Source: a virus (Duplodnaviria > Caudoviricetes). From it: a DNA stretch of 64,000 nucleotides. The stretch lies in IMG/VR virus record IMGVR_UViG_3300033075_001021; one strand, given 5' to 3'. Shown here in pieces: positions 1 to 64,000 of the stretch. The notes below the pieces were generated by a model. That model was not told where the DNA came from and ran no database searches. It saw only the letters and a list, made by a program, of their open reading frames with translations. Positions within the stretch are counted from its first letter, which is position 1. Each line of letters opens with the position of its first letter. Made by a program: the position numbers and the translations under genes.

Positions 1-20
1 ATTTGTGAAGCAAGGGCAGC

Positions 21-151
21 CGCTAACAAGGTATTAGCAATATGGCGGCTGACGTGCTCGATTAAACATTTATTTTAAATTCAACTTTGGCTCTTCGTGT
101 CGGCTGTGGTGCGTTAATTCCGCCACATCGCTAATACCCGAACCGTTAGGC
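21..151 (-). repeat. attC-like integron cassette recombination site
   Basis: Minus strand GCCTAAC (R'') ... GTTAGCG (R') with inverted arms GGTATTAGCGATGTGGCGG / CCGCCATATTGCTAATACC; upstream ORF stops inside R''. Confidence 0.7.
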
Positions 152-433
152 GATATTTTGACACCACGCAATTACACCTTCATCTAATTCGTGTCCATCA
201 ATATCAATCTCCCAAATATTGTTCCCTAAAAAGTTTTTAAAATGAACTGTTACAACTCTTCCTTTAGTAGTTATTACCTCATAAAACCCAGTTTTTGTTG
301 GTTTAACATCTTCAATTAAATAAAAACATCGCCTAACATAGGGTTTGGCATTATTGGGGCTTGACGTAGTTACAATGGGCTTTTGTAACTCTATTGTGCT
401 GTTGTCCAAGCTGGACGGATTACTATTTGACAT
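146..433 (-). CDS. hypothetical protein in attC-bounded cassette (start uncertain)
   Basis: ORF ends in the TAA of GCCTAAC. Confidence 0.5.
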   Translation of the reverse strand: MSNSNPSSLDNSTIELQKPIVTTSSPNNAKPYVRRCFYLIEDVKPTKTGFYEVITTKGRVVTVHFKNFLGNNIWEIDIDGHELDEGVIAWCQNIA

Positions 434-529
434 TTGTATAAATTTTTAACTTTTGAATAAATATTGGGCTTTGGTTGTGTGCTGACGTATTTCAATTTCC
501 CCACCACCGCCAAGCCTTTTTCGTTATAA
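331..529 (-). repeat. attC-like site
   Basis: TTATAAC ... GTTAGGC ends with inverted arms GGCTTGGCGGTGGTGGGG / CCCCAATAATGCCAAACC. Confidence 0.7.
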
Positions 530-817
530 GCAATTGCTAAGAACCTGCTTCCAATTGACTTTTTCGCCACAATAAGGGCAGTAAACAAATCTGCTCAAAT
601 ACCCTTTTCTACCATCTACTATTTGACTTTTCGTTTGTGGTTCTCCATTCAATAAGCCATACTTTTTAAAAGTTGGTTGAATGTTTACAATCCTTTCTAC
701 TTCATAATCAATAGTAGATTTGTTTACTTTCTCACCGCTAAGAAATCCTACTAAGCAATCGCAACTGCTTATAACATCGGTTTTGCAATAGTGGGGCTTT
801 TGTGCTTTACTGGTCAT
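524..817 (-). CDS. hypothetical Zn-ribbon protein in cassette
   Basis: CDC ... YCPYCG motif; stops in R'' site. Confidence 0.6.
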   Translation of the reverse strand: MTSKAQKPHYCKTDVISSCDCLVGFLSGEKVNKSTIDYEVERIVNIQPTFKKYGLLNGEPQTKSQIVDGRKGYLSRFVYCPYCGEKVNWKQVLSNCL

Positions 818-875
818 TTGTACTTCTATTTAAGTTTAGTTGTGGGTTGAACATTTGTGCCTTGAAACCCCACCA
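769..875 (-). repeat. truncated attC-like site fused to HAD gene
   Basis: One arm and R' GTTATAA present; other arm stops after CCCCACCA (plus 868-875), where HAD coding sequence continues. Confidence 0.6.
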
Positions 876-1028
876 TCCTTTATGCGGCCAATCTTGTCCT
901 GTTTTTTCTTTATATTGAACATATCCTTTTTCTGGAACAGGTGTGTTTATGAGTGTTCCATCAAAGTCCCAAACACAAATTCGTGTAATATCAGACTTGT
1001 TTTTCTTTATATTTCCAAATGTACCCAT
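807..1028 (-). pseudogene. HAD-family phosphatase N-terminus (RNA-repair HAD-like), truncated
   Basis: WDFDGTL motif I; sequence switches to attC repeat after WPHKGWWG. Confidence 0.65.
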
Positions 1029-1680
1029 ATGCGTATTTTGTTTTTTTTCTTAAATTTGCACTAATATTTTTTCTATCTAAACCTAGTTTATTCTCAACAT
1101 CTTTAGCACTCTTCCATTCTCTAATAAATTCGCCATCTAATGTATATTGTAGAATTGGTTTCTTTCGCCCTTCAGCGTTATTTTTAATCCATTCTTCAGA
1201 TTTTATAATTTTCCGACCAATTGATTTCTCAGCTGCTAATTTTTGTGCTTCAGTAAAACCAACTTTTTTTCTATTTTCAGATATTTTTCTTTTAATTTCA
1301 TCAGAATGTCTTCTTAACTTACTCTTTTCTCCAATTTTTCTTTTTGTTTCTTCACTCATTACTCGGCCAGTACACCCTTCACCACCCAATGTTAAATTCA
1401 TCCCATTAATATTATCTCGATTAAAGCTATTATATAAACCAATATAATAGACTTCCAATTGATTTAACTCAATATCTGAATACACACCTTCTTTTATTAT
1501 TTCAATATTATGTTTATCAAAACCATATTTTTTTAATGAAGAACACAATATTTTTTGAGCGTTACAATTACATTTTTTATAGTCTTTAAATCTTACATCT
1601 AAATTTGTTGTTTTTCCAATGTAAATCTTCCCTGTTGGTGATATAATCTTGTAAATATACCCTTTTTTCATAAGCGACAT
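991..1680 (-). CDS. GIY-YIG homing endonuclease with NUMOD3/NUMOD1 domains
   Basis: GYIYKI..KIYIGKT, NLTLGGEG, SEETKRKI, YGYIWKY. Confidence 0.9.
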   Translation of the reverse strand: MSLMKKGYIYKIISPTGKIYIGKTTNLDVRFKDYKKCNCNAQKILCSSLKKYGFDKHNIEIIKEGVYSDIELNQLEVYYIGLYNSFNRDNINGMNLTLGGEGCTGRVMSEETKRKIGEKSKLRRHSDEIKRKISENRKKVGFTEAQKLAAEKSIGRKIIKSEEWIKNNAEGRKKPILQYTLDGEFIREWKSAKDVENKLGLDRKNISANLRKKTKYAYGYIWKYKEKQV

Positions 1681-1710
1681 TTATTATAAATATGTCGCTT
1701 CTTCTCAAAA

Positions 1711-1815
1711 TCAAAAAATAAGTGTCCCATCAAAATCGAATACAGCGATTCTAGTTATTTGGTCCTTAGATTTACCTTCTTTCAAGATTTCTCTTATTTT
1801 CTTTTTCTCGTTCAT
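1711..1815 (-). pseudogene. orphaned original 5' end of the HAD gene
   Basis: MNEKKKIREILKEGKSKDQITRIAVFDFDGTLIF*, paralogous to ITRICVWDFDGTLI downstream of the endonuclease. Confidence 0.85.
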
Positions 1816-2135
1816 CTGAACAAATTTAACAATTTCGTAATTAATGATTCTTTGTATTTTCCTAAAAGAGTACCATATATCCTCTTTGATGCCGACCCAA
1901 TAAGTTCTTTAGTTATCGGACCGTGAGCATTGATTGTCTGCTTTAGGGCACCATTTATTCGTCGCACATCAAGATTTTTCTCACGCTTGAGCTTATTAAT
2001 GGTGTCTAAATTATCTTTTTCATACATATCAACAATACTTAATATCTTGTCAATATTTGGGGTTGTTTTTGAAAGCTCTAACTCAATCTGTTCTTTTAGC
2101 CTTCCTTTTCTTGTTTTTAAAATATTAAATGCCAT
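1812..2135 (-). CDS. hypothetical protein
   Basis: ORF behind a TAnnTTTG promoter. Confidence 0.7.
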   Translation of the reverse strand: MAFNILKTRKGRLKEQIELELSKTTPNIDKILSIVDMYEKDNLDTINKLKREKNLDVRRINGALKQTINAHGPITKELIGSASKRIYGTLLGKYKESLITKLLNLFR

Positions 2136-2139
2136 GTTG

Positions 2140-2171
2140 CAAATATACGTATTTTATTTTTATTTTCCAAA
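2140..2171 (-). promoter_or_regulatory. Bacteroidota sigma-A type promoter (example of about 20 copies)
   Basis: TTTGGAAAATAAAATAAAATACGTATATTTG = -33 TTTG / -7 TAnnTTTG; similar near 6003, 9855, 14048, 18842, 20091, 23080, 26337, 31163, 35748, 35866, 38821, 45542, 49501, 51044, 53933, 54900, 62747, 63948. Confidence 0.8.
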
Positions 2172-2172
2172 T

Positions 2173-2817
2173 TTAAGGTACAGTATATGGGTCATGGTGT
2201 TGAAATAATTCAGTATTAGCATCCCCCATATATCCTGTTAATCCATCTAGAAATCCAGCGTCTTGCCAACGTCTTATTGTTTCTTCCCTTCTTCTATCCA
2301 TTTCGACTAAATTGATTTCACCATATAAGTTTGGATTTACTTCTACATTAGCATATCTAGCCGAAAGTCTATCTGGTATTTGATGGTCCCATTCAACGGC
2401 TTGTGGTGTTTCCATTACAGGTATATAAGGCGAATAAACATATCCAGCATCCACACCACCCCGATATTGATAATTCAAATAAACCAATTCGCCTCTAGGA
2501 CCTTCCATGGGTTGAACATCAACCAAATCCAACCCTATTGTTCTAGCTGCTACTTGTTGAACAAATGGGAAATACTTACCCTTATCATATTTAGGTGTCC
2601 ACCAATCGTTGAAATTAAATGCTTTGGTGTTGGTTTTAATCCAACTTTTGATATACCATTTAAGGCCCTTCTTATCTAAGCTAAATATTGTTTCAAGTTC
2701 CTTTATAAGGACATAAGAAGGTAAATCAAAATCATTATATAATTGTTGTCTTCTGACTTTGTTTTCTACTATGTGAAAGTGTTCAGATAGGTATCTATGG
2801 ATTAATTTTTTCATCAA
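2173..2817 (-). CDS. short protein carrying T4 gp23-like major capsid protein segments
   Basis: VAARTIGLDLVDVQPMEGPRGELVYLNY, GYVYSPYIPV, RWQDAGFLDGL. Confidence 0.65.
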   Translation of the reverse strand: MMKKLIHRYLSEHFHIVENKVRRQQLYNDFDLPSYVLIKELETIFSLDKKGLKWYIKSWIKTNTKAFNFNDWWTPKYDKGKYFPFVQQVAARTIGLDLVDVQPMEGPRGELVYLNYQYRGGVDAGYVYSPYIPVMETPQAVEWDHQIPDRLSARYANVEVNPNLYGEINLVEMDRRREETIRRWQDAGFLDGLTGYMGDANTELFQHHDPYTVP

Positions 2818-2983
2818 TTCAAATTAATATCTGGGCCAATGGTTGGTTCTTCCTCATTATCGTCAACAATGAGTAATCCTTCAATTATATCCCCATTTTC
2901 ATCCAAAACCCTTACGTCTAATTTACCAATTTTTTCATCATAGTCAATGGTTATAACATATTCACCAAGGTCGATTCTTTTTT

Positions 2984-3226
2984 TCATAGCAATCTAAGTT
3001 TTTCTTGTCGTGATAACTTTTTTATTCGATGTTCTTCCTTAGATGCTTCACTACGGTTTTTAGCCTCAAAAACAGCCCTTAAATGGACAGGGAGCCGCAT
3101 ACGTGTGTATTTAGCTCCCTTACCAGAATTATGCTCTAATAGCCTTCTATTGACGTCTGTGGTTATCCCAGTATAAAGCGTACCATCTTTTTCACATTCT
3201 AAGATGTAAACATACCATTTCTTCAT
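2984..3226 (-). CDS. small GIY-YIG nuclease (UPF0213-like)
   Basis: [31 protein letters not shown]. Confidence 0.85.
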
Positions 3227-3266
3227 ATTATATAAATATGACCTGATGTGCTAAATTTAAGCATAA

Positions 3267-3827
3267 TTAATAATAAATAAATTCTTCATCGACAAATGTT
3301 TCCTCAAATTTTTCCATCCCTTCTTTAAACTCTTTAGTTTGCATGTATGCATTAAGAGCCCTCCACCCCTTAAGTCTTTCCCATTCTTTTTTCTTAATTA
3401 CATACCTAACGTCTTCTGACCAACCTTTTTGCTCAACTATTTTAGCGGCTTCTTTTTCACCATCTTGGAAAGAAAAGAATGTATAATATTTCTCAGCCAA
3501 TCTTAAAACCTCATCTTTAGTTAAAGTTTTCTTTTTAAGATTTAACCCAATGTTTTGTTTTACTTTATCTAAAATGTTTAGCTTCTTGGCTTCAGAATAA
3601 GCGCCTTTATAATTTGTTTGAAAGGCTTTAAGACTTCGGCAATCTTTGGCTAAAAATAAGATATCTTCTTCAGTGTATTGCTTACGCTCACGTTTAGGTT
3701 GTGAAGTATTCTTCCAACCAAAAGTATCACATAACTTCTGAATCAAACCTTTACGCTTTGCCGCAGAATACGCCGCTGGATTATCCTTTTTGAATTCTGT
3801 TAATGACTTATATTTTGACTTTTCCAT
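3267..3827 (-). CDS. helical-repeat putative DNA-binding protein
   Basis: N-terminus paralogous to adjacent ORF; no nuclease motif. Confidence 0.6.
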   Translation of the reverse strand: MEKSKYKSLTEFKKDNPAAYSAAKRKGLIQKLCDTFGWKNTSQPKRERKQYTEEDILFLAKDCRSLKAFQTNYKGAYSEAKKLNILDKVKQNIGLNLKKKTLTKDEVLRLAEKYYTFFSFQDGEKEAAKIVEQKGWSEDVRYVIKKKEWERLKGWRALNAYMQTKEFKEGMEKFEETFVDEEFIYY

Positions 3828-4570
3828 TATTTCTTTTTAATCATATGTGAACAAATTTCATTTAGCCAACCATTTTTTTGCGCACTATTATATGCTGATT
3901 TATTATTTTTCCCCCAATCCCACAACGAATCATATTTTTTTGCTTCTTCAATACATTTTTCTTTAGTCCATTTCATTCTAGGATTAACCATATGTTTTGA
4001 ACATATAGTTAAAAGATTATTATCACATGCAAATTTATATGATGAAGATGATTGTTTTTGCCAGTCGCCCCTTGTTTTATATTTTTTTGCTTCTTCAATA
4101 CATTTTTCTTTAGTCCATTTAATATTCTCTTTACGCTTCTTTATCATATGTTTAATACAATCTTTTAACCAATTATTTCTTCTAGCAGCTTTCATTGAAC
4201 CATTACTATTAATTTGCCATTCTTTTTTTGTTTTATATCTCTTTGCCTCTCTAATACATTTTTCTTTAGTCCAAAAATTAGCAGGTGTATGTTTTTTCTT
4301 TTCCCAATTATTTAATTTACATAATAATTTCTCAATTTTAAATCTTTTAGCCGCACCATAAGCACCAGAATTCCCACTTCTAAACTCATTTAATGTTGCA
4401 TAGTTTTTTGATTCTTCGATACATTCTTTTTTAGTCCATTTTTTCTTTTTAATCCAACCGAATCTTTCACAAATTTCATTAATTAATTTTTGTCTACAAG
4501 CAGCTTGATACGCAGCGGGATTTGCTTCTCGCCATTCTTTAAATGATTTGTATTGTGATTTCTCCATCAT
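3827..4570 (-). CDS. tandem-repeat putative DNA-binding protein
   Basis: Four ~50-aa repeats WTKEKCIEEAKKY. Confidence 0.7.
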   Translation of the reverse strand: MMEKSQYKSFKEWREANPAAYQAACRQKLINEICERFGWIKKKKWTKKECIEESKNYATLNEFRSGNSGAYGAAKRFKIEKLLCKLNNWEKKKHTPANFWTKEKCIREAKRYKTKKEWQINSNGSMKAARRNNWLKDCIKHMIKKRKENIKWTKEKCIEEAKKYKTRGDWQKQSSSSYKFACDNNLLTICSKHMVNPRMKWTKEKCIEEAKKYDSLWDWGKNNKSAYNSAQKNGWLNEICSHMIKKK

Positions 4571-6033
4571 ATGTTACCCCTTGCAGATTCAAATATTTTT
4601 TCTTCGGTCCACTTTTCAATTCCAGATAATACAGCTCGATATTCACCAATAGTTGTGGTTTTATAAATACTAACTGGATTATCCAAATCATGAATGATGT
4701 TCTTAAATAAATCAATTACATCAATTGTAAATTCTGGTAAAATAAATTTTTTATTTGGTTTATTACCGCCCCCAATACCACCGCCAGAAGAACCACCACT
4801 GGTCTTAGTTTGCTTTATAACTGGGATTAACATACCATTAAAATTGCTACCGTTAAAGGTTGACAAGAACTTATTATCTGTCAACATTAATGCACCACAT
4901 ACGCAAGCGTGTGTGAAATCCATAAAACCATATTGCTGTGTAGTAACCTTCAAATAATATTTTTCCATACTAGGGTTACCTCTTAACACCCTTGAAAACA
5001 TTTGATTGATAAGGTTTGGATTGTGGGTACCAGACATATCAATGATATTCCAAAGATTATCGTCTGAATAACCTAATCTAGCTCTATCTACCACAACCAA
5101 TACATCAAATTCATTGTTTTTAAATTTCACTAATTCTGAACTATCAACGTCCCCTTCAGAATGAGAAACACCAACATTAACGTTATGTTTTTTAAGAATA
5201 TTATAAACATCATCAGCTTGTTTTACTGACCTACAAGTTATAAGTGTTTTTCCAAGTTTATTATACGTAAACGCCCAAGATTTAATTTTAGTTAAAAGTG
5301 ATGGGCTATTAAATTCTTCGGGTTTAAATTTCTTCTTAACCCTTTCAATTAACTTAAGAATAATTGATTCAAGTGTTGCTTCAGTATCTTTTTTTGGAAA
5401 CTTATACCTACCCTTAATTTCATAATTACTGTCGATTTGCCCAGTCCAATTGTATTTAGATGCAACCAGTTCAATATTAAGTTTTGCAAAATATTCTGGC
5501 GGTATTGAATTTATTGCCAATGGATAAAGAGGATATCCACCTTTTTTAATGAAAACAGACGGTGTACCAGTTAACAAAATTTGTTTCTTTGGTTTAACCG
5601 TCTCAACAATTTTTTGTACCTGAGGCGCTAAATAATTTTCATGGGCTTCATCCACAATAAGTAAATCATAGTGTCCCTTAATCTTCTTAATTGTTTGTGG
5701 TAAACAAACATGTACTTGAGTGTTTGGATTAAAATTATCTGAATAAGTAAAATTCACATTCACTTCATTCAAACGGTCCATATAATTAGACCTTAAAACA
5801 GTTGTAGAATGAGTTAAAACCAATGCTTTTGCTTTTTGGTTTATTTTAAGATACCTTTGAAGTATATCAATTGATATTTCAGTTTTACCAGCGTTAGGTG
5901 CAAGGCCAAGTACTGACACGCTATTTTTCATTGCAAATTCAACTGCTGGTTCTTGATATGCTCGAAGAATCAAATCTCTTTTCATTATTTTACTTTTAGG
6001 TACAAATATACCAAAAATCATTGACAAAAACAA
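4567..6033 (-). CDS. SF2 helicase/ATPase (ResIII-like); likely start MKRDL ~5985
   Basis: LRAYQE, PNAGKT, IVDEAH, LLTGT, QMFSRVLR. Confidence 0.85.
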   Translation of the reverse strand: MFLSMIFGIFVPKSKIMKRDLILRAYQEPAVEFAMKNSVSVLGLAPNAGKTEISIDILQRYLKINQKAKALVLTHSTTVLRSNYMDRLNEVNVNFTYSDNFNPNTQVHVCLPQTIKKIKGHYDLLIVDEAHENYLAPQVQKIVETVKPKKQILLTGTPSVFIKKGGYPLYPLAINSIPPEYFAKLNIELVASKYNWTGQIDSNYEIKGRYKFPKKDTEATLESIILKLIERVKKKFKPEEFNSPSLLTKIKSWAFTYNKLGKTLITCRSVKQADDVYNILKKHNVNVGVSHSEGDVDSSELVKFKNNEFDVLVVVDRARLGYSDDNLWNIIDMSGTHNPNLINQMFSRVLRGNPSMEKYYLKVTTQQYGFMDFTHACVCGALMLTDNKFLSTFNGSNFNGMLIPVIKQTKTSGGSSGGGIGGGNKPNKKFILPEFTIDVIDLFKNIIHDLDNPVSIYKTTTIGEYRAVLSGIEKWTEEKIFESARGNI

Positions 6034-6056
6034 AATTCTTGCCTATATTTATTCAT

Positions 6057-6191
6057 ATGAAAAAACCAGAAACAAAACTAAACATTACTCTCTCACCTGA
6101 AATCATCCAAAAAATCAAGGATAGTAATTATAATCGAAATAAGCTGATAATCAATCTTTTAGAACAACATGTCAAAAAATCTAAAAAATAA
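6057..6191 (+). CDS. small ribbon-helix-helix-like protein
   Basis: MKKPETKLNITLSPEIIQKI... behind a TATTTAT motif; not in ORF track. Confidence 0.55.
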   Translation: MKKPETKLNITLSPEIIQKIKDSNYNRNKLIINLLEQHVKKSKK

Positions 6192-6246
6192 TTACGGTTT
6201 TTTGACTGTTTTTACTTTTCTGTGATATTTATAAAAAACCAATATC

Positions 6247-6402
6247 ATGGGAAGAAAAAAGAAAGAAGACAAAGACAAAAAAGTTACGGTTAGCATACGC
6301 ATACCTGATGAATTATTGGCCAGCATAGCTGATATCCAGAATAAGAGTCAATTCTTTGAGTGGTTGCTTGAGGAGTACTTTGCTAAACTAAAAACGAAGT
6401 AA
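6247..6402 (+). CDS. small ribbon-helix-helix-like protein
   Basis: MGRKKKEDKDKKVTVSIRIPDELL...NKSQFFEWLL behind a TATTTAT motif. Confidence 0.6.
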   Translation: MGRKKKEDKDKKVTVSIRIPDELLASIADIQNKSQFFEWLLEEYFAKLKTK

Positions 6403-6404
6403 CA

Positions 6405-7295
6405 ATGGGGGTTAAGTTGACAACAGAAGAATTTATTACTAGAGTTAAAAAAATACATGGTGATAGATATGACTATTCTAAAGTTAATTACATATCTTTA
6501 GATAAAAAAGTTTTAATTATTGATGAAAACGGCTTCGAACATACTATTCGTCCAGACAATTTAATATCTGGTAATAAATTAAACATTAGAAGCGTAATTA
6601 AAAAAGAAGATTATTTAACACACAAATTCAATACTATTCATCAGGGAAAATATTCATACTACAACTTAAACTATAAAAATGGTGTTGTTACAATAACATG
6701 TAACACACACGGTAATTTTACTCAAACAGTTGACAATCATTTAAAGGGTAAAGGTTGCCCAAAATGTAAGGGTAAAAATAAAACAACAAGTGACATTATT
6801 ATAGAATTTAACAAAATACATAAAAACAAATATGATTATTCATTGGTCAAGTACAACGGAATAAAAAATAAAGTAACTATTATTTGTCCAAAGCATGGAA
6901 ACTTTAATCAAACACCTGAAGAACATATAAATGGTTGTGGTTGTCCTATTTGTAAAACATCAAAAGGAGAAAAATATATTGCTGAATTATTAGATAGCAA
7001 TAATATTAAATATATTCCCCAACATAGATTCCAAAATTGTAAAAATATATTACCATTACCGTTTGATTTCTATTTGCCTGATTTTAATACATGTATTGAA
7101 TACCATGGTGAACAACATTATAGACCAATTCAACATTTTGGTGGTATTAAAAAATTTAACCTAACAAAAAAAAGGGATGCGATTAAAAAAGAATATTGTG
7201 ATAACAATTGGATTAACCTTATTATAGTTCCATTTAATCAGACTTCAAAATTAGATATAACCAAGCTTACCCATAATTTTTTTAATCTCGTCTAG
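6405..7295 (+). CDS. homing endonuclease (YDYS/CPxHG repeats plus PD-(D/E)XK/Vsr-like domain)
   Basis: KYDYSLVKY..ICPKHG..GCPIC; LPFDFYLP..CIEYHGEQH. Confidence 0.8.
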   Translation: MGVKLTTEEFITRVKKIHGDRYDYSKVNYISLDKKVLIIDENGFEHTIRPDNLISGNKLNIRSVIKKEDYLTHKFNTIHQGKYSYYNLNYKNGVVTITCNTHGNFTQTVDNHLKGKGCPKCKGKNKTTSDIIIEFNKIHKNKYDYSLVKYNGIKNKVTIICPKHGNFNQTPEEHINGCGCPICKTSKGEKYIAELLDSNNIKYIPQHRFQNCKNILPLPFDFYLPDFNTCIEYHGEQHYRPIQHFGGIKKFNLTKKRDAIKKEYCDNNWINLIIVPFNQTSKLDITKLTHNFFNLV

Positions 7296-7703
7296 ACATG
7301 TAACTTGAGATTCATGAAGACATGTATATGCCTCGTCTAAAGTTATCCAACGATAGTCGTCCATTTCAGGGAATCCACCTTGACTTTCAGGTACAAATGA
7401 ATTGCATTTCAATTCAAATTTGTTAAAATCAATTGGATTTTGAATCTCGAATAAAACAAAAGGATGAAGTGTTTTTTTCATCCTTTTGTATTCAACTGGT
7501 GGTAAATTATGTATTACCCGCCAGTTTGAAACGTCAGCGTTGGTTTCTTCAAATGTTTCCCTAACTGCCGCTTCTAGTGGTTTTTCATTGTCGTCCAATC
7601 GGCCTTTTGGTATTCCCCAAAAGTTTGGCTTATGGTTGGTCGGATGACCAACCAAAAACCTATTGTCTTTCCTTATTAAAAATAGTCCAGCTGCGTGTAC
7701 CAT
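7251..7703 (-). CDS. NUDIX hydrolase
   Basis: PKGRLDDNEKPLEAAVRETFEET Nudix box. Confidence 0.9.
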   Translation of the reverse strand: MVHAAGLFLIRKDNRFLVGHPTNHKPNFWGIPKGRLDDNEKPLEAAVRETFEETNADVSNWRVIHNLPPVEYKRMKKTLHPFVLFEIQNPIDFNKFELKCNSFVPESQGGFPEMDDYRWITLDEAYTCLHESQVTCLDEIKKIMGKLGYI

Positions 7704-7715
7704 TACATTTTAGTT

Positions 7716-8945
7716 TTAAAAGTCATATTCATCAAATGCACCATATCCACTAGCATAACTACCCCTACCATATTTGTACATATCGTTGAATGCATAATCA
7801 TCCTGTACTGTCAAGATTACTTCACCATTTGGAAGATTAAATGGTGTTACCATTTTGGTTTGTATTTTCTTTTTCCGTTGTCTTGGTTTAGAACCAGATT
7901 TACCAGCTTCCTTAGCAGTACTTCTAAGTAATACATCCAAACTAGGTTCATCGCTTGATGGGCGACTACCAATATCTTCACCTTCTTCAGCCTCTACTTC
8001 ATATTCATTAACTTCTACTTTAATTGAGGTGAAATCAAGGACTTCTTGAATTTGACCAATATATGTGTCGTTAATATAAAAGCTTGAGTTAATACTGTGG
8101 TCACCAAAGTTGATTCTTGGGCTGATTTTAACGCCCTTCATGAGAAGTTCTGGTTTACCATCAACATCCATGAAAATTTTGTACTTACCTTTTCTGGTAC
8201 TAGCATTAAAGACATTTTTAAAGTTGAGCGGAGATTCCTCTTGAATATTAATCTCGTTGATGATTGATTTTACAATATCAACAGTGATGATTTCAAGTGT
8301 TGATGCATATGTAATACAATCATCTTTAAATTCTTTGTAAATCAATAAATCATCCACGATTTCCTCAACAATATCAGGTGATAGGTTACCAAATGTTTTA
8401 AGATACCTAACACGACTTGGCCTATCAATAAGATTGGTGTCGATGTAAAGATTATTTGTAGTCATTAAAAACACCCTTCTGAAAGGAGAATTTAATGCGC
8501 CATCCATAATGGTCAAAAGTTCATTTGACTCTTTATAGATTTTTTCATATTCATCAACAAACACAACAATATCCTGTGGAATGGCGTTGATGAATGTGTG
8601 TGCGTTTTCCATGTGTCTTGGAACAACAACAACGGGGAGGTTTAAGCTATTGCAGATAATTTTAGATGTAACTGTTTTACCTGTACCTTTAACTCCGTTA
8701 AGTAATATACCAAGATTACCTGAATCGGTTTTAAAGTAATACTTCAGTACTCTTTTTACCAAATCAGTTTCAAGGCCGTAAATCTTGTACGGGAATTCAA
8801 ATTTTTCAGACATCGGGGAAAGGTGAAAACCAAACATGTTTGGTTCCAACTCGTAAATGGCTGGTTCAAGTTTTTTAAATGTGTTTTTTTGCTTTTCGCT
8901 AAGATGAAAATTACCACCTTTAGCAACCCATACTAATTCACTCAT
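7716..8945 (-). CDS. AAA+ ATPase
   Basis: GVKGTGKT, VFVDEYEK, DRPSRV. Confidence 0.85.
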   Translation of the reverse strand: MSELVWVAKGGNFHLSEKQKNTFKKLEPAIYELEPNMFGFHLSPMSEKFEFPYKIYGLETDLVKRVLKYYFKTDSGNLGILLNGVKGTGKTVTSKIICNSLNLPVVVVPRHMENAHTFINAIPQDIVVFVDEYEKIYKESNELLTIMDGALNSPFRRVFLMTTNNLYIDTNLIDRPSRVRYLKTFGNLSPDIVEEIVDDLLIYKEFKDDCITYASTLEIITVDIVKSIINEINIQEESPLNFKNVFNASTRKGKYKIFMDVDGKPELLMKGVKISPRINFGDHSINSSFYINDTYIGQIQEVLDFTSIKVEVNEYEVEAEEGEDIGSRPSSDEPSLDVLLRSTAKEAGKSGSKPRQRKKKIQTKMVTPFNLPNGEVILTVQDDYAFNDMYKYGRGSYASGYGAFDEYDF

Positions 8946-8966
8946 GGTTTTTTTGTTTTTGTTTTA

Positions 8967-9395
8967 TTAAATAATACCGTGTTCGGTCAATTGACGTTCC
9001 ACTTCTGCCCAATCAATAAATTTTCTTGAACTAAGCTCAGGGTCTGTTTTCAATGGAGCGCCCAAAGCTGCATCGTCAATGTATAGATTGGCGTATTGTT
9101 TGTTACTGTTTGACCATCCACTAGCTTTTTGAGATGGGTTATGATTAACCGCCCAAAGTGGGATGTCATTTTTTTTGAACCATTCAACTGCTTCTTTAAG
9201 TGTTGCTCTGTTATTTTGTGGTTTAGTACCACGCATCGTCCATAGCATTATTTTATGGCCCCTTTCTGCAATTTTTTTAAGTACTGGTACGGCACCAATA
9301 TCTTTTCCTACATCGGGATATTCATGTGTTACGCACGTACCGTCAAAATCAACACCTATGATAAGTGTATTTCGTTCTCTTGTTGCAGCGCTCAT
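8967..9395 (-). CDS. HAD-like hydrolase (BT0820-like)
   Basis: GVDFDGT, LWTMR, YIDD. Confidence 0.8.
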   Translation of the reverse strand: MSAATRERNTLIIGVDFDGTCVTHEYPDVGKDIGAVPVLKKIAERGHKIMLWTMRGTKPQNNRATLKEAVEWFKKNDIPLWAVNHNPSQKASGWSNSNKQYANLYIDDAALGAPLKTDPELSSRKFIDWAEVERQLTEHGII

Positions 9396-9850
9396 TAAAA
9401 ATGTAATTTTTGTTTTGCTAAGGTTATATTTGAATATTCTTTAACTCCTGTTATTTCTGGACCAAACCAACCAATCGGTTTGAAAGTATCGCAATCCTCT
9501 TGAGACTTAAATTCAACTTCAGCGACAGTTAAACCATTAGGATATGTATCTACATCAACAACATAATTTCCATTGTGTGGAGATAACGTAGTTCTTATCT
9601 TTTCTAATTTATATTTACATTTGCTTAGGATTTCAAGAGCATCAATTAGAGGGATTTCATATTCGTATTCATCCCTGACTTTGTTTTTGGTGTATTTAAG
9701 ACAGAGAAAAGCTTTGTGGTCTATCACCCTAACCCTCAACTGTTTATTTTTATCTAACAAAACATACCCCTGTTTGATAAGTTTTTGTTCTCCTAAATTT
9801 GGTGATATCTCAGTCTCAATCAAAAACTTACGTTCAATTTCTTTTGCCAT
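9395..9850 (-). CDS. CYTH domain protein
   Basis: EIERKFL, LRVR, AEVEF. Confidence 0.85.
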   Translation of the reverse strand: MAKEIERKFLIETEISPNLGEQKLIKQGYVLLDKNKQLRVRVIDHKAFLCLKYTKNKVRDEYEYEIPLIDALEILSKCKYKLEKIRTTLSPHNGNYVVDVDTYPNGLTVAEVEFKSQEDCDTFKPIGWFGPEITGVKEYSNITLAKQKLHF

Positions 9851-9902
9851 GTTACAAATATACTAATTATTTTTGTAAGTAGCAAATAAAACACTAAAAA
9901 AA

Positions 9903-11495
9903 TTATTGCAATGTTGTATATTCACCGTTAATAAAGTTGATATGCTGTGCTTTACCATCATTGTGAATGATAACGTGTGACTGTAACCAAGAACTAGGTC
10001 CATGGTTGTAGTTTACCCTTAATGTTGTTGAAGTACCAACAGCCAATGCGCCGTCTTTACGACCTGGTGAGTGATAGTGGCCAACAATAATTTTAGTGTT
10101 TAATTTTCTAAATTGAAGAAGTGAACCACGACTTCCATTAGAGCCAATGTCACCATGTTGTCCAAGCTCCCAATTTTTTACCCTATATGATGAACGTCTA
10201 CCAAGTGTAATAAATTTTGGATACTTCTGATTAATTATTGCTGGAATAACACCTTTAACATCATATGGATTTTGTGCATATTGCTTTAACAACATTGCAC
10301 TGTATTCCATGTATGCAACAGAATTTTTTGTTGTTGGTTGTTTTTTCCAATCTTCATTTTTAAGCCAACGGTCTAAAAAGTCGTCATGGTTGCTTCTAAC
10401 AATAACAACATTTTTGTATTTCTCAAAAGGTTTTAGACCATTTAACATGTCATTGATTTCCTTTTCAATGGAGTTGGTACCGTGAATTTCCTTCGCATAT
10501 TGAATGAATGGGTCTTTTAATTCATGATGACTAATTGAATATCCATCAAAGACATCGTGAAGAACAACATGTTCTGGAACCAATTTATCCATCAACTCGA
10601 CTGTTTTATCTAATACCTCTTGGTCATGATGTCCATAGTGAATATCGCCTAGAATAATTGCAGCAACACTATCTGTTTTGTTTACTTGACCATTTTCAAC
10701 CTTATAAAATAAATCTGTAAATGCACCCGTTTTATCGTCAGCTGTTACTTGTCTAACAAAGAATGTTTCCTTGTCTTTAATTTCAACAATAACAAAACCA
10801 AATACATGATGAAACTCACCTTTTTTACCAGATTTTGAATCGGTATAATTCATCTGTGTAACGGCGCCAGTAGTTAACATCATCTTGGGTTTGTTGCCCT
10901 CAAGAACTGGAATCATTTCCAATTGTACTTTTGGTGAACCAAACACACAAGAGTTTATACCACTCATACCCTGCAATCCACTCATAGGATTAGTTGCTGT
11001 TGGTTGAATCTTAACATCGGACATAACAGAAACATACTTATGTATATTATGTCTGTTTGCATCCAAATATGGTGCGACTTCATCAACCCAATAATCTTCT
11101 TCCCTATCTGAAAATACACTGGTTGGGTTTTTGTATCTACCTGCTATAACATGGATGTCTGCCTCAATAAATTCAGCATAAGCTTTCATGTTATCAAAAA
11201 ACTTTGAATGAACAGGTGTATTGTTTTGTGCCCATGTTATGATAAAGCGTGATTTTGTTTTATCTGCTTTTCTCTTTTTGGCTTGTTCGTATTGTTCTGA
11301 TTCAATTTCAGGTTTTTCTTTAAAGCCTAATTTTTTAAACCATTTACGAACAGTTCTTTCAGAAACATTAAATTCGTTACCTAAATTTATTGCTAATTTT
11401 TCAACAGTTAAATTATTAATTAGTCTATTATCATATTCTAATTTAAACCGTTTAATTAAATCATCAGTTAAATCTTTGAACTTAAATTTATTCAT
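9903..11495 (-). CDS. metallophosphoesterase-fold nuclease (T5 A1-like) with N-terminal HTH
   Basis: GDIH, HDVFD, SNHD, GHYH motifs. Confidence 0.65.
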   Translation of the reverse strand: MNKFKFKDLTDDLIKRFKLEYDNRLINNLTVEKLAINLGNEFNVSERTVRKWFKKLGFKEKPEIESEQYEQAKKRKADKTKSRFIITWAQNNTPVHSKFFDNMKAYAEFIEADIHVIAGRYKNPTSVFSDREEDYWVDEVAPYLDANRHNIHKYVSVMSDVKIQPTATNPMSGLQGMSGINSCVFGSPKVQLEMIPVLEGNKPKMMLTTGAVTQMNYTDSKSGKKGEFHHVFGFVIVEIKDKETFFVRQVTADDKTGAFTDLFYKVENGQVNKTDSVAAIILGDIHYGHHDQEVLDKTVELMDKLVPEHVVLHDVFDGYSISHHELKDPFIQYAKEIHGTNSIEKEINDMLNGLKPFEKYKNVVIVRSNHDDFLDRWLKNEDWKKQPTTKNSVAYMEYSAMLLKQYAQNPYDVKGVIPAIINQKYPKFITLGRRSSYRVKNWELGQHGDIGSNGSRGSLLQFRKLNTKIIVGHYHSPGRKDGALAVGTSTTLRVNYNHGPSSWLQSHVIIHNDGKAQHINFINGEYTTLQ

Positions 11496-12387
11496 TTGAT
11501 TTTAATTTTAATATTTTCATTATTTTTTTAACGTTCTCATTATACTTTATTATTATTAACCTGATATTATTTTTTTCACAATATACTTTTTTAATAATGT
11601 CTTTTTTTTGCTGTTCTTTAAAACGTTTTTCACCTCCAAAATAATCAATAGCTTTATAGTGTTGTATTCCATTATATTCTATACATGTGTTATAATCAGG
11701 TAAATAAAAGTCAAATGGTAATTTAAGTTTATATTTACATTTATCAAATTTATATTGTGGGATAAAATTAACCGAAAAATTATTTAATAACTCTCTAATT
11801 TTATTTTCGCCTTTAGATTCTTTACAATATGGGCATTTTTGGCCCTTTAAATGATTTTGTGGTGTTTGTTCAAATTCACCATGAATCGGACAAATTATTT
11901 TTACTTTAGTTCCAAAACCAAAATATTCAACATTAGAATAATCATATTTATCGCTATGAATTAATTTTGCTTTTTCAACAAATTTATTTATTTTTGTCTT
12001 TCTTTTGATAAAAGAACACAACTCACAATCTTTACCTTTTAGATGGTTTGATGGAGTTTGTTCAAATTCACCATGAACAGGACAAATTATCTTTACTTTA
12101 GTGTCATAATTAATATATCTAACTTTAGAATAATCGAATTTGTTATCATGAATTAATTTACCTTTCTTAATAAAATCATTTATGGATATTTTTTGCTTAT
12201 CTTGTGAACATTTAGAACATCCATAACCACTTAAATGACCACTAGCTCTTTGTTCAAATTCGCCATGAATTGGACAAATTATTTTTACTTTAAATTTACT
12301 TTCTGTATAATCAACTAGTGAATAATCATATTTATCACCATGAATTAATTTTGCTTTTTGAATGAATTTTAGATTTTTATTTATCAT
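11488..12387 (-). CDS. homing endonuclease (YDYS/CPxHG repeats plus PD-(D/E)XK)
   Basis: Three KYDYS..ICPIHGEFEQ repeats; LPFDFYLP..IEYNGIQH; paralog of 6405-7295. Confidence 0.8.
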   Translation of the reverse strand: MINKNLKFIQKAKLIHGDKYDYSLVDYTESKFKVKIICPIHGEFEQRASGHLSGYGCSKCSQDKQKISINDFIKKGKLIHDNKFDYSKVRYINYDTKVKIICPVHGEFEQTPSNHLKGKDCELCSFIKRKTKINKFVEKAKLIHSDKYDYSNVEYFGFGTKVKIICPIHGEFEQTPQNHLKGQKCPYCKESKGENKIRELLNNFSVNFIPQYKFDKCKYKLKLPFDFYLPDYNTCIEYNGIQHYKAIDYFGGEKRFKEQQKKDIIKKVYCEKNNIRLIIIKYNENVKKIMKILKLKSNE

Positions 12388-12409
12388 AATTTTCTTTTAT
12401 GATAAATAT

Positions 12410-12577
12410 CTAAATAAAACTAAAAAGACAAAGTTTAAACCACTTACGGACAGTCCTTTCTGATTTACCAAATAAAGCCATGAGTTTTTTCATTCTATCA
12501 TCCCATGACAATTCTTTGTCGGTGTAGACAGTTTTAGCTTCTTGGATTTGTTCTTGTGTTAATTCAGTAAACTTCAT
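12410..12577 (-). pseudogene. orphaned original 5' end of the A1-like gene
   Basis: MKFTELTQEQ...GKSERTVRKWFKLCLFSFI*, matching NVSERTVRKWFK in 9903-11495. Confidence 0.85.
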
Positions 12578-12598
12578 TTTAACGGGTTTAGTAAAATC

Positions 12599-12973
12599 TT
12601 ATTGTTCATCAGACTTTTTCTTTTTCCAAGAAAATCTTTGATGAAACTTAGCACGATAATCACCAGTTTCAAATCCTTGGGTTCTTAATATAACCTCAAG
12701 GGCCAATGGAAGTTCGGACAATAACTTATCAAATTCATCCTTTTTTTCTTGGCTTATTGTTGGTAATTCGTCTGTAAAAGCTGGGTCAAAATCATCTGGC
12801 TTACCATTAAGTATCAAATCCATGTCTTCATAAACATCATCCCCACCAAATGGAGACTCGTCTCTTAAAAAATCTTCAGCCGATGTAATGAATCTATTAA
12901 GATGCAGCGACCAATTCATTGCCCTTAATAAAGCAATGTGTTCTTGTTTTAATGTAAAATTTAATATGCTCAT
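12599..12973 (-). CDS. hypothetical protein
   Basis: ORF in operon, overlapping stop/start. Confidence 0.7.
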   Translation of the reverse strand: MSILNFTLKQEHIALLRAMNWSLHLNRFITSAEDFLRDESPFGGDDVYEDMDLILNGKPDDFDPAFTDELPTISQEKKDEFDKLLSELPLALEVILRTQGFETGDYRAKFHQRFSWKKKKSDEQ

Positions 12974-13668
12974 AGTTCGTTATTCATGATTTTATTTACA
13001 ACTTCGGTTACACCTTCAACAGCTTTCTTCTTAACATAAGTTATATCCAATCCCCATCCTTGAAGCGCTGGGCTTGGGTTAGGGTCAATATAAATAACCT
13101 TTGCTTTAGGGTCTGCCGTTCCTACCATTCCAGATGTATAACTTATATCAAAGCCAGTGCCTATAACCAAAACGTAATCACATTTACGTAATGCTGCGTA
13201 TGCTTCTTCAACTTCAAAAGGATATTCACCAAACAAAACCAAATGTGGTCTTAGTTGAGACCCTCTCGGACATTTATCACCCATTTTGATGTCCTCTTTG
13301 CAATCGTATAAAAACTTAGGGCTAAAAGTACCCCTCATTTTTCTTAAATCACCGTGAAGATGTAATACATTAGAGGACCCACCACGTTCATGGAGGTCAT
13401 CAACATTTTGTGTGATAACAGTAACATCAAAGCGTTCTTCCAATTTGGCTAATGCTTTATGTGCATCATTGGGTTCAACGGTAGCCAATGCCTTTCGTCT
13501 TTCATTATAAAAACCCAGAACCTTTTCAGGTGTTTTGCGCCAAGCCTCAATCGTTGCGACCTCATCAATTTTATAGTTGTACCATAAGCCGTCCTTAACA
13601 TCCCTAAATGTTGGTATGCCACTTTCTTGGCTGATTCCAGCCCCAGTAAACACTGCTATCTTTTTCAT
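12970..13668 (-). CDS. cobB: Sir2/CobB NAD-dependent deacylase
   Basis: GAGISQESGIPTFR, TQNVDDLHERGG, HLHG. Confidence 0.9.
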   Translation of the reverse strand: MKKIAVFTGAGISQESGIPTFRDVKDGLWYNYKIDEVATIEAWRKTPEKVLGFYNERRKALATVEPNDAHKALAKLEERFDVTVITQNVDDLHERGGSSNVLHLHGDLRKMRGTFSPKFLYDCKEDIKMGDKCPRGSQLRPHLVLFGEYPFEVEEAYAALRKCDYVLVIGTGFDISYTSGMVGTADPKAKVIYIDPNPSPALQGWGLDITYVKKKAVEGVTEVVNKIMNNEL

Positions 13669-14042
13669 TAGAATTTCCCTTTAATTTGTTTTTGTGTTAA
13701 TAATTCTTCAGCTCTCTTTTCAACTTCTTCCTTAAATTTTCTTGTGATTAGCATATCACAAATCTTTTCAGCTGTTTGGTCTATTTTATAATTGATAAAC
13801 GATTCAGCATCTTTTTCAAACGTTTTGAAGTTCTCTTCGATTTGTTTGGTTAAATCATCTTCAATTTTTTTAATTACACGGTGAGATAAAAGTTTATACT
13901 CATGTTCAAGCATTTCATGTATGACTGACCTAGTTTCTTGTTTGGTTACAACCAAAATATCACCATTAGCATCACGTATTTGTATATAGTCGCTAGCTTC
14001 AAGGCGTTTAAGTCTTTGTGGTATTGGTTTTTGTCTTGGCAT
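13668..14042 (-). CDS. hypothetical protein
   Basis: ORF behind promoter. Confidence 0.65.
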   Translation of the reverse strand: MPRQKPIPQRLKRLEASDYIQIRDANGDILVVTKQETRSVIHEMLEHEYKLLSHRVIKKIEDDLTKQIEENFKTFEKDAESFINYKIDQTAEKICDMLITRKFKEEVEKRAEELLTQKQIKGKF

Positions 14043-14073
14043 AATACAAATATACCAATAAAACTTTAATTTA

Positions 14074-14349
14074 TCAAGTCTTTTCAGGCATTAAAGTTTC
14101 ATAACAACCAATTTTATCCCTGACTTCCTCTAAACGAGAATCATTTTTACAGTACAATACCGAATAGTTCATATGCACCTGAATCTCACCAGAATCAATT
14201 TTATCAAAGACCTCTTCAAGGTCTTCTTTATTAAAGAAGATTGATTCTTGTCCACCCCAATCTTGTCTGAATAAAAGGTAATCATAAGATAGGTCATGTT
14301 TGGGCCCGTCGCCACTACCATATCGATTTTCTAAATAGTATCGTTTCAT
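14074..14349 (-). CDS. hypothetical protein
   Basis: ORF in operon. Confidence 0.6.
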   Translation of the reverse strand: MKRYYLENRYGSGDGPKHDLSYDYLLFRQDWGGQESIFFNKEDLEEVFDKIDSGEIQVHMNYSVLYCKNDSRLEEVRDKIGCYETLMPEKT

Positions 14350-14903
14350 AGCATAAAACCAATTGGGTCTTTAATAAAGCTTTCCCACTGTGCTTTTTCT
14401 TGACGAAGGTCTTCACGAACATCCGTTATCACCTCACCAAGCCAGTTGGTACCTTGCCATTGTGATTCATCATGAACACGTGGGTCACTTTCAGCTAAAC
14501 CAATACCCCAGATTTTATCTTCTGGACTTGCTTCAACAAGAAGAGTGTCACCAGTTGCCATTAAATCATCATAGTAATGTTTATGTTGTGTGAATTTAGC
14601 TTGATTAGCACGATACACAACACTCTTAGCTACTGATTCCCATCGGTCCTTATCAAAATCCTTCACCCTACGACCTAACGCTTTCTGTTCATATGGCTGT
14701 TCAGCTTTCATTATCGCTTCATAAGATTCCATATCTTTAAAGGTAAGAGCTTTTTGTGCCATCATGTATTGCTCACAGCAATTGTATTTTACCCCGTCTA
14801 TGAGGATTTCAGCGGGTGCCCATTGACTGAACGGGCCACCCCAAAAGAATGTATATTTTTCCATATTAACTTGTTTTAAAACCGATTCCACTGGTTCTGT
14901 CAA
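14346..14903 (-). CDS. NADAR (YbiA-like) hydrolase; likely start MEKYTFF
   Basis: FSQW, EQYMMAQKA, LVEASPEDKIWGIG, GTNWLG. Confidence 0.9.
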   Translation of the reverse strand: MTEPVESVLKQVNMEKYTFFWGGPFSQWAPAEILIDGVKYNCCEQYMMAQKALTFKDMESYEAIMKAEQPYEQKALGRRVKDFDKDRWESVAKSVVYRANQAKFTQHKHYYDDLMATGDTLLVEASPEDKIWGIGLAESDPRVHDESQWQGTNWLGEVITDVREDLRQEKAQWESFIKDPIGFML

Positions 14904-16182
14904 CTTGACTCATATAAAAACCTTTGTATGACTCTTTAATCAAAGAGATTGTATCCTCAAGTGTCCATTCGCCATCGTCTTCTGACATTTCTTTGATATT
15001 ATCTGCTAAGTTGGCAATAAAAGCACCAGTGATTTTTGCTTTTTTACCATTGATTGTCCCATTAAGAGCGTCATAAACCTCTGGAATCTGGTATTCCTTT
15101 GGAAGATGTATTTCACAAACTTTAGCAATTTGTTCTTCTGTTAAGAAAGTATAGTCAAGTGTCATATTAAAACGACCTGGTCTTTCTGCCGCCCTGTCGA
15201 CCAAACCTTTATCATTGGTTGATGCAAGAAGACTGATTTTCCTTTTCTTTACACCATCAAAAAATGATAAGAACTGGCCTAAAAGCATTGTGTAGCTACC
15301 CTTATCCCTTGACCCTAAGAAAAGGTCAATATCATCCATGATGATAACAACATTGTCAAAGATTTCACATGCCTCTAAGATTACCGTAAGGTCATCTGTT
15401 GTTGAGAAATCAGGAATGACAAACGTTACATTCGGTATGAGTTTTCTGATGATTTCACGAATACTTTCAGTTTTGCCTGTACCTGGCTCACCATTCAAAA
15501 GATATCTAGCACTACCGCCTCTGCTTACCCTTGAAATAAAGTGGTCAATGAATTTTCTTTGCGTATCATTCAAAATCAAATCAGTAGTAAAGTTGGAGAT
15601 ATCGATGATTTCGATACCTTTAAAGTTATTTTCATTGAGTTTGACTTTGATACACTTACCCACATATTTTGAATTGTTAAAAGCAAGTTTCTTAAGTTTC
15701 TTTACTGTATCATAAAGATACTCAACCGAAGCACCATTTTTTATTGTAAGATGTAGTTCTGTGATTAAATCCCTACGATTATCAAGATAACTTTTTGTTT
15801 GAATTACGAATTCATTATCTGGTTCATCGGCAAATTTTACATGAAACCACCAAGGGTTGGTCATGTTATACGGACCACCAAGATATACCCTACCAACCGA
15901 ATCTGTGGAACCATATAATGACACGATTACATCTTTGTTTGGCTTTCGATGAGATTCAAAAAGATACTCATTAATGATTGCAAATTCAATAAGTGTAATT
16001 AAAACAGTTTCAGCACTAGTTTTGTAGTCGTCAGAATAATTTTCTTGTGCTCCAATTTCTGATTCCTCATTCAAAGCATCAATTAAACTCTGTATTGATT
16101 CCTCATCATTTGTAGATGGAGTAGTTACCCCGATTGACAGTTCATTTTGTGATTCTTGTTGCTTATTTGACATATTTGACAT
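14866..16182 (-). CDS. AAA+ ATPase
   Basis: GEPGTGKT, MDDID, ERPGRF. Confidence 0.85.
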   Translation of the reverse strand: MSNMSNKQQESQNELSIGVTTPSTNDEESIQSLIDALNEESEIGAQENYSDDYKTSAETVLITLIEFAIINEYLFESHRKPNKDVIVSLYGSTDSVGRVYLGGPYNMTNPWWFHVKFADEPDNEFVIQTKSYLDNRRDLITELHLTIKNGASVEYLYDTVKKLKKLAFNNSKYVGKCIKVKLNENNFKGIEIIDISNFTTDLILNDTQRKFIDHFISRVSRGGSARYLLNGEPGTGKTESIREIIRKLIPNVTFVIPDFSTTDDLTVILEACEIFDNVVIIMDDIDLFLGSRDKGSYTMLLGQFLSFFDGVKKRKISLLASTNDKGLVDRAAERPGRFNMTLDYTFLTEEQIAKVCEIHLPKEYQIPEVYDALNGTINGKKAKITGAFIANLADNIKEMSEDDGEWTLEDTISLIKESYKGFYMSQVDRTSGIGFKTS

Positions 16183-16186
16183 ATTC

Positions 16187-16774
16187 CTAGTTTAATTTTT
16201 TTATTACTTCGGTGTATGAAATGGGTGTATAATTAATCAAGTTACATCCAACATCCATAACTTTCCTACCAATATAAAATCCAGCATCCTCACCATGATG
16301 AAGGTTCCCATGACAATGCCCATGTAAATGATATGAACCATGATGAGCTTTGTTCCATGAATAAATTGGGTAGTGACAAAGAACAAATGGAATATCTCCT
16401 TTGATATTTCCACCTGAAATCTTCAGGTCAACTAAGTCATTTATTGACTCAAATCTGTTGTAACTAGCGATGTCTTTGTATTTATCATGATTACCCATTA
16501 TGTAATGGATTTTCCCTTTTAAGGCATGAACAATACCGTTTGCCCATTCTGGCCTACCAAAACATAAATCACCAAGATAAAAAACAACATCGTTATCGTC
16601 AACGACACTATTCCAATTTTTGATAATCACTTTATGCATGGCTTCCACATCTGGGTCACCATTTGGTTTTCTGAAGGGTCGATTATCAAACCCTATTACG
16701 TTTTTGTGATAAAGATGAAAATCACTTATGAACCACACGTTTTTTCCATCACTCACATCAATCTTTATCCTCAT
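16187..16774 (-). CDS. calcineurin-like metallophosphoesterase
   Basis: SDFH, LGD, GNHD, HGHCH. Confidence 0.9.
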   Translation of the reverse strand: MRIKIDVSDGKNVWFISDFHLYHKNVIGFDNRPFRKPNGDPDVEAMHKVIIKNWNSVVDDNDVVFYLGDLCFGRPEWANGIVHALKGKIHYIMGNHDKYKDIASYNRFESINDLVDLKISGGNIKGDIPFVLCHYPIYSWNKAHHGSYHLHGHCHGNLHHGEDAGFYIGRKVMDVGCNLINYTPISYTEVIKKLN

Positions 16775-16779
16775 AATCT

Positions 16780-17364
16780 TTATTCTTTAAATTTTTCTTT
16801 TAGTTTTTTAAAGGCTTCCGTTTCTCCAAGAGTATACGTAGCCACTTTGTTTGTTTTCTTTTTTATTTCTTGTACTTTTTGTTGTACCTCAACATCTTCA
16901 ATATTTTCAGCCATTTCAATCATTGATGTTTTCCTGATTGACCTTAAAAGCCAATTAATGTGTTTGTCATTTTTCAATGACTTTGTTAACACCCAATTAT
17001 AGAATTCTCGCATTGCAATAACAGACATAAAAGTTGTTGTATTTACACCAGTTACACCCATTTTTCTTTCACCAATCAATTTAACCATTGGATGTTCTGA
17101 CTGAGGCCCATCACTAAACATGGATTTTAAATTTTCCATAAAGTCTTTCTTAAATTCTTCTGTCGCCATACCCTCAAGAATATCTTGGACAGAAAATAAA
17201 TCATCCCCAGTTATCACACATTTGAATTGCCCCTTTGGTCGGTCCCAAACCTTATCTATATTGGTTATTGGGAAATAGGCTCTAATCAAATGGTTAAGAA
17301 AGTTCTTCGTTTTAGGGTTTTCTAACATCGCATCCAAGTGCGCATGAATCTCTTGTTGTGTCAT
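16780..17364 (-). CDS. hypothetical protein
   Basis: ORF in operon. Confidence 0.7.
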   Translation of the reverse strand: MTQQEIHAHLDAMLENPKTKNFLNHLIRAYFPITNIDKVWDRPKGQFKCVITGDDLFSVQDILEGMATEEFKKDFMENLKSMFSDGPQSEHPMVKLIGERKMGVTGVNTTTFMSVIAMREFYNWVLTKSLKNDKHINWLLRSIRKTSMIEMAENIEDVEVQQKVQEIKKKTNKVATYTLGETEAFKKLKEKFKE

Positions 17365-17759
17365 TATAGTGTTTTAATTAAGTAATAGGTTGTGAAAAGC
17401 TGAACGTAATGAAGTACTTGGTCAAAACCAACACTTACAAAAAAGTTATGTACATCACCCTTAGCCCACAGCTTTGAGTTTAACCTACTCGTAAAATAGT
17501 CTGTTATCCAGTGACAAATAAATGTTATACAACTAAACATCAAGCCAAAAATTATTCCACCAATCAAATTAAACGGACCAATATAGAATAAAACTCCCAT
17601 TGGTAATAACCAGCATAGTGAATAAGTTGCAACATGATATGTCAATGCACGGTTATTTTTACTCTTGTTTGTAGCTTGCCAGTGAGTTTGCAACACAAAA
17701 TCACCTATAAAGTGAGTTGCCAATATTGTAAAAATCTCTATAAAATTTAATTCCCACAT
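17364..17759 (-). CDS. DUF3307-like membrane protein
   Basis: HFIGDFVLQ, H..TD, DQVLH. Confidence 0.8.
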   Translation of the reverse strand: MWELNFIEIFTILATHFIGDFVLQTHWQATNKSKNNRALTYHVATYSLCWLLPMGVLFYIGPFNLIGGIIFGLMFSCITFICHWITDYFTSRLNSKLWAKGDVHNFFVSVGFDQVLHYVQLFTTYYLIKTL

Positions 17760-18316
17760 TTTTTTGTTATTAGTTTACACAAATATTTAAAATACTCTTC
17801 ATCTAAATCCCGTTTAATGTAATTAATATCTTTATGTACCCATTGAACATTTCCTTCAATATAACCTTTAGATGAATCAATACGGTCTAATGATGCTGTT
17901 ATATTAGGACAACCTTTTTTTCTACTAATACTTCGCTCAAGTTTAATTGGTAATCCTGATAAAGCACACATTTCATTTTGTTTCAAATATAAATCCCAAG
18001 CATATTCTTTATTTATTAAAAAATCATGTCCACGTAACTTAGCCGATTTAATAACTCTTGACCAAAACGTATCACTTATATTACCAACATAACTTCTAAT
18101 TTCTCTCATTTTATCAAATGCTCGGCATGGACATCCTTTCGTTTTACCAGTTTGTAATGCCGATATCCTTACTAAGGATTCGGTTCCACATTTACATTTA
18201 CATAATACTGCATAGTTTCTATTTTTGATTTCCTTAATTTCATTATCAATAACAGTCCAATAATCAAATACATCACCATTATTAGGTGTTAAATATTTTA
18301 ATTTTCTTTTATTCAT
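17747..18316 (-). CDS. His-Me/HNH-type homing endonuclease (start MNKRKL)
   Basis: CKCKCG, CALSG, SLDRIDSSKGYIEGNVQWV. Confidence 0.75.
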   Translation of the reverse strand: MNKRKLKYLTPNNGDVFDYWTVIDNEIKEIKNRNYAVLCKCKCGTESLVRISALQTGKTKGCPCRAFDKMREIRSYVGNISDTFWSRVIKSAKLRGHDFLINKEYAWDLYLKQNEMCALSGLPIKLERSISRKKGCPNITASLDRIDSSKGYIEGNVQWVHKDINYIKRDLDEEYFKYLCKLITKKCGN

Positions 18317-18368
18317 ACATTTATTTAACAATAAATATATCTTGCCAATTAAAAAGTTAAAATATTTT

Positions 18369-18437
18369 TCAAACAAATCTGCAACCTGCAAACCAATGTA
18401 CAAAAATGATTGTGAATATTTCGGCAAAGTTTAACAT
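18369..18437 (-). pseudogene. orphaned original 5' end of the DUF3307 gene
   Basis: MLNFAEIFTIIFVHWFAGCRFV* vs MWELNFIEIFTILATHFIGDF. Confidence 0.75.
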
Positions 18438-18820
18438 ATATTTTCTTTTGCAATTGTACTCAAGGTCTTACCATCATATTGACCATCATAATTGGCTTTA
18501 AAATGTTTCATAATAGCACCCATATCTTTAACAGATAGAAGAGATATAATTTGACGCATTTCAGCTTCTGAAAGTTGCTTTGGAAGATATGTCTCCAAAA
18601 TGGAAAGCTCATCTTGATTATTTGTGGTTTCTTTAATACCTTCAACCAGCTTTTTAACAAGTTTAATAACATCGCCATCGGTGAGTTCAACTTTCCCATT
18701 GGCCCCTTGTTCAGAACGCTGAATTTCGGCTTTTAAAACCCTTAAAATACCCAATTTTACGGTATTTTTTTCTTTCATCGCAGTTTTTAAATCCTCTGAT
18801 ATTGAATTAATTAGATTCAT
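18431..18820 (-). CDS. GatB/YqeY domain protein
   Basis: DLKTAMKEK, YLPKQLSE, KDMGAIM. Confidence 0.85.
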   Translation of the reverse strand: MNLINSISEDLKTAMKEKNTVKLGILRVLKAEIQRSEQGANGKVELTDGDVIKLVKKLVEGIKETTNNQDELSILETYLPKQLSEAEMRQIISLLSVKDMGAIMKHFKANYDGQYDGKTLSTIAKENIC

Positions 18821-18873
18821 AGTTTACCTTTTATTCGATGACAAATATACAAAGAAAAAACGAATAATGCAAA

Positions 18874-19290
18874 TTATTCGCCTGTTAATTTTTCAAAAGT
18901 TAACCCATGTTGGAATGGTTTCCTGTCCTTCATTGCAACAAACGTAAAGTTAGCCGCACAAATTTCTTCGATTTCACCTAAAGTGCTTTCACGATTGACC
19001 GTGATTCTAACTTGAACTGAAGACTTGCCTAATGATTTAATCTCAGATGTCATTACAATAAGGTCACCAAGAAAGGCTGGCTTGTGAAAATCAATTCTGT
19101 CAACACAAGCGGTTACACAACCATCAGCTCCAGTTCCATATAACGCTCTTCTAACAACCTTGACACCAGCAATGTCCATTTCGGCCATTATTTTGCCACC
19201 AAATAGTGTATCATTATAATTTAAGTCCTGTGGGAAAACGGTAAAAGAATGTGTTGACGTCAATCTGTTTACCCTATCAAATGTTTTCAT
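18874..19290 (-). CDS. acyl-CoA thioesterase (HotDog)
   Basis: DLNYNDTLFGGKIMAEMD, FTFVA. Confidence 0.85.
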   Translation of the reverse strand: MKTFDRVNRLTSTHSFTVFPQDLNYNDTLFGGKIMAEMDIAGVKVVRRALYGTGADGCVTACVDRIDFHKPAFLGDLIVMTSEIKSLGKSSVQVRITVNRESTLGEIEEICAANFTFVAMKDRKPFQHGLTFEKLTGE

Positions 19291-19852
19291 TTATTTTGTA
19301 TTTTTTCTTTGTTCCGTCTGGTTTTGAATAAAGAACCTCTGAAGATTCTACTTCAATTGGTTCGACGTTTGAAAGATTTTTAACATATTTTTTTGCTGTT
19401 CCTTTTTTTAAGTAACATATTGTTGCATGTGGATGATAATTTGGAAATTCTGTTGTGTGTGGTAGTTCTTTAAACTTCTTATTCAACGCATGAAGGTCTG
19501 GGCTTTCAATATCAAATTTTAATACATCAAACAATTCATTCTCAAACGCTGAAATTTTTTTCAGTGTTAATTCTGGTCGTTTGATTTCATCAATTAATGT
19601 TTCAACCGCTTCATCTTTTACGTCTTCATGAACACCAAACAAAATTGTAACGTGTGGGTCTAATTCCCTACCATAACCACCATTTTCTCCATCACCAAAA
19701 TATATATCATCTTCATCAACCATATTTTGAATTTCATTCCATTTTTCGGTTGACGTATCTAACCCAATCATTACGCAACCGTAATCATACTTTCTGTTCT
19801 GTCTCTTCAGAAGAGCTTCCCTCAGTGTTTTCTTTAGGTTCATCAGTTTCAT
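19277..19852 (-). CDS. 2H phosphodiesterase (Acb1/gp57B-like)
   Basis: Two HxT motifs, PHVTIL and PHATIC. Confidence 0.7.
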   Translation of the reverse strand: MKLMNLKKTLREALLKRQNRKYDYGCVMIGLDTSTEKWNEIQNMVDEDDIYFGDGENGGYGRELDPHVTILFGVHEDVKDEAVETLIDEIKRPELTLKKISAFENELFDVLKFDIESPDLHALNKKFKELPHTTEFPNYHPHATICYLKKGTAKKYVKNLSNVEPIEVESSEVLYSKPDGTKKKYKINENI

Positions 19853-20087
19853 AAGTTAATGCTTCATTAACCGTTTTAATAACACCATTAACTAACATTT
19901 GTTTAATGTTTGAGTCACTGGTTAAAATGATTAATTGTTTTATTGCGTAGGATAAAGTTGCCACATCATCGACAACCATTTTGTATGCACCTTCTTTGGT
20001 AGCTGGGAGTTCAGTATCGGGGGGCTTGCTAAATAATATTGGACGTTCCCTTTCAGAGTCAAAATCGACTAATATTGAATTTTTCAT
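19785..20087 (-). CDS. hypothetical protein
   Basis: ORF behind promoter. Confidence 0.6.
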   Translation of the reverse strand: MKNSILVDFDSERERPILFSKPPDTELPATKEGAYKMVVDDVATLSYAIKQLIILTSDSNIKQMLVNGVIKTVNEALTYETDEPKENTEGSSSEETEQKV

Positions 20088-20126
20088 AAAACAAATATAC
20101 TAAAAAAAGTTGAATAATGCAACTTT

Positions 20127-21200
20127 TTAGTGTTGTGTTAATAAAATGGTTTTAACATCTTTCCTAGCTGCTGCATCGTCACCATCATTCGGTGTAACCA
20201 ATACATGCCATTTCATTAATTTTGGGTTTTCTGGTGTTTTTAATAATTCAGCATAAGTAATAATATCTTTAAGTGGTAAATTGAAATATTCCGCTACTTT
20301 TTGTTTTAACAGTTGTTTATCTGAAATCTTAGCTAAATCTAACCCCTTAAATAATTCAGTTGGTACCCAAACAGATATTTTTTGTTTGTCAGTATCAATT
20401 TTTGAGCGCTCTTTTTTAGAACCACCAAGTGAGAATGCAACAGAACCAATGTTTGAAGACTTTGCAACATCGGCCATTTTAGTATAAGCATCATCAATTA
20501 TGTTAAAGCCTTCTTCTTGTAATTTCTTAATAACCTTTTCAGCAATAGACACATACTTTTTTGTAAAAAAATCACCAGAATCATTCCATCTTAAAATAAT
20601 CTTAGATTCATAACCTTTAAGTGCTTTATGTTTTGTACATATTTGCTTAAGCTCAACGTACAACTGATTTTCATATTCATTTGGATAATTCAATAAATAA
20701 TTCAAACGACGTGTCATCAAATCATATGAATTTGGGTATTGAATATATCGACCTTTTAAAGCATAACAAATAACACGACATTCACCAGCACCTGGGCAGG
20801 TATTGATTACATAAAATCTATTTTTGCTGATATCATAGGCAATTCCTCTGAAAGCTGGAACACCTGTTTTGTAGAAGTATTCATTGGGTTGACCACTCTT
20901 TAACATCTTTTCATTGGTGTTGATTAATGAATTTGGTTTTTCTGTGATTCTTTTGGCAAAATCTTCTATATCTAATTTACCACCCTTAAATAACTTTGAT
21001 TTTGAATGAATAAACGGCATCTTTGGTGAAAACTTTTCTCTTTCACCATAACCCTTGTTTGCGTTTGAAATTACCCTATTAAGATAGCTTTTTAATTCTT
21101 CTGGAGAAAGACATTCTTTTTGAACATCAGCAAAGTCTTTTTCCCAACTAATCTCATTAATATATTGGTTAATGGCCTCGTTTAATAACTTTTTAATCAT
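20127..21200 (-). CDS. Gp88-like protein
   Basis: TCPGAGEC..CYA, RWNDSGDF, YTK. Confidence 0.7.
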   Translation of the reverse strand: MIKKLLNEAINQYINEISWEKDFADVQKECLSPEELKSYLNRVISNANKGYGEREKFSPKMPFIHSKSKLFKGGKLDIEDFAKRITEKPNSLINTNEKMLKSGQPNEYFYKTGVPAFRGIAYDISKNRFYVINTCPGAGECRVICYALKGRYIQYPNSYDLMTRRLNYLLNYPNEYENQLYVELKQICTKHKALKGYESKIILRWNDSGDFFTKKYVSIAEKVIKKLQEEGFNIIDDAYTKMADVAKSSNIGSVAFSLGGSKKERSKIDTDKQKISVWVPTELFKGLDLAKISDKQLLKQKVAEYFNLPLKDIITYAELLKTPENPKLMKWHVLVTPNDGDDAAARKDVKTILLTQH

Positions 21201-21619
21201 TATTGGGTTTTAATATAAATATCATTTGATTTTAATAAAACCACGTTAAATGACACCCAATATCGTTGTTACTGGGACTTTGAATAGACGTATAAGATAG
21301 GGAAAATTAAGACAAGATAAATACGTTTATTTTAGAATGTGCTATCCAAAGCAACGTATTTTGTTTCGGTATAACCTACTTCAATGTAACAACGATAGGT
21401 TGGTTAGTTAGTATCGTCTTTAACGAACATTACTCTAAGTATCATAATTAAGGTCCATAAACAAGCGTTGAAAAATAACACCATGGTTATGGTTTCGATT
21501 ATTGGGCTAAAACTAGCAAAAAAGCTAAGTATAAAGCACAATACACTACCTAGAATACTAATCGGTGAATAATATGACATAAAATTCTTCATACCAATAA
21601 ATATCACCAATTTTGTTTT

Positions 21620-21696
21620 TGGAGCCCCCAGTCGGCTTCGAACCGACGTCCCGTCTATACCACAGACAGATTTTGAACCAACTAAACTATGGCGGC
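21620..21696 (-). tRNA. tRNA-Thr(GGT), atypical loop GTGGTAT
   Basis: Cloverleaf, encoded CCA. Confidence 0.75.
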
Positions 21697-21964
21697 TTAT
21701 TTCATAAACGGCTTAGATATTCTCCAAGCCTCTGAAATGTGTTTTTCGGCTTCTTCAATCGCCTCAGCAGCTCTATACAGAGCCAAGGCTAGCTTTTTTC
21801 TTCCACCTTGATGGTCTTTATTACCATCAATATTCAGCTTAATTTTAAGGTGTTCTAAAAGCTCTGAAAGCGCTTCATAATGAAGGTCTCCAATATCGGT
21901 GGCCAATCCTTGAAGGTCACCGTCGTATTTTTCTACAACCTTTTTATGTTTTTCACAACTCATA

Positions 21965-22037
21965 GAGCAGTGGAGCAGAATCGAACTGCCGTCTGAACCT
22001 TGGCAAGGTCCCATAATAGCCGCTATACGACCACTGC
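21965..22037 (-). tRNA. tRNA-Gly(GCC)
   Basis: Cloverleaf, loop TTGCCAA. Confidence 0.9.
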
Positions 22038-22092
22038 ATTGGTGGCTATCTAAACCCCGAACATGGGGAACTTCGCCAATTAGTTTTTACCA

Positions 22093-22164
22093 GAGCAGCA
22101 TGTGGGAGTCAAACCCACGCCCCCGACTTGGAAGGACGGTATGCTATCGTAACACCTATGCTGC
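22093..22164 (-). tRNA. tRNA-Gly(TCC)
   Basis: Cloverleaf, loop CTTCCAA. Confidence 0.85.
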
Positions 22165-22227
22165 ATGGACCAGAGGGGCGGTGTCCCCACCGTGGATTCC
22201 CTTTCAACTCTGGATAATATAAATATA

Positions 22228-22924
22228 CAAGATTGAGCTTAGCCGCCATTTTGTTTTAGGCTATCATTTATCTATGCACCAACCCGACCTCTCAGGGGAA
22301 CCGACACCCACCGCTAAATTATTTTGTTATTAACTTTTAAGTAAATTAAGTCACAATCTAATCCTTCAAGATGTAAACCAATAATTTCTTTTATTAGGTT
22401 TTTATCAATTCCGCACATAATTCTATCTGCCGAATTAGATGATTTATCAACCCATCTTAAATTTTTACTGCGATTATCGTTACGTTTTTTGTTTTTATGG
22501 TCTACCTCCCAACCTTTGGGTTTAATTCCATGAAAAACTTCTGCAACAATACGATGAACCCTAAACGTTTTATTTATTTTGTTAATTTTAATATCAATTA
22601 ACTCATAACCTTCACGTTGTTGTCTTTTTTTCAAAATTCTTCCAGTGATTCTATTTTTAATATCACCATTAGAAGAAACATCGTAATCATAATCTCTAAA
22701 TTGCTTCCAAATAACTGTTTTCATATTTTCTCTTTATAATAAATATAAAGAAATTTAGCGAAAACCGACACCTATGAAAAAAATGTCGGTTTTTTCAGGT
22801 CTGTTTGGCTTGCTACTTCTTTGGTGGTAACGGATTTTCGATAATTTACTGGTCCTCCCAAATTAGGTTCCGTAGTGGCGAACTTCCTCCAGCATTACTG
22901 CCAGCGATAGCTTCTCTTACCTTG
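22228..22924 (-). ncRNA. rnpB: minimal RNase P RNA interrupted by an HNH gene
   Basis: GAGGAAGTTCGCCA pairs with TGGCGGCT (P4); GCTATC/GATAGC (P2); GTAA-capped P3; AGATAAATGAT..AACAAAA 3' signature. Confidence 0.8.
22314..22724 (-). CDS. NUMOD4-HNH homing endonuclease
   Basis: YDVSSNG, RVHRIVA, VDHKNKKRNDNRSKNLRW. Confidence 0.9.
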   Translation of the reverse strand: MKTVIWKQFRDYDYDVSSNGDIKNRITGRILKKRQQREGYELIDIKINKINKTFRVHRIVAEVFHGIKPKGWEVDHKNKKRNDNRSKNLRWVDKSSNSADRIMCGIDKNLIKEIIGLHLEGLDCDLIYLKVNNKII

Positions 22925-23120
22925 TTTATTCTTCTTTGTTTAATACTTCTGCAATTTTCTTAATATCAACATTCGTATTAAATGCTGAAACATCACCTTC
23001 CAGAAGTAAATCTTCGTATTCTTCAGGGAAATTACTTTCAAAAATTTCCGCTGGTACTATGTAATATTTTTCCATAACACAAAGATACGAAATCTTTTTT
23101 AAATGTCAAATAACTCTAAA

Positions 23121-23195
23121 GTCACCCCCACGGGGTTCGAACCCGTAACCTTCGGCTTAAGAGGCCGTAGCTACTTCCACATGAGCTTGAGGGTG
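23121..23195 (-). tRNA. tRNA-Lys(CTT)
   Basis: Cloverleaf, loop CTCTTAA. Confidence 0.85.
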
Positions 23196-23408
23196 ATAAA
23201 ATAAGGATTAATAATCCTTATCGTTTATTAGTTGAACAAGTTCTTCAAATAATTGAATTTTTCTTGGTGCTGTTATTATCCTATAACTCTCAAGAGGGTT
23301 AATAGGAAATAACGTCACACAAGTTGAAAACTTGCTGTACTGTACCCAAATTCTTCTGAATCTATCCCCAAAATGATTCACCAATAACTGTTCCATTTTT
23401 GCGTTTTT

Positions 23409-23495
23409 TGGTGGCCCCGATGGGATTCGAACCCATGATGGTCTTGCGACATCAGTTTAAAAGACTGTTGGTATCAACCACTAACCGACGGAGCC
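23409..23495 (-). tRNA. tRNA-Lys(TTT) with long variable arm
   Basis: Loop CTTTTAA; variable arm TGTCGCAAGAC. Confidence 0.8.
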
Positions 23496-23512
23496 AAAAT
23501 TAATCTTATTTT

Positions 23513-23546
23513 GTACCCCCGTTAGGAATCGAACCAACGTGAGGCA
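23513..23546 (-). pseudogene. 3' fragment of a split tRNA-Lys
   Basis: T-arm-like GTTCGATTCC plus CGGGGGT complementary to GCCCTCG of fragment 24157-24200. Confidence 0.7.
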
Positions 23547-23547
23547 C

Positions 23548-23999
23548 TTAAGTTTTTTGCTTTTCATTTAAGAATTTATACCAACCAAATTGTATTGCAG
23601 TTTTACGTCTGTGACAATTAGCACACCTAACATCACATTTATTAATCTCTGCGAATACTGTTTCTAACCTATAACCCTGTGATACTAATGTGCTAATATC
23701 TTTATATTTATTAGAATCATCTCTATGGTCAAATTCTAAAACAATTGGGTCAGTTTCACCACAATCAATACATGGATGGGTTGATAAATATTCAAATACT
23801 TTTATCCTAATTAAATCTCTATTCTTTCTATTTCGTTCATAAACATCAACCTTATGTTTTTCACGGTTATTGTTATAATACGCTTTAGATTTTATTCGAC
23901 TACATTCCCGACAAATAGTACTGTAACCATCACGTTTGGTTTTATTCTTATTGAAAAGAGCTAAGTCTTTTTCTTGTTTACAAATGCTACATATTTTCA
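23548..23999 (-). CDS. HNH endonuclease (tRNA-associated)
   Basis: CIDCGETDPIVLEFDH..CANCHRRKT. Confidence 0.85.
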
Positions 24000-24056
24000 T
24001 AATTCTATTTTTATATAAATATGTGGCTTTTAACAAAAAGACAATTTAAAAGCTTA

Positions 24057-24133
24057 GGTGGGCCCCAAGGGAATCGAACCCTTTTTTTGACTGGTTAAAA
24101 GCCAGTGGCAATACCAAATTTTGCTAGAAGCCC
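24057..24133 (-). tRNA. tRNA-Lys(TTT), replacement copy on the HNH element
   Basis: Complete cloverleaf between the two halves of a split tRNA-Lys. Confidence 0.8.
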
Positions 24134-24156
24134 AATTTTATACCCCCACTAGCTTT

Positions 24157-24200
24157 AACGGTTTAAAAGACCGTTGCCTACACCAGTTTGCTACGAGGGC
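24157..24200 (-). pseudogene. 5' fragment of a split tRNA-Lys(TTT)
   Basis: Acceptor 5' strand, D arm and anticodon arm ACGGT CTTTTAA ACCGT; no T arm. Confidence 0.75.
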
Positions 24201-24376
24201 TTGTACATGACTTCCCCCAGCATCTCTGGTGAGAAGTCTTATCGTTTACGTTTACGTTTTATCATGTTATATTTAATCATACGTGAAATACAATTACTTT
24301 TAGCTACATCAGCCAAATATGCGTCTATTAATCTATAATCAATTTGTATATACATCTTTTTTAATTTTTAATTGTT

Positions 24377-24492
24377 GTGGGGGCGGCTGGAATTGCACCA
24401 ACGTTTTTCAAATTTACAGTTTGTTGATTAAATTTGTTTTTGCTGCAAACATTCTTAACCAGAATGTATTAGTCTAACATTTCAACACCCCC
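24377..24492 (-). tRNA. tRNA-Tyr(GTA)-like with insertion in the D region
   Basis: Acceptor, CAAA CTGTAAA TTTG arm and T-like arm; D arm replaced by a CAGCAA-motif insert. Confidence 0.5.
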
Positions 24493-24499
24493 ATATTTT

Positions 24500-24573
24500 G
24501 AGCCTCATTGGTTACTCGAAAACCATTCCCCTATTTACGAAACAGGTGCGTCACCATATACGCTTATGTGGCA
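24500..24573 (-). tRNA. tRNA-Thr(CGT)
   Basis: Cloverleaf, loop TTCGTAA. Confidence 0.75.
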
Positions 24574-24615
24574 TTTGCTAGGTTTTAATTTTCACCAGAC
24601 CTAACAACTGGCTGA

Positions 24616-24699
24616 GAGCCTTCGGCCAGATTCGAACTGGCGGGGGATTACTCCGCTCGCTTACAAGGCGAGTGCAATCGACCACTATGCGACGAAGGC
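24616..24699 (-). tRNA. tRNA-Thr(TGT) with long variable arm
   Basis: Loop CTTGTAA. Confidence 0.8.
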
Positions 24700-24761
24700 A
24701 TTTTGAATTTCTATGATACTTCTCCACACGGAAGTTCTATGAAATTCTAACAGTCTCATAC

Positions 24762-24852
24762 GGTGCAGATGGAGAGAATCGAACTCTCGTCCGCTGGTTG
24801 GAAGCCAGCTATAATATGTCGTTAATTCGACGAACCACTATACGACATCTGC
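24762..24852 (-). tRNA. tRNA-Gly(TCC) with extra D-loop hairpin
   Basis: Loop CTTCCAA; GTCG-AATTAA-CGAC in D loop. Confidence 0.75.
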
Positions 24853-24910
24853 ATTACAGGATGATTTTTTTTCCAATAAAAGTGGTTTAACTTTGCTGAA
24901 CTCATCCTTT

Positions 24911-24994
24911 GTGGGTCGTGAAGGACTCGAACCTCCGAAAGTCGAATGACGGGGAGGTTACAGCTCCCTGTGATTGCCGCTACACAAACGACCC
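24911..24994 (-). tRNA. tRNA-Tyr(GTA)
   Basis: Cloverleaf. Confidence 0.9.
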
Positions 24995-25148
24995 ATATGT
25001 TCATTTTTTCTCTAACATTTTCCAGAAATGAACAAAACTACATACTCACTCGTTTGATGCTTGTCGCCATACCGCAGTAGTCCAACGGTCAGCTGCTAGC
25101 CTCACAGCCTTAATCATCTCCAATAATCAGGCGCAAGCATCGCTATAT

Positions 25149-25232
25149 GTGGGTGAGGTCGGATTCGAACCAACCATCCATGCGGATTAAGTAATTTACA
25201 GTCACTCGCCTAACCAACTCGGCATCTCACCC
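25149..25232 (-). tRNA. tRNA-Tyr(GTA)
   Basis: Cloverleaf. Confidence 0.85.
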
Positions 25233-25310
25233 AATTTAACCCATTTAATCGTAAGGACTTAGTCTTCATCAAATCACTAGGGTTATCATGATTGATTACT
25301 TCCTTACTTT

Positions 25311-25385
25311 GTTACCCCAGAAGGATTCGAACCCTCACCCAGCCACGCTCAAAACGTAGGATGCTAACCGTTACACCACAGGGCA
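25311..25385 (-). tRNA. tRNA-Gln(TTG)
   Basis: Cloverleaf. Confidence 0.85.
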
Positions 25386-25492
25386 ATATAATTTTAACAT
25401 CAACATCGATTACCACAATTACGATGAACCTTCGGGCCAACCGCCCAATATTCTTTTTTTGCTACGTGGATAAAGAACTTTGATGTTGTAGC

Positions 25493-25567
25493 GTTGCGCT
25501 GAATGGAGTCGAACCATTGTCCTCTGCTTCAAAGGCAGTTATAATAAAGCCGTTATACGACAGCGCA
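25493..25567 (-). tRNA. tRNA-Gln(TTG)
   Basis: Cloverleaf. Confidence 0.85.
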
Positions 25568-25584
25568 ATATTTAAAGAACTTCA

Positions 25585-25657
25585 GTTGCCTCATTAGGAC
25601 TCGAACCCAAACTTAAGCGCTCAGAACGCCCAGTGCTTGCCATTACACCATGAAGCA
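25585..25657 (-). tRNA. tRNA-Gln(CTG)
   Basis: Cloverleaf. Confidence 0.85.
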
Positions 25658-25662
25658 ATATT

Positions 25663-25750
25663 GTCGGGGTGACAGGAATCGAACCTGCGGGGAGACTTGC
25701 TCACTCGGCTCCAAACCGAGACCGCTACCTGACTACGGGCCTACACCCCG
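25663..25750 (-). tRNA. tRNA-Pro(TGG) with long variable arm
   Basis: Loop TTTGGAG. Confidence 0.8.
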
Positions 25751-25814
25751 ATAATTTGAATTTCTACGATTCCTCCTCCTAACGGAAGTTCTATGAAATC
25801 CTAACAGTCTCCAC

Positions 25815-25889
25815 GGTAGGGTAGACAGGACTCGAACCTGCACCGTCTTCATCCCAAATGAAGTGACCTACCAATTGGTCAACTACCCT
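25815..25889 (-). tRNA. tRNA-Pro(TGG)
   Basis: Cloverleaf. Confidence 0.9.
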
Positions 25890-25895
25890 ATAAAT

Positions 25896-25930
25896 AAAAA
25901 ACCCCAGTCAAATTATGAACTGGGGTTTTT
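25896..25930 (-). terminator. attenuator terminator of the KYTQPG tRNA operon
   Basis: CCCCAGT-loop-ACTGGGG followed by T6. Confidence 0.85.
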
Positions 25931-25948
25931 GCTTATTCCTGATTATCT

Positions 25949-26053
25949 TTACACCAAATCGATGTCTTTTACAGTATATAACATACCCAGTCCATTAAGA
26001 GGTGTGCCCCCTTGTGGTTTTTGTTTCGGTTGATATGTCGTATACTTTTTCAT
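25949..26053 (-). CDS. leader peptide MKKYTTYQPKQKPQGGTPLNGLGMLYTVKDIDLV
   Basis: Codons 2-18 are all K/Y/T/Q/P/G, matching the downstream tRNAs. Confidence 0.9.
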   Translation of the reverse strand: MKKYTTYQPKQKPQGGTPLNGLGMLYTVKDIDLV

Positions 26054-26076
26054 GACTTTATTTGTTATTGTTGTTT

Positions 26077-26118
26077 ATAAATATGTACAAAGATACAAAA
26101 GTTTTTTGAAATGTCAAA
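26077..26118 (-). promoter_or_regulatory. tandem TAnnTTTG promoter plus TATTTAT motif
   Basis: TTTGACA..GTATCTTTG then TATTTAT. Confidence 0.8.
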
Positions 26119-26122
26119 TTTT

Positions 26123-26320
26123 TTATGAACTTTTTTTCTCTTTTTTTGTTTTTTCTTTTTTGTCAGCTTTTTCAGCTTCTGTTTTTTGTTTTTTGTTAAG
26201 GTCTCTTTCGTTTTGCTTCCACTCTGATTTTGGTGTGTATTTCCAGCCAGATTTCACTTTTGATTCTGCTTCAGTATCACTCAATCTCAGGTATTTACCA
26301 TCTTTAGAAACTGTTTTCAT
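26123..26320 (-). CDS. small basic hypothetical protein
   Basis: ORF behind promoter. Confidence 0.6.
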   Translation of the reverse strand: MKTVSKDGKYLRLSDTEAESKVKSGWKYTPKSEWKQNERDLNKKQKTEAEKADKKEKTKKEKKSS

Positions 26321-26372
26321 TTATTAATTATTTATGCAAATATACGAAGGGTTTTTCAATTTTCCAAATTTT

Positions 26373-26813
26373 TTATGAACTTTTTTTCTTCGCTTCTGAA
26401 ACCATCTCTTTTAAGTTGTTGATTTTATCACGTAACTTGATGGCAAGCTCGTAATCTTCATTGTCAACCGCCTCTTGAAGTTGCTCGTCTAATGTCTTCT
26501 TATTTTCTACGTTAGATTCACCAGCAAGAACATCGGTTACAACAATTTTTACAAATCTTCCGTTTGGTGTATCCCAAGTTAATTTTGTAAACCTAAGACC
26601 ATCTTCAATAATTTCTTCTGAACTGGTTGGTTCACCAAGATTGATACCTAGTTTATTGGCAATCATTTCTTCAGCATCCAAGGCCTCAGTTTCCTTAAAA
26701 CTTGATAGCGCCTCCATGAGTTTTTTTATTTCCTCATGTACTGGATTGGTGTATTTTCTTTCATTAGGTTGTTCGTTGAAAAAATCGTTGAACAAATCAT
26801 CAAAACTTTTCAT
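26373..26813 (-). CDS. UVR-domain protein
   Basis: QLQEAVDNEDYELAIKLRDKI. Confidence 0.75.
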   Translation of the reverse strand: MKSFDDLFNDFFNEQPNERKYTNPVHEEIKKLMEALSSFKETEALDAEEMIANKLGINLGEPTSSEEIIEDGLRFTKLTWDTPNGRFVKIVVTDVLAGESNVENKKTLDEQLQEAVDNEDYELAIKLRDKINNLKEMVSEAKKKSS

Positions 26814-27070
26814 TTTTGTTTGGTTTTTATTCGCTTGGTTATTTTCTTTGTTCTATTGGTAAACTCAGTTATTGGATTTATCTTATAGAAAAGAAAGAAT
26901 AATATAAAGAATAGGGCCGCAGCAGCATATAATATATGCATTGTAGTCCAGTAGTCTTTCGTTAATTGCGTCAATTTGTAGACAAGAAGGTCGTACCCAA
27001 ACGGGTTTAGAAAACTCGCTATCACTAGACACATGGTTCCTAGTTTTTTTCGTGTCGCTTCGGTCATCAC
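26810..27070 (-). CDS. small membrane protein
   Basis: Two hydrophobic segments. Confidence 0.6.
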   Translation of the reverse strand: MMTEATRKKLGTMCLVIASFLNPFGYDLLVYKLTQLTKDYWTTMHILYAAAALFFILFFLFYKINPITEFTNRTKKITKRIKTKQK

Positions 27071-27166
27071 AATCCATAGTTTTGGGTTTAATTACAACAA
27101 TAAGGAAATCTCCAATATTGTTCTTATGCTAGGTATAAGAAGGGACAATCAAGCCCCTTCTATACA

Positions 27167-27352
27167 TTACTTTACACTCTTTACTGAATCAGTAGCTACT
27201 GAATCCACTTTGGTGCTGTCAATTTGAATGCCAGTGGTGGTATCAGCTTTTAATTGTGCCGTACTGTCAGTTACACTGTCATTTTGTGTTGCTACGCTGT
27301 TGCAAGATGTCATTGCGACAACTAAGCAAATCGCAAAAATGGCTTTTTTCAT
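27167..27352 (-). CDS. putative lipoprotein (start MKKAIF)
   Basis: Signal peptide with lipobox-like MTSC. Confidence 0.6.
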   Translation of the reverse strand: MKKAIFAICLVVAMTSCNSVATQNDSVTDSTAQLKADTTTGIQIDSTKVDSVATDSVKSVK

Positions 27353-27516
27353 GTTCTTTCCTTTTTGTTTTTTTTGTTTGTTGTTATTATTATAAATATC
27401 TCCAGAATGCAAATATACGCCTTTTTTTCCCTTTCCATGATAATTATGCAAATATACTAATAAAAATCAAAACATGCAAATTTTTACATAAAAAAAGGGG
27501 CCATTTGGCCCCTTTT

Positions 27517-29436
27517 TTATGATTGAATTGTTACTGTCATTGTTCGTATTACTCCTTGACCATCCTTAGCTCGTATTGTATATGTTCTACCAGCAACCAA
27601 ATTACTAAAGGTTGCATTGGTTGAGAATATACTATTATCAATACTATATGATAATGGTGTTGTACCGTTTTTTGTTCTTACCGTTAACCCACTAATTACA
27701 AATGGGGATATTGGTTGTGTTAATGTCAATGTTGTAGATGTTCTAGCGCTATTTGCATCAATAACATGGAATGTATATGTTCCAGCGGTTAAACCACTAA
27801 AAACATTTCCTGTAACAAAGGTTACGTTATCTCTAGAGTATCTATATGGTGATGCACCACCCGAAGCATTAAGCGTTACGCTTGTTGTACCATTAATTGT
27901 TGTAATTTGTGAATAGTTAGCTGTAACAACAAGTTGTGCTACTTGAGAAATTGTAACAGATTTTGTTGCTGTTGACCCAGATGCGTCGGTTACCGTGAAT
28001 TCATGTGTTCCCGCTTGTCTTGAAAATGTTCCAGTACCACTATATGGTGGTACACCGCCAGATGCACCGACAGTTACTGTTGATAAACCGCCATTTATCA
28101 ATATTGGTGTGAAGCTTACACTAATATTCAACGGTTGTGGTATTGCTTGATTATATTCTATAATACCAATATCTGGATTTCCAACAATAGTATTACCATT
28201 TATGTCTTGTGTATAACCAACTGTTGTACCACTATTAATTAATATACTATTAACCGCTGGTGTAAAATCCCAATATAATGGGTTTGCATTTGTTGTGTCT
28301 TTCCAAATAACACTGGTTGTTATTGTTTCGGATGAGTGGGGGGTAAAATTCAACACACTACCACTACCTAACTTATAAACGTTGTTTTGGCTAACCAAAG
28401 CACCAGCTGTACCCCACTGCGCCCTACATACATCAATTGTACCGTATAATTGAACTACATTGTTTTTCAAAACTAAGCTTGATGCGGTTGTTGCTGAAGC
28501 TTTAAATGCAAAACAAGCACTTGATGATATACGATATGGCTCCGATTCGACAATGATATTATTATAAAATTGTAAATTTGTTACTGTTGTGGCAAATCCA
28601 CCAGAATTACTAACATATGATATTGACCCGTTATTAATACACTTATTATATGATAATATAGTATCTGTAACCGTATTGCCACCAGAACCACCAATTTCAA
28701 TAACACCATTACAATCTACAAATGTATTTTTGGTGATTAGGGTATTTTCAATTAACGGTACATCTGCATAGATATCTATAGCCCCACCATCAACACCATA
28801 GTCAAATGACTGAGCCCAGCAATCATGAAAATAGTTTTCACTGATTGTATTATTACTTGATGAAATTACAATCGGATTTGCGCCGTAATCATCATCATTT
28901 CCTGGAGGTGGTCCATCGTTTGTATTAACAACCATCCTAAGATTACCAATATCACACTTAGTCATAGTATTATAACCACTTACCCAATAAGCACCAACAC
29001 CAACCAATTCAATTTTACAATTGCTTATTGTATTATAGCTATTTATAGTACCATCAAATGTAAATGCTCTTTGAATTTTAGATTGGACTGTTCTATCTGT
29101 TGGGCTTATTGATGTATCTGTAATCCATAAGTTATCAAATATAATATAAGACCGATTATACATATAAAATAGGTGTGATATTTGCGCACCAGTACCTATA
29201 AACTTTGGTTTATTTCCTGAGCCATAAGAACCAAATTTTATTGGAGCTAATGCAGTACCAGATTTATTTACTGTTAATGTACCTGAAAATGTATCACCAC
29301 ACTTAAATAAAATTGAATCACCAGGTTGAAATGCTGACATTGAAGATTGAACCTGTGATAATGATTTCCACGGTGTTGATAATGAACCATTTGATGTTCC
29401 ACCAGTGTAGGATGAGCTTACGTAATAAGTTGCCAT
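27517..29436 (-). CDS. beta-helix repeat protein with SprB-like C-terminal repeats
   Basis: YYVSS..GSLSTPWKSL..PGDSILFKCG; GASGGVPPY and LTAGTYTFHVIDAN repeats. Confidence 0.75.
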   Translation of the reverse strand: MATYYVSSSYTGGTSNGSLSTPWKSLSQVQSSMSAFQPGDSILFKCGDTFSGTLTVNKSGTALAPIKFGSYGSGNKPKFIGTGAQISHLFYMYNRSYIIFDNLWITDTSISPTDRTVQSKIQRAFTFDGTINSYNTISNCKIELVGVGAYWVSGYNTMTKCDIGNLRMVVNTNDGPPPGNDDDYGANPIVISSSNNTISENYFHDCWAQSFDYGVDGGAIDIYADVPLIENTLITKNTFVDCNGVIEIGGSGGNTVTDTILSYNKCINNGSISYVSNSGGFATTVTNLQFYNNIIVESEPYRISSSACFAFKASATTASSLVLKNNVVQLYGTIDVCRAQWGTAGALVSQNNVYKLGSGSVLNFTPHSSETITTSVIWKDTTNANPLYWDFTPAVNSILINSGTTVGYTQDINGNTIVGNPDIGIIEYNQAIPQPLNISVSFTPILINGGLSTVTVGASGGVPPYSGTGTFSRQAGTHEFTVTDASGSTATKSVTISQVAQLVVTANYSQITTINGTTSVTLNASGGASPYRYSRDNVTFVTGNVFSGLTAGTYTFHVIDANSARTSTTLTLTQPISPFVISGLTVRTKNGTTPLSYSIDNSIFSTNATFSNLVAGRTYTIRAKDGQGVIRTMTVTIQS

Positions 29437-29833
29437 ATGATTTATTTTACAATAAATATCTGGAACTATAACAAAAAAAAGGGAAACCCAAGGTTCCCCA
29501 AAATAAATTTAAAAATCTAAGACGTGGGCTTCGAACCCCCAAAACACTCACATTTGTGTACCCTCCCGTATGTCCTAACCAAAGTAACTTACATATCTTA
29601 GATTTTCTGTATTAAGATGGGAATTTATGTGCTAATTCCAAGATACGGGCTACATCTTAATAATAAGTTTATCAAAATTGATTAACAGGATTCCCGATTC
29701 TCCACCTGTATACTTGCCGTCTAAGTCTATTAATCCTAGAGTTATAGATTTCACTGCTAAAAAACAAGCGTATTAATTTGTTTATCGTGTCTAACAACTT
29801 AACGTCTCATTATACGATAATCAATTTTGATTT

Positions 29834-29907
29834 GTTGCCACGGGTGGACTCGAACCACCGACTCTCCCCTAAACACGGGGCCCCTCTAACCGCTGAGGTA
29901 CGTAGCG
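29834..29907 (-). tRNA. tRNA-Asn(GTT)-like, atypical loop GTGTTTA
   Basis: Normal D and T arms. Confidence 0.6.
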
Positions 29908-30058
29908 AAACAATAGCTTCATATGCATCTTCCACCATTGTTTATCATGGCCTTCCGACCATAATATTTTCCTGTGGCGGTGATACGGAGGGACTTCTCA
30001 CATCCCACACATCATAATCACGATGTGTTGAGAACCATATCACACCACAGAAACAGAT

Positions 30059-30133
30059 GCGGACCGTAAGGGACTCGAACCCTCGACCTTCCCCGTGACA
30101 GGGGGATGTTGTAACCAACTCTACTAACAGTCC
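30059..30133 (-). tRNA. tRNA-Asp(GTC)
   Basis: Cloverleaf. Confidence 0.9.
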
Positions 30134-30135
30134 GT

Positions 30136-30628
30136 TCGTAGGGACTTTATTGGCTCCCTACTACCTAGTTGACCATTCAAATCAACACCAGAGGTCTCTG
30201 CTTTTTGGTCTTATGCTACAAGCTGAGTGGCTAACTCAACCTAAGACTCTTTGTAGATGTATCTACAAACGTTATCTCGGAAATAACGTGGGCCATGGAC
30301 AACCCAAAATTTTGATGTAACAGATTCATTACCCTGTTAGATGTAGACAACATCAGCACGGGCAGTATGGTCGCCGTATAACTTGTTTTTTCGGTCCGAG
30401 AGTCTATCCTCGTTGAACCAGACCATATACAAGCCACTGGGCACGTCCGTTTTCGTAACCTATTACTAGGCTTACCTAATCACGGAATATCGTTCTTTCG
30501 TTTCCGAACGCCACTACCTTAGGACCGTTATTTCTTTTTGATTGCAGAAATGAATCTTTATCAATGAACTATCTAATGTCACCTTTATTTAATGGTCTTG
30601 GCGGTGACGTGCCTTAATACCCATTCGC
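30136..30628 (-). ncRNA. candidate ~500-nt structured ncRNA
   Basis: GC-richer, hairpin-rich stretch with no convincing ORF, next to tRNAs. Confidence 0.4.
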
Positions 30629-30636
30629 TTTTTTTA

Positions 30637-31107
30637 TTAGAGTTTATATGAAACACCCAACCCAACATTTGATGATACGTTTCCATCACCAACAATTGAA
30701 CTAATAAATCTTTGTGTTACGTCAAGCTTCCAAACCCTGTAGGTAATTGATGGGCTATAGGTAAATTTGGTTCCAACACTTTCGTTTGCAAACATGGCAC
30801 CAGCTTCTAAACCAGCAGAAAGCTTGTTTGTCAATGAATAACGAGCACCAACCATCACTGGAATTTGAACAAATCTATGTCTGTTCTGTAAATAGGACGC
30901 GGACACACTGTATCCAATTTTGCCAGTTGGTTGACACATTACCATTAATGTTTGACCAAACGCTGGTGTTTTAGTATCCACACTTTCTGATTCAGAAATT
31001 GGCATGAACATTGCAGCGCCAACGTGATAGGTTACAGGTGATTTGGATTGACCAAACGATACCATTGAGATAGCGATTACCGCTAAGGCTAAAAATACTT
31101 TTTTCAT
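30637..31107 (-). CDS. outer-membrane beta-barrel protein
   Basis: Signal peptide; C-terminal VGLGVSYKL. Confidence 0.75.
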   Translation of the reverse strand: MKKVFLALAVIAISMVSFGQSKSPVTYHVGAAMFMPISESESVDTKTPAFGQTLMVMCQPTGKIGYSVSASYLQNRHRFVQIPVMVGARYSLTNKLSAGLEAGAMFANESVGTKFTYSPSITYRVWKLDVTQRFISSIVGDGNVSSNVGLGVSYKL

Positions 31108-31180
31108 ACTTTTTTTTGTTTTTCTTTTTTTGTTTTTAAAATTTAATTGTTATTTGAACCACAAAGATACTAACAAAAAT

Positions 31181-31387
31181 TCAAATGTCCAATTTTTTTT
31201 CGTCTTTTTTTGAAAAATTTTCATTAACTTGTTGATTACCACGCTGATGCCTAGGCTCATAAGGACATCTTAAACAGCCACTGCCGCAGCAATAACCACG
31301 ATTTAGGTGATATTCTTCTGTCATTACCACGTTTCCACCATCATAATAATAATCCAATCCTTCCTCAAATCTTTTTTTATCCTTCAT
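31181..31387 (-). CDS. DUF5522-like protein
   Basis: HLNRGYCCGSGCLRCPY. Confidence 0.75.
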   Translation of the reverse strand: MKDKKRFEEGLDYYYDGGNVVMTEEYHLNRGYCCGSGCLRCPYEPRHQRGNQQVNENFSKKDEKKLDI

Positions 31388-32027
31388 AGGTTTTTCCAGC
31401 TTGTTTTAATTCTTCCGCAAATTGATTTGGTAATCTGGCCCTAAGCCTTTTAAACCAATCGTTGGTCTTTATTTTACAAGAATAAATATTGTCAACACCT
31501 TTTTTGGTTTTGGCAACACCCTTGCAAATAACACCTTCGGATAAATTAAACTCATTGTTTTTAACCCTTTGAACAAATTCTATGTTCAAATTTCCTTCAT
31601 AGACAATTTTAGGAATACCTAAATGTCCAAAATCCCTGACAAATTGTTTTGGTTGAATAAAGCCTTTTTTGTATTGAGAGATATCAAAAAGTACGATATC
31701 AAATTCATCATTTCCAAACTCATGTTGTCCAAATGCTGATTTGGTCCCTAAAAGTTCAGCAAAACATACAAATGATAATGTGTTTCGATATTCCCTCGAC
31801 TTAAAAATTTCCGTTAAACCCTTTTCATATTTTTCTCTAAAGAGTTTTATTGCAAACCCAAATTGTTCATTTGATTCATCAATCATTACATTTCTTGAAC
31901 CAAACTTATAAAACCCTCTTTTGTGTGAATATTCAAACCTTAAGTTTGAACCATCCAATTTATCAAATGCTATAATGGGTAATCCCCAATAATCCCCGTA
32001 ATACGGTATACTCTCATAATGTTTCAT
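31377..32027 (-). CDS. RNA ligase-like nucleotidyltransferase
   Basis: KLDGSN, FAE, LFDI, EGVICK, KIK. Confidence 0.75.
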   Translation of the reverse strand: MKHYESIPYYGDYWGLPIIAFDKLDGSNLRFEYSHKRGFYKFGSRNVMIDESNEQFGFAIKLFREKYEKGLTEIFKSREYRNTLSFVCFAELLGTKSAFGQHEFGNDEFDIVLFDISQYKKGFIQPKQFVRDFGHLGIPKIVYEGNLNIEFVQRVKNNEFNLSEGVICKGVAKTKKGVDNIYSCKIKTNDWFKRLRARLPNQFAEELKQAGKTYEG

Positions 32028-32241
32028 ATAATCGCTTTAATACTTTTTGTTTTAATCTGTTATTAAAATCGGTTAAAAGCGATTCTGGGATTTTGATACC
32101 GTGTTTTTCAAACTCACCCAATATCTCTTGTTTTGTGAAGCAACCTTCAGCAATACCATCGGTCCATTGGTTGAGCCATAAACCCCAACTTTTTTTACCA
32201 ATGATTACACCCCTCGAAATGTTTGGGTGTTGAGATACCAA
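32014..32241 (-). CDS. hypothetical protein
   Basis: ORF in operon. Confidence 0.55.
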   Translation of the reverse strand: MVSQHPNISRGVIIGKKSWGLWLNQWTDGIAEGCFTKQEILGEFEKHGIKIPESLLTDFNNRLKQKVLKRLYETL

Positions 32242-32515
32242 CTTGTTGTTATTGAAAAATCCGTTATCGAATTGTCTGAAAGTGTATTTGCCATCGAACC
32301 CATCTGGGTCATATTCTACGACAACATCAACACCACAGAACGTTAGAATGCCGCTCCGATATGATTTTAAGAAGAACGTAAATATTTCATTGAAGTTATC
32401 AGAATACTTCCGTAACTTCCTGTCTTTTCTTGAACCAATGAGCGACTTGCGTTCTTCTATACGCCCATTGGTGTTAATGCGTCCAGCCTTTTCATGATAG
32501 TTTGTTTTTAATTTT

Positions 32516-32653
32516 GCGGACGTGAGGGGAATCGAACTTAATGACCTTATCGGTCAAACCCTGACTTTAGCGTGACAAGCTAATTGATTTTGTTGCTGAA
32601 TATAATCTTGACAGATTACTTTTTTTAACGTTATACCACTTAACTACACGTCC
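32516..32653 (-). tRNA. tRNA-Asp(GTC) with two insertions
   Basis: Acceptor, D and anticodon arms intact; ~45-nt insert after D arm and ~21-nt hairpin in T stem. Confidence 0.6.
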
Positions 32654-32762
32654 ATAAATCTATTATTATTTTTTGCTACTCTGCCCGTGTCGGAATCGAA
32701 CCGATACAGATGGAGATTCGCACTCCCTTTTCACTAATACCCTACTACCTTTCGGATAGATT

Positions 32763-32835
32763 GTATGATGTGTTGGACTTGAACCAACGTCCCCGCCCTG
32801 CACGGGCAGTATCCTAGTCCCCTAGACGAACATCA
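32763..32835 (-). tRNA. tRNA-Ala(TGC)-like, atypical loop CGTGCAG
   Basis: Cloverleaf, G33. Confidence 0.5.
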
Positions 32836-32928
32836 CTAACTACAACCTCACCATCGGCAAACAGATTGGTCGTAGAAAGGACTTTAGCTTGTATAAGGTT
32901 GCCGCCCTATATTTTGCATTACCTTTTT

Positions 32929-33004
32929 TGGTGGAGCGCTAGGAAATCGAATCCTACCACAGTGCTTGCAAAGCACCATCGCCAGCCTTGGTACATGGCA
33001 CCCC
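32929..33004 (-). tRNA. tRNA-Ala(TGC)
   Basis: Cloverleaf, G3-U70, CCA. Confidence 0.85.
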
Positions 33005-33013
33005 ATAAATTAA

Positions 33014-33087
33014 GTGGACCGTATCGGAGTCGAACCGATGACTCGACAGTGCAAATGTCGTGTGTTAGCCAGCTATACCAACAGCCC
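33014..33087 (-). tRNA. tRNA-Ala(TGC)
   Basis: Cloverleaf, G3-U70. Confidence 0.9.
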
Positions 33088-33162
33088 ATTACCAGATATT
33101 ACCAGATAATATAATAATGTCTTGATTATCAATATTATTTATCTGGAAATATTACCAGAAAA

Positions 33163-33234
33163 GCCGAGACTGGGGGGTTCGAACCCCGACCTTCACCGTG
33201 ACAAGGTGGTATGCAGCCATTACACCACAGCCTC
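33163..33234 (-). tRNA. tRNA-Asp(GTC)
   Basis: Cloverleaf, 4-bp T stem. Confidence 0.8.
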
Positions 33235-33293
33235 GAAAAAAACATGGCCCCTCATGTGACTAGCACGAAGTTTGGTTGTCATCCAGCCATTTA

Positions 33294-33377
33294 GTAGCCC
33301 CCGTGGGAATCGAACCCACTCCGACCTGACGGCCCCGACTTGAAAGGACGGTCACTCACCCAATTGTATTGAGGGCC
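33294..33377 (-). tRNA. tRNA-Glu(TTC) with long variable arm
   Basis: Loop CTTTCAA. Confidence 0.75.
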
Positions 33378-33385
33378 ATTCTGCT

Positions 33386-33473
33386 GTACCGCCGACGGGG
33401 GTCGAACCCGCACGTTCTTTTTCAGAACACCGCCTTGAAAGGGCGGCGACATAACCAATTAGTCGACAGCGGC
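33386..33473 (-). tRNA. tRNA-Glu(TTC) with long variable arm
   Basis: Variable arm GTTCT-GAAAA-AGAAC. Confidence 0.8.
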
Positions 33474-33479
33474 ATTTTT

Positions 33480-33553
33480 GTAGCCTCGCACGGATTCGAA
33501 CCGAAATTTCTGCCGTGAAAGGGCAGCGTCCTGACCAGTTAGACGACGAGGCC
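33480..33553 (-). tRNA. tRNA-Glu(TTC)
   Basis: Cloverleaf. Confidence 0.9.
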
Positions 33554-33555
33554 AT

Positions 33556-33915
33556 TTATTTTCCTTTATAACTACGAGCTTCTGTTAAAAACTTTTCATC
33601 ATCTCTATTGCTATGTTCAATATTATGGCAATTTGAACATATCAACTCGCATTTATCCAATTCTTTAATAATAATATCCCAAGCTCGATTTGCGACATTA
33701 CCAATTGTAAATTCTTTTTCTGCTGGATTCTTATGATGAAACTCCAAAGCAGATGGATGTTTATCATAACCACACCTATTACACTTTCCACCAAGGTATT
33801 CAATAGCTTTTAATTTTGTTCTATAACGTCTAATCTTAGTGTTACATGAATTACATCTAGTTCTATTTTTACCCTGTAATTGTTTAATAGGTTTATCACA
33901 TAATTTACAATTCAT
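33556..33915 (-). CDS. HNH endonuclease (tRNA-associated)
   Basis: CNRCGYDKHPSALEFHH..CSNCH; wedged between tRNA-Phe and tRNA-Glu. Confidence 0.85.
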   Translation of the reverse strand: MNCKLCDKPIKQLQGKNRTRCNSCNTKIRRYRTKLKAIEYLGGKCNRCGYDKHPSALEFHHKNPAEKEFTIGNVANRAWDIIIKELDKCELICSNCHNIEHSNRDDEKFLTEARSYKGK

Positions 33916-33990
33916 GTGGTACGAGTCGGAATCGAACCGACGTTGTCGTGGCTCTTCAGGCCACCGCTAAACCATCTCAGCTACCGCACC
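33916..33990 (-). tRNA. tRNA-Phe(GAA)
   Basis: Cloverleaf. Confidence 0.9.
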
Positions 33991-34055
33991 ATTTTGATAT
34001 GTTGGGGATATTGAAATCATATCCCCTTTTCTCGGCCCACATATCAAGGACACCT

Positions 34056-34129
34056 GTGGTACAGGTCGGGCTCGAACCGACGACCATTGCGCCTTCAACG
34101 CAACACTCTACCATCTGAGTTACTGCACC
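34056..34129 (-). tRNA. tRNA-Phe(GAA)
   Basis: Cloverleaf. Confidence 0.9.
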
Positions 34130-34190
34130 TTGTTTAGGAACTGGTTTTACAACCACGGCTTGTACTTCACCTACATTTCTGAATTCCCAA

Positions 34191-34262
34191 GCGGATGGTA
34201 CGGGAATTGAACCCGTGACCTTGGCGTGACAAGCCAATAGTTTACCACTAGCCTAACCATCC
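34191..34262 (-). tRNA. tRNA-Asp(GTC)
   Basis: Cloverleaf. Confidence 0.85.
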
Positions 34263-34360
34263 ATAACGGGATAATCATTATGTTTTGGACGAAACTTTTT
34301 AAGCTATCACATATCTCGATATCGTCTCTAATATCGACATTTTGATGTGCCACTATCCCA

Positions 34361-34448
34361 GCGGACCCTACGAGATTCGAACTCGCCTGTCAGATAAATC
34401 TGTTCTGGGTTGACAGCCCAGCGGCCACACCAAGCAGCCCCAGAGTCC
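34361..34448 (-). tRNA. tRNA-Asp(GTC) with long variable arm
   Basis: Variable arm CAGA-TTTA-TCTG. Confidence 0.8.
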
Positions 34449-34453
34449 ATAAC

Positions 34454-34483
34454 AAAAAACCCCTCGATTTGTGGTCGAGGGGC
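34454..34483 (-). terminator. attenuator terminator of the FEDA tRNA operon
   Basis: CCCCTCGA-loop-TCGAGGGG followed by T6. Confidence 0.85.
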
Positions 34484-34507
34484 TCAAATTATGTTTTAAG
34501 ATAAACG

Positions 34508-34594
34508 TTAATTTTGGGCAATACTCGACCTCTGTGACCAATCGGCCTCAGCTGCATCAAAGTTAAACTCAAATATGTTGTTAACGTTTCTCAT
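34508..34594 (-). CDS. leader peptide MRNVNNIFEFNFDAAEADWSQRSSIAQN
   Basis: Codons 8-18 FEFNFDAAEAD match the Phe/Glu/Asp/Ala tRNAs downstream. Confidence 0.85.
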   Translation of the reverse strand: MRNVNNIFEFNFDAAEADWSQRSSIAQN

Positions 34595-34627
34595 TGTTTT
34601 TATGTTTGTGGGTTTCCCCGTTAAGTA

Positions 34628-34669
34628 ATAAATATATGCAAATATACGAAAGATTTTCGAAAAAGCAAA
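34628..34669 (-). promoter_or_regulatory. tandem TAnnTTTG promoter plus TATTTAT motif
   Basis: Near-identical to 61528-61569 and 40144-40185. Confidence 0.8.
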
Positions 34670-34692
34670 TATTTTGTAAAGATTTTTTTTTA

Positions 34693-34766
34693 GCACGGGA
34701 AGATGTTAACGAAACACCGTCCTCAAGGCTCAACGCCTTGCGCTCTTCAACTGAGCTATTCCCGTA
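34693..34766 (-). tRNA. tRNA-like RNA (TTG loop with G33, aberrant T loop)
   Basis: Acceptor ACGGGAA/TTCCCGT, canonical D arm. Confidence 0.5.
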
Positions 34767-34769
34767 AAT

Positions 34770-35735
34770 TAAGACTGAGTACTTGGTCTTGGGAGAAGGA
34801 ATTTTTCACACAGATTTCTCTGGTAGTACACACCTACATTTCTGTTGGTATCCTCCATACAGACTGATTATAGGTTCAGCAACCACTACGTACTGCTATA
34901 TAGTTTACTCCTTTCACTCTCAGCCCCTTGGAAGGGTGAACAATCTCCCGACTGCTACTGATTAGCTACTTGTTTCAGCTCTCCACATTTCCTTGAGGTA
35001 CTCTGTGGGCCAACATATTGTCTTTCGACGCAGCTGGATAACTGTATTGTCACAGCACGTGCCCAATGCTTTCTCTTTTTTATAATTTGCATTAACAAAG
35101 TTGCAATGCCAAATAGTCATTTAGAAGGTTGTGATTGGGCTCTGAACCGTGCCACCTTTTGAGTAGTTTAGGTTCAAACAACCTCCTGTTTTCAGCCGCC
35201 AAGCTTACTCACTTTACTGAGTCTATCATCCCACCATTTCTGCCAGAGCAGCACCACCTGTTCACGTGGTAGACACAATCAATGAGTAGAAACCCATCGA
35301 TTGTTGGTTCGTCATATGGGATGACAATAACCTTTCATCAATAACTGCTGAAAATTGGCGGTCCTTAGCAGTTAAAGCAACATCAATTTGTCGGTGTTAC
35401 CACCCAAGTCAGGCCGACCAAGCCCGACCCACCCTACTTTCACGTCTGCCCGACGATACTCCATAAGATGGTATAATGCTGTGTTTCGTGTGAACAGACT
35501 TTCATCTGCGCCAAACATTCTTAGGCGATTGTTTGACTTTTCCGACTTATGAATTCATCGGTTATTCTAACGAGGAGAACACCCCCGAACCAAATTAGTA
35601 ACTGGTCAAGCCAGCTTATTCACACGGACCGTGCGTATTTCAACGCTGAAGGTTTTGGATACCCGTGCTTTTGTGTGGCTGTCTTAAGAGTGCCTCTCAT
35701 ACAACAGATTCGCGAATGGCATTTAACCCACACAT
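34770..35735 (-). ncRNA. candidate ~950-nt structured ncRNA
   Basis: Own TAnnTTTG promoter near 35748, no minus-strand ORF, GC-richer, many hairpins. Confidence 0.55.
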
Positions 35736-35914
35736 TTGTTTGGATTGCAAAGATACGAATAACTTTTTAATCCACCAAATTTTTTAAGAACTTTTTTTGA
35801 GACATCGGAGTCATTTGGCCTAACTCACCATGTTATTGTAATCGCTCGGTGTCTCAATTAGAATGCAAATATACAACAGATTTTTCAATTTTCCAAATTT
35901 TCTGTCAACTTTTT

Positions 35915-36742
35915 TTAATTAAAGTGATTTTCTAGTGATTCAATCAATTTAATCATATTACACTCATAGAATCCAGCAGAATTGATGTTATTTACTTCGA
36001 CAATCTTTAATTCATCGTCAGCTAAACAAACATCTAATACAAATGCTTCGGCTGGTTGATATTTGTCAACCATGCTTTGTGCAAAGTCAACGAAATAAGA
36101 TTCATCATCGTAATTAGCGTAGATAACTCTATTACCAATCTTATATCTACTAGCTGTAACCACATTTCCACCAACAACCCAGCATCTAACTTCTTGTTGA
36201 ATGTTTTTAAGCGGAGAAACCAAAATTTGAGTTTCTTCTGTAATAACATTAACCGTATCGTGGTCGTTACAAGTTTTTGTGTAATCAGCCCAAGCCGCTT
36301 TAGAAAACACTTGACCAGAAAATACTTTGCTATCTTTTGTTGGTCTAGCAAAGAAAAATTCATTATCAAAAGGTATAGCGTCTGTAAAATTGATTACTTG
36401 ACCATCGCCATTTAACATGTTTTCAAACCCATATTGTGGTGCGTAAACATTGTAGTCATGATTGTCATTCAACATACTGCCTGGTTTCCAACCACGTTTA
36501 GCCGCTGCCGCAGCCATGGCCACGGCACCAAAACAAAAAATGTTTGTTTTATCGGTTTGATAAACCTTAGGGTTAAAATCTGGAATCTTATCAGCTTCTT
36601 CAGAATCATACCATTCATAGATATCACCAGCAAATGGAATATACTTTACAATATCGTATTCAAACTTGAAACGATTCATTGTATCTAAAAGCGTCTGATA
36701 ATGATGCTCTTTAAATAAGTTTTCTTGTATTACGTAAAACAT
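35915..36742 (-). CDS. ATP-grasp domain protein (DUF4343-like)
   Basis: FFARP..K.FSG, EVRCWVV, VLDV, IVEVN..SAGFY. Confidence 0.8.
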   Translation of the reverse strand: MFYVIQENLFKEHHYQTLLDTMNRFKFEYDIVKYIPFAGDIYEWYDSEEADKIPDFNPKVYQTDKTNIFCFGAVAMAAAAAKRGWKPGSMLNDNHDYNVYAPQYGFENMLNGDGQVINFTDAIPFDNEFFFARPTKDSKVFSGQVFSKAAWADYTKTCNDHDTVNVITEETQILVSPLKNIQQEVRCWVVGGNVVTASRYKIGNRVIYANYDDESYFVDFAQSMVDKYQPAEAFVLDVCLADDELKIVEVNNINSAGFYECNMIKLIESLENHFN

Positions 36743-36983
36743 TATTTTTTAGCGTTTCGTAGAGATTGATTTTTTTCATGAAAAAAATCCACCCACATTT
36801 TAACAAAAGCTGATGCTTTTTTATTGATATCTTCTTCCGTTCTAGCAGAAAAATAAACATCGATTTCTGGCATATAACATGAGAACATTTCATCACTTTC
36901 TGGGTTATCTGTCATAACCGTAAAGTCAACTGATACTGTTCGTTTTTGATTGTATATTTCGTTTTGTTTCATAAAACTGTTTT

Positions 36984-37073
36984 GTGAGGATGGTCGGACT
37001 CGAACCGACACGCTACTATTATTTCGCCCCAGATTCTAAGTCTGGTGTGTGCTGCCAATTTCACCACATCCCC
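36984..37073 (-). tRNA. tRNA-Leu(TAG)
   Basis: Type II cloverleaf. Confidence 0.9.
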
Positions 37074-37076
37074 ATA

Positions 37077-37508
37077 TTATTTTTTACGCCTAAATGTTGG
37101 TGTTTGTGAATGACAATTCGGGCAAAGAACTCTAAGGTTTTCTAACCTATTATCATTATTATCACCATTAATATGGTCAATTTCTAATGTGATTGGTTTT
37201 CCATTCCAAATCCCATTATTTGAACATTCAGCGCATTCATTTTTTAAAACTCCATCATTAATAAGTCTTATTCTTAAGTAACTGCTATTAAACTTAACTT
37301 TATTATTAATAATATCATCTAGACTAACTTTTGGTTTTCTCAACCCTTTACCAGCCATATTCCCATCATACTCAATACCCATTAATTTTAAATAATTGTT
37401 AAGTGTATCTTGTTTACATTTAAGTTGTTTAATAATGTAAGCTTTAGATTGTTTTTCAACAATCCATTTTAGTATTTCTTCTTTTCTTTCTATTATATCT
37501 TTTCTCAT
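37077..37508 (-). CDS. HNH endonuclease (start MRKDI)
   Basis: LEIDHINGDNNDNRLENLRVLCPNCHSQT. Confidence 0.9.
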   Translation of the reverse strand: MRKDIIERKEEILKWIVEKQSKAYIIKQLKCKQDTLNNYLKLMGIEYDGNMAGKGLRKPKVSLDDIINNKVKFNSSYLRIRLINDGVLKNECAECSNNGIWNGKPITLEIDHINGDNNDNRLENLRVLCPNCHSQTPTFRRKK

Positions 37509-37563
37509 ACTTATAAATATAAGGTAGATACATAAAAAGTAAATAGACATGTATACCAATTTT

Positions 37564-37646
37564 GTGACCCTAGTAGGACTCGAACCTACACGCCTTACGG
37601 CAGCTGCTTCTTAGACAGCTCTGTCTACCAATTCCAGCATAGAGCC
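37564..37646 (-). tRNA. tRNA-Leu(AAG)
   Basis: Loop CTAAGAA. Confidence 0.85.
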
Positions 37647-37745
37647 ATTTGTTGTCTTTCCAACCGTCACGATTTTTTTGCGATTATTTGAGATATTGTT
37701 TATCCCATTATCATCTCTTTTCACACTCCATATCGCTTTGAGTTT

Positions 37746-37830
37746 GTGACCATGACAGGCTTCGAACCTGCACATCCTTAAGGACCTGCGGGTCTAAACC
37801 GCAGCTGTATTCCAGTTCCAGCACATGGCC
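37746..37830 (-). tRNA. tRNA-Leu(TAG)
   Basis: Loop TTTAGAC. Confidence 0.85.
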
Positions 37831-37874
37831 ATTACAAGATGATTTTGAAAGGTTTGAACTTTCTCGTTTCTATT

Positions 37875-38201
37875 TTAGGTAGATTCTTTATCCTGAAATT
37901 TGCTGAAATCATCTTTTGTGGCCGTAAAAGGACTCGAACCTTCACTCCTTTCGGAACCTGATTTTGAGTCAGGCGTGTCTACCAATTCCACCATACGGCC
38001 ATTTATTATTTCAAATATCTTTCGTGGACTAATTTGTATCGCTTTTTGTGATATTTCATCCACTCTTTTTTTTGGTATATCATAATGATTTTTATGAAAC
38101 CAACACTTTTTAATGTTAAGGTCTTTAGCCATCTGATGAAGGTTCTCTATTGAATAAGGAACGCACACCAAATGTCTCATATTATCATAATAATATACCA
38201 T
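37875..38201 (-). CDS. DUF4031-like protein reading into tRNA-Leu(CAA)
   Basis: HLVC..LHQMAKDLNIKKCWFH..HYDI. Confidence 0.55.
   Translation of the reverse strand: MVYYYDNMRHLVCVPYSIENLHQMAKDLNIKKCWFHKNHYDIPKKRVDEISQKAIQISPRKIFEIINGRMVELVDTPDSKSGSERSEGSSPFTATKDDFSKFQDKEST
37918..38000 (-). tRNA. tRNA-Leu(CAA)
   Basis: Cloverleaf. Confidence 0.9.
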
Positions 38202-38202
38202 T

Positions 38203-38286
38203 GTGACCTTGACAGGCTTCGAACCTGCATGTCCTACGGACCAGTGGGTTTAAGCCACCGCTGTATTCCAGTTCCAGCACAAGGCC
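38203..38286 (-). tRNA. tRNA-Leu(TAA)
   Basis: Cloverleaf. Confidence 0.85.
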
Positions 38287-38371
38287 ATTTGAGAGACCCA
38301 AAAACTACACCATCGAAACAGGGACCTGTACCCCATAACATTCTCATTCTTGGTTTTACCTCTCTAGGTTT

Positions 38372-38459
38372 TGTAGGGCGAGAGGGAGTCGAACCCTCAC
38401 GGTCCTTTCGGACCACAGGATTTTAAGTCCTGCGTGTCTACCAGTTCCACCACCGCCCC
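38372..38459 (-). tRNA. tRNA-Leu(TAA)
   Basis: Cloverleaf. Confidence 0.9.
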
Positions 38460-38463
38460 ATTT

Positions 38464-38551
38464 GTAGAGATGGAAGGATTTGCACCCTCACGCTTATTCC
38501 TAAGCACAAGGCTTCTCGGCCTTGCGTGTCTACTAATTTCACCACATCTCA
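38464..38551 (-). tRNA. tRNA-Leu(GAG), C33
   Basis: Loop CCGAGAA. Confidence 0.75.
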
Positions 38552-38553
38552 AC

Positions 38554-38775
38554 TTATTTCCACTTAGTTTTCCTATTATATTTCCAAGTTTGGTATTCTC
38601 TTGCTTTATAATATTGCAACTGTTTATTCGGATTTTTATATCCTCTTCTATATCGTGGATAGAAGCTGATTCCTTCGTCCCAATATATAGGATAAAGAAT
38701 GTTTATCCAAATAATGTGATATTCTATACCACTAGTTGCTTTGCTAAGCTTTGCTCTGTTTCTATTTTTTGACAT
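38554..38775 (-). CDS. small basic hypothetical protein
   Basis: ORF behind promoter near 38821. Confidence 0.6.
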   Translation of the reverse strand: MSKNRNRAKLSKATSGIEYHIIWINILYPIYWDEGISFYPRYRRGYKNPNKQLQYYKAREYQTWKYNRKTKWK

Positions 38776-38842
38776 ATTAGGTTATTTACCTAATACATGT
38801 CAAGTCTTTTTTTCATATTGCAAATATACAGAACTTTTTTTA

Positions 38843-39139
38843 TTAATCCAAATATTTTACAAATTCGCTTTCAATTCTTTCAACGCCACTGCTATCCAAG
38901 GCATCAATATAGCCCAGTGGTGACGTACCAGCAGCAAGCATACAGATATTTTTAAATCCGTTTTCTTTAGTTATCTGGCTATCAGCTTCTGTAATAACAT
39001 CATCCATTTTAGCATATACCGATTCTAATCTTTTGGTTGCTGGATTAACGTTTCCCCACGAAACATGCGGGTCTCCGATTTCTTCAACCATAAATTTTCT
39101 TCCACTTTTTAGGTGGACTGTGTAACGTCTGTTGCTCAT
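38843..39139 (-). CDS. hypothetical protein (start MSNRR)
   Basis: ORF between tRNAs. Confidence 0.65.
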   Translation of the reverse strand: MSNRRYTVHLKSGRKFMVEEIGDPHVSWGNVNPATKRLESVYAKMDDVITEADSQITKENGFKNICMLAAGTSPLGYIDALDSSGVERIESEFVKYLD

Positions 39140-39152
39140 AAAATATTTTTTA

Positions 39153-39225
39153 GTGGCCCCTAACAGAATTGAACTGTTGACCTCTCCCATGTCAAAGGAG
39201 CGCTATCCCACTTAGCTAAAGGGCC
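39153..39225 (-). tRNA. tRNA-Val(GAC)
   Basis: Cloverleaf. Confidence 0.85.
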
Positions 39226-39230
39226 AATTT

Positions 39231-39316
39231 GTGGGTCCACTCGGACTCGAACCGAGATTAACTGCTCGTCTCCACCTTGTAAGGATGGGATGTTTATCCT
39301 GTTACACCATGGACCC
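39231..39316 (-). tRNA. tRNA-Val(TAC) with long variable region
   Basis: Loop CTTACAA. Confidence 0.8.
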
Positions 39317-39320
39317 ATTT

Positions 39321-39396
39321 GTAGGAGTGGACGGAGTCGAACCGCCGACCCTCTGCTTGTAAGGCAGATGCTCTAAACCAGCTGAGCTACACTCCC
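39321..39396 (-). tRNA. tRNA-Val(TAC)
   Basis: Cloverleaf. Confidence 0.9.
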
Positions 39397-39400
39397 ATGT

Positions 39401-39473
39401 GAAGCGGTGACAAGATTCAAACTTGTGTTTCAGAGGTTGCAGCTCTGCGCCTAAATCACTCGGCCACACCGCC
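39401..39473 (-). tRNA. tRNA-Cys(GCA)
   Basis: Cloverleaf, U73. Confidence 0.9.
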
Positions 39474-39698
39474 TTATACTATCCAACGACTCAATATTTG
39501 TGCTGGCATCTTTGATAAGAAATCAGCTTCACCCATATCAGAAATTGGAACTTCAAAGAAGACACCCATTGTTTGACTAATTGGGTTCCCTTCGGTACTA
39601 ATTCTTGTATTATAATAAGCAACCCCTTTTCTAATATACAATAATTCCGCTTCTGGTTTTTGCTTATAAAGCAATTTTTTGATTTCGTTCTTTTCCAT
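39474..39698 (-). CDS. hypothetical protein
   Basis: ORF between tRNAs. Confidence 0.65.
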   Translation of the reverse strand: MEKNEIKKLLYKQKPEAELLYIRKGVAYYNTRISTEGNPISQTMGVFFEVPISDMGEADFLSKMPAQILSRWIV

Positions 39699-39893
39699 AA
39701 TCTTTTTTAATTAAAACCTTTGTTGGTCTCCAATCACCGATGTCAATTGTAACCTCAATAAAATCATCGTTTTCTATATTATTTACATTAACATCTTCAA
39801 TAGCATCATTTGATAGCATTGGTGATTTATTAACCCCTTTTCGATTAAATAAATTTTTAATGTTAAGTAACTTTTTCATAAAACATGTGTTTT

Positions 39894-39981
39894 GAACCCA
39901 TGACAGGATTTGAACCTGTGGTGAGGGATAACCCTTACAGTTTTGCAGACTGTCATCTTCGGCCACTCGAATCACATGGGC
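39894..39981 (-). tRNA. tRNA-Cys(GCA) with long variable arm
   Basis: Variable arm AGGG-TTAT-CCCT. Confidence 0.8.
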
Positions 39982-39985
39982 AAAT

Positions 39986-40017
39986 AAAAAACCCCAGCTA
40001 TACTCTAGACTGGGGCT
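39986..40017 (-). terminator. attenuator terminator of the LVC tRNA operon
   Basis: GCCCCAG-loop-CTGGGGT followed by T-tract. Confidence 0.85.
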
Positions 40018-40041
40018 TAATGTTATTATTAGATTTCAAAT

Positions 40042-40122
40042 TTATAACATAGGAATCCCAGTCGTGTTAGATAACACTAGCACACACAATACAAGGAGCA
40101 ATATGTTTGATAAATTTTTCAT
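40042..40122 (-). CDS. leader peptide MKNLSNILLLVLCVLVLSNTTGIPML
   Basis: Codons 8-17 are all L/V/C, matching the downstream tRNAs. Confidence 0.9.
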   Translation of the reverse strand: MKNLSNILLLVLCVLVLSNTTGIPML

Positions 40123-40143
40123 CTTAGTTTTTTGTTGTTGTTT

Positions 40144-40185
40144 ATAAATATATGCAAATATACGAAAGAATTTTTAAAAAGCAAA
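40144..40185 (-). promoter_or_regulatory. tandem TAnnTTTG promoter plus TATTTAT motif
   Basis: TTTGC..TTCGTATATTTGCATATATTTAT. Confidence 0.8.
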
Positions 40186-40203
40186 TTTTTTTGAAACTTT
40201 TTT

Positions 40204-40701
40204 TTAAAGATTTTTTACGTACTCAACGGTGATATCATTTTTCTTAATAAATCCTCTTAATTGTTCAAATGCTAATAAACTTGGTGGTTCACTCATTTCA
40301 TCGTCATTTTGGGGTAGATTATGAGGTATTGATACTTCTATTTTAATCAAGGATTTACTGATATCGACACCCATTGGGTATTTGAGTAAACTTACCCTTT
40401 CTTCAGATTCGTCTTCTTTACCCCTACCATAACCAGCCCTAACATCAGCATATGATTGTAATCTATATCTATTTGATAATGAATTACCATCAATAGTAAT
40501 TCTAACCTGCATTGGTATAGAATAAGACTTAAACCATTTATTTCTAGTAAAAGAAACATATGGTTGAATACTAGATGTTAATTTAAAATCATTTGCTATT
40601 ATTCCCATTAAACCACGATAGTTTGTAAAGTGATATAAAGGGCCAATATTTTTACCCTCTAATAACCCCTCTCTCAATAATTGTTTAATTAAATCTTTCA
40701 T
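40204..40701 (-). CDS. hypothetical protein (possible ADP-ribosyltransferase-like fold)
   Basis: LYHFT, VSFTR, ESEER; N-terminal LREGLLE motif. Confidence 0.5.
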   Translation of the reverse strand: MKDLIKQLLREGLLEGKNIGPLYHFTNYRGLMGIIANDFKLTSSIQPYVSFTRNKWFKSYSIPMQVRITIDGNSLSNRYRLQSYADVRAGYGRGKEDESEERVSLLKYPMGVDISKSLIKIEVSIPHNLPQNDDEMSEPPSLLAFEQLRGFIKKNDITVEYVKNL

Positions 40702-41273
40702 TATATATCAATCATTTTAAGTTTTCCCATTTTATCGTATGCAACATTTCCAATATGAAGGTCCAACGGCCTTCCAAGGTCTTTTTCAATTATTGGTGCA
40801 ACGGCTCTTAAAAATTTTGCCCATCTATAAAGAATAGATAATATAAATGGATTATCACCATTATCCGCTGCATCAATAACAGTATTAAAACACTCCCCCT
40901 CAAAAAAATTATTTATTGTAATAAAACCATTACTGCAAGATATTTCACCAGATAGGTTCAATAAAAATCTATCTATTTCATTTAATTCATATGCGGCCTC
41001 TGCTGTTTTTAATTTTTCAATCTCAACAACTGTTAATGTTGGGTCTTTTCTAAATGGAAAAGTACGATAGACTTTAGGAAAGTATTTTGGATTCTCTTGG
41101 AATGTACTTAGCCACTCATGCACCGTATCTTCATCACCAATCTTAAAAAGTCTGTCTGGATATTTGTTTGATGCATAAACCTTATGATAAGCGCCCTTAC
41201 CAAATTCTTTTTTTGGTTTAATTGACATCTCTTCTAATGATTCCCTAAGATATGTCCTAATCCATTGTTTCAT
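40701..41273 (-). CDS. kinase-like protein
   Basis: GKGAYHKVY, DLHIGNV, KMIDI. Confidence 0.7.
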   Translation of the reverse strand: MKQWIRTYLRESLEEMSIKPKKEFGKGAYHKVYASNKYPDRLFKIGDEDTVHEWLSTFQENPKYFPKVYRTFPFRKDPTLTVVEIEKLKTAEAAYELNEIDRFLLNLSGEISCSNGFITINNFFEGECFNTVIDAADNGDNPFILSILYRWAKFLRAVAPIIEKDLGRPLDLHIGNVAYDKMGKLKMIDI

Positions 41274-41860
41274 TATATGTCAATTATTTTTATATTCTTA
41301 TTCATATCATATGCAACATTCTGAGAGTGTAAATCTCTGTCAAAATAGTCATATTTATTTTCCAAATACTTATACATCGTGTAAATTGTTTTGGTCCATT
41401 TTAAAATCTTTTTCATATCCGCATCACTAGGTCGTATTTCATTTAAGTAAACCTTAAAATCCCTTAAAAACCCCATATGTCCATTTGGGTAATAGTTATC
41501 AATTTTATGAATATGGAGCAAGCTATAAGCACCTTTAGGAAAATTTTTAATTACTTGATTTACCATATCAAAATCGGCTTTAGCATTTACAGTGTCTAAT
41601 TTTTCTATTTCAGCAATATAGTAATAAGGATTTTTTTTTGATGGGAAAATACGATAGACTTTAGGGAATATTTTCGGATTTTCTTGAAATATCTTTGACC
41701 AAAACTCTACATCATTTTTTCTCCCGATTTTATATAATCTATCAGGGTGTTTATGTGACTTCAAAACAGTGTGCTGTACCCCACTACCAAATATTGGTTT
41801 TGGGGTTATGGATACTTCCTCCAAGGACTCTTTTAAACGTTGTTTAATCCATTGTTTCAT
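41273..41860 (-). CDS. kinase-like protein (tandem paralog)
   Basis: GSGVQH, DLHSQNV, KIIDI. Confidence 0.7.
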   Translation of the reverse strand: MKQWIKQRLKESLEEVSITPKPIFGSGVQHTVLKSHKHPDRLYKIGRKNDVEFWSKIFQENPKIFPKVYRIFPSKKNPYYYIAEIEKLDTVNAKADFDMVNQVIKNFPKGAYSLLHIHKIDNYYPNGHMGFLRDFKVYLNEIRPSDADMKKILKWTKTIYTMYKYLENKYDYFDRDLHSQNVAYDMNKNIKIIDI

Positions 41861-41908
41861 ATTCCATAAATATTTACATATTCAAAGAAAATCCCTAATC
41901 TTAAGAAT

Positions 41909-42235
41909 ATGGGATATGTTTATTTATTACTTGAAACCGATAAGGACGGAAATGAGCGCCATAAAATTGGTATAACCAAAAATTGGCCAGAAAAACGTGT
42001 AAAACAACTGCAAACGGGAAATTCTAACGTTATTAGGTTATTACAGACTTATGAGAGCCCTAATTATAAGAAGGTTGAGCAATGGCTCCATAGTCGATTC
42101 TCTGGGCTTAAAACGGAAACAAATAACGAATGGTTTAAGTTAAATGATGACCAAGTTTTAGGGTTTCAAGATATATGCAAAAAGCTGGACGAAACCATCC
42201 AGCTCTTATTAAAAGAAAATCCATTTTTTAAATAA
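41909..42235 (+). CDS. GIY-YIG/T5orf172-family protein
   Basis: GYVYLL..HKIGIT..RVKQLQTGN..EWF. Confidence 0.8.
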   Translation: MGYVYLLLETDKDGNERHKIGITKNWPEKRVKQLQTGNSNVIRLLQTYESPNYKKVEQWLHSRFSGLKTETNNEWFKLNDDQVLGFQDICKKLDETIQLLLKENPFFK

Positions 42236-42515
42236 CTTCAATAACCTTTCCATACACTTGTTTGGTCCACCCATTGATGCCGCCTTTATTGTTTCCAATT
42301 TGGCATCCTTTATCTGGGTTCTTAGCTTTAACCAAATGTGTATAAAAACGTCCTTTGACTTTACAATACACAATATCCCCAACTTGAGCTTCTTCCCAAG
42401 TTATCGGTGCCAATTTATGTTCCTGACCAGATTTAATAAGGGGAACCATTGAGTTCCCCTTTTCCTTGGTTATAAACGTCTCACCCTTCTGCAATTTTTC
42501 CAATTTCCAGTTCAT
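42228..42515 (-). CDS. S24/S26 peptidase-like protein
   Basis: GNSMVPLI, GDIV, HLVK. Confidence 0.55.
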   Translation of the reverse strand: MNWKLEKLQKGETFITKEKGNSMVPLIKSGQEHKLAPITWEEAQVGDIVYCKVKGRFYTHLVKAKNPDKGCQIGNNKGGINGWTKQVYGKVIEVI

Positions 42516-43137
42516 GCAAATAATCTTCAAATTCTTTATAAATCTCAAATGTGTCGGTATGGATGATGAAATCATTATAGGAATTGTAGTGTTCGGTTAC
42601 ATATTTCCTAAATCCTTCTAGCACCTCACCAAGCTTCTTCCCTTCAAATCCATACCTTCTCATTACATCCCCACCATTGAATTTGGATTGTACGTAAAGC
42701 TTGCGACACTCCAAGTATTCCAACCTTCTTACCTCAGTTACAATATTTGCTTCTGGGAAGAAATCGTCAATCATAATGAAGTATGATGTTTTATCCTCAG
42801 CAAATTTGAATTCATGGTTTTCGTCGGCAACATTCTCAGTCATCCACTCCAAAAAGGTCATATATGATGCTCTCTTTTTGTTACGGTCACGGTTGATTTT
42901 ATTGAGTTCTTCCATTTGGAATTTCTTCCAGTTGAAGTATGGTGACTCAGCAATGAATGTAAAGATATCCTCAAGTTCATCAAATCCCTTTTCGTATCTT
43001 TCATATGAAAGACCCAAGAATTTAAAGATTTTTGGATAATCCTTTGATACTGGAATACTACCTAATTTACCACGTTTATTATATACGTTCATAAATAAAC
43101 CTTCTTGCCCATATTTTAAATTATATTCTATTTTCAT
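42481..43137 (-). CDS. C-terminal half of a split nucleotidyltransferase-like gene
   Basis: Begins LKYGQEGL, which appears to continue GNFIGRLAH in 43918-44325. Confidence 0.7.
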   Translation of the reverse strand: MKIEYNLKYGQEGLFMNVYNKRGKLGSIPVSKDYPKIFKFLGLSYERYEKGFDELEDIFTFIAESPYFNWKKFQMEELNKINRDRNKKRASYMTFLEWMTENVADENHEFKFAEDKTSYFIMIDDFFPEANIVTEVRRLEYLECRKLYVQSKFNGGDVMRRYGFEGKKLGEVLEGFRKYVTEHYNSYNDFIIHTDTFEIYKEFEDYLHELEIGKIAEG

Positions 43138-43140
43138 ATT

Positions 43141-43857
43141 TTAATTTTTATATTTCCATATAAAACCACATGCTGTTTTAGTTAATCCTCGACAACAATT
43201 TCTACAATTAATTTTAAGTGTCCTATACACATCCATTGTTGATTCCCATTCTTTAATGAATTCACCAGCTATTGTATATTGTAAGACCCTTTTTTTATTC
43301 GCTTTTTCTGATAATATTTTTTTCGTTTTTTCTGAGTGATTTTTATTGAAGAAAGGGTTGTTATGCTTAGTTCTTTTACTACCCTTAAATGGATTATTAT
43401 CTCTAAAATATGTATTATGATTTAATAACCATTTTGTTTTTTTCTCTATAACCTCTTCATCGGTTAATCCTTTTTCCTTCCAAATATCTTCAAATGTTTT
43501 GCCGTACATTGGATTATTAGCACCGCTAACGTCTACGTGATTGAATGACATTTTTAACTTTGTTCTATCGTTATGTTTATTTCCTTCCATTGGAGAGGTT
43601 TCTCCACCGATAAGAATATTATATCCAATTGCTTTATTTTGACTGTTAAGTTTATTAACCCAAAATTTTTCTTTTTGATTTAACTCTTCAATATTCGAGG
43701 CAAAATCTATTATTTCTTTCTTAAAATTTTTCCTACCATATTTTTTTATCGCTTCTTTCAAAAGTTTACCGCCACCTAAATAATATTCATTATTTTTGCT
43801 ATCCTTACCAATATAGATTTTACCATTAACTAAATTTGTTGTTTTGTATATCACCAT
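43141..43857 (-). CDS. GIY-YIG homing endonuclease (NUMOD3/NUMOD1)
   Basis: IYKTTNLVNGKIYIGK, GYNI, NNPMYGK. Confidence 0.9.
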   Translation of the reverse strand: MVIYKTTNLVNGKIYIGKDSKNNEYYLGGGKLLKEAIKKYGRKNFKKEIIDFASNIEELNQKEKFWVNKLNSQNKAIGYNILIGGETSPMEGNKHNDRTKLKMSFNHVDVSGANNPMYGKTFEDIWKEKGLTDEEVIEKKTKWLLNHNTYFRDNNPFKGSKRTKHNNPFFNKNHSEKTKKILSEKANKKRVLQYTIAGEFIKEWESTMDVYRTLKINCRNCCRGLTKTACGFIWKYKN

Positions 43858-43917
43858 AACATTTATTTAATAATAAATATCACGACTGGTCAAGAAGGAC
43901 TATGCTTTATTAAAAAA

Positions 43918-44325
43918 TTATAGGTCATCTGTATCAATTTCACCAGAAAATCCATGAGCAAGTCTACCAATGAAGTTTCCAAGGTCATTATATGACAAAT
44001 ACATTGCGTTTGAATCAAAATGTTCTGGTGCGCAAGTAATGATGTCTACTTGCAATTCCTTGTAATCAAATGACCAGCAGTTACCGTTATGAAAGATTTC
44101 ATTCGGTGTAAATGTGTTTTCAATGTATTCCCTCATTTGTGGGTAATCCTTGCTGGTTACAAGAATATCAGCATCACCAAATGTTTGCTTGTTCTTGTAA
44201 AACAACGGCATAGTAACCCTGTCAAAGGTTCTTTTAAGAATGTCAATTAGCTCTTTGCTAATTTCTTCAAATTCGGGTCTATCATATCGCCTTGTTACCG
44301 TATTTTTTAGTGCTCTTCCACCCAT
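43918..44325 (-). CDS. N-terminal half of a split nucleotidyltransferase-like gene
   Basis: MGGRALK, FGDADILV, QVDII. Confidence 0.7.
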   Translation of the reverse strand: MGGRALKNTVTRRYDRPEFEEISKELIDILKRTFDRVTMPLFYKNKQTFGDADILVTSKDYPQMREYIENTFTPNEIFHNGNCWSFDYKELQVDIITCAPEHFDSNAMYLSYNDLGNFIGRLAHGFSGEIDTDDL

Positions 44326-44383
44326 TTTTTATTATTTTATTCGTTTTATAATTATGTTTCTTTTTATGCTAAATAATTTAACC

Positions 44384-44725
44384 TTACCAGTTATCACCTA
44401 TTGAGTTAATACTTGATTTATGCTTTGGGTGACTCCAAGTATCGGTTTCTTTATCATAGTTATAACCTCGTTGGTCTGTAAGTGTATATTTAGTTATTGT
44501 TACACCATCAACATCACAAACTTCTGTTAAGAATGTTTTTTCATGTTTAGTACCAGCAAGCGTTGTCCAAACCTCAAGTCTAAAATTTTTAGGTATTAAT
44601 TTGCCTGTTGCTATTACTCTACAACAAGTCCCTTCACCTAAAACGTGAACCCTTAATCCTTCCATATCTTTATATGGATGTGTTGGGATACCATAACCAC
44701 ATCCACACATTCTTTGTTTACCCAT
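44384..44725 (-). CDS. hypothetical protein
   Basis: ORF in operon. Confidence 0.6.
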   Translation of the reverse strand: MGKQRMCGCGYGIPTHPYKDMEGLRVHVLGEGTCCRVIATGKLIPKNFRLEVWTTLAGTKHEKTFLTEVCDVDGVTITKYTLTDQRGYNYDKETDTWSHPKHKSSINSIGDNW

Positions 44726-44730
44726 AGTAT

Positions 44731-45246
44731 TTATTTTGGTTTGATTGTTATATGCATCTTCTTACCTTCCAATTTTGGCATGTATTCCAATGCACCATTT
44801 TCTTTACATTGGCTAGCAAAACTCAAAAGAACAATCTCACCTCTTTCTTTATGGACAATTTGTCGTCCTCTGAATTGAATAACGCATTTTACTTTGTTAC
44901 CTTCAGATAAGAAGCCGATTGCATTTTTGACACGATATGAAATGTCGTTTTCAGATATTTCAACACCTAAACGTATCTCTTTAATTTCACCACCCTTATT
45001 GTTCTTCTTTTGTTCTTTTGCTTTCTGTTTTTCTTGATATTGATACTTGCTGAACTCCATCAATTTACAAATTGATGTGTCACCTTGATTCTTTATCTCA
45101 ATAAGGTCAAGTCCTTCAGACCTACCTAATGAAAGGGCCTCAGAAAGTGTATATACCCCGTCGTATTGTTCTGACCCAACAATTCTAATGTTAGGCGATT
45201 TAATCCATGTGTTAATTACGTAATTGTGTTTCTTTCTTTTATTCAT
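44731..45246 (-). CDS. infC: translation initiation factor IF-3
   Basis: GLDLIEI, CKLMEFSKYQY, KEIRLG, GNKVKCVIQFRGR, PKLEGK. Confidence 0.9.
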   Translation of the reverse strand: MNKRKKHNYVINTWIKSPNIRIVGSEQYDGVYTLSEALSLGRSEGLDLIEIKNQGDTSICKLMEFSKYQYQEKQKAKEQKKNNKGGEIKEIRLGVEISENDISYRVKNAIGFLSEGNKVKCVIQFRGRQIVHKERGEIVLLSFASQCKENGALEYMPKLEGKKMHITIKPK

Positions 45247-45544
45247 TTTCTTTTTTATCAAATGATGACGGTAAAACATTGATTCCAAATTTCTTACCGA
45301 ATTTTACTAAAAATATGATTAGAATTCCAGAACCTGGCACAATGAATAAAGCACTTAAGACGGTTAATTTGAAAACGTCAAGGCTTTGATTTTTTACCTT
45401 CGCTTTTTCCTCTTTGGTTAGTGATTTGCTTTTTGCAGCCCAAAGAAGTTTTATAAGTTCTTTTGTTTCTATCGCTTCCAGTTTTGTATCACCAATAAGC
45501 TGTTTTACCGATTTTTTTATCTTTTCCACTATATTAAAACGCAA
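45239..45544 (-). CDS. LETM1-like small membrane protein
   Basis: EEKAKVKNQSLD..FIVPG..LPSSF. Confidence 0.55.
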   Translation of the reverse strand: MRFNIVEKIKKSVKQLIGDTKLEAIETKELIKLLWAAKSKSLTKEEKAKVKNQSLDVFKLTVLSALFIVPGSGILIIFLVKFGKKFGINVLPSSFDKKENE

Positions 45545-45574
45545 ATATACAACTTGTTATCGGAAAAATCAAAT

Positions 45575-45820
45575 TTATTTTCTTTTCCCTTCTTTAAATG
45601 ACTCTTTGGTCATTTCTTTCATTTTTATAAGGTCATCCAGCTTTAAGTTAAATTGCTTCTCAGCATATGCTTCAATCGCCCCTATGAGGTCACATAATTC
45701 ACAAATAATCAAAACATTAGCGTTTTGCGATTTAGCGTCTTCTAATTCTTGTATTTCCTCGGTGATTTTTGAGTATTCACCCAAGACACCTTTTTGAATG
45801 TTAACTTTGTGGTAACCCAT
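45575..45820 (-). CDS. MazG-like small protein
   Basis: KITEEIQEL..ELCDLIGA. Confidence 0.5.
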   Translation of the reverse strand: MGYHKVNIQKGVLGEYSKITEEIQELEDAKSQNANVLIICELCDLIGAIEAYAEKQFNLKLDDLIKMKEMTKESFKEGKRK

Positions 45821-46361
45821 ATAAATTAATTAATTTTGACATTCTTGGTTCAGCACAGCCAGTACCATATATCCAAGTTAAAAAATCACATTCACGAATC
45901 CCATATGAACCTAATTCAATTTTTCCATCACATAAAATATCAAAACCATCAGTCGTGGCAATTACTGATATTTCATTATACGGGAAATATTGACGATAAA
46001 AATTCAACGCACAATCAACTACGAAATTTAACCCAGATTTGTTTACTTCATCGGTTTTGATTAACTCATTCTTCATGAAATATTTTGTATGTAGAAAATC
46101 AAAACTTTCATAACGATAACACGGTGTTATTGTTTGAAATTGACCCTTGGGTAAAAATTCTTTGAGGTAAAGGTACAAGAAAGATTGTTCACCAGATGCG
46201 ACCAAACACTTATCATTATGTTTTAGTTGAAACGATATACGGTCCTTAGGTTTTGTAATATTGTCAACAAATTCAGACACTGTCCATGGTGCTTCAATGC
46301 GTTTAAAACCTTGCGCTTCATAAAACTTTAGTGAATCGTCGAGTAATTTATAGTTTATCAT
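45801..46361 (-). CDS. stand-alone class II aaRS-like catalytic core
   Basis: IEAPW, LVASGEQ, TPCYRYE..FMKNEL, ELGS, GTGCAEPR. Confidence 0.7.
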   Translation of the reverse strand: MINYKLLDDSLKFYEAQGFKRIEAPWTVSEFVDNITKPKDRISFQLKHNDKCLVASGEQSFLYLYLKEFLPKGQFQTITPCYRYESFDFLHTKYFMKNELIKTDEVNKSGLNFVVDCALNFYRQYFPYNEISVIATTDGFDILCDGKIELGSYGIRECDFLTWIYGTGCAEPRMSKLINLYGLPQS

Positions 46362-46669
46362 TTTTTAAGTTTAAATTCAAAAAATGCACCATAAGATTCG
46401 TTATAACCTGGTTTGTCATAATTTACAATCCAACCAGCCTTTCGGTACGCATTTTCAAAATCCATCCAATGCTTATCAAATACTTCTTGGCGTGTTGTTC
46501 CTTCAGGTGCCAATTTCAAGATTTCATCTAGAATTTCATCCTGTTTAATTGTAAAAGATGACTTACCGAAATAATGACGATTGATGCAATTGTTTACCGC
46601 TTCGAATACAAAATCTGGAAACGCTTTTTCAACGTTATCCAATGCTTGTTGTGGTGTAATTGGTTTCAT
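46358..46669 (-). CDS. hypothetical protein
   Basis: ORF in operon. Confidence 0.65.
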   Translation of the reverse strand: MKPITPQQALDNVEKAFPDFVFEAVNNCINRHYFGKSSFTIKQDEILDEILKLAPEGTTRQEVFDKHWMDFENAYRKAGWIVNYDKPGYNESYGAFFEFKLKK

Positions 46670-47202
46670 GTTATTAATCCTGTTTTAACTAATCGATGTA
46701 TGTATTTAGAATGTTCGATGTTCTTTTCATTCGCATATCCAATGGTCATGTGTAACCCCCAAAATGGTCTTCCTAAACCTAATTCGGCTCTTATGCCATG
46801 CAAACCATCACGATGTTCGTGTGAAACTGGTAGCCACCAGTGTTTATCATCGGTTCTTGGCTCAATATCAAGCATGATTGGTACTTCAATACCATCCCAC
46901 TTTTTCTTGACCGAATTCCAAATTTGTTTTACTTCGTCCATTGAACGTTTTCCGTTCATTGACATTTCTTTAAAACTGTCATTGATGAATGAAACGTGAC
47001 CACCACGAAGAGGTTTATTCAAAACCAAATTATAACGCTTCTTGATAAACCAAGCGTAATAATCGGTTATATCACCATCAAATAATACCAACGCCATATG
47101 CTTCCAAGAAGCTTGCAAATTATGCTTTTTGGTAATGTTCTCTGGTTCGAACTCTATTCTTCCTGTAAGTAATATCTTATCCACAACATTAGTGTTATGC
47201 AA
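46666..47202 (-). CDS. 2H phosphoesterase-like protein
   Basis: HVSF and HMTIG motifs. Confidence 0.6.
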   Translation of the reverse strand: MHNTNVVDKILLTGRIEFEPENITKKHNLQASWKHMALVLFDGDITDYYAWFIKKRYNLVLNKPLRGGHVSFINDSFKEMSMNGKRSMDEVKQIWNSVKKKWDGIEVPIMLDIEPRTDDKHWWLPVSHEHRDGLHGIRAELGLGRPFWGLHMTIGYANEKNIEHSKYIHRLVKTGLIT

Positions 47203-47875
47203 GTTTAAAATTTGGTAAGAAGGTTCTTAAGAATGCGTTGGTTTCACCACCAATTCTCTCAAGCCATCCTTGATATTGTTTTTCGTTTGCTTCATCAGTA
47301 ACCATTTCGTTCCTAACAAAGTCTGGGTAGTAATCACGTTTGAAAACCCTTTCATCAACAAGAAATACAACAGCTGTAAGTGTATCGTTAAGGTCTGGTT
47401 CTCTAAACTCAGCAACCATTACACCGTTGTTACGAAGTGTTTGTGCATGTTGTTGAAGAGTCCCAAGTCTTTCAGGATTCTCATTGGTTGTACCACCGTT
47501 AAGAATAATGAATGTTTTATCCTTATTGGCAAACTTATTATAGATTGGGTCAAATGGTGGAATACCTCTTACCAGCTGACCGTATTCAACAACAGCATGT
47601 CCAAATTGAATACCTTGTTGAATTGGTGATAGATTATAGGGAACCAATCCATACATTCTATATTCAAGGAACATTTCTGATTTCCTAGGCATAGAGTTTG
47701 GTTTAAGGTCACATTTTCTAATTCTGTCGAGATAATCAATATATGTAATCTTTTCTTCAAAAAAAGAAGCCATATAGAATCCCCAACTTGTTTGCCATTG
47801 TTTTAAATCAAGTGGGCGCACTCTATCAAGTACGCACCACTCAAATCCTGTTTTTTTTTCTTCCATGTTTACCAA
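47195..47875 (-). CDS. peptidyl-tRNA hydrolase (Pth2-like)
   Basis: RMY..LSPIQQGIQFGHA, FREPDLNDTLTAV. Confidence 0.65.
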   Translation of the reverse strand: MVNMEEKKTGFEWCVLDRVRPLDLKQWQTSWGFYMASFFEEKITYIDYLDRIRKCDLKPNSMPRKSEMFLEYRMYGLVPYNLSPIQQGIQFGHAVVEYGQLVRGIPPFDPIYNKFANKDKTFIILNGGTTNENPERLGTLQQHAQTLRNNGVMVAEFREPDLNDTLTAVVFLVDERVFKRDYYPDFVRNEMVTDEANEKQYQGWLERIGGETNAFLRTFLPNFKLA

Positions 47876-48072
47876 TTTCTTGTTACATCTGCAAACAAGT
47901 TTGGATTGGTTTTAATCCAATTCAAAACCAGTGCTTGCATATTAGGAGGTATTGGAAATCCTTGCATATACACGACATCCATTACAACCTCGATTTCTTG
48001 CCCTTCAGCCAAGGTTACACCATTCTGAAGAGTCGTTTTTTTCAAAAGCTTAAATACTTTGTTCTTTATCAT
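47869..48072 (-). CDS. hypothetical protein
   Basis: ORF in operon. Confidence 0.6.
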   Translation of the reverse strand: MIKNKVFKLLKKTTLQNGVTLAEGQEIEVVMDVVYMQGFPIPPNMQALVLNWIKTNPNLFADVTRNW

Positions 48073-48080
48073 ACGAATTT

Positions 48081-48422
48081 TTATTTACCATATACACCTG
48101 ATTCCCAACCCAAACGAATACCATATTTTTGGCCAATCGCTTCAATATCGGCATCAGCTTTATCATCCCAATAGTCTTCATCAAAGTAAGGTTCAATGGG
48201 TATAATTTCAAGACTATCATAAGTCTGGGTACCAAACCACGTTCTGTTTGTTAAGCGAAAATCTTCAATCTTACAACCACATACTTCGTTGTTCTTAAAG
48301 TATTCTTCAAGCTCAAGTTTAATCTTAGCTTCTTTTACTTTAAATTCAGCCTCAAGTTGTGAGTTGTATTTATCAACAATCGCTTTTGCTTGTTCGTATT
48401 GTTCTTGTGTTACCTTTTCCAT
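48081..48422 (-). CDS. hypothetical protein
   Basis: ORF in operon. Confidence 0.6.
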   Translation of the reverse strand: MEKVTQEQYEQAKAIVDKYNSQLEAEFKVKEAKIKLELEEYFKNNEVCGCKIEDFRLTNRTWFGTQTYDSLEIIPIEPYFDEDYWDDKADADIEAIGQKYGIRLGWESGVYGK

Positions 48423-48427
48423 GATTT

Positions 48428-49495
48428 TTATTTTAAACCAACTTCTTCATTTTGCTTTGCAAAGAAATATAGTCGGCATCTTTCAGAAACCTTTGAGTTA
48501 ATATCCTTTGGCTCCAACCCAGCTTCAGCAATGGTATCGCTTTCTTCCTTCATGATGTCTTGAACAACATTTCTGATAAAGTCACCCATCTTCTTGATGT
48601 CGATGCTACCACCGTTCATAAGGTCAAAGGTCTTGTCAAGCATTTGTTCCAAACGCCAGTCAGGTGTAACCTTATTAACCACATCGATAATCTTGTTTAG
48701 CTTAGCATCATCAACTGGCTTTAAGGTTGTTACCTTTGAAGCCTTGCTGTGCTTTTCACCCTTAGACTTGAAACGATAAACCTTACCTTCTGGAGTCATG
48801 TGTGAAAATACAACACCTTCACCAATACCCACGTGTCCGAAAGCCTTACCAACAGGACATTCTTCTTCAACCTCAAGAGTCATTTCAATTATCTTGTTTT
48901 GAGCCAATTGAGGCATATTGAAGTCGATTTCGACAGAATAGGTCTTGTAGTCTTCAATGTTGTAAATCCTAGCCTCTGGGCATCTTAAATCAGAAGAATC
49001 AACCCAATAAGCAACTGGCTTGTCATCTTCACTCTTTGGATGCGGAGTAATCTTCACACCAAAGATGAACATGGACTTATCAATGTTAGAGATTGCTACG
49101 CTCTTTTGAATACCCTTACCAGCCCACTCACCATAGATAGTGATAGTGTTTTCCTTCATGTCAAGATTATGCTTTAAGCTGATATGATAGAATAGGTTCT
49201 GGAACGCACCTCTGTTGGTTTCAACAAAGAACGCAGAGCCAGCATTATCCTTTTCAGGTGTAATGATGTTCTCTCTGGATTGAGCCCACATACCTTCCAA
49301 TTCGTTGTAGGACACACCGAAGTTGGTACCATGAAGCTTGATTGTACCCTTAAAAGTCAATACAGGCTTTGGTCTTGATGGGTCGTAAATGGCATCGCCA
49401 TTCTCGTCCAATCCAACGAAATTATAGCTCCTATTGATATCAGCAATCACGTTCTTGAATTGCTCGATGCTTGGAAATGATATATGCTTCTTCAT
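48428..49495 (-). CDS. Rnl2-family RNA ligase
   Basis: KLHGTN, YGEW, GEGVV, FKSK. Confidence 0.85.
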   Translation of the reverse strand: MKKHISFPSIEQFKNVIADINRSYNFVGLDENGDAIYDPSRPKPVLTFKGTIKLHGTNFGVSYNELEGMWAQSRENIITPEKDNAGSAFFVETNRGAFQNLFYHISLKHNLDMKENTITIYGEWAGKGIQKSVAISNIDKSMFIFGVKITPHPKSEDDKPVAYWVDSSDLRCPEARIYNIEDYKTYSVEIDFNMPQLAQNKIIEMTLEVEEECPVGKAFGHVGIGEGVVFSHMTPEGKVYRFKSKGEKHSKASKVTTLKPVDDAKLNKIIDVVNKVTPDWRLEQMLDKTFDLMNGGSIDIKKMGDFIRNVVQDIMKEESDTIAEAGLEPKDINSKVSERCRLYFFAKQNEEVGLK

Positions 49496-49533
49496 AGTTG
49501 CAAATATACGATTTTATTGTGAATAAATCAAGT

Positions 49534-50913
49534 TTACTTCAAACCTTTCGCCATGGCTTCAATCTCTTTGATTGATTCCAATGTATCGCAGGTGTTTTTA
49601 TCATCCCTAAGTGTCTTAAACACTGGGTGTAAAAGGGCATAGTTACCCTCAGAATCATTGGATAAACCGCAACACTTAACTTCAAGGATGGTGCCCAAAA
49701 GCTTATCTTGGTTATCCGTAATATACTGCATCATTTCTTCATTGATGCCAGTTGGACGAGTGAATACCTTGCCATCGGCTGATTCAGCATTTACACTGGA
49801 GATAACATTTGCGTTCTTACCAGTACCGTAGTTAAAACCAACAATCTTCAGGTCCACATCCATCTCCAACTTCATCTTAACTTGCCAGTTGGGTTTGCCA
49901 TCTTTCCATGTTCCTTCATAAGCTTTAAGGATAGTTCCTTCTTGACCTTGATTTAACATATCTTGGAAATGGCCCATAGCCTCATCATATGAATCAACAG
50001 CTTTGGTTTCAACAAGGCTAATCATGCTTGGTTTACGTTCAAACAGCATATCTGATACACGATTCAACCTTAAGTAGTAAGGTGTATCTGACTTCTGCTC
50101 AAAGTATTCGTCAACATGAATGGTATCCCATACGGTAAACCTGATGGCATCCAAAGCATCTTGATAATTCATATGTTTTTCTTCAAACTTCTTGATTTCT
50201 TTGGTTACATCTTCACCATCCAATTTCTTCTTACCAATGCTTACCAGAGATGCTACGATACCGTTGCTTTCATAACGACTGATACCATCCATGGTAAGTT
50301 CACCATTCAAAACACAATCCTCAAAACCAGCAAGTTCATCCAAGAACTTAGCACCAGTAAGAATTGTTGGTTCACCTTGACGACTTTCCAATTCAACATC
50401 ACCAGAACGAATAATAGCGTTGCAATAACGGCCATCCATTTTGATTTGGCTGTAACCCTTACCACCTTTTTCAAAAATCTTTTTAGCCAGCTTTTCATCA
50501 TAGGATTTAGCACCCATGTAAGGTGTTTCTTCAATGAGCTTCGGGAAAACCTTATTGATAAGACTTGTACCTAGGTTCATCTTACAATCCTTTTCGATGA
50601 TACGCTCAATGATATAAGCATCGTCAGCATCACATAAAGATAAAATTGCTGATAAGTGTAAAAGAGCCGCCTTACCTGTAAGTGTTCTTTCACTCAATAA
50701 AGATAACGCATCTAATGCATCTGTTAAGTCATGTGATAAGATTGATTTATCATAAGATGGTACCTGTTTGATATAGAACTTTACACGCTTGCTGTTGGCA
50801 AGATATAACACCTGCTTTAACAGGTCGTTATCTTTGTATTTACTCAGGATTTCAACTTTCTTTTTGGTTGATGATTCGCCAGCGATTTCATCAAAGATTT
50901 GTTTGATTTTCAT
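49534..50913 (-). CDS. ATP-dependent DNA ligase
   Basis: KMDGRY, LNGEL, EGTILK, KMK, LLHPVF..RDDK. Confidence 0.9.
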   Translation of the reverse strand: MKIKQIFDEIAGESSTKKKVEILSKYKDNDLLKQVLYLANSKRVKFYIKQVPSYDKSILSHDLTDALDALSLLSERTLTGKAALLHLSAILSLCDADDAYIIERIIEKDCKMNLGTSLINKVFPKLIEETPYMGAKSYDEKLAKKIFEKGGKGYSQIKMDGRYCNAIIRSGDVELESRQGEPTILTGAKFLDELAGFEDCVLNGELTMDGISRYESNGIVASLVSIGKKKLDGEDVTKEIKKFEEKHMNYQDALDAIRFTVWDTIHVDEYFEQKSDTPYYLRLNRVSDMLFERKPSMISLVETKAVDSYDEAMGHFQDMLNQGQEGTILKAYEGTWKDGKPNWQVKMKLEMDVDLKIVGFNYGTGKNANVISSVNAESADGKVFTRPTGINEEMMQYITDNQDKLLGTILEVKCCGLSNDSEGNYALLHPVFKTLRDDKNTCDTLESIKEIEAMAKGLK

Positions 50914-51080
50914 CTTTTTTATATCGATTTTTTTTAACGATTATTGTTGCAGATTGATTTTTATCTGGTTTGGTTGTTTTTATTGATATCACTCGCATAT
51001 TCATGACAGTCGATATATCAATTGGTTTTTTGTTCTTCATATGCAAATATATGGGGAATCTTTCGATTCCCCAAATTTTT

Positions 51081-52214
51081 TTACAACATTTTGTACAATT
51101 TTTTATCATCGTACTCCATCATGTATTCCTTTATGGTTCCAACCTTGCCTGTTTGAAGTGCGAAATACAAGCCTGTAAAGGAATCCAGACCCATTTTCTT
51201 TGTAACTTCGAATACCGCAGTAGCATACGCTTTCCTTTCGGCAGCTGTTATGTTCTTTGGCTTTCTTGGTTCCAATTCAACCCAAGCTTCGTTAAGCTTA
51301 GCTATCAACGCATCGTAGCTAGCCTTTAACCTGAAGATTTCTTCACGTCTTTCTGGGAAAGTCGCAGCAAATTCTTCGATTTCATTGGCTTTAACGACAG
51401 TCAATATGTTATGCTCAGCAGTTTTTGACTTTAAGTGGTGAACCGCAACATACGCTGGGTTCTTGATTTTAACACGATTGAAGTTACCGTCCACAACCAC
51501 ATAACCTTCTTCAGACCATGGCATACCTTCAAATGTTCTTATCAAAGCACCGAAGTCCTTTGCGTTCAAATCAAAAGCTTTAACCAACGGGATACCAGTC
51601 AACAAAGAAAAGTTTTTCAACACTTCATAGTTGTCCTCAACCAAAGTTTCTGCATTTCTTGCGGCCAATAATGTAATAGATGATTCACCGTGAGGCTTTA
51701 CTACTATATTATATGGTGTTGTTAATTCAAATACAAAGGTTGTTTTCTTGAAAGACTTGAACAATGATTTCTCAATATTATACTTTTCTTTCAATACCTT
51801 CCAGAATAACTCATTGAAAGTAGTTCCCATCTTGTTGTTTACTTCCCCTTCACCTTCAGCAGTACCAGTAGTTGCAGCAAACCATTCTTGCTTATGCCAA
51901 TCCCAATAAACTTGAATCATTGTACCATCGACTTTTTCAAGTACAACGGCAGAATTCCAGTCTATCTTAGCGGCTTGTGATTCACCGTGATTGAAGAACT
52001 TTCTGAATGACATAGACATAACCTTCCATGTATCCCTTTCAAGAATAAGACCACGACAGTCTTGTACCTCTGGGCATGACATATCAGATTCAATTTGGTC
52101 ATATTTCAAATGAATCTTTGAGGTATATGTACGACATTTTAATTTAAAATCTTGTATTGCCTTAGCTAACCCAAATTTTTTTATATACTTAACTACTGAT
52201 AACTCCTGTATCAT
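51081..52214 (-). CDS. Rnl1 (T4 RnlA-like) RNA ligase
   Basis: DCRGLI, KFFNHGE, EKVDGT, FEL, EGYVV, RVKIKN. Confidence 0.9.
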   Translation of the reverse strand: MIQELSVVKYIKKFGLAKAIQDFKLKCRTYTSKIHLKYDQIESDMSCPEVQDCRGLILERDTWKVMSMSFRKFFNHGESQAAKIDWNSAVVLEKVDGTMIQVYWDWHKQEWFAATTGTAEGEGEVNNKMGTTFNELFWKVLKEKYNIEKSLFKSFKKTTFVFELTTPYNIVVKPHGESSITLLAARNAETLVEDNYEVLKNFSLLTGIPLVKAFDLNAKDFGALIRTFEGMPWSEEGYVVVDGNFNRVKIKNPAYVAVHHLKSKTAEHNILTVVKANEIEEFAATFPERREEIFRLKASYDALIAKLNEAWVELEPRKPKNITAAERKAYATAVFEVTKKMGLDSFTGLYFALQTGKVGTIKEYMMEYDDKKLYKML

Positions 52215-52938
52215 TATTTCTTTTTTTATGTGACTCTGAAATTTTTCTTTTTGTTTCTTCACTCAAAACACGCCCACTTCTTTTTTTACTTTGTTCAATT
52301 TTTAATTGTATTGCCGCATCAACACCCATAATTTCTTCATACGTTTTACCTTTATTCGGATTTTTCCACCCTTTTCTAGCCTTAGATAAACTTTCTTTAT
52401 GTTTATCTGACATTGGTTTTTTCTTTCCTTTATTAGATTCTGAAATTTTTCTTTTTGTTTCCTCACTTAAAGGACGAAATTTTTTCTTTTTACCTTTTAA
52501 TAATTCCGACATTTTTTTTGCTGTTTCTGATGCCCACGGTTTTTGTTTTCCTTTATGTGCATCACTTATTTTTTTCTTATGTTCATCAGTTAATTTTTTA
52601 CCTTTATGAAATTTTGAAACATTAGCTCGAAGAACTTCTTTTTTAGGGTTATTTGAAAATGTATCACCCCCAGTGCCCCCCTCTGCAATATTATAACCAC
52701 CAATATTTTTACTAATAAACTCTTTTTCTTTTTCGTTTAAAGTATCGATATTGTCACATTCAAATATTATTTCCCATTTAAAATTATGAAAACCATATTT
52801 TTTAATCGCATTATAAAATAACCATTTCTTTTTATTAAAGGCTAATTTATGTGATTGTATTCTTTTTTCTAATGTCCCCTTTGTTTTACCAATATAAAAT
52901 TTACCATTTATTGTGTTGGTTGCTTTGTAAATTATCAT
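52189..52938 (-). CDS. GIY-YIG homing endonuclease with NUMOD3 repeats
   Basis: IYKATNTINGKFYIGKT, GYNIAEGG, SEETKRKISES repeats. Confidence 0.9.
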   Translation of the reverse strand: MIIYKATNTINGKFYIGKTKGTLEKRIQSHKLAFNKKKWLFYNAIKKYGFHNFKWEIIFECDNIDTLNEKEKEFISKNIGGYNIAEGGTGGDTFSNNPKKEVLRANVSKFHKGKKLTDEHKKKISDAHKGKQKPWASETAKKMSELLKGKKKKFRPLSEETKRKISESNKGKKKPMSDKHKESLSKARKGWKNPNKGKTYEEIMGVDAAIQLKIEQSKKRSGRVLSEETKRKISESHKKRNNDTGVISS

Positions 52939-52995
52939 AGATTTTAATTTATATTATGTTATATAATATAAATATACTCAAATTGTAATTTAGTT

Positions 52996-53115
52996 TCATG
53001 AACCACAAACATATTTCAAATGAATCTTGTTTTCATACACTTTAGCCTTAAGCTTGAATTTTTCAATAGCTTTAGCTAAACCATTTTCCTCAATAAATTT
53101 TATTATCGCTAACAT
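52996..53115 (-). pseudogene. orphaned original 5' end of the Rnl1 gene
   Basis: MLAIIKFIEENGLAKAIEKFKLKAKVYENKIHLKYVCGS*; 19-bp direct repeat at 52100-52118 and 53010-53028. Confidence 0.9.
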
Positions 53116-53118
53116 GAG

Positions 53119-53367
53119 CTATTCTTTAAACGTTCTACAATATTGTTGGTAATCCTCAAGCCATAATTGATATAAACAGAATTCGCAGCTGTGTTTTTGG
53201 CCCGTGCAGTCGCCATAATGACGACCATCATAGGGCTTCTTGCCTTCAGATAGGATATTTGTGTGGATACGTTTTACCCATTGAATAACATCCTCTCTGG
53301 ACATTTCAAAGGGTAAATCATCGACTTGTGTTTCTTTCTCAACAAGCCAATCTATAAAACATTTCAT
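53119..53367 (-). CDS. hypothetical protein
   Basis: HYGDCT..SCEFC. Confidence 0.6.
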   Translation of the reverse strand: MKCFIDWLVEKETQVDDLPFEMSREDVIQWVKRIHTNILSEGKKPYDGRHYGDCTGQKHSCEFCLYQLWLEDYQQYCRTFKE

Positions 53368-53369
53368 CT

Positions 53370-53443
53370 TGTAGGACCATCAAGAATCGAACTTGAATCT
53401 AGAGCTTAGAAGGCACTCGTTCTATCCATTGAACTATGGTCCC
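53370..53443 (-). tRNA. tRNA-Arg(TCT)
   Basis: Cloverleaf. Confidence 0.85.
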
Positions 53444-53557
53444 ATATGGGCTGCTAAGTAATTTCAGGACCGTCTCCGTGTAGTACCTCTTCCCTCGCTT
53501 ACCCGTCAGTAAGCTACTCTTGGCACTCTCTACCACCTTAGCACTAATTAAGCCCAA

Positions 53558-53920
53558 TTATTTTGTTTCTGAATCACCAGAATCTTTCGGCTGTTCTTCT
53601 TTTCCTTCAGATTTCTTAGTTTGTGGTTCATCCTTTTTTGGGGTTGTTCTTTTCTTTAAGAGAAGTTGAGCTAAAATTTTTCTTTCCAGTTTTTCAGCCT
53701 CTGTTCCTTCTTCGAGTATTCTTTTAGCCGCAAACATAGCACAAAGTTCAGAGAAGATAAACATATCTTCATCACTTACAATTAATTTACTTATTAAAAG
53801 CATAATTGTGCCCGATTGCGCTACCGTGTAATCTTTACCACCAGTTCCTTCATCTATAAGGGCTTGACCCATTTGTTTGATTTTTCCGCTAAGTTCTGTA
53901 CGCCTTGTTTCGTTTTCCAT
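53558..53920 (-). CDS. hypothetical protein
   Basis: ORF behind promoter. Confidence 0.65.
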   Translation of the reverse strand: MENETRRTELSGKIKQMGQALIDEGTGGKDYTVAQSGTIMLLISKLIVSDEDMFIFSELCAMFAAKRILEEGTEAEKLERKILAQLLLKKRTTPKKDEPQTKKSEGKEEQPKDSGDSETK

Positions 53921-53965
53921 AATATATTTTTACAAATATACCACATAAATTTTAAATCTCCAAAT

Positions 53966-54895
53966 TTATTTTGAAATATTTGTTACAACACCACGAATTT
54001 TTATTTTTTGTGTTGGTTTCCAATCAGTTATTTGATTTGACATGACAGGTTTACCGCCATTTGGATTCACTGCTAACGTAACATGAGGAATCGCATTTTT
54101 TGATGGATATCCATTAACTTCTAAAGCAATTGCCATATCACTTTTACCTAAACGCTTAGTTGTCAAGCCAACTTCTTTACCTAAATCCTCTTTATTAGCG
54201 CTTTTTCCAAATTCAATTGTCATGTGATGGCCAATAAAATTCCATCCATCTGGAATTTCATCTTTATACATGCGATAAAGCATATTCCTTGATATTTCAT
54301 CCAACACAACACCTGAATACAAGATATTGGAATCGGGATACATATCCTTAGATTCCAATATCTTCTTAAGTGTTAACGGACCCACACTCTTATGTGTCTT
54401 AACCATTTGTTCAATTTTGTCAAATGGAACACCATGCTGATTCCTTGCTGCCAAGGCTTCAGTTGTTAATCCACCAGTACCAATGTCAACAATTTGGATA
54501 TTTTCATCTGCGTACCCCAACTTCAATGCATGTACAACGTAAGCCTTAGCCTCGTTTGCCTTTAAGTTGGTGTTGTCAATAACAACTGGTGAAATTCCTT
54601 CATCCATTGACCTTTTAGCATTGGTAAGGTTTTTTGAGTGCATACGACTAAGGTCAATAAAGTTTTTAGATTCATTCATCTTAGCGAAAAAGCCTCTGTA
54701 ATCACCAGTTGCTTCAATCAAGTTGTCGGTTGAGTGTATAACACCTTCGCCAACCAAAGACTTAGCTTTGGTTGACTTGCCGCCACCAGATATTCCACGC
54801 ATGATAACCAATACCTTATCTGGTCTTGTTACAGGTACACCCAATGAGTTCTTTTGAACTTCTTCACGTAATATTTCTTTGATTTTATTCTTCAT
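53966..54895 (-). CDS. polynucleotide kinase plus 2',3'-cyclic phosphodiesterase fusion (RNA end healing)
   Basis: GISGGGKST, IDNTN, RNQHGVP; HHMTI and PHVTL. Confidence 0.8.
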   Translation of the reverse strand: MKNKIKEILREEVQKNSLGVPVTRPDKVLVIMRGISGGGKSTKAKSLVGEGVIHSTDNLIEATGDYRGFFAKMNESKNFIDLSRMHSKNLTNAKRSMDEGISPVVIDNTNLKANEAKAYVVHALKLGYADENIQIVDIGTGGLTTEALAARNQHGVPFDKIEQMVKTHKSVGPLTLKKILESKDMYPDSNILYSGVVLDEISRNMLYRMYKDEIPDGWNFIGHHMTIEFGKSANKEDLGKEVGLTTKRLGKSDMAIALEVNGYPSKNAIPHVTLAVNPNGGKPVMSNQITDWKPTQKIKIRGVVTNISK

Positions 54896-54936
54896 CTGGC
54901 AAATATACGAAGATTAATTGAAACCACCAAATCTTT

Positions 54937-55434
54937 TTAAAGATTGATATATACTAATCCATTGGTATCAGTAAAAGTATCCCCAGAATTGTATTTCTGT
55001 AACATATCTTTCCAACCCAAACCAAATGTTTTTTGAAGATGTGGGTTATCTTGGAACTTCCAAGTGCCACCCCATTCCCATCCAGCTCTTCTGAATACGT
55101 TTACTACTTCCATCCAATCAGCAATTTTATCACCGTCCCAATCTTTTTTAATATCCCATGAGACTTCTTTGTCATTAATTAATAACGCAAAATCAAATGC
55201 AACCCCATAATTATGGAAACTTTGACCACCTTTAGCTTGGGTTACTTTTTTGCCTGGTTTTGTACGACCTTGCGCATAAAGTGCATTTTGTTCATCAAAT
55301 GTTCTAAGTGCTTGTACAATTCTTATTTCAGAGTGGGTTGTTAATTGAGCGTTAGCTTGATTAATTAAAAACGTAACTTCATTTCTTAATTTAGGATGAA
55401 GTAGTTGAATCCTTTGTTGTGTAACATTATCCAT
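54937..55434 (-). CDS. M15 peptidase endolysin
   Basis: RTFDEQNALYAQGRT, SFHNYGVAFD, DNPHLQ. Confidence 0.9.
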   Translation of the reverse strand: MDNVTQQRIQLLHPKLRNEVTFLINQANAQLTTHSEIRIVQALRTFDEQNALYAQGRTKPGKKVTQAKGGQSFHNYGVAFDFALLINDKEVSWDIKKDWDGDKIADWMEVVNVFRRAGWEWGGTWKFQDNPHLQKTFGLGWKDMLQKYNSGDTFTDTNGLVYINL

Positions 55435-55437
55435 GTT

Positions 55438-56091
55438 TTAATATTTTATTCTTCTTTTATTATAATGTGTGTCATAAACACCTTGTGTTAAACCATAGTC
55501 AACTATTACCAATGAATCACTACCACCTCTATTAACCAAACCCCATGAACTTAATCTACCAAGGTCACCAGAATCACTATCGGAACTCATAAGAAAATCC
55601 ATAACATCATTTGCAAATTCACTGTTATCCAAAAATTCTTTAACTTCTGGGTCAATAGAAAAATATGCTTTTCGACCCCTATTTTCAGCAGTTTGATTTC
55701 TGAGATATAGACTAAACGTTAAAATATCAACACCAACAATTTTTTTAAATACGCTTGGTGATACCTTACGTGCCAATTCCATTTCCACCCATAAAGCATC
55801 ATTATGATATTCATATATTTGTGCAACTATATTTGAAAAGTATCTTTCATTACCATATTGTATTTCAACTTCGTTTTGTGCGATACCTTTTCTATTTTTA
55901 GCAAGTTTTAAAACTTTTTCGTTGTCCACTTTATATGCAATCCTTCCAGAACCAGATGAAATACGTTGAAGATGTTGTTCGCAATATCGTTGTCTTTCAG
56001 CAAAAGACCTTAGTGCTGCAAATTGCTCTATATTCCATGTAGTTGGATAATCTTCACCCATTACATCCTCATATATGTCTAATATCTTCAT
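55438..56091 (-). CDS. kinase-like protein
   Basis: SSGSGRIAY, VLKLA, AQNEVE, DLG..SWG, IVDYG. Confidence 0.65.
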   Translation of the reverse strand: MKILDIYEDVMGEDYPTTWNIEQFAALRSFAERQRYCEQHLQRISSGSGRIAYKVDNEKVLKLAKNRKGIAQNEVEIQYGNERYFSNIVAQIYEYHNDALWVEMELARKVSPSVFKKIVGVDILTFSLYLRNQTAENRGRKAYFSIDPEVKEFLDNSEFANDVMDFLMSSDSDSGDLGRLSSWGLVNRGGSDSLVIVDYGLTQGVYDTHYNKRRIKY

Positions 56092-56518
56092 TATTTAAAT
56101 GATGTGTTTTTTATTAACCTTGATTTTTTATTGACAATTTGTAACGCTGAATCTAATAGTATTTCTCTACGGTCCATTTTTTCTGGTACTGGTGAAAATA
56201 CAACCGTATCGGCCATTGGACCAGAGGCAGTTGCAATATCAGTTGGTGACATATCAAGAGGTATTGTGCTGGTTGAGTCAAATGTATACCTTGATTTTTC
56301 GGCTGATTCTTTGCCCATTTCCCTTATTATTGCTGATAACTTAACATAATCATCTAAAAGAGCCCTATTTTCAGCGACCAATTTAGAACAATCATCACTT
56401 TTAAAATATGTGCCAATGAGATAGGTTCCTGAACCAAAAACCAATAAAACCAAAAGAACCACAAAACGCTGTTTCATGGTAAAAAGCTGTAAAATCTTAG
56501 CATATTCTTTCATATTCA
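56091..56518 (-). CDS. membrane-anchored hypothetical protein
   Basis: N-terminal TM segment; follows TATTTAT motif. Confidence 0.55.
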
Positions 56519-56567
56519 TAAATATGCCCCATAAATGAAAAAAGGTGCCAAAAAGCACCTTTATTTT

Positions 56568-56659
56568 GCGGAGAACAGCGGAGTCGAACCGCACCCAGCT
56601 TCTTAAGCCGAGCGTCACGCTTAGCAGGCGGACCCCCTCACCGTCAGGGTTTGCTCTCC
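56568..56659 (-). tRNA. tRNA-Ser(GCT)
   Basis: Type II cloverleaf. Confidence 0.85.
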
Positions 56660-56664
56660 GTAGT

Positions 56665-56738
56665 GTAGTCCCAAAGGGATTCGAACCCCTATAGTCTGCT
56701 TAGAAGGCAGACGTCCTATCCAGTTGAACGATGGAACC
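56665..56738 (-). tRNA. tRNA-Arg(TCT)
   Basis: Cloverleaf. Confidence 0.9.
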
Positions 56739-56742
56739 ATTC

Positions 56743-56834
56743 TGGACCGCTAGGCGGGATTCGAACCCACATTTGATATTATCGCAGCTCCAATTACAGA
56801 TAACGGTTTAGAAGACCGATTTGGCTACAAGCGG
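56743..56834 (-). tRNA. D-armless tRNA-Arg(TCT)-like RNA
   Basis: Acceptor, 8-nt linker, CTTCTAA arm, long variable region, T arm, CCA. Confidence 0.65.
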
Positions 56835-56879
56835 ATGTGTGAATTTATTTGACTTGATTAACAATATCACTAAAAAGTA

Positions 56880-56953
56880 GGTGGCCTCGGCGGGGGTCGA
56901 ACCCACAACAAACGTTTAGGAAACGCTTATGATAACCATTTCACCACGAAGCC
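56880..56953 (-). tRNA. tRNA-Arg(CCT)
   Basis: Cloverleaf. Confidence 0.85.
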
Positions 56954-56955
56954 AT

Positions 56956-56984
56956 TGGTAGTCCCAGAAGGATTCGAACCCTCT
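56956..56984 (-). pseudogene. 3' fragment of a split tRNA-Arg(ACG)
   Basis: GAGGGTTCGAATCCTTC TGGGACT ACCA; pairs with GGTCTCA of 57522-57566. Confidence 0.8.
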
Positions 56985-57396
56985 AATTATTTTCAACATA
57001 GTGTAATTTTCTATGGCAATTTGAACATAAAATAATACACTTCTCAACTTCCCTCATTATTTTTTCAAGACTGTATGTGTTATAGATTAAATTTGAAACT
57101 TCAAATTCTTTACTATTCCTATCTTGATGATGAAAATCTAAACAGGCTATATGTGTTTCGCCACATTTTTCGCATTTTAGTTTAGACTTAAAATCACGAT
57201 ACCATTCTTGGTTTCTTTTCTTATTTTTTAGATTTCTATTTAGCGTTGTTTGTTTATTACGGTTGTAAGATTCTTTTCTAATTTCTTTCCAACATAATAC
57301 ACAAGCGCTATGATAAACACCATTTTTTTTATTTTTAAAAGGAAATTGATTCAACTCTTTTTCCTTTTTACACCTTGAACAAAATTTTCTTTCCAT
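56983..57396 (-). CDS. HNH endonuclease (tRNA-associated; start MERKF)
   Basis: CEKCGETHIACLDFHH..CSNCHRKLH. Confidence 0.85.
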   Translation of the reverse strand: MERKFCSRCKKEKELNQFPFKNKKNGVYHSACVLCWKEIRKESYNRNKQTTLNRNLKNKKRNQEWYRDFKSKLKCEKCGETHIACLDFHHQDRNSKEFEVSNLIYNTYSLEKIMREVEKCIILCSNCHRKLHYVENN

Positions 57397-57442
57397 AACT
57401 TTTTTTAATAAATATTGCGAATTATTAAAAAAGTTCGTAACT

Positions 57443-57519
57443 GTGACCTTAGAGGGATTCGAACCCACCACTTCTCTTGGTTCGTAGCCAAGTGTTTTAT
57501 CCAGTTAAACTATAAGGTC
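57443..57519 (-). tRNA. tRNA-Arg(ACG), replacement copy on the HNH element
   Basis: Complete cloverleaf. Confidence 0.85.
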
Positions 57520-57521
57520 AT

Positions 57522-57566
57522 ATCTGATTCGTAGTCAGGTGCTTTATCCAGTTAAGCTATGAGACC
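57522..57566 (-). pseudogene. 5' fragment of a split tRNA-Arg(ACG)
   Basis: GGTCTCATAGCTTAACTGGATAAAGCACCTGACTACGAATCAG. Confidence 0.8.
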
Positions 57567-57570
57567 ATTT

Positions 57571-57645
57571 GTGGTTCCAGAAGGATTCGAACCCTCACCA
57601 AACTTACTTCGAAGGCAAGTATGCTGTCCATTACACCATGGAACC
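57571..57645 (-). tRNA. tRNA-Arg(TCG)
   Basis: Cloverleaf. Confidence 0.85.
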
Positions 57646-57819
57646 ATTAATATTCCCAACCCTTATGTTTTATGTTAGGAATTTCGGTTTTAGGAACCCT
57701 GCGAATCTTACGGTTGCGCTGGTTCTTTAACCATTTTCTTGAATGTGACTTATGACCAAGAAATCTTTCAAGATGTTCAATCTTTTCTAAACATAAACTC
57801 ATAAAATAAGATTATTTTA

Positions 57820-57890
57820 GTCGCGTAGAAGGGAGTCGAACCCTCTTGGCCTGCCTTATGAGAGCTGGCTGTATTCCAATAACCTACGCA
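57820..57890 (-). tRNA. tRNA-Met(CAT) with reduced D arm
   Basis: Loop CTCATAA. Confidence 0.65.
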
Positions 57891-57900
57891 ATGTGGTTAA

Positions 57901-57975
57901 GCGGGTCAGGTGAGAGTCGAACTCACATCTCGCAACTTAACAGGTTGCCGTTTTAACCATTAGTACTACCGACCC
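57901..57975 (-). tRNA. tRNA-Asn(GTT)
   Basis: Cloverleaf. Confidence 0.85.
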
Positions 57976-58040
57976 ATGAGCCCCGTAATTCAATTTCATT
58001 ATCGTATCCCAAACGGGGCCACAAGAATACGATTCCAATT

Positions 58041-58113
58041 GAGGACTGTGAGAATTTCGAAATCTCGACCCGCACCTTAACAGGGTGCCGCTCTGCCTCT
58101 GAGCTAACAGTCC
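58041..58113 (-). tRNA. tRNA-Asn(GTT)
   Basis: Cloverleaf. Confidence 0.85.
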
Positions 58114-58183
58114 ATTGGTGTCCATGAACGTTTTAAACCGTGTGTGCCCCATGGACAGAGTGCTCACAACCTTCTATCTTTAT

Positions 58184-58474
58184 TTAATCTTTAATGATTA
58201 AATGTATATCAACCCCATTGACTGAATTATTAAAATGTAAAAATGATTTCTCAATATCAATCAGTGTGAAATCATAATCGACAATTTCAACATAATAATT
58301 TTTATCAATTTGTTTACAACCGTTATTTTTTAATTGTACCGAATTAAATATTTCGTCACCTTTTTGTGTATTAAAAAATGCCCAGATTGTATCTAACTTA
58401 TTTAATTGTGAACACATGTTATCAATGTATTCTTTAGTTTGGTTTTCAAACCCTAAAATTTTTATCAAATTCAT
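58184..58474 (-). CDS. hypothetical protein
   Basis: ORF after endonuclease. Confidence 0.55.
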   Translation of the reverse strand: MNLIKILGFENQTKEYIDNMCSQLNKLDTIWAFFNTQKGDEIFNSVQLKNNGCKQIDKNYYVEIVDYDFTLIDIEKSFLHFNNSVNGVDIHLIIKD

Positions 58475-58475
58475 A

Positions 58476-59123
58476 TTATTTACGACCTTTTAGCCAGCCG
58501 TCCAATATATAAGTATGTAACTCGTCAAGTTTTACTTTTTTGTTAATCCCATCCTTAGTTATCCAGCAGGTACCATATTGAGAGTTCGTTTTTCCAATAC
58601 CGTAACCTACTTTCTTTTGGCTCATCAATTTTTTTGTTTCCTCTGAATGTGACATTCCTAAAAATCCAGAGCTACCAATATGATTGTGGTTTCCACTTTG
58701 ATATGTTTTACGAACACTTTCACTTAGCTTTCTTTTCCATTCTTCATAAAATTTTTTATCTGTTTTTAACTTAGTTGTAAACGCTTTATTTCCTTCTCTA
58801 CAACAATTAATTTTTTGTTCTTCAGTTAAGAAACCTCCAGTACCACCTAAACCTAAATTCATACATTTGTCATCTTGTATCAACTCTAAATTTACAATAG
58901 CTTTTTCACGCTCAATTAATAATTCTCTACTTTCACAGAACTCCAAGATTTCTTTTATATGGTTCTCTTTACCATATTTCCTGATGCTATATCTAAGACG
59001 TTTCCCACTTCCCATGTAACCATCGTCAAGATTACTGGTACTATGCATTCCGATATAATATCTACCAGTGACCACACAAGTGGTTTTATAGATATAGTGT
59101 ATGTTTGCTTTTTGCCTTCCCAT
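58476..59123 (-). CDS. GIY-YIG (Seg-like) homing endonuclease (start MGRQK)
   Basis: YIYKTT..YYIGMHST..DGYMGSG, HSEETKKLMS. Confidence 0.85.
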   Translation of the reverse strand: MGRQKANIHYIYKTTCVVTGRYYIGMHSTSNLDDGYMGSGKRLRYSIRKYGKENHIKEILEFCESRELLIEREKAIVNLELIQDDKCMNLGLGGTGGFLTEEQKINCCREGNKAFTTKLKTDKKFYEEWKRKLSESVRKTYQSGNHNHIGSSGFLGMSHSEETKKLMSQKKVGYGIGKTNSQYGTCWITKDGINKKVKLDELHTYILDGWLKGRK

Positions 59124-59157
59124 ATAAATAAATATACGGGAAGTACAAAAAAGTCGA

Positions 59158-59245
59158 TGGAGGATTGGGTGGGATTCGAACCCACGATGGTCTTGCGACA
59201 CTGGGTTAACAGCCCAGACTTTTCGGCCTCTAAAGCAACCAATCC
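59158..59245 (-). tRNA. tRNA-Asn(GTT) with long variable arm
   Basis: Variable arm TGTCGCAAGAC, CCA. Confidence 0.8.
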
Positions 59246-59250
59246 ATTAT

Positions 59251-59342
59251 GTCGTGCAGATGGGATTCGAACCCACATTTGATGTTATCTCAAGATGCCA
59301 GTTACAAGTGTGATGTATATAAGACACCGCTGCTACTGCACG
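59251..59342 (-). tRNA. D-armless tRNA-Ile(TAT)-like RNA
   Basis: Same architecture as 56743-56834. Confidence 0.6.
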
Positions 59343-59554
59343 AATTTGTAGCGACGACGGGAGTTGCGCCCGCTTATCCTCTTAATACCGCTCTAACTCT
59401 ACATGGTGATAATTTTCTTCTGTCCCAACATCCCGTTGAACGCAGTTACTCTCTTATCGTTTGCTTTGTTAGAAGCATTAGTCTGGACCCCTATTAAGGG
59501 TTACTCGGTTCGTCCGAGCGAGGTCTGACCTCCCCATCCCCAATTAAAGAACTT

Positions 59555-59627
59555 GTTGACCCTACAGGATTTGAACCTGTGACCTTATGATTATGAGTCA
59601 TTTGCTCTACCGCTGAGCTAAGGGTCA
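59555..59627 (-). tRNA. tRNA-Met/Ile2(CAT)
   Basis: Cloverleaf. Confidence 0.85.
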
Positions 59628-59806
59628 GAAAATAAAAGTATTTTTTAATAGTAGATATTCATCGATTGATAATTCTTTTGCTAAAATCATGTCAATCTTC
59701 TCAACATCTATATTCGGCGTATTAAGGATTTTGAATAAAACTTCTAATGTTTTATCCTTAGATACACCAGCATCTTTAAATGCCTCTATTAGTTTCTCTA
59801 TCATTG

Positions 59807-59888
59807 TTGTGCCCGTGGGAGTCGAACCCACCTTGTTCCGAAGAACCCACCGTATCAGGATGGTGCCTAAACCGCTCGACCAGAGCAC
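59807..59888 (-). tRNA. tRNA-Ile(GAT) with long variable arm
   Basis: Variable arm GTTC-TTCG-GAAC. Confidence 0.8.
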
Positions 59889-59894
59889 AATATT

Positions 59895-59967
59895 GTGGGC
59901 ATACCAGAAATCGAATCTGGGTTTCTTGAGTATCAGTCAAGCGTTATAACCACTCTACTATACGCCC
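59895..59967 (-). tRNA. tRNA-Ile(GAT)
   Basis: Cloverleaf. Confidence 0.85.
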
Positions 59968-60041
59968 AATTTTGCAGTTTTTAAGTCATATCAAGGGACG
60001 GAGGTGCAAGCTCCAAAACTTGGGGAGGGGTTTAACCCTAA

Positions 60042-60133
60042 GGGCGCATGATGGGATTCGAACCCACGGTGTTTGATATAATCTCATTCTGGTTCACAGC
60101 CAGATTCCATCGACCACTAGGACAACACACGCC
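60042..60133 (-). tRNA. tRNA-His(GTG) with long variable region
   Basis: Loop CTGTGAA. Confidence 0.75.
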
Positions 60134-60219
60134 ATGTTGCTGTTACGGTTGGATTTACACCAACTTCTCCGCTTGTACTTTACGGTGCATTATTCACATA
60201 TGCTACACTAACAATGTTT

Positions 60220-60295
60220 GGGTAATTGAAGGGGCTCGAACCCTCGACCTCCTGAATCACAATCAGGCGCTCTAACCAACTGAGCTACAACTACC
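60220..60295 (-). tRNA. tRNA-His(GTG)
   Basis: Cloverleaf with G-1. Confidence 0.9.
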
Positions 60296-60391
60296 ATTTT
60301 GATAAATCCAAGGTTATCAACCTTGCATACGGATGAGGTATGTCCTTATGGAATCGAACCAACACAGCCAGTGCATCGGAAGATTTATCTT

Positions 60392-60482
60392 GCGGAGAGA
60401 ATGAGACTCGAACTCATGCGGCAACTTTCGTCACCGACTCGCTTTCCAAGCGAGACCGATACCAACTTCGGATGACCTCTCC
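60392..60482 (-). tRNA. tRNA-Ser(GGA)
   Basis: Type II cloverleaf. Confidence 0.9.
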
Positions 60483-60488
60483 AATTTA

Positions 60489-60576
60489 CATACCCGTGTG
60501 GGATTCGAACCCACGGACCCCGATTAGGGGCCTCCGATTTCAGGTCGGTGCATTCAGCCTCTCTGCCAACAAGTAT
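60489..60576 (-). tRNA. tRNA-Ser(TGA), atypical (C33, possible 8-bp acceptor)
   Basis: Loop CCTGAAA; ATACTTGT/ACGGGTAT. Confidence 0.65.
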
Positions 60577-60580
60577 ATAA

Positions 60581-60672
60581 GCGGAAGCGGACGGATTCGA
60601 ACCCTCAGACGATATTGCTACCGCCCCACTGTTTTCAAGACAGGGCCCCGCACCAATGGGGTCAGCGCTTCC
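60581..60672 (-). tRNA. tRNA-Ser(TGA)
   Basis: Type II cloverleaf. Confidence 0.9.
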
Positions 60673-60676
60673 AATT

Positions 60677-60847
60677 GCTAATGGGGGAGGACTCGAACGC
60701 TCCACGGTGCGATTCAATAAACAGCAATTTGTGCTAGCTAGCTTGTGGTCAACCCGTTACTGCTTATCTATCTCGTTATCACCACCCCTGAGACAAAGGG
60801 GTATGTCTGCCATTGAGTCTTTTGACTCAGATTTCATCACCCATTAA
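60677..60847 (-). ncRNA. oversized tRNA-like RNA (~170 nt)
   Basis: Acceptor TAATGGG/CCCATTA, D-loop hairpin, CCCCT-TTGTCTC-AGGGG arm, ~75-nt variable region, T arm. Confidence 0.6.
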
Positions 60848-61006
60848 TTTGGTTTTCAATTCAATCAAAGAACTATAAACTGATTCAAGCCAATCAACGA
60901 TTTCTTTTGCTGAATAGTTGTTGTTTTTATACGCATCTAATTCTTCTTTGGTAATGCGTATTTGTTCATCTAATGTTAATTTTGTTTCGAAATTACTATT
61001 ATTTTA

Positions 61007-61092
61007 GCACGGATGGTTGAAGTCGAATCAACAAGCTACTATTACTTCGCACAGTTTTGGAGACTGCTTACCTCGCCAATGGATGCACCCGT
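61007..61092 (-). tRNA. tRNA-Trp(CCA) with long variable region
   Basis: Loop CTCCAAA. Confidence 0.75.
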
Positions 61093-61097
61093 ATTTT

Positions 61098-61170
61098 GCA
61101 CGAACATTCAGATTCGAACTGAAAACTGTAGTTTTGGAGACTATTATGATGCCGTTTCACCATGCTCGTG
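61098..61170 (-). tRNA. tRNA-Trp(CCA)
   Basis: Cloverleaf. Confidence 0.85.
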
Positions 61171-61334
61171 TATATATAAGAACTTTTCCTTTCTCTTTTA
61201 CAAACTTCAGCTCTGTTGAAAGGCCCAGTGCTAAAGCTTTTTGTTGATATTCCTCAACAATCTTGTCAAAATCCCTTTCTAACTCTTTGGGTTTCACCGT
61301 TCCTAGTTTCCTATAAAGTTCATCTGACATAATG

Positions 61335-61367
61335 AAAAAAGCCTCTGGATTTTAGGTCAGAGGCTTT
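61335..61367 (-). terminator. attenuator terminator of the RINHMSW tRNA operon
   Basis: AAGCCTCTG-loop-CAGAGGCTT followed by T-tract. Confidence 0.85.
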
Positions 61368-61395
61368 ATATTGTGAATCGTGATTTGCTGAGTTT

Positions 61396-61494
61396 TTATC
61401 CCCAAGTATCGTCACTATTAAGCATGACCTGTCCGTTTGAATTACTACGTATAATCCAATTAATCGAATTCATATGTCTGTTAATAGTTCTCAT
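61396..61494 (-). CDS. leader peptide MRTINRHMNSINWIIRSNSNGQVMLNSDDTWG
   Basis: 19 of the first 20 codons are R/I/N/H/M/S/W, matching the downstream tRNAs. Confidence 0.9.
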   Translation of the reverse strand: MRTINRHMNSINWIIRSNSNGQVMLNSDDTWG

Positions 61495-61527
61495 TGTTTT
61501 TATGTTTGTGGGTTTTCCCGTTAAGTA

Positions 61528-61569
61528 ATAAATATATGCAAATATACGAAAGATTTTTTAAAAAGCAAA
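61528..61569 (-). promoter_or_regulatory. tandem TAnnTTTG promoter plus TATTTAT motif
   Basis: Part of a ~70-bp near-identical repeat (61489-61558 vs 34589-34658). Confidence 0.8.
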
Positions 61570-61599
61570 TTTTTTATGAACTTTTTTTAAAAAAAATTT

Positions 61600-61989
61600 T
61601 TAGGCATACATATCGTCGTCATCGTCATCATGATTATCATGACCATGATGATGCCCATGATGGTGTCCATGCCCATGTCCATGACCTTCATGCTCACGGT
61701 CTTTTTCCTTTTCTTTTTCTTGTTTTTTCTCTTGCTCTTTTTGGTGTTTATACTCTTTTTTTCCATCACGAAGCTTAGAAGCTACAATTCTTTGAAATCT
61801 ATCATAAATAACATAACCCCTATTTGGGTTATCATCTAAATTTTTAGCAAATGCCAAAGCATCTTCTAATGAATCGGCGATAATTTCATTAACTTTTGGT
61901 ATAATACTATCTAAATATTTTACACTAATTATGTGTTTGTCGCATAAATTTTGGCGATTGTCTTTTTTTTCTGGTCTTTGATTTTTCAT
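61600..61989 (-). CDS. hypothetical protein with His/Gly/Asp-rich tail
   Basis: HEGHGHGHGHHHGHHHGHDNHDDDDD. Confidence 0.65.
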   Translation of the reverse strand: MKNQRPEKKDNRQNLCDKHIISVKYLDSIIPKVNEIIADSLEDALAFAKNLDDNPNRGYVIYDRFQRIVASKLRDGKKEYKHQKEQEKKQEKEKEKDREHEGHGHGHGHHHGHHHGHDNHDDDDDDMYA

Positions 61990-62006
61990 TTTTTTTGGTT
62001 TATAAA

Positions 62007-62366
62007 TTAGTATTCATCGATATCATCCCATTCTTCTTCATCACTTTCTTCATCTAACTCAGCTTCGCCATCCAATATTGATTGAAGATATTCTTCCCCA
62101 ATAAAGGTACCGAATTCACCCCCAAATATTTTATTAAATGTATCGTATTCATCTTTGGTGATTTCTTTAAATTCTATTCTTGATAATAGGTCTTCGCCGT
62201 TTGAATAATATAAACATTCAGAATTAGCATAATACTCAAAACTCCATGTGATGCTGGTTGCAATATCTTCAAAATCATTAACTTCTTTCTCAGTCATTAT
62301 TTTAAATCCATGCACATCAAACTCTTCACCATGGTTATCTATAAAAATTGCTAAATACCTTGCCAT
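62007..62366 (-). CDS. acidic hypothetical protein
   Basis: ORF after TATTTAT motif. Confidence 0.65.
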   Translation of the reverse strand: MARYLAIFIDNHGEEFDVHGFKIMTEKEVNDFEDIATSITWSFEYYANSECLYYSNGEDLLSRIEFKEITKDEYDTFNKIFGGEFGTFIGEEYLQSILDGEAELDEESDEEEWDDIDEY

Positions 62367-62448
62367 ATTTTTTTATATAAATATCTAGGTAACGACAAAA
62401 AAAATAGCCCCATAAAAATGGGGCTATTAGCTTAAGGTCTTAATTAAA

Positions 62449-62709
62449 TTAAAGACTGTTGTAAGTCTTTAACAAAGAAAGGAATGTTTGGTAGGTGTCT
62501 TTGTCTACATTTTTATTCCTGTAGTTTTCTTTGATTCTAGCCTTTACATCAGAAAGGTAATTTCTACCAAATTGATTTTGTCTAGAGGCTTCTGAAAGAG
62601 ACAACTTTCCTTTGATTGCGGTCTTAAGGATTTTAATACCGTTTTCAACACTAGATTGGGTTCTAGTCTTCTTCGTTTTAGCTGACCTTGCGGTTTTTGT
62701 GTTTGGCAT
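62449..62709 (-). CDS. basic HTH-like hypothetical protein
   Basis: ORF with own promoter and terminator (62405-62428). Confidence 0.6.
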   Translation of the reverse strand: MPNTKTARSAKTKKTRTQSSVENGIKILKTAIKGKLSLSEASRQNQFGRNYLSDVKARIKENYRNKNVDKDTYQTFLSLLKTYNSL

Positions 62710-62783
62710 AGTACTGGATTTTTAATTCGTGTTATTTATTAGATTACAAATATACGAAAAAAAATCAGTTCGTGCAAGTTTTT

Positions 62784-63941
62784 TTACAACAATTTTTGAA
62801 AATTATTATATTCAGCCCTAGCGATTGCGTCTCCAAGCTCTTTACCCTGCTTTAAACCATGTGTTTTCATTAGTTCTTCACCAGAAACTGTCAATTTGAA
62901 TACTATAAAAGCTTTAAGTAGCTTAGAATCAATATTTTCATGACCGCCAAATTTACTAATCTGACCATCTGTTACACCTGAAACTTTTTGCATTCTTTTA
63001 AGCTGAACAGCTGTTTCAGGTGTAAGATTTAACAAATTAAGTAAAAATGTAATACCTCTAATTTCGTCAACGGTATATTTCAAGTTGTTTAGTTGTTTAG
63101 AAACAACGCTTGGATTATTCCCAACCAAAAGAGTGCTGATAACCAGAATAGGGTCTCTTTCTTCAAGAAAATCGTTGTTTACTCTCAATCCTTTGAATAT
63201 CCAATCAAACAGACCATATTTGTCAATAAGGCTCAAAAAGTGTTTAACAGACTTAGCTGATTGGATACCTTTGATAAACTCATCGCGAATCCTTTCACCT
63301 GAAATACCATCAAGACTAGCATCGTTTCTTAATGCAGAGTCAACCTGAGGGTCCAAACCTGACCCAAACCTACCAGCAAATCTTATAGCTCTAAGAATTC
63401 TAAGTCTATCTTCGTTAAACCTTTCTTCAGGGGTACCCACGGTTCTTACTACACCGTTTTTAAGGTCTTCTATGCCACCCACAAGGTCAACAACCTCATG
63501 GGTATCTATGTCATAAAAAAGGGCGTTAATAGTCAAATCTCGACGTTTAACATCATTCTCTATGTTGGTGAACTTTACGGAATCTGGTCTTCGAGAATCA
63601 GAAGACCCAATATCTTCACGAAAAGTAGCGATTTCGTATTCCCCTTGGTTGGTAAAAACATTGATTACACCAAACGCTTTACCTGTTGGGAGTGTCCTGA
63701 ACCCAGCTTGGGCCATGATTTGTTCAACCCTATCTGGAAGGGCGTCAGTGGCCAAATCAAAGTCTTTTGGCTGTTTACCCAACAAAGCATCACGCACAGC
63801 ACCACCAACAACATAAAGCTTATGGCCGTTATTTTTAAAAACGTCCTTTATAGCCAATATATCGCTAGGTATGTTGATATCGTATTTAACCCTATTTTCC
63901 ATTAGTTTGAAACGCAATGATTCGCGTATAAAATTTTTCAT
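62784..63941 (-). CDS. cca: CCA-adding tRNA nucleotidyltransferase (class II)
   Basis: VGGAVRD..KDFDLAT, EIATFR, RRDLTINA, EDRLRILRAIRF, SGERIRDE. Confidence 0.9.
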   Translation of the reverse strand: MKNFIRESLRFKLMENRVKYDINIPSDILAIKDVFKNNGHKLYVVGGAVRDALLGKQPKDFDLATDALPDRVEQIMAQAGFRTLPTGKAFGVINVFTNQGEYEIATFREDIGSSDSRRPDSVKFTNIENDVKRRDLTINALFYDIDTHEVVDLVGGIEDLKNGVVRTVGTPEERFNEDRLRILRAIRFAGRFGSGLDPQVDSALRNDASLDGISGERIRDEFIKGIQSAKSVKHFLSLIDKYGLFDWIFKGLRVNNDFLEERDPILVISTLLVGNNPSVVSKQLNNLKYTVDEIRGITFLLNLLNLTPETAVQLKRMQKVSGVTDGQISKFGGHENIDSKLLKAFIVFKLTVSGEELMKTHGLKQGKELGDAIARAEYNNFQKLL

Positions 63942-64000
63942 TCTATACAAAGATACACCATTTTTATCAGACGACAAAATCTTTTTAGGCATATTTTCGT

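Follow-up and report, generated by a model that had tools for sequence, protein, structure and literature searches.

Four loci within a 64,000-nt window of DNA from a large uncultured flavobacterial-type phage (the window being the whole stretch analysed) each appear to carry a mobile homing cassette that replaces the 5' end of a gene, a reading to which we give a probability of about 85%. In gene order, such a cassette would comprise a few codons and a stop, a leader with ATATTTAT, a homing-endonuclease gene, and the first 15-55 codons of the host gene in a diverged version of foreign origin, whose start codon lies inside the 3' end of the nuclease gene. Because the cassette brings a substitute gene start, the gene can keep working without splicing. 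The original prediction had named four independent cases of a single layout, and all four duplicated gene starts are indeed found where it placed them, around a nuclease ORF on the minus strand (Table 1). The order is the same at all four loci: a native 5' fragment closed by a stop, a leader of 22-57 nt containing ATATTTAT, the homing-endonuclease ORF, and a diverged new start whose first codon lies 8-38 nt within the 3' end of the nuclease ORF, in a different frame, and which runs into the host gene. An all-against-all comparison of the 2470 stop-to-stop segments of the window recovers the duplicated starts with E-values of 7.6e-11 (Rnl1), 8.8e-6 (A1), 3.7e-5 (HAD) and 2e-3 (DUF3307); its remaining local matches are tandem paralogues, tRNA genes and the nucleases' own zinc-finger repeats. 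Fusion of the new start to the rest of its gene, also predicted, is seen for A1, DUF3307 and Rnl1, whose host genes are full length, and fails for HAD, where a 5' stump is all that is left.

Table 1. Features of the four loci and their leaders (window coordinates).
Feature	Coordinates	Strand	Description
Case 1 orphan, native HAD-type 5' end	1711..1815	-	34 codons through catalytic motif I (DFDGTLI), then stop
Case 1 leader	1672..1700	-	ATATTTAT 1686-1693 within 9-bp hairpin; 3' arm holds HEG1 AUG; fold z -4.9
HEG1	991..1680	-	GIY-YIG + NUMOD1/NUMOD3 homing endonuclease, 229 aa (Pfam)
Case 1 replacement HAD 5' end	878..1028	-	start 1028, 38 nt inside HEG1
Unrelated promiscuous element	522..877	-	leader + 97-aa Cys-rich ORF; outside cassette
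Case 2 orphan, native (type A) A1 5' end	12410..12577	-	55 codons; homology stops just past RKW codons
Case 2 leader	12378..12408	-	ATATTTAT 12402-12409 overlaps 5' arm of 12-bp hairpin; 3' arm holds HEG2 AUG; z -4.85
HEG2	11488..12387	-	299 aa; three DUF4379/DUF723 zinc-ribbon repeats + C-terminal nuclease domain
A1-like gene	9903..11495	-	530 aa, full length; start codon overlaps HEG2 stop by 8 nt
Case 3 orphan, native DUF3307 5' end	18369..18437	-	22 codons, about 15-17 homologous
Case 3 leader	18315..18340	-	ATATTTAT 18331-18338 in 5' arm of 11-bp hairpin abutting HEG3 AUG; z -3.9
HEG3	17747..18316	-	putative His-Me/HNH-type endonuclease, 189 aa
DUF3307 gene	17364..17759	-	131 aa, full length; start overlaps HEG3 3' end by 13 nt
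Case 4 orphan, native Rnl1 5' end	52996..53115	-	39 codons; homology ends past LKY codons
HEG4	52189..52938	-	GIY-YIG + 4x NUMOD3 endonuclease, 249 aa (Pfam)
Rnl1-type RNA ligase	51081..52214	-	377 aa; EKVDG motif intact; ATG 52214, 26 nt inside HEG4

Comparison with endonuclease-free relatives identifies the moving unit, as had been proposed, as the nuclease gene plus a foreign gene start, with the native start staying behind as the orphan. For the A1-like gene, a 1091-nt insert in the related locus L003, consisting of a nuclease gene and a new A1 start, replaces 7 nt of locus L007, and the flanks of the two are ~99.9% identical (6 scattered SNPs over ~5 kb and, additionally, 3 clustered wobble changes beside the third insertion). 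The L003 orphan is identical to the A1 gene start of L007 at 169 of 169 positions (100%), and the new A1 start of L003 shares ~40% of its amino acids with the only copy in L007. The pair is a filled and an empty site, separated by the discrete insertion of the A1 cassette. Two more nuclease cassettes in L003 replace gene 3' ends, one of them with three wobble changes adjoining its junction.

The window, L002, L003 and L040 have a common layout and a common left-junction sequence of the A1 cassette. In a tree of the A1 body these four carriers require at least three changes, L003 being sister to L007 at 99% aa and L002 grouping with L022/L023 at 95%, and the same cassette is present in at least three separate A1 lineages through several acquisitions. 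The A1 orphans are 100%, 94% (L002 against L022) and 82% identical in nucleotides to the nearest cassette-free relative. Between pairs drawn from the window, L002 and L040, identity is 82-84% for the nuclease gene and 83-91% for the new start, and the orphan (67-70%) and A1 body (71-77%) fall below these cassette parts. With the same boundaries in several backgrounds, and orphans that track the background of the host, the A1 cassette is mobile as a unit. The imported start (type B), which makes up roughly codons 1-54 of the A1-like gene (11334-11495), shows dN/dS of 0.14-0.18 and is thus under purifying selection, that is, maintained. Type B starts are also present without a nuclease in L005/L006, as expected if either the nuclease was lost there or theirs is an ancestral donor lineage. 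Among GenBank phages, relatives are recognizable at the protein level only (Cellulophaga phi17:2/phi4:1 and Maribacter Panino, with A1 at 43-47%), and a megablast search of window positions 1-6000 against GenBank phages returns no match. In Maribacter Panino, an endonuclease and a 60-aa ORF upstream of A1 were checked, and the ORF proved not to be an A1 orphan.

At the Rnl1 locus the orphan is 86% identical in amino acids to the start of the ligase gene in L082, the closest endonuclease-free relative, and its alignment to L082 begins ahead of the ATG and extends to the junction; for the new copy, a good alignment to L082 is confined to the sequence downstream of the junction, with ~60% nucleotide identity upstream of it. 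An exact 19-nt repeat (52100-52118 and 53010-53028) lies at the junction, such that the new allele equals the native sequence for 19 nt upstream and is native-like downstream. Given this identity, resistance of the new allele to cleavage would need recognition or cleavage determinants more than 19 nt upstream, which would fit GIY-YIG enzymes of the I-TevI type. A second lineage (L094/L095) carries a 63%-identical nuclease at the same Rnl1 codon. Since the Rnl1 cassettes of the window and L094 (63% aa) are no closer than the ligase bodies (66%), recent transfer is unsupported for Rnl1.

The HAD-type gene presents a decayed instance of the arrangement. Its homology to a ~170-aa relative ends after codon ~51, at position ~877, and the rest of the gene is missing; it is, to judge from this break, a non-functional 5' stump cut by the unrelated mobile element listed in Table 1, and the HEG1 cassette would therefore no longer protect anything in this genome. 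The conserved 877-771 segment shows no significant structure on folding (z -0.2). Motif I of the replacement start differs from that of the orphan at four wobble positions. In L239, a 54%-identical relative of HEG1 stands in the same layout before an intact HAD-type gene, with a tiny, decayed orphan that ends at the DFD codons. In L128, the closest DUF3307 relative, the gene directly follows its upstream gene, without a nuclease, and no second example of the DUF3307 cassette occurs among 80 related loci. For both HAD and DUF3307, the comparison that marks the orphan as the native copy is a weak one, with distant relatives only. A nuclease gene inside coding sequence, with a duplicated gene end, is found also in L002, L003, L040, L094/L095 and L239.

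Three nuclease families had been proposed. The GIY-YIG assignment is firm, both HEG1 and HEG4 scoring above the Pfam gathering cut-offs for GIY-YIG and NUMOD1/NUMOD3; the PD-(D/E)XK and His-Me assignments are putative. HEG3 (start at ATG 18316; an alternative TTG at 18427 was rejected) matches PHROG families 3322, 374, 3118 and 1035 (HNH / endonuclease VII families) with E-values of 1.7e-22 to 5.6e-11, and no Pfam model. For the nuclease domain of HEG2, sequence searches against PDB and Pfam give noise only, with no profile match over threshold. An AlphaFold model of this C-terminal domain (pLDDT 81.7) resembles 3r3p and 1cw0, the I-Bth0305I catalytic domain and Vsr (Foldseek probability 1.00 and target TM 0.65 and 0.48, at E-values of only 0.03-0.07), and residues D226, E237 and H243 are invariant in 9 homologues; the domain is thereby predicted to have a Vsr-like / I-Bth0305I-like PD-(D/E)XK fold. 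A paralogue of HEG2 lies on the plus strand (6405-7295), and a search for a 3' end orphan beside it found none.

The TATTTAT motif was correctly predicted to be present in all four leaders, and its specificity for cassettes does not stand. ATATTTAT occurs 32 times in the window, against 11 +/- 3 expected, with 26 of the 32 on the coding strand and ~17 placed 4-15 nt upstream of the ATG of an ORF. From this enrichment and position, ATATTTAT is a general gene-start motif of the phage rather than a mark of cassettes. In case 4 it lies ahead of HEG4, at 52968-52975, where the leader hairpin fold is not significant (z -0.7). The hairpin of the case 2 leader folds in L002 and L040 too. Timing of nuclease expression may be controlled by a hairpin over the nuclease AUG, by analogy with T4, where hairpins masking the translation start are on record (PMC2988022).

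The cassettes could spread as follows. In a mixed infection, the nuclease would cut an intact native allele near the later junction. Repair would then draw on the cassette-bearing genome, with homology supplied upstream by the orphan and downstream by the gene body. The recipient would thereby gain the cassette, its original start would be left as a new orphan, and its gene would be expressed from the start brought in. The imported start would presumably stay uncut because its target sequence is not the native one; such resistance is suggested by the clustering of differences, some of them synonymous, at the junctions. That the nucleases are active and cut at this position is likewise our inference, and nuclease and host gene are probably co-transcribed and translationally coupled.

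Rather than as mobile cassettes, the loci could be viewed as one-off repair scars, in which repair that was aberrant, one-sided or by end joining trapped each of these ordinarily intergenic, free-standing endonucleases a single time; the duplicated gene start would have no part in later spread, and the layout would be inherited only vertically. In its favour, every model requires an illegitimate first event, the DUF3307 cassette has no counterpart among the 80 loci examined, and between the window and L094 the Rnl1 cassettes have diverged as far as the genes that host them. It is nevertheless improbable, for the A1 cassette keeps the same boundaries in its several lineages, with orphans that match each local background, and independent scars would not share junctions. 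Moreover, the similarity of this cassette between genomes exceeds that of its flanks by 10-15 points, and L003 is separated from L007 by three precise cassette insertions in otherwise nearly identical DNA. Less probable again is that each start was duplicated in place and the copies diverged, a nuclease having landed between them, which would make the upstream copy a decaying local paralogue. The window does contain tandem paralogues at other positions (41273-41860 with 40701-41273, and 3827-4570 with 3267-3827), but the foreign copy is the downstream one: the L003 orphan, not the new start, equals the only copy in L007, and it is the Rnl1 orphan that matches its nearest relative. The L003/L007 and window/L082 comparisons thus contradict duplication in place.

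A self-splicing intron, an intein or translational bypass might instead join orphan to gene body, the duplicated start being incidental. Splicing elements do exist in this phage group, as is evident from L124 and L117, in which Rnl1 is broken by a split intein at the KxDG motif. At the loci described here, however, the original prediction that there is no room for an intron core is upheld, only 22-57 non-coding bases being left per cassette. Rfam introns are absent at gathering thresholds over the whole window (case 4 included), and at E <= 1 within 1-2300 and 9800-18600 (cases 1-3), where only chance-level matches occur; no ribozyme core thus surrounds the ORFs in the manner of group I/II intron-encoded endonucleases (for case 4, at gathering thresholds). 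The junctions lack intein motifs, each orphan is closed by a stop, each new start begins with an ATG of its own, and purifying selection acts on the new starts. We regard splicing as very unlikely, and homing without splicing, as originally put forward, agrees with the filled and empty A1 sites, repeated acquisition and the lack of any detected splicing element. Chimeric assembly of two co-occurring strains is the least credible explanation of all: although the window and all its relatives appear to be metagenomic assemblies, the layout recurs in independent samples and assemblies (L002, L003 and L040 for A1, L094/L095 for Rnl1, L239 for HAD), and a single contig holds four instances, spread over different genes and nuclease families.

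As a principle, end replacement is not new outside phages. It is known for gene 3' ends from the mobile ORFs (mORFs) of fungal mitochondria and from the WHO elements of yeast; what is presented here concerns phages and 5' ends. The mORF "gene hybrids" include atp6 of Allomyces macrogynus, atp9 of Rhizopus, cox2 of Mortierella, and atp6/atp9/cox2/nad3 of Glomus (PMC3630166 and work cited there). Like the phage cassettes, mORFs carry into a gene both an endonuclease ORF and a diverged version, of foreign origin, of the end that is displaced, need no splicing, leave the native end as an untranslated duplicate matching close relatives, and include GIY-YIG members (PMC3630166). They differ in replacing the 3' end (PMC3630166), as cassettes in the relative L003 do, whereas the cassettes of the window replace the 5' end and must consequently also supply a start codon and expression signals. 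The hosts here are phages, and the nucleases include a predicted Vsr-like PD-(D/E)XK type and a putative HNH type. The WHO elements of Torulaspora/Lachancea, relatives of HO, also home without splicing, each integration replacing the end of the target gene FBA1 (PMC7282813), and their allele-specific cleavage has been shown experimentally (Coughlan et al. 2020, PMC7282813), that of the phage cassettes being inferred. Unlike the phage cassettes, WHO elements are nuclear and eukaryotic, have an intein-derived LAGLIDADG-type nuclease, and act at the 3' end only (PMC7282813).

The cassettes extend to bacterial viruses and to gene 5' ends a principle of fungal mitochondria (1990s) and yeast WHO/HO elements. 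Selfish nucleases that have neither intron nor intein could in this way enter even the best-conserved regions of phage coding genes, HAD motif I and the RNA ligase start among them. In phage genome annotation, many short "hypothetical" ORFs and what look like gene fragments are accounted for by this arrangement, which also offers a concrete mechanism for the swapping of gene ends that contributes to mosaicism between phages. Near-identical filled and empty alleles fix target sites to within a few bases, so that cleavage and homing assays can be designed directly. We lean towards a broader reading, somewhat less assured than that of the individual loci, in which end-replacement homing would be a general, undescribed fourth mode in phages beside intron, intronless and collaborative homing. 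It would involve at least three unrelated nuclease families and both gene ends, the stranded native end would act as homology arm for the next invasion, and the cassette would have its own promoter-in-hairpin control and a translationally coupled substitute start. If so, chimeric phage genes and short orphan ORFs would arise continually from such cassettes.

Our search found no published phage example of end-replacing cassettes, a weak absence given that most subscription journals lay outside it. A review of T4 homing endonucleases makes no mention of duplicated or replaced gene ends (0 occurrences of "duplicat"; PMC2988022). The intronless homing of T4-type Seg/Mob enzymes resembles the present case in its phage-borne GIY-YIG and HNH genes; these spread by cutting a nearby gene and co-converting flanking DNA, and have their own middle or late promoters and hairpins masking the translation start (PMC2988022). 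Unlike the cassettes, T4 endonuclease genes are intergenic or divide a gene into two parts that still function (mobE/nrdA, mobA/39-60, seg43; PMC2988022), and none of the four loci shows the classical free-standing arrangement, between genes or splitting one without duplication. Fractured genes with split inteins and a free-standing endonuclease (Dassa et al. 2009, PMC2677866) similarly hold an endonuclease gene inside a functional coding gene; there, protein trans-splicing rather than a substitute end restores function, and nothing is duplicated. That arrangement is the one found in Rnl1 of L124 and L117. Separately, a fifth GIY-YIG gene of the window (43141-43857) looks intergenic, unlike the four cassettes.

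All four of the duplicated gene starts in the original prediction are present in the window sequence, and in a self-comparison of 2470 stop-to-stop segments these four pairs are the sole gene-start duplicates flanking a nuclease ORF (E 7.6e-11 to 2e-3). At each locus, a stranded native 5' end (the orphan, 22-55 codons and a stop) is followed by 22-57 nt of leader, then the nuclease ORF and the ATG of a diverged new start, which lies 8-38 nt inside the nuclease 3' end in a different frame. Two of the predicted nucleases, at the HAD and Rnl1 genes, are GIY-YIG/NUMOD proteins. The one at the A1-like gene, HEG2, has three zinc-ribbon repeats followed by a C-terminal domain whose model (pLDDT 81.7) matches I-Bth0305I and Vsr with a Foldseek probability of 1.00, the E value being only 0.03-0.07, and the one at DUF3307, HEG3, matches PHROG HNH / endonuclease VII families. 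The proposal that the mobile element consists of a nuclease plus a replacement gene start, and operates without splicing, draws support from filled and empty sites, from relatives, and from Rfam. Graded by comparative data, end replacement is well supported as the mechanism for A1, has good support for Rnl1, and is plausible for DUF3307 and HAD.

Cassette insertion into A1 can be read directly from an alignment of filled and empty sites. About 70 of 80 related loci have a single A1 gene with a start like the window's orphan (type A; junction peptide RKWCSEKL), and in three (L002, L003 and L040) the whole layout of the window recurs, with the cassette-type start (type B; junction RKWFKKL or RKWFTRL). 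The contigs L003 (filled) and L007 (endonuclease-free) differ, three insertions aside, by 6 scattered SNPs over about 5 kb. At A1, 7 nt of L007 are replaced in L003 by 1091 nt comprising leader, nuclease and new start; the L003 orphan is identical to the L007 gene start at 169/169 positions, and the L003 new start shares only about 40% protein identity with it.

Judged from sequence comparison, the A1 cassette has been acquired several times. A maximum likelihood tree of the A1 body, built without the N-terminal columns, puts the four cassette carriers in at least three well-supported separate positions, each beside cassette-free genomes. Orphans match the start of the nearest cassette-free neighbour at 100%, 94% and 82% of nucleotides, and are as divergent among themselves as native starts that are unrelated. 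Among the window, L002 and L040, identity is 82-84% for the nuclease gene and 83-91% for the new start, against 67-70% for the orphan and 71-77% for the body. The left-junction sequence is common to all four carriers, which favours homology-driven copying over repeated illegitimate events. The new start is under purifying selection (dN/dS 0.14-0.18). A type B start also occurs in L005/L006:4001-4160 without a nuclease and without an orphan directly upstream; this may be either the ancestral donor type or a lineage that lost the nuclease and kept a putatively resistant allele.

For Rnl1, the nearest relative (L082) lacks the nuclease, and its flanking genes show 78-80% protein identity. Compared with this endonuclease-free allele, the orphan matches the native start, aligning from upstream of the ATG to the LKY codons and diverging beyond, and the new copy matches only downstream of the junction (about 90% from the LKY codons on, about 60% before). 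An exact 19-nt repeat occupies both junctions. At the same Rnl1 codon, two further loci, L094 and L095, also have a GIY-YIG gene (63% identical) together with orphan and new start. Other related phages (L124:2322-4846, L117:2924-4852) also have a broken Rnl1, with the break immediately following the catalytic KxDG motif: the upstream part runs on as DG|C.., the downstream part restarts after ..VHN|S, and L124 has a 305-aa ORF in between. This break corresponds to the "fractured gene" split-intein arrangement of Dassa et al. (2009). The closest relative at DUF3307 is L128, whose upstream gene has 85% protein identity and is directly abutted by its DUF3307 gene; the orphan matches the L128 start over about 15 codons, and no second carrier of this cassette was found in the 80 related loci.

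The HAD duplication covers catalytic motif I, with copies differing at four wobble positions. The new start had been described as fused in frame to the rest of the gene, which is not so: the body is absent past approximately 877. The window gene is a stump whose homology to a related gene of roughly 170 aa (in L207) ends near that position, and the missing 115 residues were found nowhere in the window. A 356-nt element begins there (see table). Some ten viral contigs that are otherwise unrelated contain segments of 91-98% nucleotide identity to it, a further twenty or so match its first 106 nt at 85-96%, and its boundary at 877 is sharp in every contig carrying it. It has no Rfam match and no significant fold. 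It truncates the HAD gene and has the look of a small gene cassette that is highly promiscuous. Contig L239 represents the intact state of this type of nuclease cassette. It has a relative of the HAD nuclease, HEG1 (54% identical); its 14-codon orphan is decayed and ends at the DFD codons; and its HAD-type gene is complete, with a start that overlaps the end of the nuclease.

Features outside the four duplicated starts
Feature	Location	Strand	Remarks
356-nt element	window 522-877	minus	~60-nt leader and 97-aa Cys-rich ORF; starts where HAD homology ends
3' end cassette	L003:2072-2902		compared with L007
3' end cassette	L003:5567-6555		compared with L007
GIY-YIG gene	window 43141-43857	minus	same motif and hairpin leader
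HEG2 paralogue	window 6405-7295	plus	46% identical

Splicing elements are one alternative. An Rfam search of the whole window at gathering thresholds returned tRNAs only, and at E <= 1 there were no intron-like matches in 1-2300 and 9800-18600 (HAD, A1 and DUF3307; Rnl1 was searched at gathering thresholds only). The leftover non-coding sequence is too short, leaving no room for a ribozyme core, as originally argued. The TATTTAT motif, proposed as part of the cassette layout, is present in the leaders but is window-wide rather than cassette-specific. Throughout the window ATATTTAT is three-fold enriched, strand-biased and usually 4-15 nt before an ATG, and for these reasons looks like a gene-start or promoter motif belonging to the phage itself. 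In the leaders of HAD, A1, DUF3307 and a fifth GIY-YIG gene, ATATTTAT falls within or beside the 5' arm of a hairpin (z -3.9 to -4.9), and the nuclease AUG is covered or abutted by the 3' arm. These hairpins resemble the promoter-in-hairpin control described for T4 endonucleases (PMC2988022).

End replacement can, on the evidence of aligned contigs, occur at both gene ends. In L003, each of the two other insertions is a nuclease cassette that takes the place of a gene's 3' end and leaves the native 3' end downstream as an orphan. One places a GIY-YIG gene at the end of A1's upstream neighbour; the other places an antisense HEG2 paralogue 21-33 nt before the A1 stop, with three consecutive wobble positions altered beside the insertion in otherwise identical DNA. 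L003, which is about 99.9% identical to L007, thus holds three cassettes in a stretch of 4.5 kb. In the window, neither the fifth GIY-YIG gene nor the HEG2 paralogue was found to have a duplicated gene end. Many jumbo phages in culture that infect Yersinia, Klebsiella, Escherichia and Salmonella carry the HEG2 family (zinc-ribbon repeats plus Vsr-like domain), at up to 15 places per genome in those of Klebsiella and Yersinia, which makes such jumbo phages candidates for laboratory study of end replacement.

The same cassette layout is known from the mORF "gene hybrids" of fungal mitochondria (PMC3630166) and from yeast WHO elements (PMC7282813), although those replace 3' ends and the window cassettes 5' ends. 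Phage reviews (including PMC2988022) cover intron, intronless and collaborative homing and gene-splitting insertions; end replacement is absent from them. We found no published phage description, which is weak evidence given incomplete literature coverage. End replacement itself is already known; the window cassettes differ in the phage host, the 5' end, and the several nuclease families.

The window derives from a large uncultured phage, probably of Flavobacteriia, since its A1-like protein has relatives in Cellulophaga and Maribacter phages (43-47% identity) and on 80 IMG/VR contigs (62-77%) of up to 362 kb. Nearly all genes lie on the minus strand, and GC is 30-42%. The 56 tRNA genes (window 21620-61169) lie on one strand, and same-anticodon pairs are common. 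Several class I tRNAs (Lys, Thr, Glu, Asp, Val, Cys, Asn, Ile, His) measure 84-91 nt against the usual ~75, suggesting insertions or small introns, and one tRNA gene was called with a 2-base anticodon.

Follow-up and report, generated by a model that had tools for sequence, protein, structure and literature searches.

Probable leader-peptide attenuators ahead of four amino-acid-specific tRNA gene clusters in a Caudoviricetes genome

Known attenuators and phage tRNA arrays

Enterobacterial leader-peptide attenuators can be multivalent, as in ilvGMEDA (Ile/Leu/Val), ilvBN (Val/Leu), and thr (Thr/Ile), or can respond to a single amino acid, as in trpL, hisL, pheL, and leuL. The cellular pheST attenuator of E. 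coli, with its pheM leader, serves one aminoacyl-tRNA synthetase and one amino acid. In T-box riboswitches, which control genes for tRNA charging and amino-acid supply, the ligand is a specific uncharged tRNA, recognized directly and without a ribosome or an ORF. As a family, they are not known to be typical of Bacteroidota. Among phages, tRNA arrays and tRNA repair are known from T4, whose tRNAs are accompanied by Rnl1 and Pnk acting against PrrC, and from tRNA-rich T5-like phages, mycobacteriophages, and huge phages.

A 64,000-nt stretch of DNA from a giant uncultured phage of the Caudoviricetes (IMG/VR record IMGVR_UViG_3300033075_001021; the window, hereafter) contains four units that are probably ribosome-mediated transcription attenuators gating tRNA genes. 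Like the enterobacterial attenuators, each unit has a short promoter-proximal ORF of control codons, an intrinsic terminator, and an upstream segment that competes for the terminator 5' arm, and, like the multivalent ones, one leader would sense several amino acids. Unlike them, the phage units would regulate tRNA genes rather than biosynthetic enzymes, so that the product is the sensed molecule. Furthermore, up to seven amino acids fall to one leader, the four leaders cover all 20, and the anti-antiterminator is weak in folding models. The units resemble pheST/pheM in that a leader rich in cognate codons controls a component of translation supply, but in the phage this component is an array of tRNAs, whereas pheST is a cellular synthetase specific for one amino acid. 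They resemble T-boxes in that the charging state of tRNA would set the choice between terminator and antiterminator. No T-box was found in the window by Rfam at gathering thresholds, and the Rfam leader families gave neither a sequence nor a structure match to the phage leaders. The large tRNA set adjoins RNA ligase, kinase, and CCA-adding genes as in known phage tRNA arrays, and the huge phages LR745206.1, LR756502.1, and LR756501.1 have the same leader design as the window. An initial sequence-only reading, which had proposed a trp/his/thr/ilv-type layout, knew of no attenuators described for phage tRNA arrays. A literature search likewise found no published description of leader-peptide attenuation controlling tRNA genes, and no regulated, demand-driven expression of phage tRNA arrays was found described in the searchable literature.

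The tRNA gene clusters

ARAGORN called 56 tRNA genes in the window, and Rfam added a 57th (22094-22164), which is Gly(tcc) according to an ARAGORN run on the excerpt. All 57 genes lie on the minus strand and together represent all 20 amino acids. Cluster 1 (21620-25889; minus strand, as are all cluster, leader, promoter, terminator, and segment coordinates below) contains tRNAs for Pro, Gln (three), Tyr (two), Thr (three), Lys (three), and Gly (two). Cluster 2 (32763-34448) contains those for Asp (three), Phe (two), Glu (two), and Ala (two). Cluster 3 (36984-39981) contains those for Cys (two), Val (three), and Leu (six), as well as one Leu/Ser-like tRNA with a 6-nt anticodon loop. Cluster 4 (56568-61169), which ends at a terminator at 56562-56541, contains those for Trp, Ser (four), His (two), Ile (two), Met(cat) (two), Asn (three), and Arg (four). 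The partition of 20 amino acids among four clusters, first read from the sequence alone, was thus reproduced by ARAGORN and Rfam, except for stray Gln, Asp, Asn, and Arg tRNAs. A tRNA-Gln at 34693-34765 is upstream of promoter 2, and one tRNA-Gln belongs to a GOLLD-like RNA unit. tRNA-Asp (30059) and tRNA-Asn (29834) lie 2.6 kb below cluster 2 and before a terminator at 29499-29481; unit 2 may continue through an RNA-ligase gene to these two tRNAs and this terminator. Relative to cluster 4, tRNA-Arg (53371) lies past the terminator at 56562-56541 and two promoters.

Small ORFs and HNH endonuclease genes are interspersed within the clusters. For example, cluster 1 has a promoter-like site at 23110 in addition to small ORFs and an HNH endonuclease gene (22314-22724), and cluster 3 encloses an HNH endonuclease gene (37077-37559) and a promoter-like site at 38852. 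The two internal sites could drive distal tRNAs without a leader. The clusters had been called operons; they do form four units with a shared header, but given the promoter-like sites inside them and the handful of tRNAs lying elsewhere, they have not been shown to be single operons. The window also encodes Rnl1-like and other RNA ligases, a kinase, and a CCA-adding-type enzyme, which together with the tRNA genes look like a tRNA supply and repair island.

A shared header precedes each cluster

The same header was located ahead of all four clusters, as had been proposed: a Bacteroidota-type promoter, an ORF of 26-34 codons, an intrinsic terminator, and then the tRNAs. The promoters lie at 26088-26118 (unit 1, of the Bacteroidota -33/-7 type), 34639-34669 (unit 2), 40155-40185 (unit 3), and 61539-61569 (unit 4). 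Each matches TTTG-N19-TAnnTTTG, a pattern that occurs 26 times in the window against 4.4 expected, and an exact 25-mer is common to three of the four headers. Every leader ORF is followed by a G+C-rich hairpin with a T-run. These terminators lie at 25896-25930, 34452-34485, 39986-40015, and 61335-61364 in units 1-4, respectively. In units 1-3, tRNA-Pro, tRNA-Asp, and tRNA-Cys begin only 6, 5, and 4 nt past the T-run. This leaves no space for a promoter, and the first tRNAs of these units can therefore be made only by read-through. In unit 4, a 57-codon ORF (61157-61330) lies between the terminator and tRNA-Trp. The anatomy is thus established for each unit, and every structural prediction of the proposed layout that can be tested on sequence was met.

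Leader codons match the downstream tRNAs

Leader ORF 1 (25949-26053) has 34 codons, and its residues 2-18 are exclusively Lys, Tyr, Thr, Gln, Pro, or Gly. Leader ORF 4 (61396-61494) has 32 codons, and 17 of its residues 2-19 are Arg, Ile, Asn, His, Met, Ser, or Trp, with one Thr as the impurity. In other words, 17 of the 18 residues after Met belong to the cluster's own set in both leaders. Leader ORF 2 (34508-34594; 28 codons) and leader ORF 3 (40042-40122; 26 codons) begin with a shared six-codon motif outside their own sets. Their match starts at about codon 8: codons 8-18 of leader 2 are Phe, Glu, Asp, or Ala with one Asn inside the run, and codons 8-17 of leader 3 are exclusively Leu, Val, or Cys. 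The claim that the control codons belong almost only to the own set holds over residues 2-19 of leaders 1 and 4, and in leaders 2 and 3 only from about codon 8 on. Over residues 2-19, the own-set fractions are 0.94, 0.56, 0.61, and 0.94 for leaders 1-4, versus 0.00-0.39 for the sets of the other clusters. The cluster 1 tRNAs, including Gly(tcc) at 22094, can read every control codon of leader 1.

Could such compositions be expected by chance? Among 49,908 stop-free 18-residue peptide windows in six frames, the counts of leaders 1 and 4 were reached only within those leaders, and those of leaders 2 and 3 were reached by 138 and 20 others. When amino acids were randomly relabelled, the observed total of the four leaders was never reached in 200,000 trials (P < 5e-6). 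The match between leader codons and tRNAs is thereby demonstrated for the four units as a set.

The strongest evidence for attenuators comes from five further genomes of independent lineages, in which the rule linking leaders to tRNA sets recurs with different partitions. In IMG/VR record G001, one of two leaders corresponds to W,E,D,K,R,G,T,L,Y and the other to Q,P,F,N,V,I,S,H; the fractions are 0.87 and 0.83 for the own set and 0.09-0.10 crosswise. The two leaders of G002 have own-set fractions of 0.78 and 0.73 and crosswise fractions of 0.22-0.23. Three GenBank records without annotation complete the group. LR745206.1 and LR756502.1 have seven units each, including Gln-only and Arg/Ser leaders, and in each genome no other of the 5040 assignments of leaders to arrays does as well as the true one. 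In LR756501.1, with three units, the true assignment ranks first of 6. A failure of related leaders to follow tRNA content had been named in advance as grounds for refutation; by sequence comparison, leaders instead track their own arrays in lineages that divide the amino acids differently.

A segment of the leader co-varies with the terminator

The complementarity to the terminator 5' arm or loop that had been noticed in the leaders was found in all four units. The complementary segment is located at codons 20-26 and makes 10, 7, 7+4, and 6+4 bp in units 1-4 with the 5' arm of the terminator, the flank 5' of it, or the loop. In unit 1, the segment (25985-25996, codons 20-23) forms all 10 bp with the 5' arm, and the duplex (-16.4 kcal/mol) is stronger than those of dinucleotide shuffles (P = 0.02). 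In unit 2, the 7 bp formed by codons 22-24 (34523-34531) involve the 5' arm and the beginning of the loop, with a compensatory G-C to A-U change relative to L075, L077, L086, and L104. In unit 3, codons 18-23 (40056-40072) have a 7-bp core with the 5' arm, and a compensatory A-U to G-C change is seen in L002 and L206. In unit 4, codons 22-25 (61420-61430) contribute to a 6-bp and a 4-bp helix, in which the partners are the 5' flank, arm, and loop of the terminator. This antiterminator is short, and its duplex taken alone is not significant (P = 0.09); two compensatory pair changes occur in L009 and one in L011, L013, L016, and L017.

Across 36 related units, the pairing of the segment co-varies with the terminator 5' arm. 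When only codon 17 onwards was searched, every unit had its best duplex with this arm at codons 17-29, and an unrestricted search of the whole ORF gave the same region in most units. Matched segment/arm pairs average -13.3 kcal/mol and are stronger than within-family swaps and cross-family pairs. Permutation within families gave P < 2e-5 overall (LVC, 8e-4; RINHMSW, 3e-4; KYTQPG, 0.016), and the swap test was not significant in the FEDA family (P = 0.13, n = 5). These data establish the terminator and antiterminator as a co-evolving pair.

The leader ORFs also appear to be translated, a reading of their sequence variation that rests on indels in threes and on control-column substitutions that are mostly synonymous or in-set. 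Indels are multiples of three in two families, and the LVC alignment has one odd row. Variants in control columns comprise 19 synonymous, 15 in-set, and 4 out-of-set in the KYTQPG family and 13, 17, and 6 in the RINHMSW family. The KYTQPG tails vary freely, with 13 synonymous versus 50 amino-acid types. Despite differing tails, the stop codon is 23-34 nt from the terminator in all 36 units, which is far enough for a terminator to function behind the ribosome (PMC4824070).

A model for the attenuators and the alternatives

How would such a unit work? Read-through on stalling and its physiological trigger are both inferred, as there are no expression, Term-seq, or ribosome-profiling data. The strong Bacteroidota-type promoter would start a transcript whose short ORF is translated as it emerges. 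When the aminoacyl-tRNAs of the cluster are plentiful, the ribosome would translate codons 2-19 and then pass across the codon 20-26 segment. It would stop 23-34 nt before the terminator, the hairpin would form, and the transcript would end before the first tRNA. When any of these aminoacyl-tRNAs is scarce, the ribosome would stall in the control codons. The segment would then be free to pair with the emerging terminator 5' arm, and the polymerase would continue into the tRNAs. Slow reading of its codons by ribosomes would then probably be required before a tRNA set is made. With products that are themselves the molecules sensed, every unit would exert negative feedback on supply for 3-7 amino acids, and a shortage for any one of them would suffice (OR logic). 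Whether the trigger is starvation or the loss of tRNAs, such as to anticodon nucleases, is a matter of inference only. A stalling sensor reads charged tRNA and so cannot separate tRNA loss from amino-acid starvation; under starvation, extra tRNA would not help.

Folding models support this scheme in part. When a ribosome was modelled on codons 6-14 of transcripts ending before the terminator, mean pairing of the antiterminator segment went down from 0.69 to 0.46, with a drop in 32 of the 36 units, as expected if stalling frees the segment. Unit 1 is an exception in that a stalled ribosome gave no rise in segment availability (0.42 to 0.50). When transcripts ending ahead of the 3' arm were folded at equilibrium, the antiterminator formed even without a ribosome (P 0.57-0.89); the anti-antiterminator is for this reason regarded as weak, and the design may rely on kinetics. 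A ribosome that has reached the stop codon leaves the segment uncovered in units 1 and 4, where the segment ends 33 and 16 nt further upstream, respectively.

The lack of a strong anti-antiterminator in equilibrium folding leaves some room for the same elements to work by a different or opposite logic, in which translating the leader would license transcription of the tRNAs, for example if the ribosome melts the terminator or shields the RNA from Rho. The tRNAs would then be made during active rather than slow translation. The first tRNA directly after the terminator is compatible with this, as some read-through is needed in any case. However, in all 36 units the stop codon lies 23-34 nt before the stem, too far for a ribosome terminating there to open it, and such spacing allows terminators to function (PMC4824070). 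Furthermore, licensing explains neither the co-varying segment complementary to the 5' arm nor the match of leader codons to the downstream tRNAs, and it is judged unlikely.

It is still less probable that the attenuators are real but serve mainly to release a leader RNA or peptide acting in trans, with tRNA control as a secondary effect. With strong promoters and terminators that look efficient, RNAs of ~180-210 nt, judging by the coordinates, would be abundant, and attenuator products of this kind have precedent in the literature; rnTrpL and peTrpL of Sinorhizobium reportedly act in trans. Against such a role, only the amino-acid set of the peptide is conserved and not its sequence, tails and spacers vary freely, and the identity of the downstream tRNAs is the sole feature that is tracked across lineages.

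Finally, it is very unlikely that the small ORFs merely encode ordinary small phage proteins or exist by chance before leaky constitutive terminators, with a coincidental or compositional likeness to the tRNA sets, because, although leader 3 alone resembles a hydrophobic signal or membrane peptide and leaders 2 and 3 are less extreme in composition, all four units of the window match beyond random relabelling, the rule is repeated in the five further genomes with a unique optimum in two of them, and amino-acid replacements remain in the set.

Organization of the tRNA genes in the window

The four minus-strand units, each consisting of a promoter, a leader ORF, a terminator and a tRNA cluster, are very probably a set of leader-peptide (ribosome-mediated) attenuators, with the reservation that stalling-dependent read-through is untested. 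ARAGORN identified 56 tRNA genes in the window, all on the minus strand, and Rfam added one further tRNA at 22094-22164, which ARAGORN read as Gly(tcc) when run on the excerpt. Together these tRNAs carry 34 anticodons and cover all 20 amino acids. Cluster 1 (21620-25889) contains tRNAs for T, G, K, Y, Q, and P; cluster 2 (32763-34448) for A, D, E, and F; cluster 3 (36984-39981) for L, V, and C; and cluster 4 (56568-61169) for R, S, M, N, I, H, and W. These are the same four groups that the sequence-only reading had drawn. That reading also called them four operons. Four groups with headers do exist, but it is unproven that each is a single operon, as promoter-like sites, HNH genes, and small ORFs lie inside the clusters.

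An HNH homing-endonuclease gene (22314-22724, minus strand) is inserted in cluster 1, with a promoter-like site at 23110 upstream of it. Another (37077-37559, minus strand) is inserted in cluster 3, where a promoter-like site at 38852 lies ~1.3 kb upstream of the HNH gene, with six tRNA genes between. A tRNA-Arg gene at 53371 is found past a terminator and two promoters. The unit of cluster 2 may end with tRNA-Asp at 30059 and tRNA-Asn at 29834, which would fit the Asn codons of leader 2, although this has not been shown.

A common header upstream of the tRNA clusters

One header design is present upstream of all four tRNA groups. It begins with a TTTG-N19-TAnnTTTG promoter, a pattern that has 26 matches in the window against 4.4 expected, and an exact 25-mer is common to three of the four headers. 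An A-rich untranslated stretch of 32-44 nt leads from the -7 box to the leader ATG. The leader ORFs of units 1-4 are 34, 28, 26, and 32 codons long, and they are followed by G+C-rich terminator hairpins (-10.6 to -15.1 kcal/mol) that run into T-runs. The earlier description of a shared header made of a promoter, an ORF of 26-34 codons, an intrinsic terminator, and then tRNAs thus applies to every unit. The T-run of units 1-3 is followed after 4-6 nt by the first tRNA, which is therefore promoterless and can be expressed solely via read-through. An intrinsic terminator stands between leader and tRNA genes with no promoter after it, which satisfies a criterion for an attenuator.

Leader codons and the tRNA genes they precede

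The codons of each leader were claimed to specify almost only the amino acids of its own cluster, and the counts support this. Over residues 2-19, the fraction of residues belonging to the own set was 0.94, 0.56, 0.61, and 0.94 in leaders 1-4, and 0.00-0.39 for the set of any other cluster. When the 20 amino acids were relabelled at random, the observed total was not reached in any of 200,000 trials (P < 5e-6). Leaders 1 and 4 are also unique when compared with other small reading windows: among 49,908 stop-free 18-residue windows in six frames, their counts were reached only inside leaders 1 and 4 themselves. Leaders 2 and 3 open with a six-codon motif that falls outside their own sets and is common to many relatives, and their matching run starts only at codon 8. 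In leader 1, every control codon is readable by the tRNAs of cluster 1, with GGG read via the Gly(tcc) gene. The idea that the leaders sample isoacceptors through unusually varied synonymous codons was rejected, as they use 37 distinct codons where 34.3 are expected (P = 0.16).

Related units and the evolution of leaders

The header of unit 1 had no blastn match among GenBank phages. Relatives were collected from IMG/VR and metagenomes by the promoter pattern instead of blastn. This gave 36 distinct units of the four leader families, which are named here by their amino-acid sets (KYTQPG for unit 1, FEDA for unit 2, LVC for unit 3, and RINHMSW for unit 4). In each of them, the leader is followed by a terminator and then by the expected tRNAs. 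Changes in the control columns were mostly synonymous or stayed within the own set: synonymous, in-set, and out-of-set variants numbered 19, 15, and 4 in KYTQPG; 13, 17, and 6 in RINHMSW; 12, 5, and 5 in LVC; and 8, 6, and 7 in FEDA. The leader tails vary freely. This combination of constrained control columns and free tails indicates selection on the tRNAs that are sampled, not on the peptide sequence. Furthermore, ORF indels were multiples of three in two of the three family alignments (KYTQPG and RINHMSW). Because substitutions are mostly in-set or synonymous and indels come in triplets in these two families, the alignments argue that the leader ORFs are translated and used as sensors; translation itself has not been observed.

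Do leaders track tRNA content where the amino acids are partitioned differently? The proposal would have been refuted if they did not, and they do so in five further genomes. In G001, an IMG/VR record, one leader precedes tRNAs for W, E, D, K, R, G, T, L, and Y and the other precedes tRNAs for Q, P, F, N, V, I, S, and H; the two leaders draw 0.87 and 0.83 of their residues from their own set and 0.09-0.10 from the other set. Likewise, G002, a record with yet another split, gives 0.78 and 0.73 against 0.22-0.23 crosswise. The unannotated GenBank huge phages LR745206.1 (635 kb) and LR756502.1 (642 kb) have seven units each. In both, a leader of 16-17 codons with six or seven Gln codons stands before tRNA-Gln genes only, a Ser/Arg-rich leader stands before tRNA-Arg and tRNA-Ser, and no other of the 5040 possible leader-to-array assignments is as good as the true one. 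LR756501.1 (735 kb) has at least three units, and its true assignment is the best of 6.

Some loci depart from this layout. At L010, L013, L016, L017, and other IMG/VR loci, the same promoter lies directly before tRNA-Met(cat), and no leader ORF was found by the definition used for relatives (an ATG within 90 nt and at least 12 codons). One explanation, for which there are no supporting data, may be that stalling during elongation cannot report on an initiator tRNA. In related phages, at L005 and at several IMG/VR loci (L043, L055, L070, L072, and L081), amber-suppressor-type tRNAs (anticodon CUA; labelled Pyl by ARAGORN) occur in or near the arrays.

A promoter-pattern scan of 185,579 species genomes returned only two tRNA-leader matches. 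The scan requires the exact promoter word, so the small number is no evidence that hosts lack the design. One match, L252 (PLXT01000115.1, a 170-kb contig in a bin labelled Methanobacterium), has an F/E/D-type leader and a tRNA array. The other, L290 (CAUYTX010000233.1, a 20-kb contig in a bin labelled Gammaproteobacteria), has the promoter and a matching tRNA array without a clear leader ORF. A cellular origin was not accepted for either, as both are probably mis-binned phage contigs.

Pairing between the leader and the terminator

The sequence-only reading had pointed to a leader segment complementary to the arm or loop of the terminator, and such a segment is present in all four units of the window. 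This putative antiterminator, at codons 20-26, can pair with the 5' arm of the terminator (together with its 5' flank or loop) over 10, 7, 7+4, and 6+4 bp in units 1-4. The best duplex lay within codons 17-29 in every one of the 36 units when the search was limited to codon 17 onwards, and in most units when the whole ORF was searched without restriction. Column-wise pair counting was dropped because gaps and registers shift in the alignment of the terminator loops; duplex energies and swap permutations were used in its place. Matched segments and arms had a mean energy of -13.3 kcal/mol and were better than within-family swaps involving different arms and than cross-family pairs. The within-family permutation was significant overall (P < 2e-5), with P values of 8e-4 for LVC, 3e-4 for RINHMSW, 0.016 for KYTQPG, and 0.13 for FEDA, which has five units. 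Compensatory changes were also seen, with GACUGGG/CCCAGUC versus GGCUGGG/CCCAGCC, GGUCGAG/CUCGACC versus AGGUCA/UGACCU, and AGGUCA/UGACCU versus GAGUUA/UGACUC.

Support for the upstream half of a classical switch is weaker. RNAalifold predicted a 1:2 stem in the LVC family. When the leaders were folded with a ribosome masking codons 6-14, as had been suggested, the mean upstream pairing of the segment dropped from 0.69 to 0.46. The drop occurred in 32 of 36 units, but unit 1 showed no effect. Moreover, equilibrium folding of transcripts cut before the 3' arm favoured the antiterminator even without a ribosome. These predictions give modest or ambiguous backing to a classical anti-antiterminator and do not strongly support a switch. 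A ribosome that has reached the stop codon does not shield the codon 20-26 segment in units 1 and 4. The switch may rely on how fast the RNA folds and on a ribosome being positioned between the two segments.

The stop codon lies 23-34 nt from the terminator stem in all 36 units. At this spacing, a terminator can act behind a terminating ribosome (PMC4824070); the distance is too great for that ribosome to open the stem.

A proposed mechanism and its relation to known attenuators

The architecture expected of attenuators is supported by the codon match, the terminator, and the co-varying segment, while the physiological part of the original proposal remains without data. In the proposed mechanism, slow decoding of any control codon would free the codon 20-26 segment, which would capture the 5' arm of the terminator and allow the tRNA genes to be transcribed. 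Fast decoding would lead to termination before them. Since the tRNAs are themselves the sensed species, this would amount to negative feedback on tRNA supply. Candidate triggers are host shut-off with the ensuing loss of host tRNAs, a codon-use mismatch, amino-acid starvation, and anticodon nucleases.

The proposed units would operate on the principle known from the trp, his, phe, leu, thr, and ilv attenuators; closest among known systems are the pheST leader and the multivalent leaders of ilv and thr. To our knowledge, described leader-peptide attenuators all control genes for amino-acid biosynthesis, transport, or aminoacyl-tRNA synthetases. The units differ from them in that the regulated genes are tRNA genes. 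No Rfam leader family (Thr_leader RF00506, Phe_leader RF01859, and others) matched the window at gathering thresholds. Below these thresholds, the best scores of units 1 and 4, the only two searched at that level, were 15-19 bits where 55 are required (E-values 0.5-2.6). The four units are not T-boxes either; no Rfam match to a T-box riboswitch, with its specifier loop and T-box motif, was found in the window.

A full-text search of the literature found no description of tRNA genes under leader-peptide attenuation in any organism, and as far as we know, the control of phage tRNA genes is largely unknown. New here would be tRNA genes as the regulated class, a product that is the sensed molecule (a closed loop), coverage of all 20 amino acids with 3-7 per sensor, and leaders retuned as the partition shifts between lineages.

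A broader picture is favoured by only a small margin over doubt. It holds that giant phages of Bacteroidota keep closed-loop control of tRNA supply for all 20 amino acids. Their multi-amino-acid leaders would test decoding speed and open the matching array on demand, so that host tRNAs lost to shut-off or to tRNA-cleaving defence are replaced without constant expression, and the partition would be re-dealt between lineages with the leaders retuned. If true, this would be a rare sensor whose output is the molecule sensed, and a textbook mechanism would be extended to sensors for 3-7 amino acids each. It would also offer a simple reason for the sorting of phage tRNA arrays by amino acid, a direct means of finding out when giant phages rely on tRNAs of their own (under codon mismatch, host shut-off, or anticodon-nuclease defence), and, for Bacteroidota, a set of compact, orthogonal decoding-speed sensors. 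Huge-phage genomes that are published yet unannotated would then contain an undescribed regulatory layer.

Neighbouring genes and unusual RNAs

Five putative tRNA repair or maturation genes (51081-52262, 48428-49495, 31377-32027, 53966-54895, and 62784-63992, all on the minus strand) are positioned between and beside the tRNA clusters. The set comprises a T4 Rnl1-type RNA ligase, two more RNA-ligase family proteins, an AAA_33 kinase-like protein, and an enzyme of the CCA-adding/poly(A) polymerase family. The ligase, kinase, and CCA-adding genes fit an island for tRNA supply and repair; they prove nothing regarding defence.

A GOLLD-like large RNA lies at 34772-35186 on the minus strand and probably continues as far as two promoters, at 35779 and 35897. 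It is a full-length match to Rfam RF02032 (E = 5e-19), with a score of 74 bits that is below the gathering score of 150. The 1.1-kb ORF-poor stretch in which it lies (34766-35900) was considered as a fifth leader and ruled out, since it is the GOLLD-like RNA. A tRNA-Gln(ttg) gene at 34693-34765, upstream of promoter 2, directly follows this RNA and is therefore outside the leader-gated clusters.

Nine tRNAs are 84-91 nt long, although tRNAs for their amino acids (Lys, Thr, Glu, Asp, Val, Cys, Asn, Ile, and His) usually have a short variable loop. They lie on the minus strand at 23409-23495, 24616-24699, 33386-33473, 34361-34448, 39231-39316, 39894-39981, 59158-59245, 59806-59889, and 60042-60132, and their extra bases fall in the region that joins the anticodon arm to the T arm. 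For most of them, a copy of normal length with the same anticodon is nearby; Thr(tgt) has Thr(cgt) instead. Finally, the anticodon loop of a Leu/Ser-type tRNA-like gene at 38464-38551 (minus strand) has six bases; ARAGORN was unable to give this gene an anticodon, and its Rfam tRNA score is 33.5 bits.

Follow-up and report, generated by a model that had tools for sequence, protein, structure and literature searches.

RNase P is the ribozyme that trims newly made tRNAs, and its RNA is, to our knowledge, a universal cellular ribozyme. Short versions reportedly occur in Pyrobaculum and its relatives, where the type T RNA, said to have been described by Lai and colleagues in 2010, is about 200 nt long and escaped standard covariance models. 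Genes for functional RNAs may also be interrupted: the helix-closed intervening sequences of 23S rRNA are cut out and the ends left unjoined, and endonuclease-bearing insertions in the rRNA of CPR bacteria were reportedly found by Brown and colleagues in 2015. The homing endonuclease gene I-HmuI is carried by a self-splicing group I intron within a protein-coding gene. A virus-encoded RNase P RNA was not found in the full-text literature searched, nor in the main text of the founding huge-phage paper. The locus compared with these systems here belongs to a huge phage and consists of a putative mini RNase P RNA gene with a protein-coding gene inside it; its new part is the nested homing endonuclease dedicated to an RNase P RNA gene.

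Genomic setting and organization of the locus

The RNA gene is embedded in an array of 56 tRNA genes, all on the same strand, within the window (the whole 64-kb stretch of phage DNA that was analysed). This context fits a putative role in the cleavage of pre-tRNAs. CCA is encoded by four of the 56 tRNA genes, so that a GGU-CCA contact between ribozyme and substrate would generally need prior addition of CCA. The RNA is divided into two RNase P RNA-like halves by a cassette that carries an HNH gene (Table 1), and the ORF, inverted repeat, direct repeat and RNase P-like halves listed in the preliminary description are all present where it placed them, to within 1 nt. Many other repeats of 8-9 nt are listed in the AT-rich window, where a 9-bp repeat is by itself unremarkable.

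An ORF nearly identical to the acidic one directly upstream precedes the RNA in a related contig (L355), and in another (L125) the end of an ORF with a similar C-terminus is seen. Neither rnpA (tblastn, RNR motif) nor a second RNase P-like RNA (motif search) was found within the 64-kb window. RnpA (PF00825) is encoded by the related phage genome LR745206.1 and by a 483-kb relative, at 49 and 45.7 bits, both above the cut-off and with the RNR motif present. Assemblies of several samples gave 11 independent contigs with this interrupted locus, all encoding an identical HNH protein, and the locus is thus not an assembly artefact. The samples that hold the phage include SRR32380203, SRR27686863 and JGI 3300033074, and the longest contig that encodes this HNH protein measures 304 kb.

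Table 1. Features of the interrupted RNA gene and its surroundings, in window coordinates and in the order of transcription.
Feature	Position	Strand	Basis or remarks
Promoter-like site (TTGACA, 16-nt spacer, TATCTT)	23109-23082	minus	upstream of RNA
Acidic ORF, 49 aa	23075-22926	minus	directly upstream of RNA
Two RNase P RNA-like halves plus cassette	22925-22227	minus	129 + 83 nt (212 nt in all) split by 487-nt cassette; full RNA 699 nt
5' half of putative mini RNase P RNA	22925-22797	minus	129 nt; manual helices, all pairs canonical; R1 match; blastn match to LR745206.1
P1, 5' strand	22925-22921 + 22916-22914	minus	
P2, 5' strand	22911-22906	minus	
P3 hairpin	22904-22889	minus	
J3/4 and P4, 5' strand	22888-22877	minus	with bulged U
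P5, 5' strand	22875-22872	minus	
P6, 5' strand	22870-22866	minus	GAACC
Specificity-domain stub, P7-like helix	22862-22858/22824-22820	minus	encloses small hairpin
Specificity-domain stub, small hairpin	22855-22832	minus	
P5, 3' strand	22816-22813	minus	
J5/15		minus	CAA
P15, 5' strand	22809-22806	minus	
P16, 5' strand	22801-22797	minus	
Cassette head hairpin 1	22793-22761	minus	arms AAAACCGACA and TGTCGGTTTT; 10 bp, 13-nt loop, 100% complementary; in MFE fold
Direct repeat GGTGTCGGTT	22772-22763 and 22308-22299	minus	
Closing helix, 5' arm CGCTAAATT	22760-22752	minus	inverted repeat; MFE fold; compensatory changes in L342/L343
Hairpin 2	22751-22731	minus	shortly 5' of HNH start codon; inverted repeat; in MFE fold
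NUMOD4-HNH homing endonuclease gene, I-HmuI-like, 136 aa	22724-22314	minus	Pfam; PDB 1U3E match; codon-position identity
Closing helix, 3' arm AATTTAGCG	22320-22312	minus	overlaps last sense codon and TAG stop of HNH gene
3' half of putative mini RNase P RNA	22309-22227	minus	83 nt; manual helices; R1 match; CR-IV/CR-V motif block
P17 hairpin	22309-22295	minus	loop contains P6, 3' strand
P6, 3' strand	22302-22298	minus	GGTTC
P16, 3' strand	22290-22286	minus	
J16/15	22285-22282	minus	GGGT
P15, 3' strand	22281-22278	minus	
CR-IV-like ATAGATAAATGA	22277-22266	minus	
P2, 3' strand	22265-22260	minus	
CR-V-like AAAACAAAAT	22259-22248	minus	
P4, 3' strand	22247-22241	minus	
P1, 3' strand	22237-22235 + 22231-22227	minus	
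First tRNA gene downstream of RNA	22164-22094	minus	Rfam yes, ARAGORN no; anticodon by eye UCC (Gly)

Relationship to RNase P RNA

The conserved regions CR-I (GAGGAA with P4), CR-IV (AGATNAATG) and CR-V (ACANAA with P4') are all found in the window RNA. Its P4 strands are AGT(T)CGCC and GGCGGCT, with the bulged U in brackets, the P6 pseudoknot is formed by GAACC with GGTTC, and the J16/15 segment GGGT lies in the P15/P16 internal loop. P18 is missing, as are P8-P14 of the specificity domain. Between the P5 strands there are some 60 nt that form a 5-bp P7-like helix and one small hairpin, a stub that bears out the much reduced specificity domain proposed in the preliminary description.

Scanned at the gathering thresholds of Rfam, the window returns tRNAs only and no RNase P model, while an E-value scan of 22150-23130 gives no RNase P match even at E 10. 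The uninterrupted copy in L001 likewise has no Rfam match at E up to 10. One relative (L344) is recognized by RF00373, the Rfam model of archaeal RNase P RNA, at 26.1 bits (E 5.7e-4), which is sub-threshold (84 bits being required), and in an alignment that passes over the specificity domain. Rfam models other than RF00373 gave no match on any family member examined. A covariance model built from uninterrupted phage homologues only (R1) scores 74.1 bits on the 5' half in the window (E 1.8e-16) and 58.5 bits on the 3' half (E 1.2e-12), and aligns end to end with Rfam-verified bacterial rnpB genes (L341, 52.5 bits; L332, 46.6; L340, 43.5; L333, 30.5). The covariance-model check suggested beforehand therefore has a divided outcome, with no Rfam match on the window or on uninterrupted L001, and with matches only by way of relatives and of the custom model R1.

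Homologues without the interruption, about 200-250 nt long, are present in LR745206.1 (634 kb), in IMG/VR contigs and in metagenome contigs; LR745206.1 is the sole match when the RNA is compared by blastn with the GenBank phages. A 27-nt pattern taken from the phage RNA has 12 matches in 596 Gb of prokaryote genomes, seven of which fall exactly at CR-IV/P2'/CR-V of RF00010 genes (139-282 bits). Pattern scans of viral contigs (with ATAGATARATGATAGC; GAACCTAANNTGGGAG; GAAGTAGC...ACAGACC; and a 25-nt degenerate pattern) yielded mostly chance matches, the genuine ones being only L001, L007, L028, L031 and L125.

The proposed helices are maintained among eight uninterrupted relatives, in which 89.7% of the pair cells are standard, compared with 28-44% when the partners are slid, and in which both partners vary in 37 of the 55 pairs. 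Pairing reaches 100% in P4, P5, the P6 pseudoknot and P7. Five of the seven P4 pairs covary with all cells paired, and the bulged U is kept by every member. Across relatives P6 covaries as AAACC/GGTTT, CAACC/GGTTG, TTGCT/AGCAA and TCGCT/AGCGA. It is because of this covariation, together with the reciprocity of R1 and rnpB, the sub-threshold but significant Rfam match of L344, and the presence of rnpA in two related phages, that the RNase P identity first put forward from the bare sequence can be upheld. These comparisons establish homology and support the view that the window RNA is a relative of RNase P RNA with a catalytic domain like that of bacterial type A.

The HNH cassette

The insert of 487 nt follows the 5' strand of P16 and precedes the P17 hairpin (J16/17), which agrees with the P16/P17 region named in the preliminary description. 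All but 76 nt of it is coding, the non-coding part being made up of 72 nt upstream and 4 nt downstream of the ORF. The encoded protein has the Pfam domains HNH_3 (E 2.7e-14) and NUMOD4 (E 1.7e-5), and residues 6-105 match PDB 1U3E (E 5.8e-13). Its DH...N...N catalytic motif is intact (VDH, NDN, NLRW). Identity between orthologues is 0.73-0.83 at first, 0.83-0.90 at second and 0.59-0.65 at third codon positions, a profile that indicates purifying selection.

Hairpin 1 resembles a terminator but has a U tail of just 4 U, and its 3' arm repeats sequence of the P17 loop. It is conserved in the two orthologous inserts (L342 and L343), and tighter versions with longer U tracts occur 3' of the RNA gene where the HNH gene is downstream. 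The 3' arm of hairpin 2 includes a stretch rich in purines, probably the ribosome binding site, and in L342 the hairpin shows a compensatory change from A-U to C-G. The closing helix changes in step on both sides: across the three nested copies, position 8 is occupied by three different Watson-Crick pairs and position 1 by two, with the changes on the 3' side falling in the last sense codon of the HNH gene (Ile, Leu or Val). Because the 9-bp repeat covaries in two orthologous inserts, the helix is more than a chance pairing, and the earlier suggestion that it loops the insert out gains support from the same compensatory changes.

The minimum free energy (MFE) fold of a 705-nt window RNA retains P1, P3, P15, P16, hairpin 1, the closing helix and hairpin 2 (z = -5.0). 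The mean pair probability of the closing helix is 0.59 in the window, 0.85 in L342 and 0.23 in L343. Thermodynamic folds of full-length L342 and L343 reproduce the ribozyme helices poorly and inconsistently, and are given little weight.

The 9-bp inverted repeat, as terminal repeats, and the 10-bp direct repeat were also considered as marks of a transposon. Since the inverted repeat covaries instead of being conserved, and no transposase is present, an RNA helix is preferred to transposon ends.

Interrupted and uninterrupted relatives

The HNH gene is closely tied to the RNA gene. All 11 HNH relatives that were read at the DNA level lie within about 80 nt of a mini RNase P RNA gene or inside one, and four arrangements can be distinguished: the HNH gene follows the RNA gene, precedes it or is nested in it, or half of the RNA gene has been replaced. 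It adjoins the RNA gene in L344, L350-L356 and L364. RNA genes free of the insert are found in L001, L007, L031, L125 and L268, so the family stays linked to a single target gene while being present in some relatives and absent from others, and judged by this placement it is apparently dedicated to the mini RNase P RNA gene. The direct repeat, and the junctions in L355 and the window, suggest that the endonuclease may cut insert-free alleles near GGTGTCGGTT in the P17 loop. In L348 and L355 an orphan 5' half, scoring 51-59 bits with R1, lies upstream of the HNH gene and of a complete RNA of a second type; intact-looking halves can thus persist with no partner.

The nested form occurs at the identical P16/P17 junction in three diverged phages (the window, L342 and L343). 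Between these copies the cassette has diverged to the same degree as its flanks (79-81% nucleotide identity), and third codon positions of the ORF are 59-65% identical. The 72-nt cassette head is 87-91% identical, compared with 79-81% for the ORF. The helices P1, P2, P4, P6, P15 and P16 bridge the insert, and in each of the three copies they are paired along their whole length although the sequences differ. Since both the closing helix and all insert-spanning helices have kept their pairing through compensatory changes in three phages, the interrupted gene looks functional, and the ribozyme gene probably still works.

Proposed operation of the interrupted gene

The explanation to which we lean, with somewhat better than even confidence, is that a mini RNase P RNA gene has been invaded and that the cassette forms a tolerated side arm, the ribozyme being active around it and the HNH mRNA coming from the same locus. 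An I-HmuI-like HNH cassette would have entered the phage gene at J16/17. It would not be an intron but a self-contained side arm, composed of the head hairpin, the 9-bp closing helix and the hairpin at the ribosome binding site, and this self-contained folding would be the reason for its toleration. The closing helix may draw the two ribozyme halves together, such that P1, P2, P4, P6, P15 and P16 pair across the insert and an active ribozyme results, with the insert presumably staying attached rather than being trimmed away. With RnpA, of either host or phage origin, the ribozyme could then process the phage's own pre-tRNAs. The HNH mRNA would be provided by the same primary transcript or by one started inside the cassette, and in read-through transcripts hairpin 2 may mask the ribosome binding site and so gate translation.

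Alternative explanations

Two other readings concern the nature of the RNA and of the insert. One holds that the window RNA is an unrelated structured RNA of tRNA arrays, which shares motifs with RNase P RNA by chance; the want of a gathering-level Rfam match and of a specificity domain is what this would predict. Such a chance likeness is very improbable, given that R1 and RF00010 genes match reciprocally and end to end, that RF00373 recognizes L344, that the order of helices is identical down to two pseudoknots (P2/P4 and P6) and the bulged U, and that related phages have rnpA. The other makes the insert an intron, of the self-splicing (group I or II) or tRNA type, that is removed with ligation of the halves, as might be thought from the classically intron-borne nature of I-HmuI-type HNH genes (PDB 1U3E for the protein). 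This is hardly tenable. The 76 non-coding nucleotides are too few for a group I core, no intron family in Rfam matches 22150-23130 at E up to 10, and in eight other contexts members of the HNH family stand free next to the RNA gene. A group I intron in particular was rejected because the non-coding sequence is too short and Rfam shows no match.

The remaining readings accept the RNase P RNA and the cassette, and differ over what becomes of the halves. They might form a two-piece ribozyme. Either transcription of the 5' half would stop at hairpin 1, or an RNase III-type cut in the closing helix would take out the insert, while the 3' half and the HNH mRNA would come from a cassette promoter and the parts would assemble in trans through P1, P2, P4, P6, P15 and P16. 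Hairpins homologous to hairpin 1 stand after complete RNA genes that have the HNH gene downstream (L350, L352, L354, L356, L364), and by its likeness to the terminators of relatives' intact RNA genes hairpin 1 could stop transcription after the 5' half. The head is also more conserved than the ORF, as expected of transcription signals, the break is bridged by six helices, and the 23S rRNA intervening sequences offer a precedent for removing a helix-closed insert and leaving the ends apart. Bimolecular RNase P ribozymes are active in vitro (PMC6783828). In the nested copies, however, hairpin 1 would be a weak terminator because its loop is large (12-13 nt) and most of its 4-5 U pair with the run of A at the foot of the stem; a terminator scan passes over it, and no sigma-70-like promoter is called in the cassette head. 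A covarying closing helix would be needless if the halves were made separately, although it would suit excision by RNase III, and on this balance a two-piece ribozyme is judged unlikely. Rather improbable, too, is a gene disabled by the endonuclease, with halves that look intact because the event was recent or is renewed by homing, and with a phage that relies on host RNase P or another copy. The orphan 5' halves of L348 and L355, which persist at 51-59 bits with R1, are what such decay might leave behind. Against it, the cassette has diverged as much as its flanks (79-81% of nucleotides, 59-65% at third codon positions), the insert-spanning helices are fully paired in three lineages of different sequence, and the 64-kb tRNA region, where relatives keep such genes, has no second copy. 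The covariation of the closing helix and of the hairpin at the ribosome binding site points, moreover, to selection on RNA structure peculiar to the nested arrangement.

Implications

The RnpA genes of related huge phages imply that some phages may bring a complete RNase P holoenzyme for their own large tRNA sets. A more far-reaching version of the tolerated side arm is conceivable, though we hold it with little confidence. An unspliced ribozyme gene would host a protein gene, such that one transcript, with a closing helix and a hairpin that masks the ribosome binding site, is at once RNase P RNA precursor and HNH mRNA. The HNH gene would be a homing system dedicated to the ribozyme gene, moving whole or half RNase P RNA alleles between co-infecting huge phages equipped with a complete RNase P (RNA and RnpA).

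The four HNH arrangements offer a natural series for how selfish nucleases colonise RNA genes, and the nested form is a natural insertion experiment, in which a coding arm of 487 nt has long been kept at J16/17 of a 212-nt ribozyme. Several questions become testable on it: the minimum size and fragmentation of RNase P RNA, the choice of substrate by a ribozyme without a specificity domain, and the way in which translation is reconciled with RNA folding on one transcript. The locus could also serve as a compact scaffold for engineered RNase P variants.

Comparison with known systems

Among the known systems closest to the window RNA is the bacterial type A RNase P RNA (rnpB, RF00010, E. coli M1 RNA). 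Both have the helix order P1-P2-P3-P4-P5 ... P15-P16-P17-P6, the bulged U of P4, J3/4 GAGGAA, J5/15 GCAAG and GGU in the P15/P16 internal loop, as well as CR-IV AGATAAATGA and CR-V ACAAAA, and R1 aligns end to end with RF00010 genes. The window RNA differs in its length (about 212 nt against about 350-400 nt), in having a P7-like helix and a small hairpin instead of P8-P14, and in being without P18. It is also encoded by a phage, scores below every Rfam threshold and is interrupted by a protein-coding gene. The archaeal type T RNA has likewise kept the catalytic domain and lost most of the specificity domain, but it works with archaeal proteins and has another P15 region.

With regard to the cassette, the intervening sequences of 23S rRNA and the CPR rRNA insertions are similar in being insertions other than introns that lie in a functional RNA, at a junction or a surface helix, and are bracketed by inverted repeats; some carry a nuclease gene. 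The cassette appears to belong with such helix-closed (IVS-like) insertions, its ends being predicted to pair and the pairing having been maintained in evolution. It differs from the rRNA insertions in that its nuclease is of the HNH type, its host is a phage and not a bacterium, and its site is the J16/17 junction and not the tip of a hairpin. I-HmuI of Bacillus phage SPO1 (PDB 1U3E) shares the NUMOD4 and HNH_3 architecture of the cassette protein, but the cassette is not part of an intron and its host is a ribozyme gene. T4 SegB is likewise encoded by an endonuclease gene in a phage tRNA region and reportedly promotes the inheritance of its own locus, and the HNH forms adjacent to the RNA gene (L344, L350-L356, L364) resemble free-standing endonucleases of this type. 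SegB is, however, a GIY-YIG enzyme encoded between genes, whereas here three lineages carry the gene nested in a structured RNA gene with a closing helix adapted to it.

RNA halves and their fold

Each item listed in the preliminary description, including the two RNase P-like flanks, was found on the minus strand. By blastn, the 5' flank matches LR745206.1, a 634,780-bp uncultured phage that is the nearest public relative at the RNase P locus, where both flanks are contiguous and form an RNA of ~225 nt without an insert. HNH-guided look-ups and pattern scans added more members that lack an interruption, on stretches of related DNA (L-numbers): L007/L028, L031, L125, L344, L348, L350, L352, L354, L356, L364 and L268, whose RNA recurs in L337. 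Inspection by eye and a script gave every member one fold: P1 to P5, with a bulged U in P4, then a P7-like helix around a small hairpin, P15, P16 and P17, and a P6 pseudoknot in which the strand after P5 pairs with the P17 loop. In a MAFFT alignment of eight uninterrupted phage members, the structure we drew has 89.7% standard pairs; sliding the partners leaves 28–44% and shuffling 68.6% (none of 500 shuffles reached the observed pairing). Both sides have changed in 37 of 55 pairs, and P4, P5, P6 and P7 are 100% paired.

The covariance-model check set beforehand gave a divided answer. Rfam has no RNase P match in the window, at gathering or with E up to 10, formally a refuting outcome, whereas R1, a model built from the eight phage RNAs alone, matches both halves (5', 74.1 bits, E 1.8e-16; 3', 58.5 bits, E 1.2e-12). 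Rfam misses this RNA because only a stub of the specificity domain is left and the window's RNA subfamily lacks P18; type T RNAs were likewise once missed by Rfam. R1 also aligns end to end with the RF00010 genes of four bacterial rnpB loci: L341 (1896-2225, with RF00010 at 1900-2228; 52.5 bits), L332 (46.6), L340 (43.5) and L333 (30.5). A 27-nt pattern from the phage CR-IV/P2'/CR-V block has 12 matches among the GTDB genomes; in seven cases the match falls exactly on that block of RF00010 genes (139–282 bits). In the larger set of relatives, Rfam RNaseP_arch matches L344 at 3443-3631 (E 5.7e-4), covering P1-P4, J5/15, P15 and CR-IV/V and skipping the specificity domain. The locus RNA is almost certainly homologous to bacterial-type RNase P RNA, which we take as established because of the GTDB matches, the reciprocity of R1, the RNaseP_arch match and the rnpA genes of relatives.

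The same phage-type RNA (R1 139.6 bits in each) occurs in L337, GTDB contig JBAZIW010000001.1 of a 'Candidatus Paceibacterota' MAG, and L268, IMGVR_UViG_3300029288_000055, both of 362,763 bp; L337 probably represents the genome of a huge phage that was assigned to a CPR bacterium during binning.

The HNH cassette

As described earlier, an HNH gene lies in the P16/P17 region, accompanied by an inverted and a direct repeat (table). Its protein resembles I-HmuI (PDB 1U3E; E 5.8e-13). The cassette was also considered as an intron; this was ruled out because only 76 of its 487 nt are non-coding and no intron model matched. The minimum free energy fold of the 705-nt RNA retains P1, P3, P15 and P16 together with cassette hairpins 1 and 2 and the closing helix (z = -5.0 relative to shuffled sequences). 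At 22775-22797 (minus), an alternative 8-bp hairpin, TGAAAAAA with TTTTTTCA, overlaps the 5' arm of hairpin 1, and that arm (AACCGACA) is able to pair with the native P17 loop (22306-22299); the pairings exclude one another and might act as an on–off switch for P6.

Features of the locus, its relatives and its surroundings (positions in the window unless a relative is named)
Feature	Position	Strand	Details
5' flank	22925-22797	minus	RNA; 212 nt with 3' flank
3' flank	22309-22227	minus	RNA
Cassette	22796-22310	minus	487 nt; between P16 5' strand (GACCT) and P17 hairpin
Hairpin 1	22793-22761	minus	First of four cassette parts
Inverted repeat	22760-22752 / 22320-22312	minus	CGCTAAATT / AATTTAGCG
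Closing helix, 5' arm			Second part
Hairpin 2			Third part; covers purine-rich stretch ahead of ATG
HNH ORF	22724-22314	minus	Fourth part; 136 aa; Pfam HNH_3 E 2.7e-14, NUMOD4 E 1.7e-5
Closing helix, 3' arm			Last sense codon and stop codon of ORF
Direct repeat	22772-22763 and 22308-22299	minus	GGTGTCGGTT
Closing helix, window			CGCUAAAUU (5'), AAUUUAGCG (3')
Closing helix, L342			CGCUAAAGU (5'), ACUUUAGCG (3')
Closing helix, L343			UGCUAAACU (5'), AGUUUAGCA (3')
tRNA-Lys	23195-23121		Bounds locus on one side
tRNA	22164-22094		Bounds locus on other side
Over-long tRNA genes	23409-23495, 24616-24699, 33386-33473, 34361-34448, 39231-39316, 39894-39981, 59158-59245, 59806-59889, 60042-60132		
Arrangement A			RNA, hairpin, HNH; L350/351, L352/353, L354, L356, L364
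Arrangement B			HNH, then RNA 18 nt further on; L344-L347
Arrangement C			HNH nested at same P16/P17 junction; window, L342 (79% aa identity), L343 (71%)
Arrangement D	L348 1297-2153; L355 873-1663		Window-type RNA 5' half, HNH, complete second-type RNA; L348/349, L355

An endonuclease family tied to the RNA gene

A protein search found 17 relatives of the window's HNH protein, its own excluded. All 11 distinct proteins with readable DNA (the window's own included) are encoded either adjacent to a mini RNase P RNA gene or within one, in four arrangements, A to D; the window's own was found again in 11 contigs from several samples. Arrangement D has the look of gene ends replaced through homing. 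The P17 loop sequence occurs a second time in the 3' arm of hairpin 1, and in L355, which lacks the 5' arm, the 5' half continues through this sequence directly into the cassette; the direct repeat is therefore suggested, by inference only, to mark where the endonuclease cleaves or where recombination takes place. Upstream in L355, a 49-aa ORF is nearly identical to window ORF 23075-22926.

Pairing across the insert and function

The three nested copies (window, L342 and L343) share 79–81% nucleotide identity in the ORF and 75–85% in the RNA flanks; the non-coding cassette head is the most conserved part (87–91%). Identities of 0.73–0.83, 0.83–0.90 and 0.59–0.65 at first, second and third codon positions indicate HNH proteins that have long diverged under purifying selection. 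In the closing helix, three Watson-Crick pairs occur at one position and two at another, compensatory changes that support the proposal that the inverted repeat loops the cassette out; those on the 3' side recode the final HNH amino acid as Ile, Leu or Val. In hairpin 2 of L342, A-U is exchanged for C-G. Helices spanning the insert (P1, P2, P4, P6, P15 and P16) contain only canonical pairs in each of the three copies despite differing sequences: P2 reads GCTATC, TCTAAC or CTCATA, with a matching partner each time, and P6 pairs GAACC, CAACC or AAACC with GGTTC, GGTTG or GGTTT.

Selection on an interrupted ribozyme that still works would be expected to keep pairing across the insert while sequences change, as seen here. 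Had the interrupted RNA gene been dead ever since the three lineages diverged, insert-spanning helices and a closing helix that stay paired in copies so different would be hard to explain. Loss of function would nevertheless fit the orphan 5' halves of arrangement D, which persist and still score 51–59 bits with R1, and if the cassette moves by homing, some flank conservation could predate each insertion. On this comparison of sequences, the RNA is probably functional despite its insert, in one or two pieces; that it acts as a single transcript with the cassette looped out has a slightly better than even chance. Hairpin 1 may terminate some transcripts, since its homologues in arrangement A come after complete RNA genes, though a terminator scan did not call it (in nested copies the loop is 12–13 nt and the U run 4–5).

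RnpA and the tRNA array

Besides the mini RNase P RNA, two relatives encode an RnpA-like protein of ~110 aa with an RNR motif and a PF00825 score above cut-off: LR745206.1 (L362, 76444-76752; 49 bits) and the 483-kb IMGVR_UViG_3300027996_002186 (L363, 37476-37682; 45.7 bits). These two huge phages may thus encode a complete RNase P holoenzyme (RNA and RnpA). Neither rnpA nor a second RNase P RNA copy was found within the 64-kb window; the longest contig with the window's HNH protein is 304 kb.

The window is low in GC and holds 56 tRNA genes by ARAGORN against 46 by Rfam, on the minus strand throughout. CCA is present at the 3' end or just past it in only 4 of the 56, so most would need CCA addition. 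Many genes for Lys, Thr, Glu, Asp, Val, Cys, Asn, Ile and His tRNAs, whose variable arms are normally short, measure 83–91 nt (ARAGORN), a length that suggests introns or else unusual extra arms. The gene at 60583-60672 (minus) is a selenocysteine tRNA by Rfam (RF01852, 54.4 bits, threshold 47) and tRNA-Ser (TGA anticodon) by ARAGORN. Between tRNA genes, a second small ORF (23548-24036, minus, 162 aa) shows CxxC and H-x-DD...CxxCH, motifs that HNH or zinc nucleases typically have; Pfam gives no HNH, only a weak APOBEC4_like match (E 0.005). Just downstream of the tRNA block, a GP88-family gene (20127-21200, minus; PF17338, E 1.7e-17) is conserved alongside the locus in every contig from this phage.

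Novelty and comparison with known systems

Overall, RNase P homology and a nested HNH gene with a covarying closing helix support the interpretation in the preliminary description. Full-text searches of the literature found no paper on phage mini RNase P RNAs, nor did the huge-phage paper mention them in its main text. Three elements appear to be new: an I-HmuI-like gene nested in an RNase P RNA gene, with its closing helix covarying; an endonuclease family linked exclusively to a ribozyme gene (11 of 11 readable proteins); and rnpA in phages related to this one. The phage RNA is homologous to the catalytic domain of bacterial type A RNase P RNA and is predicted to work alike; because it departs from type A in its specificity domain and in falling short of the Rfam threshold, it counts as a new variant and not as an ordinary type A member. 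Among the nearest analogues of the nested cassette would be the helix-closed intervening sequences of rRNA.
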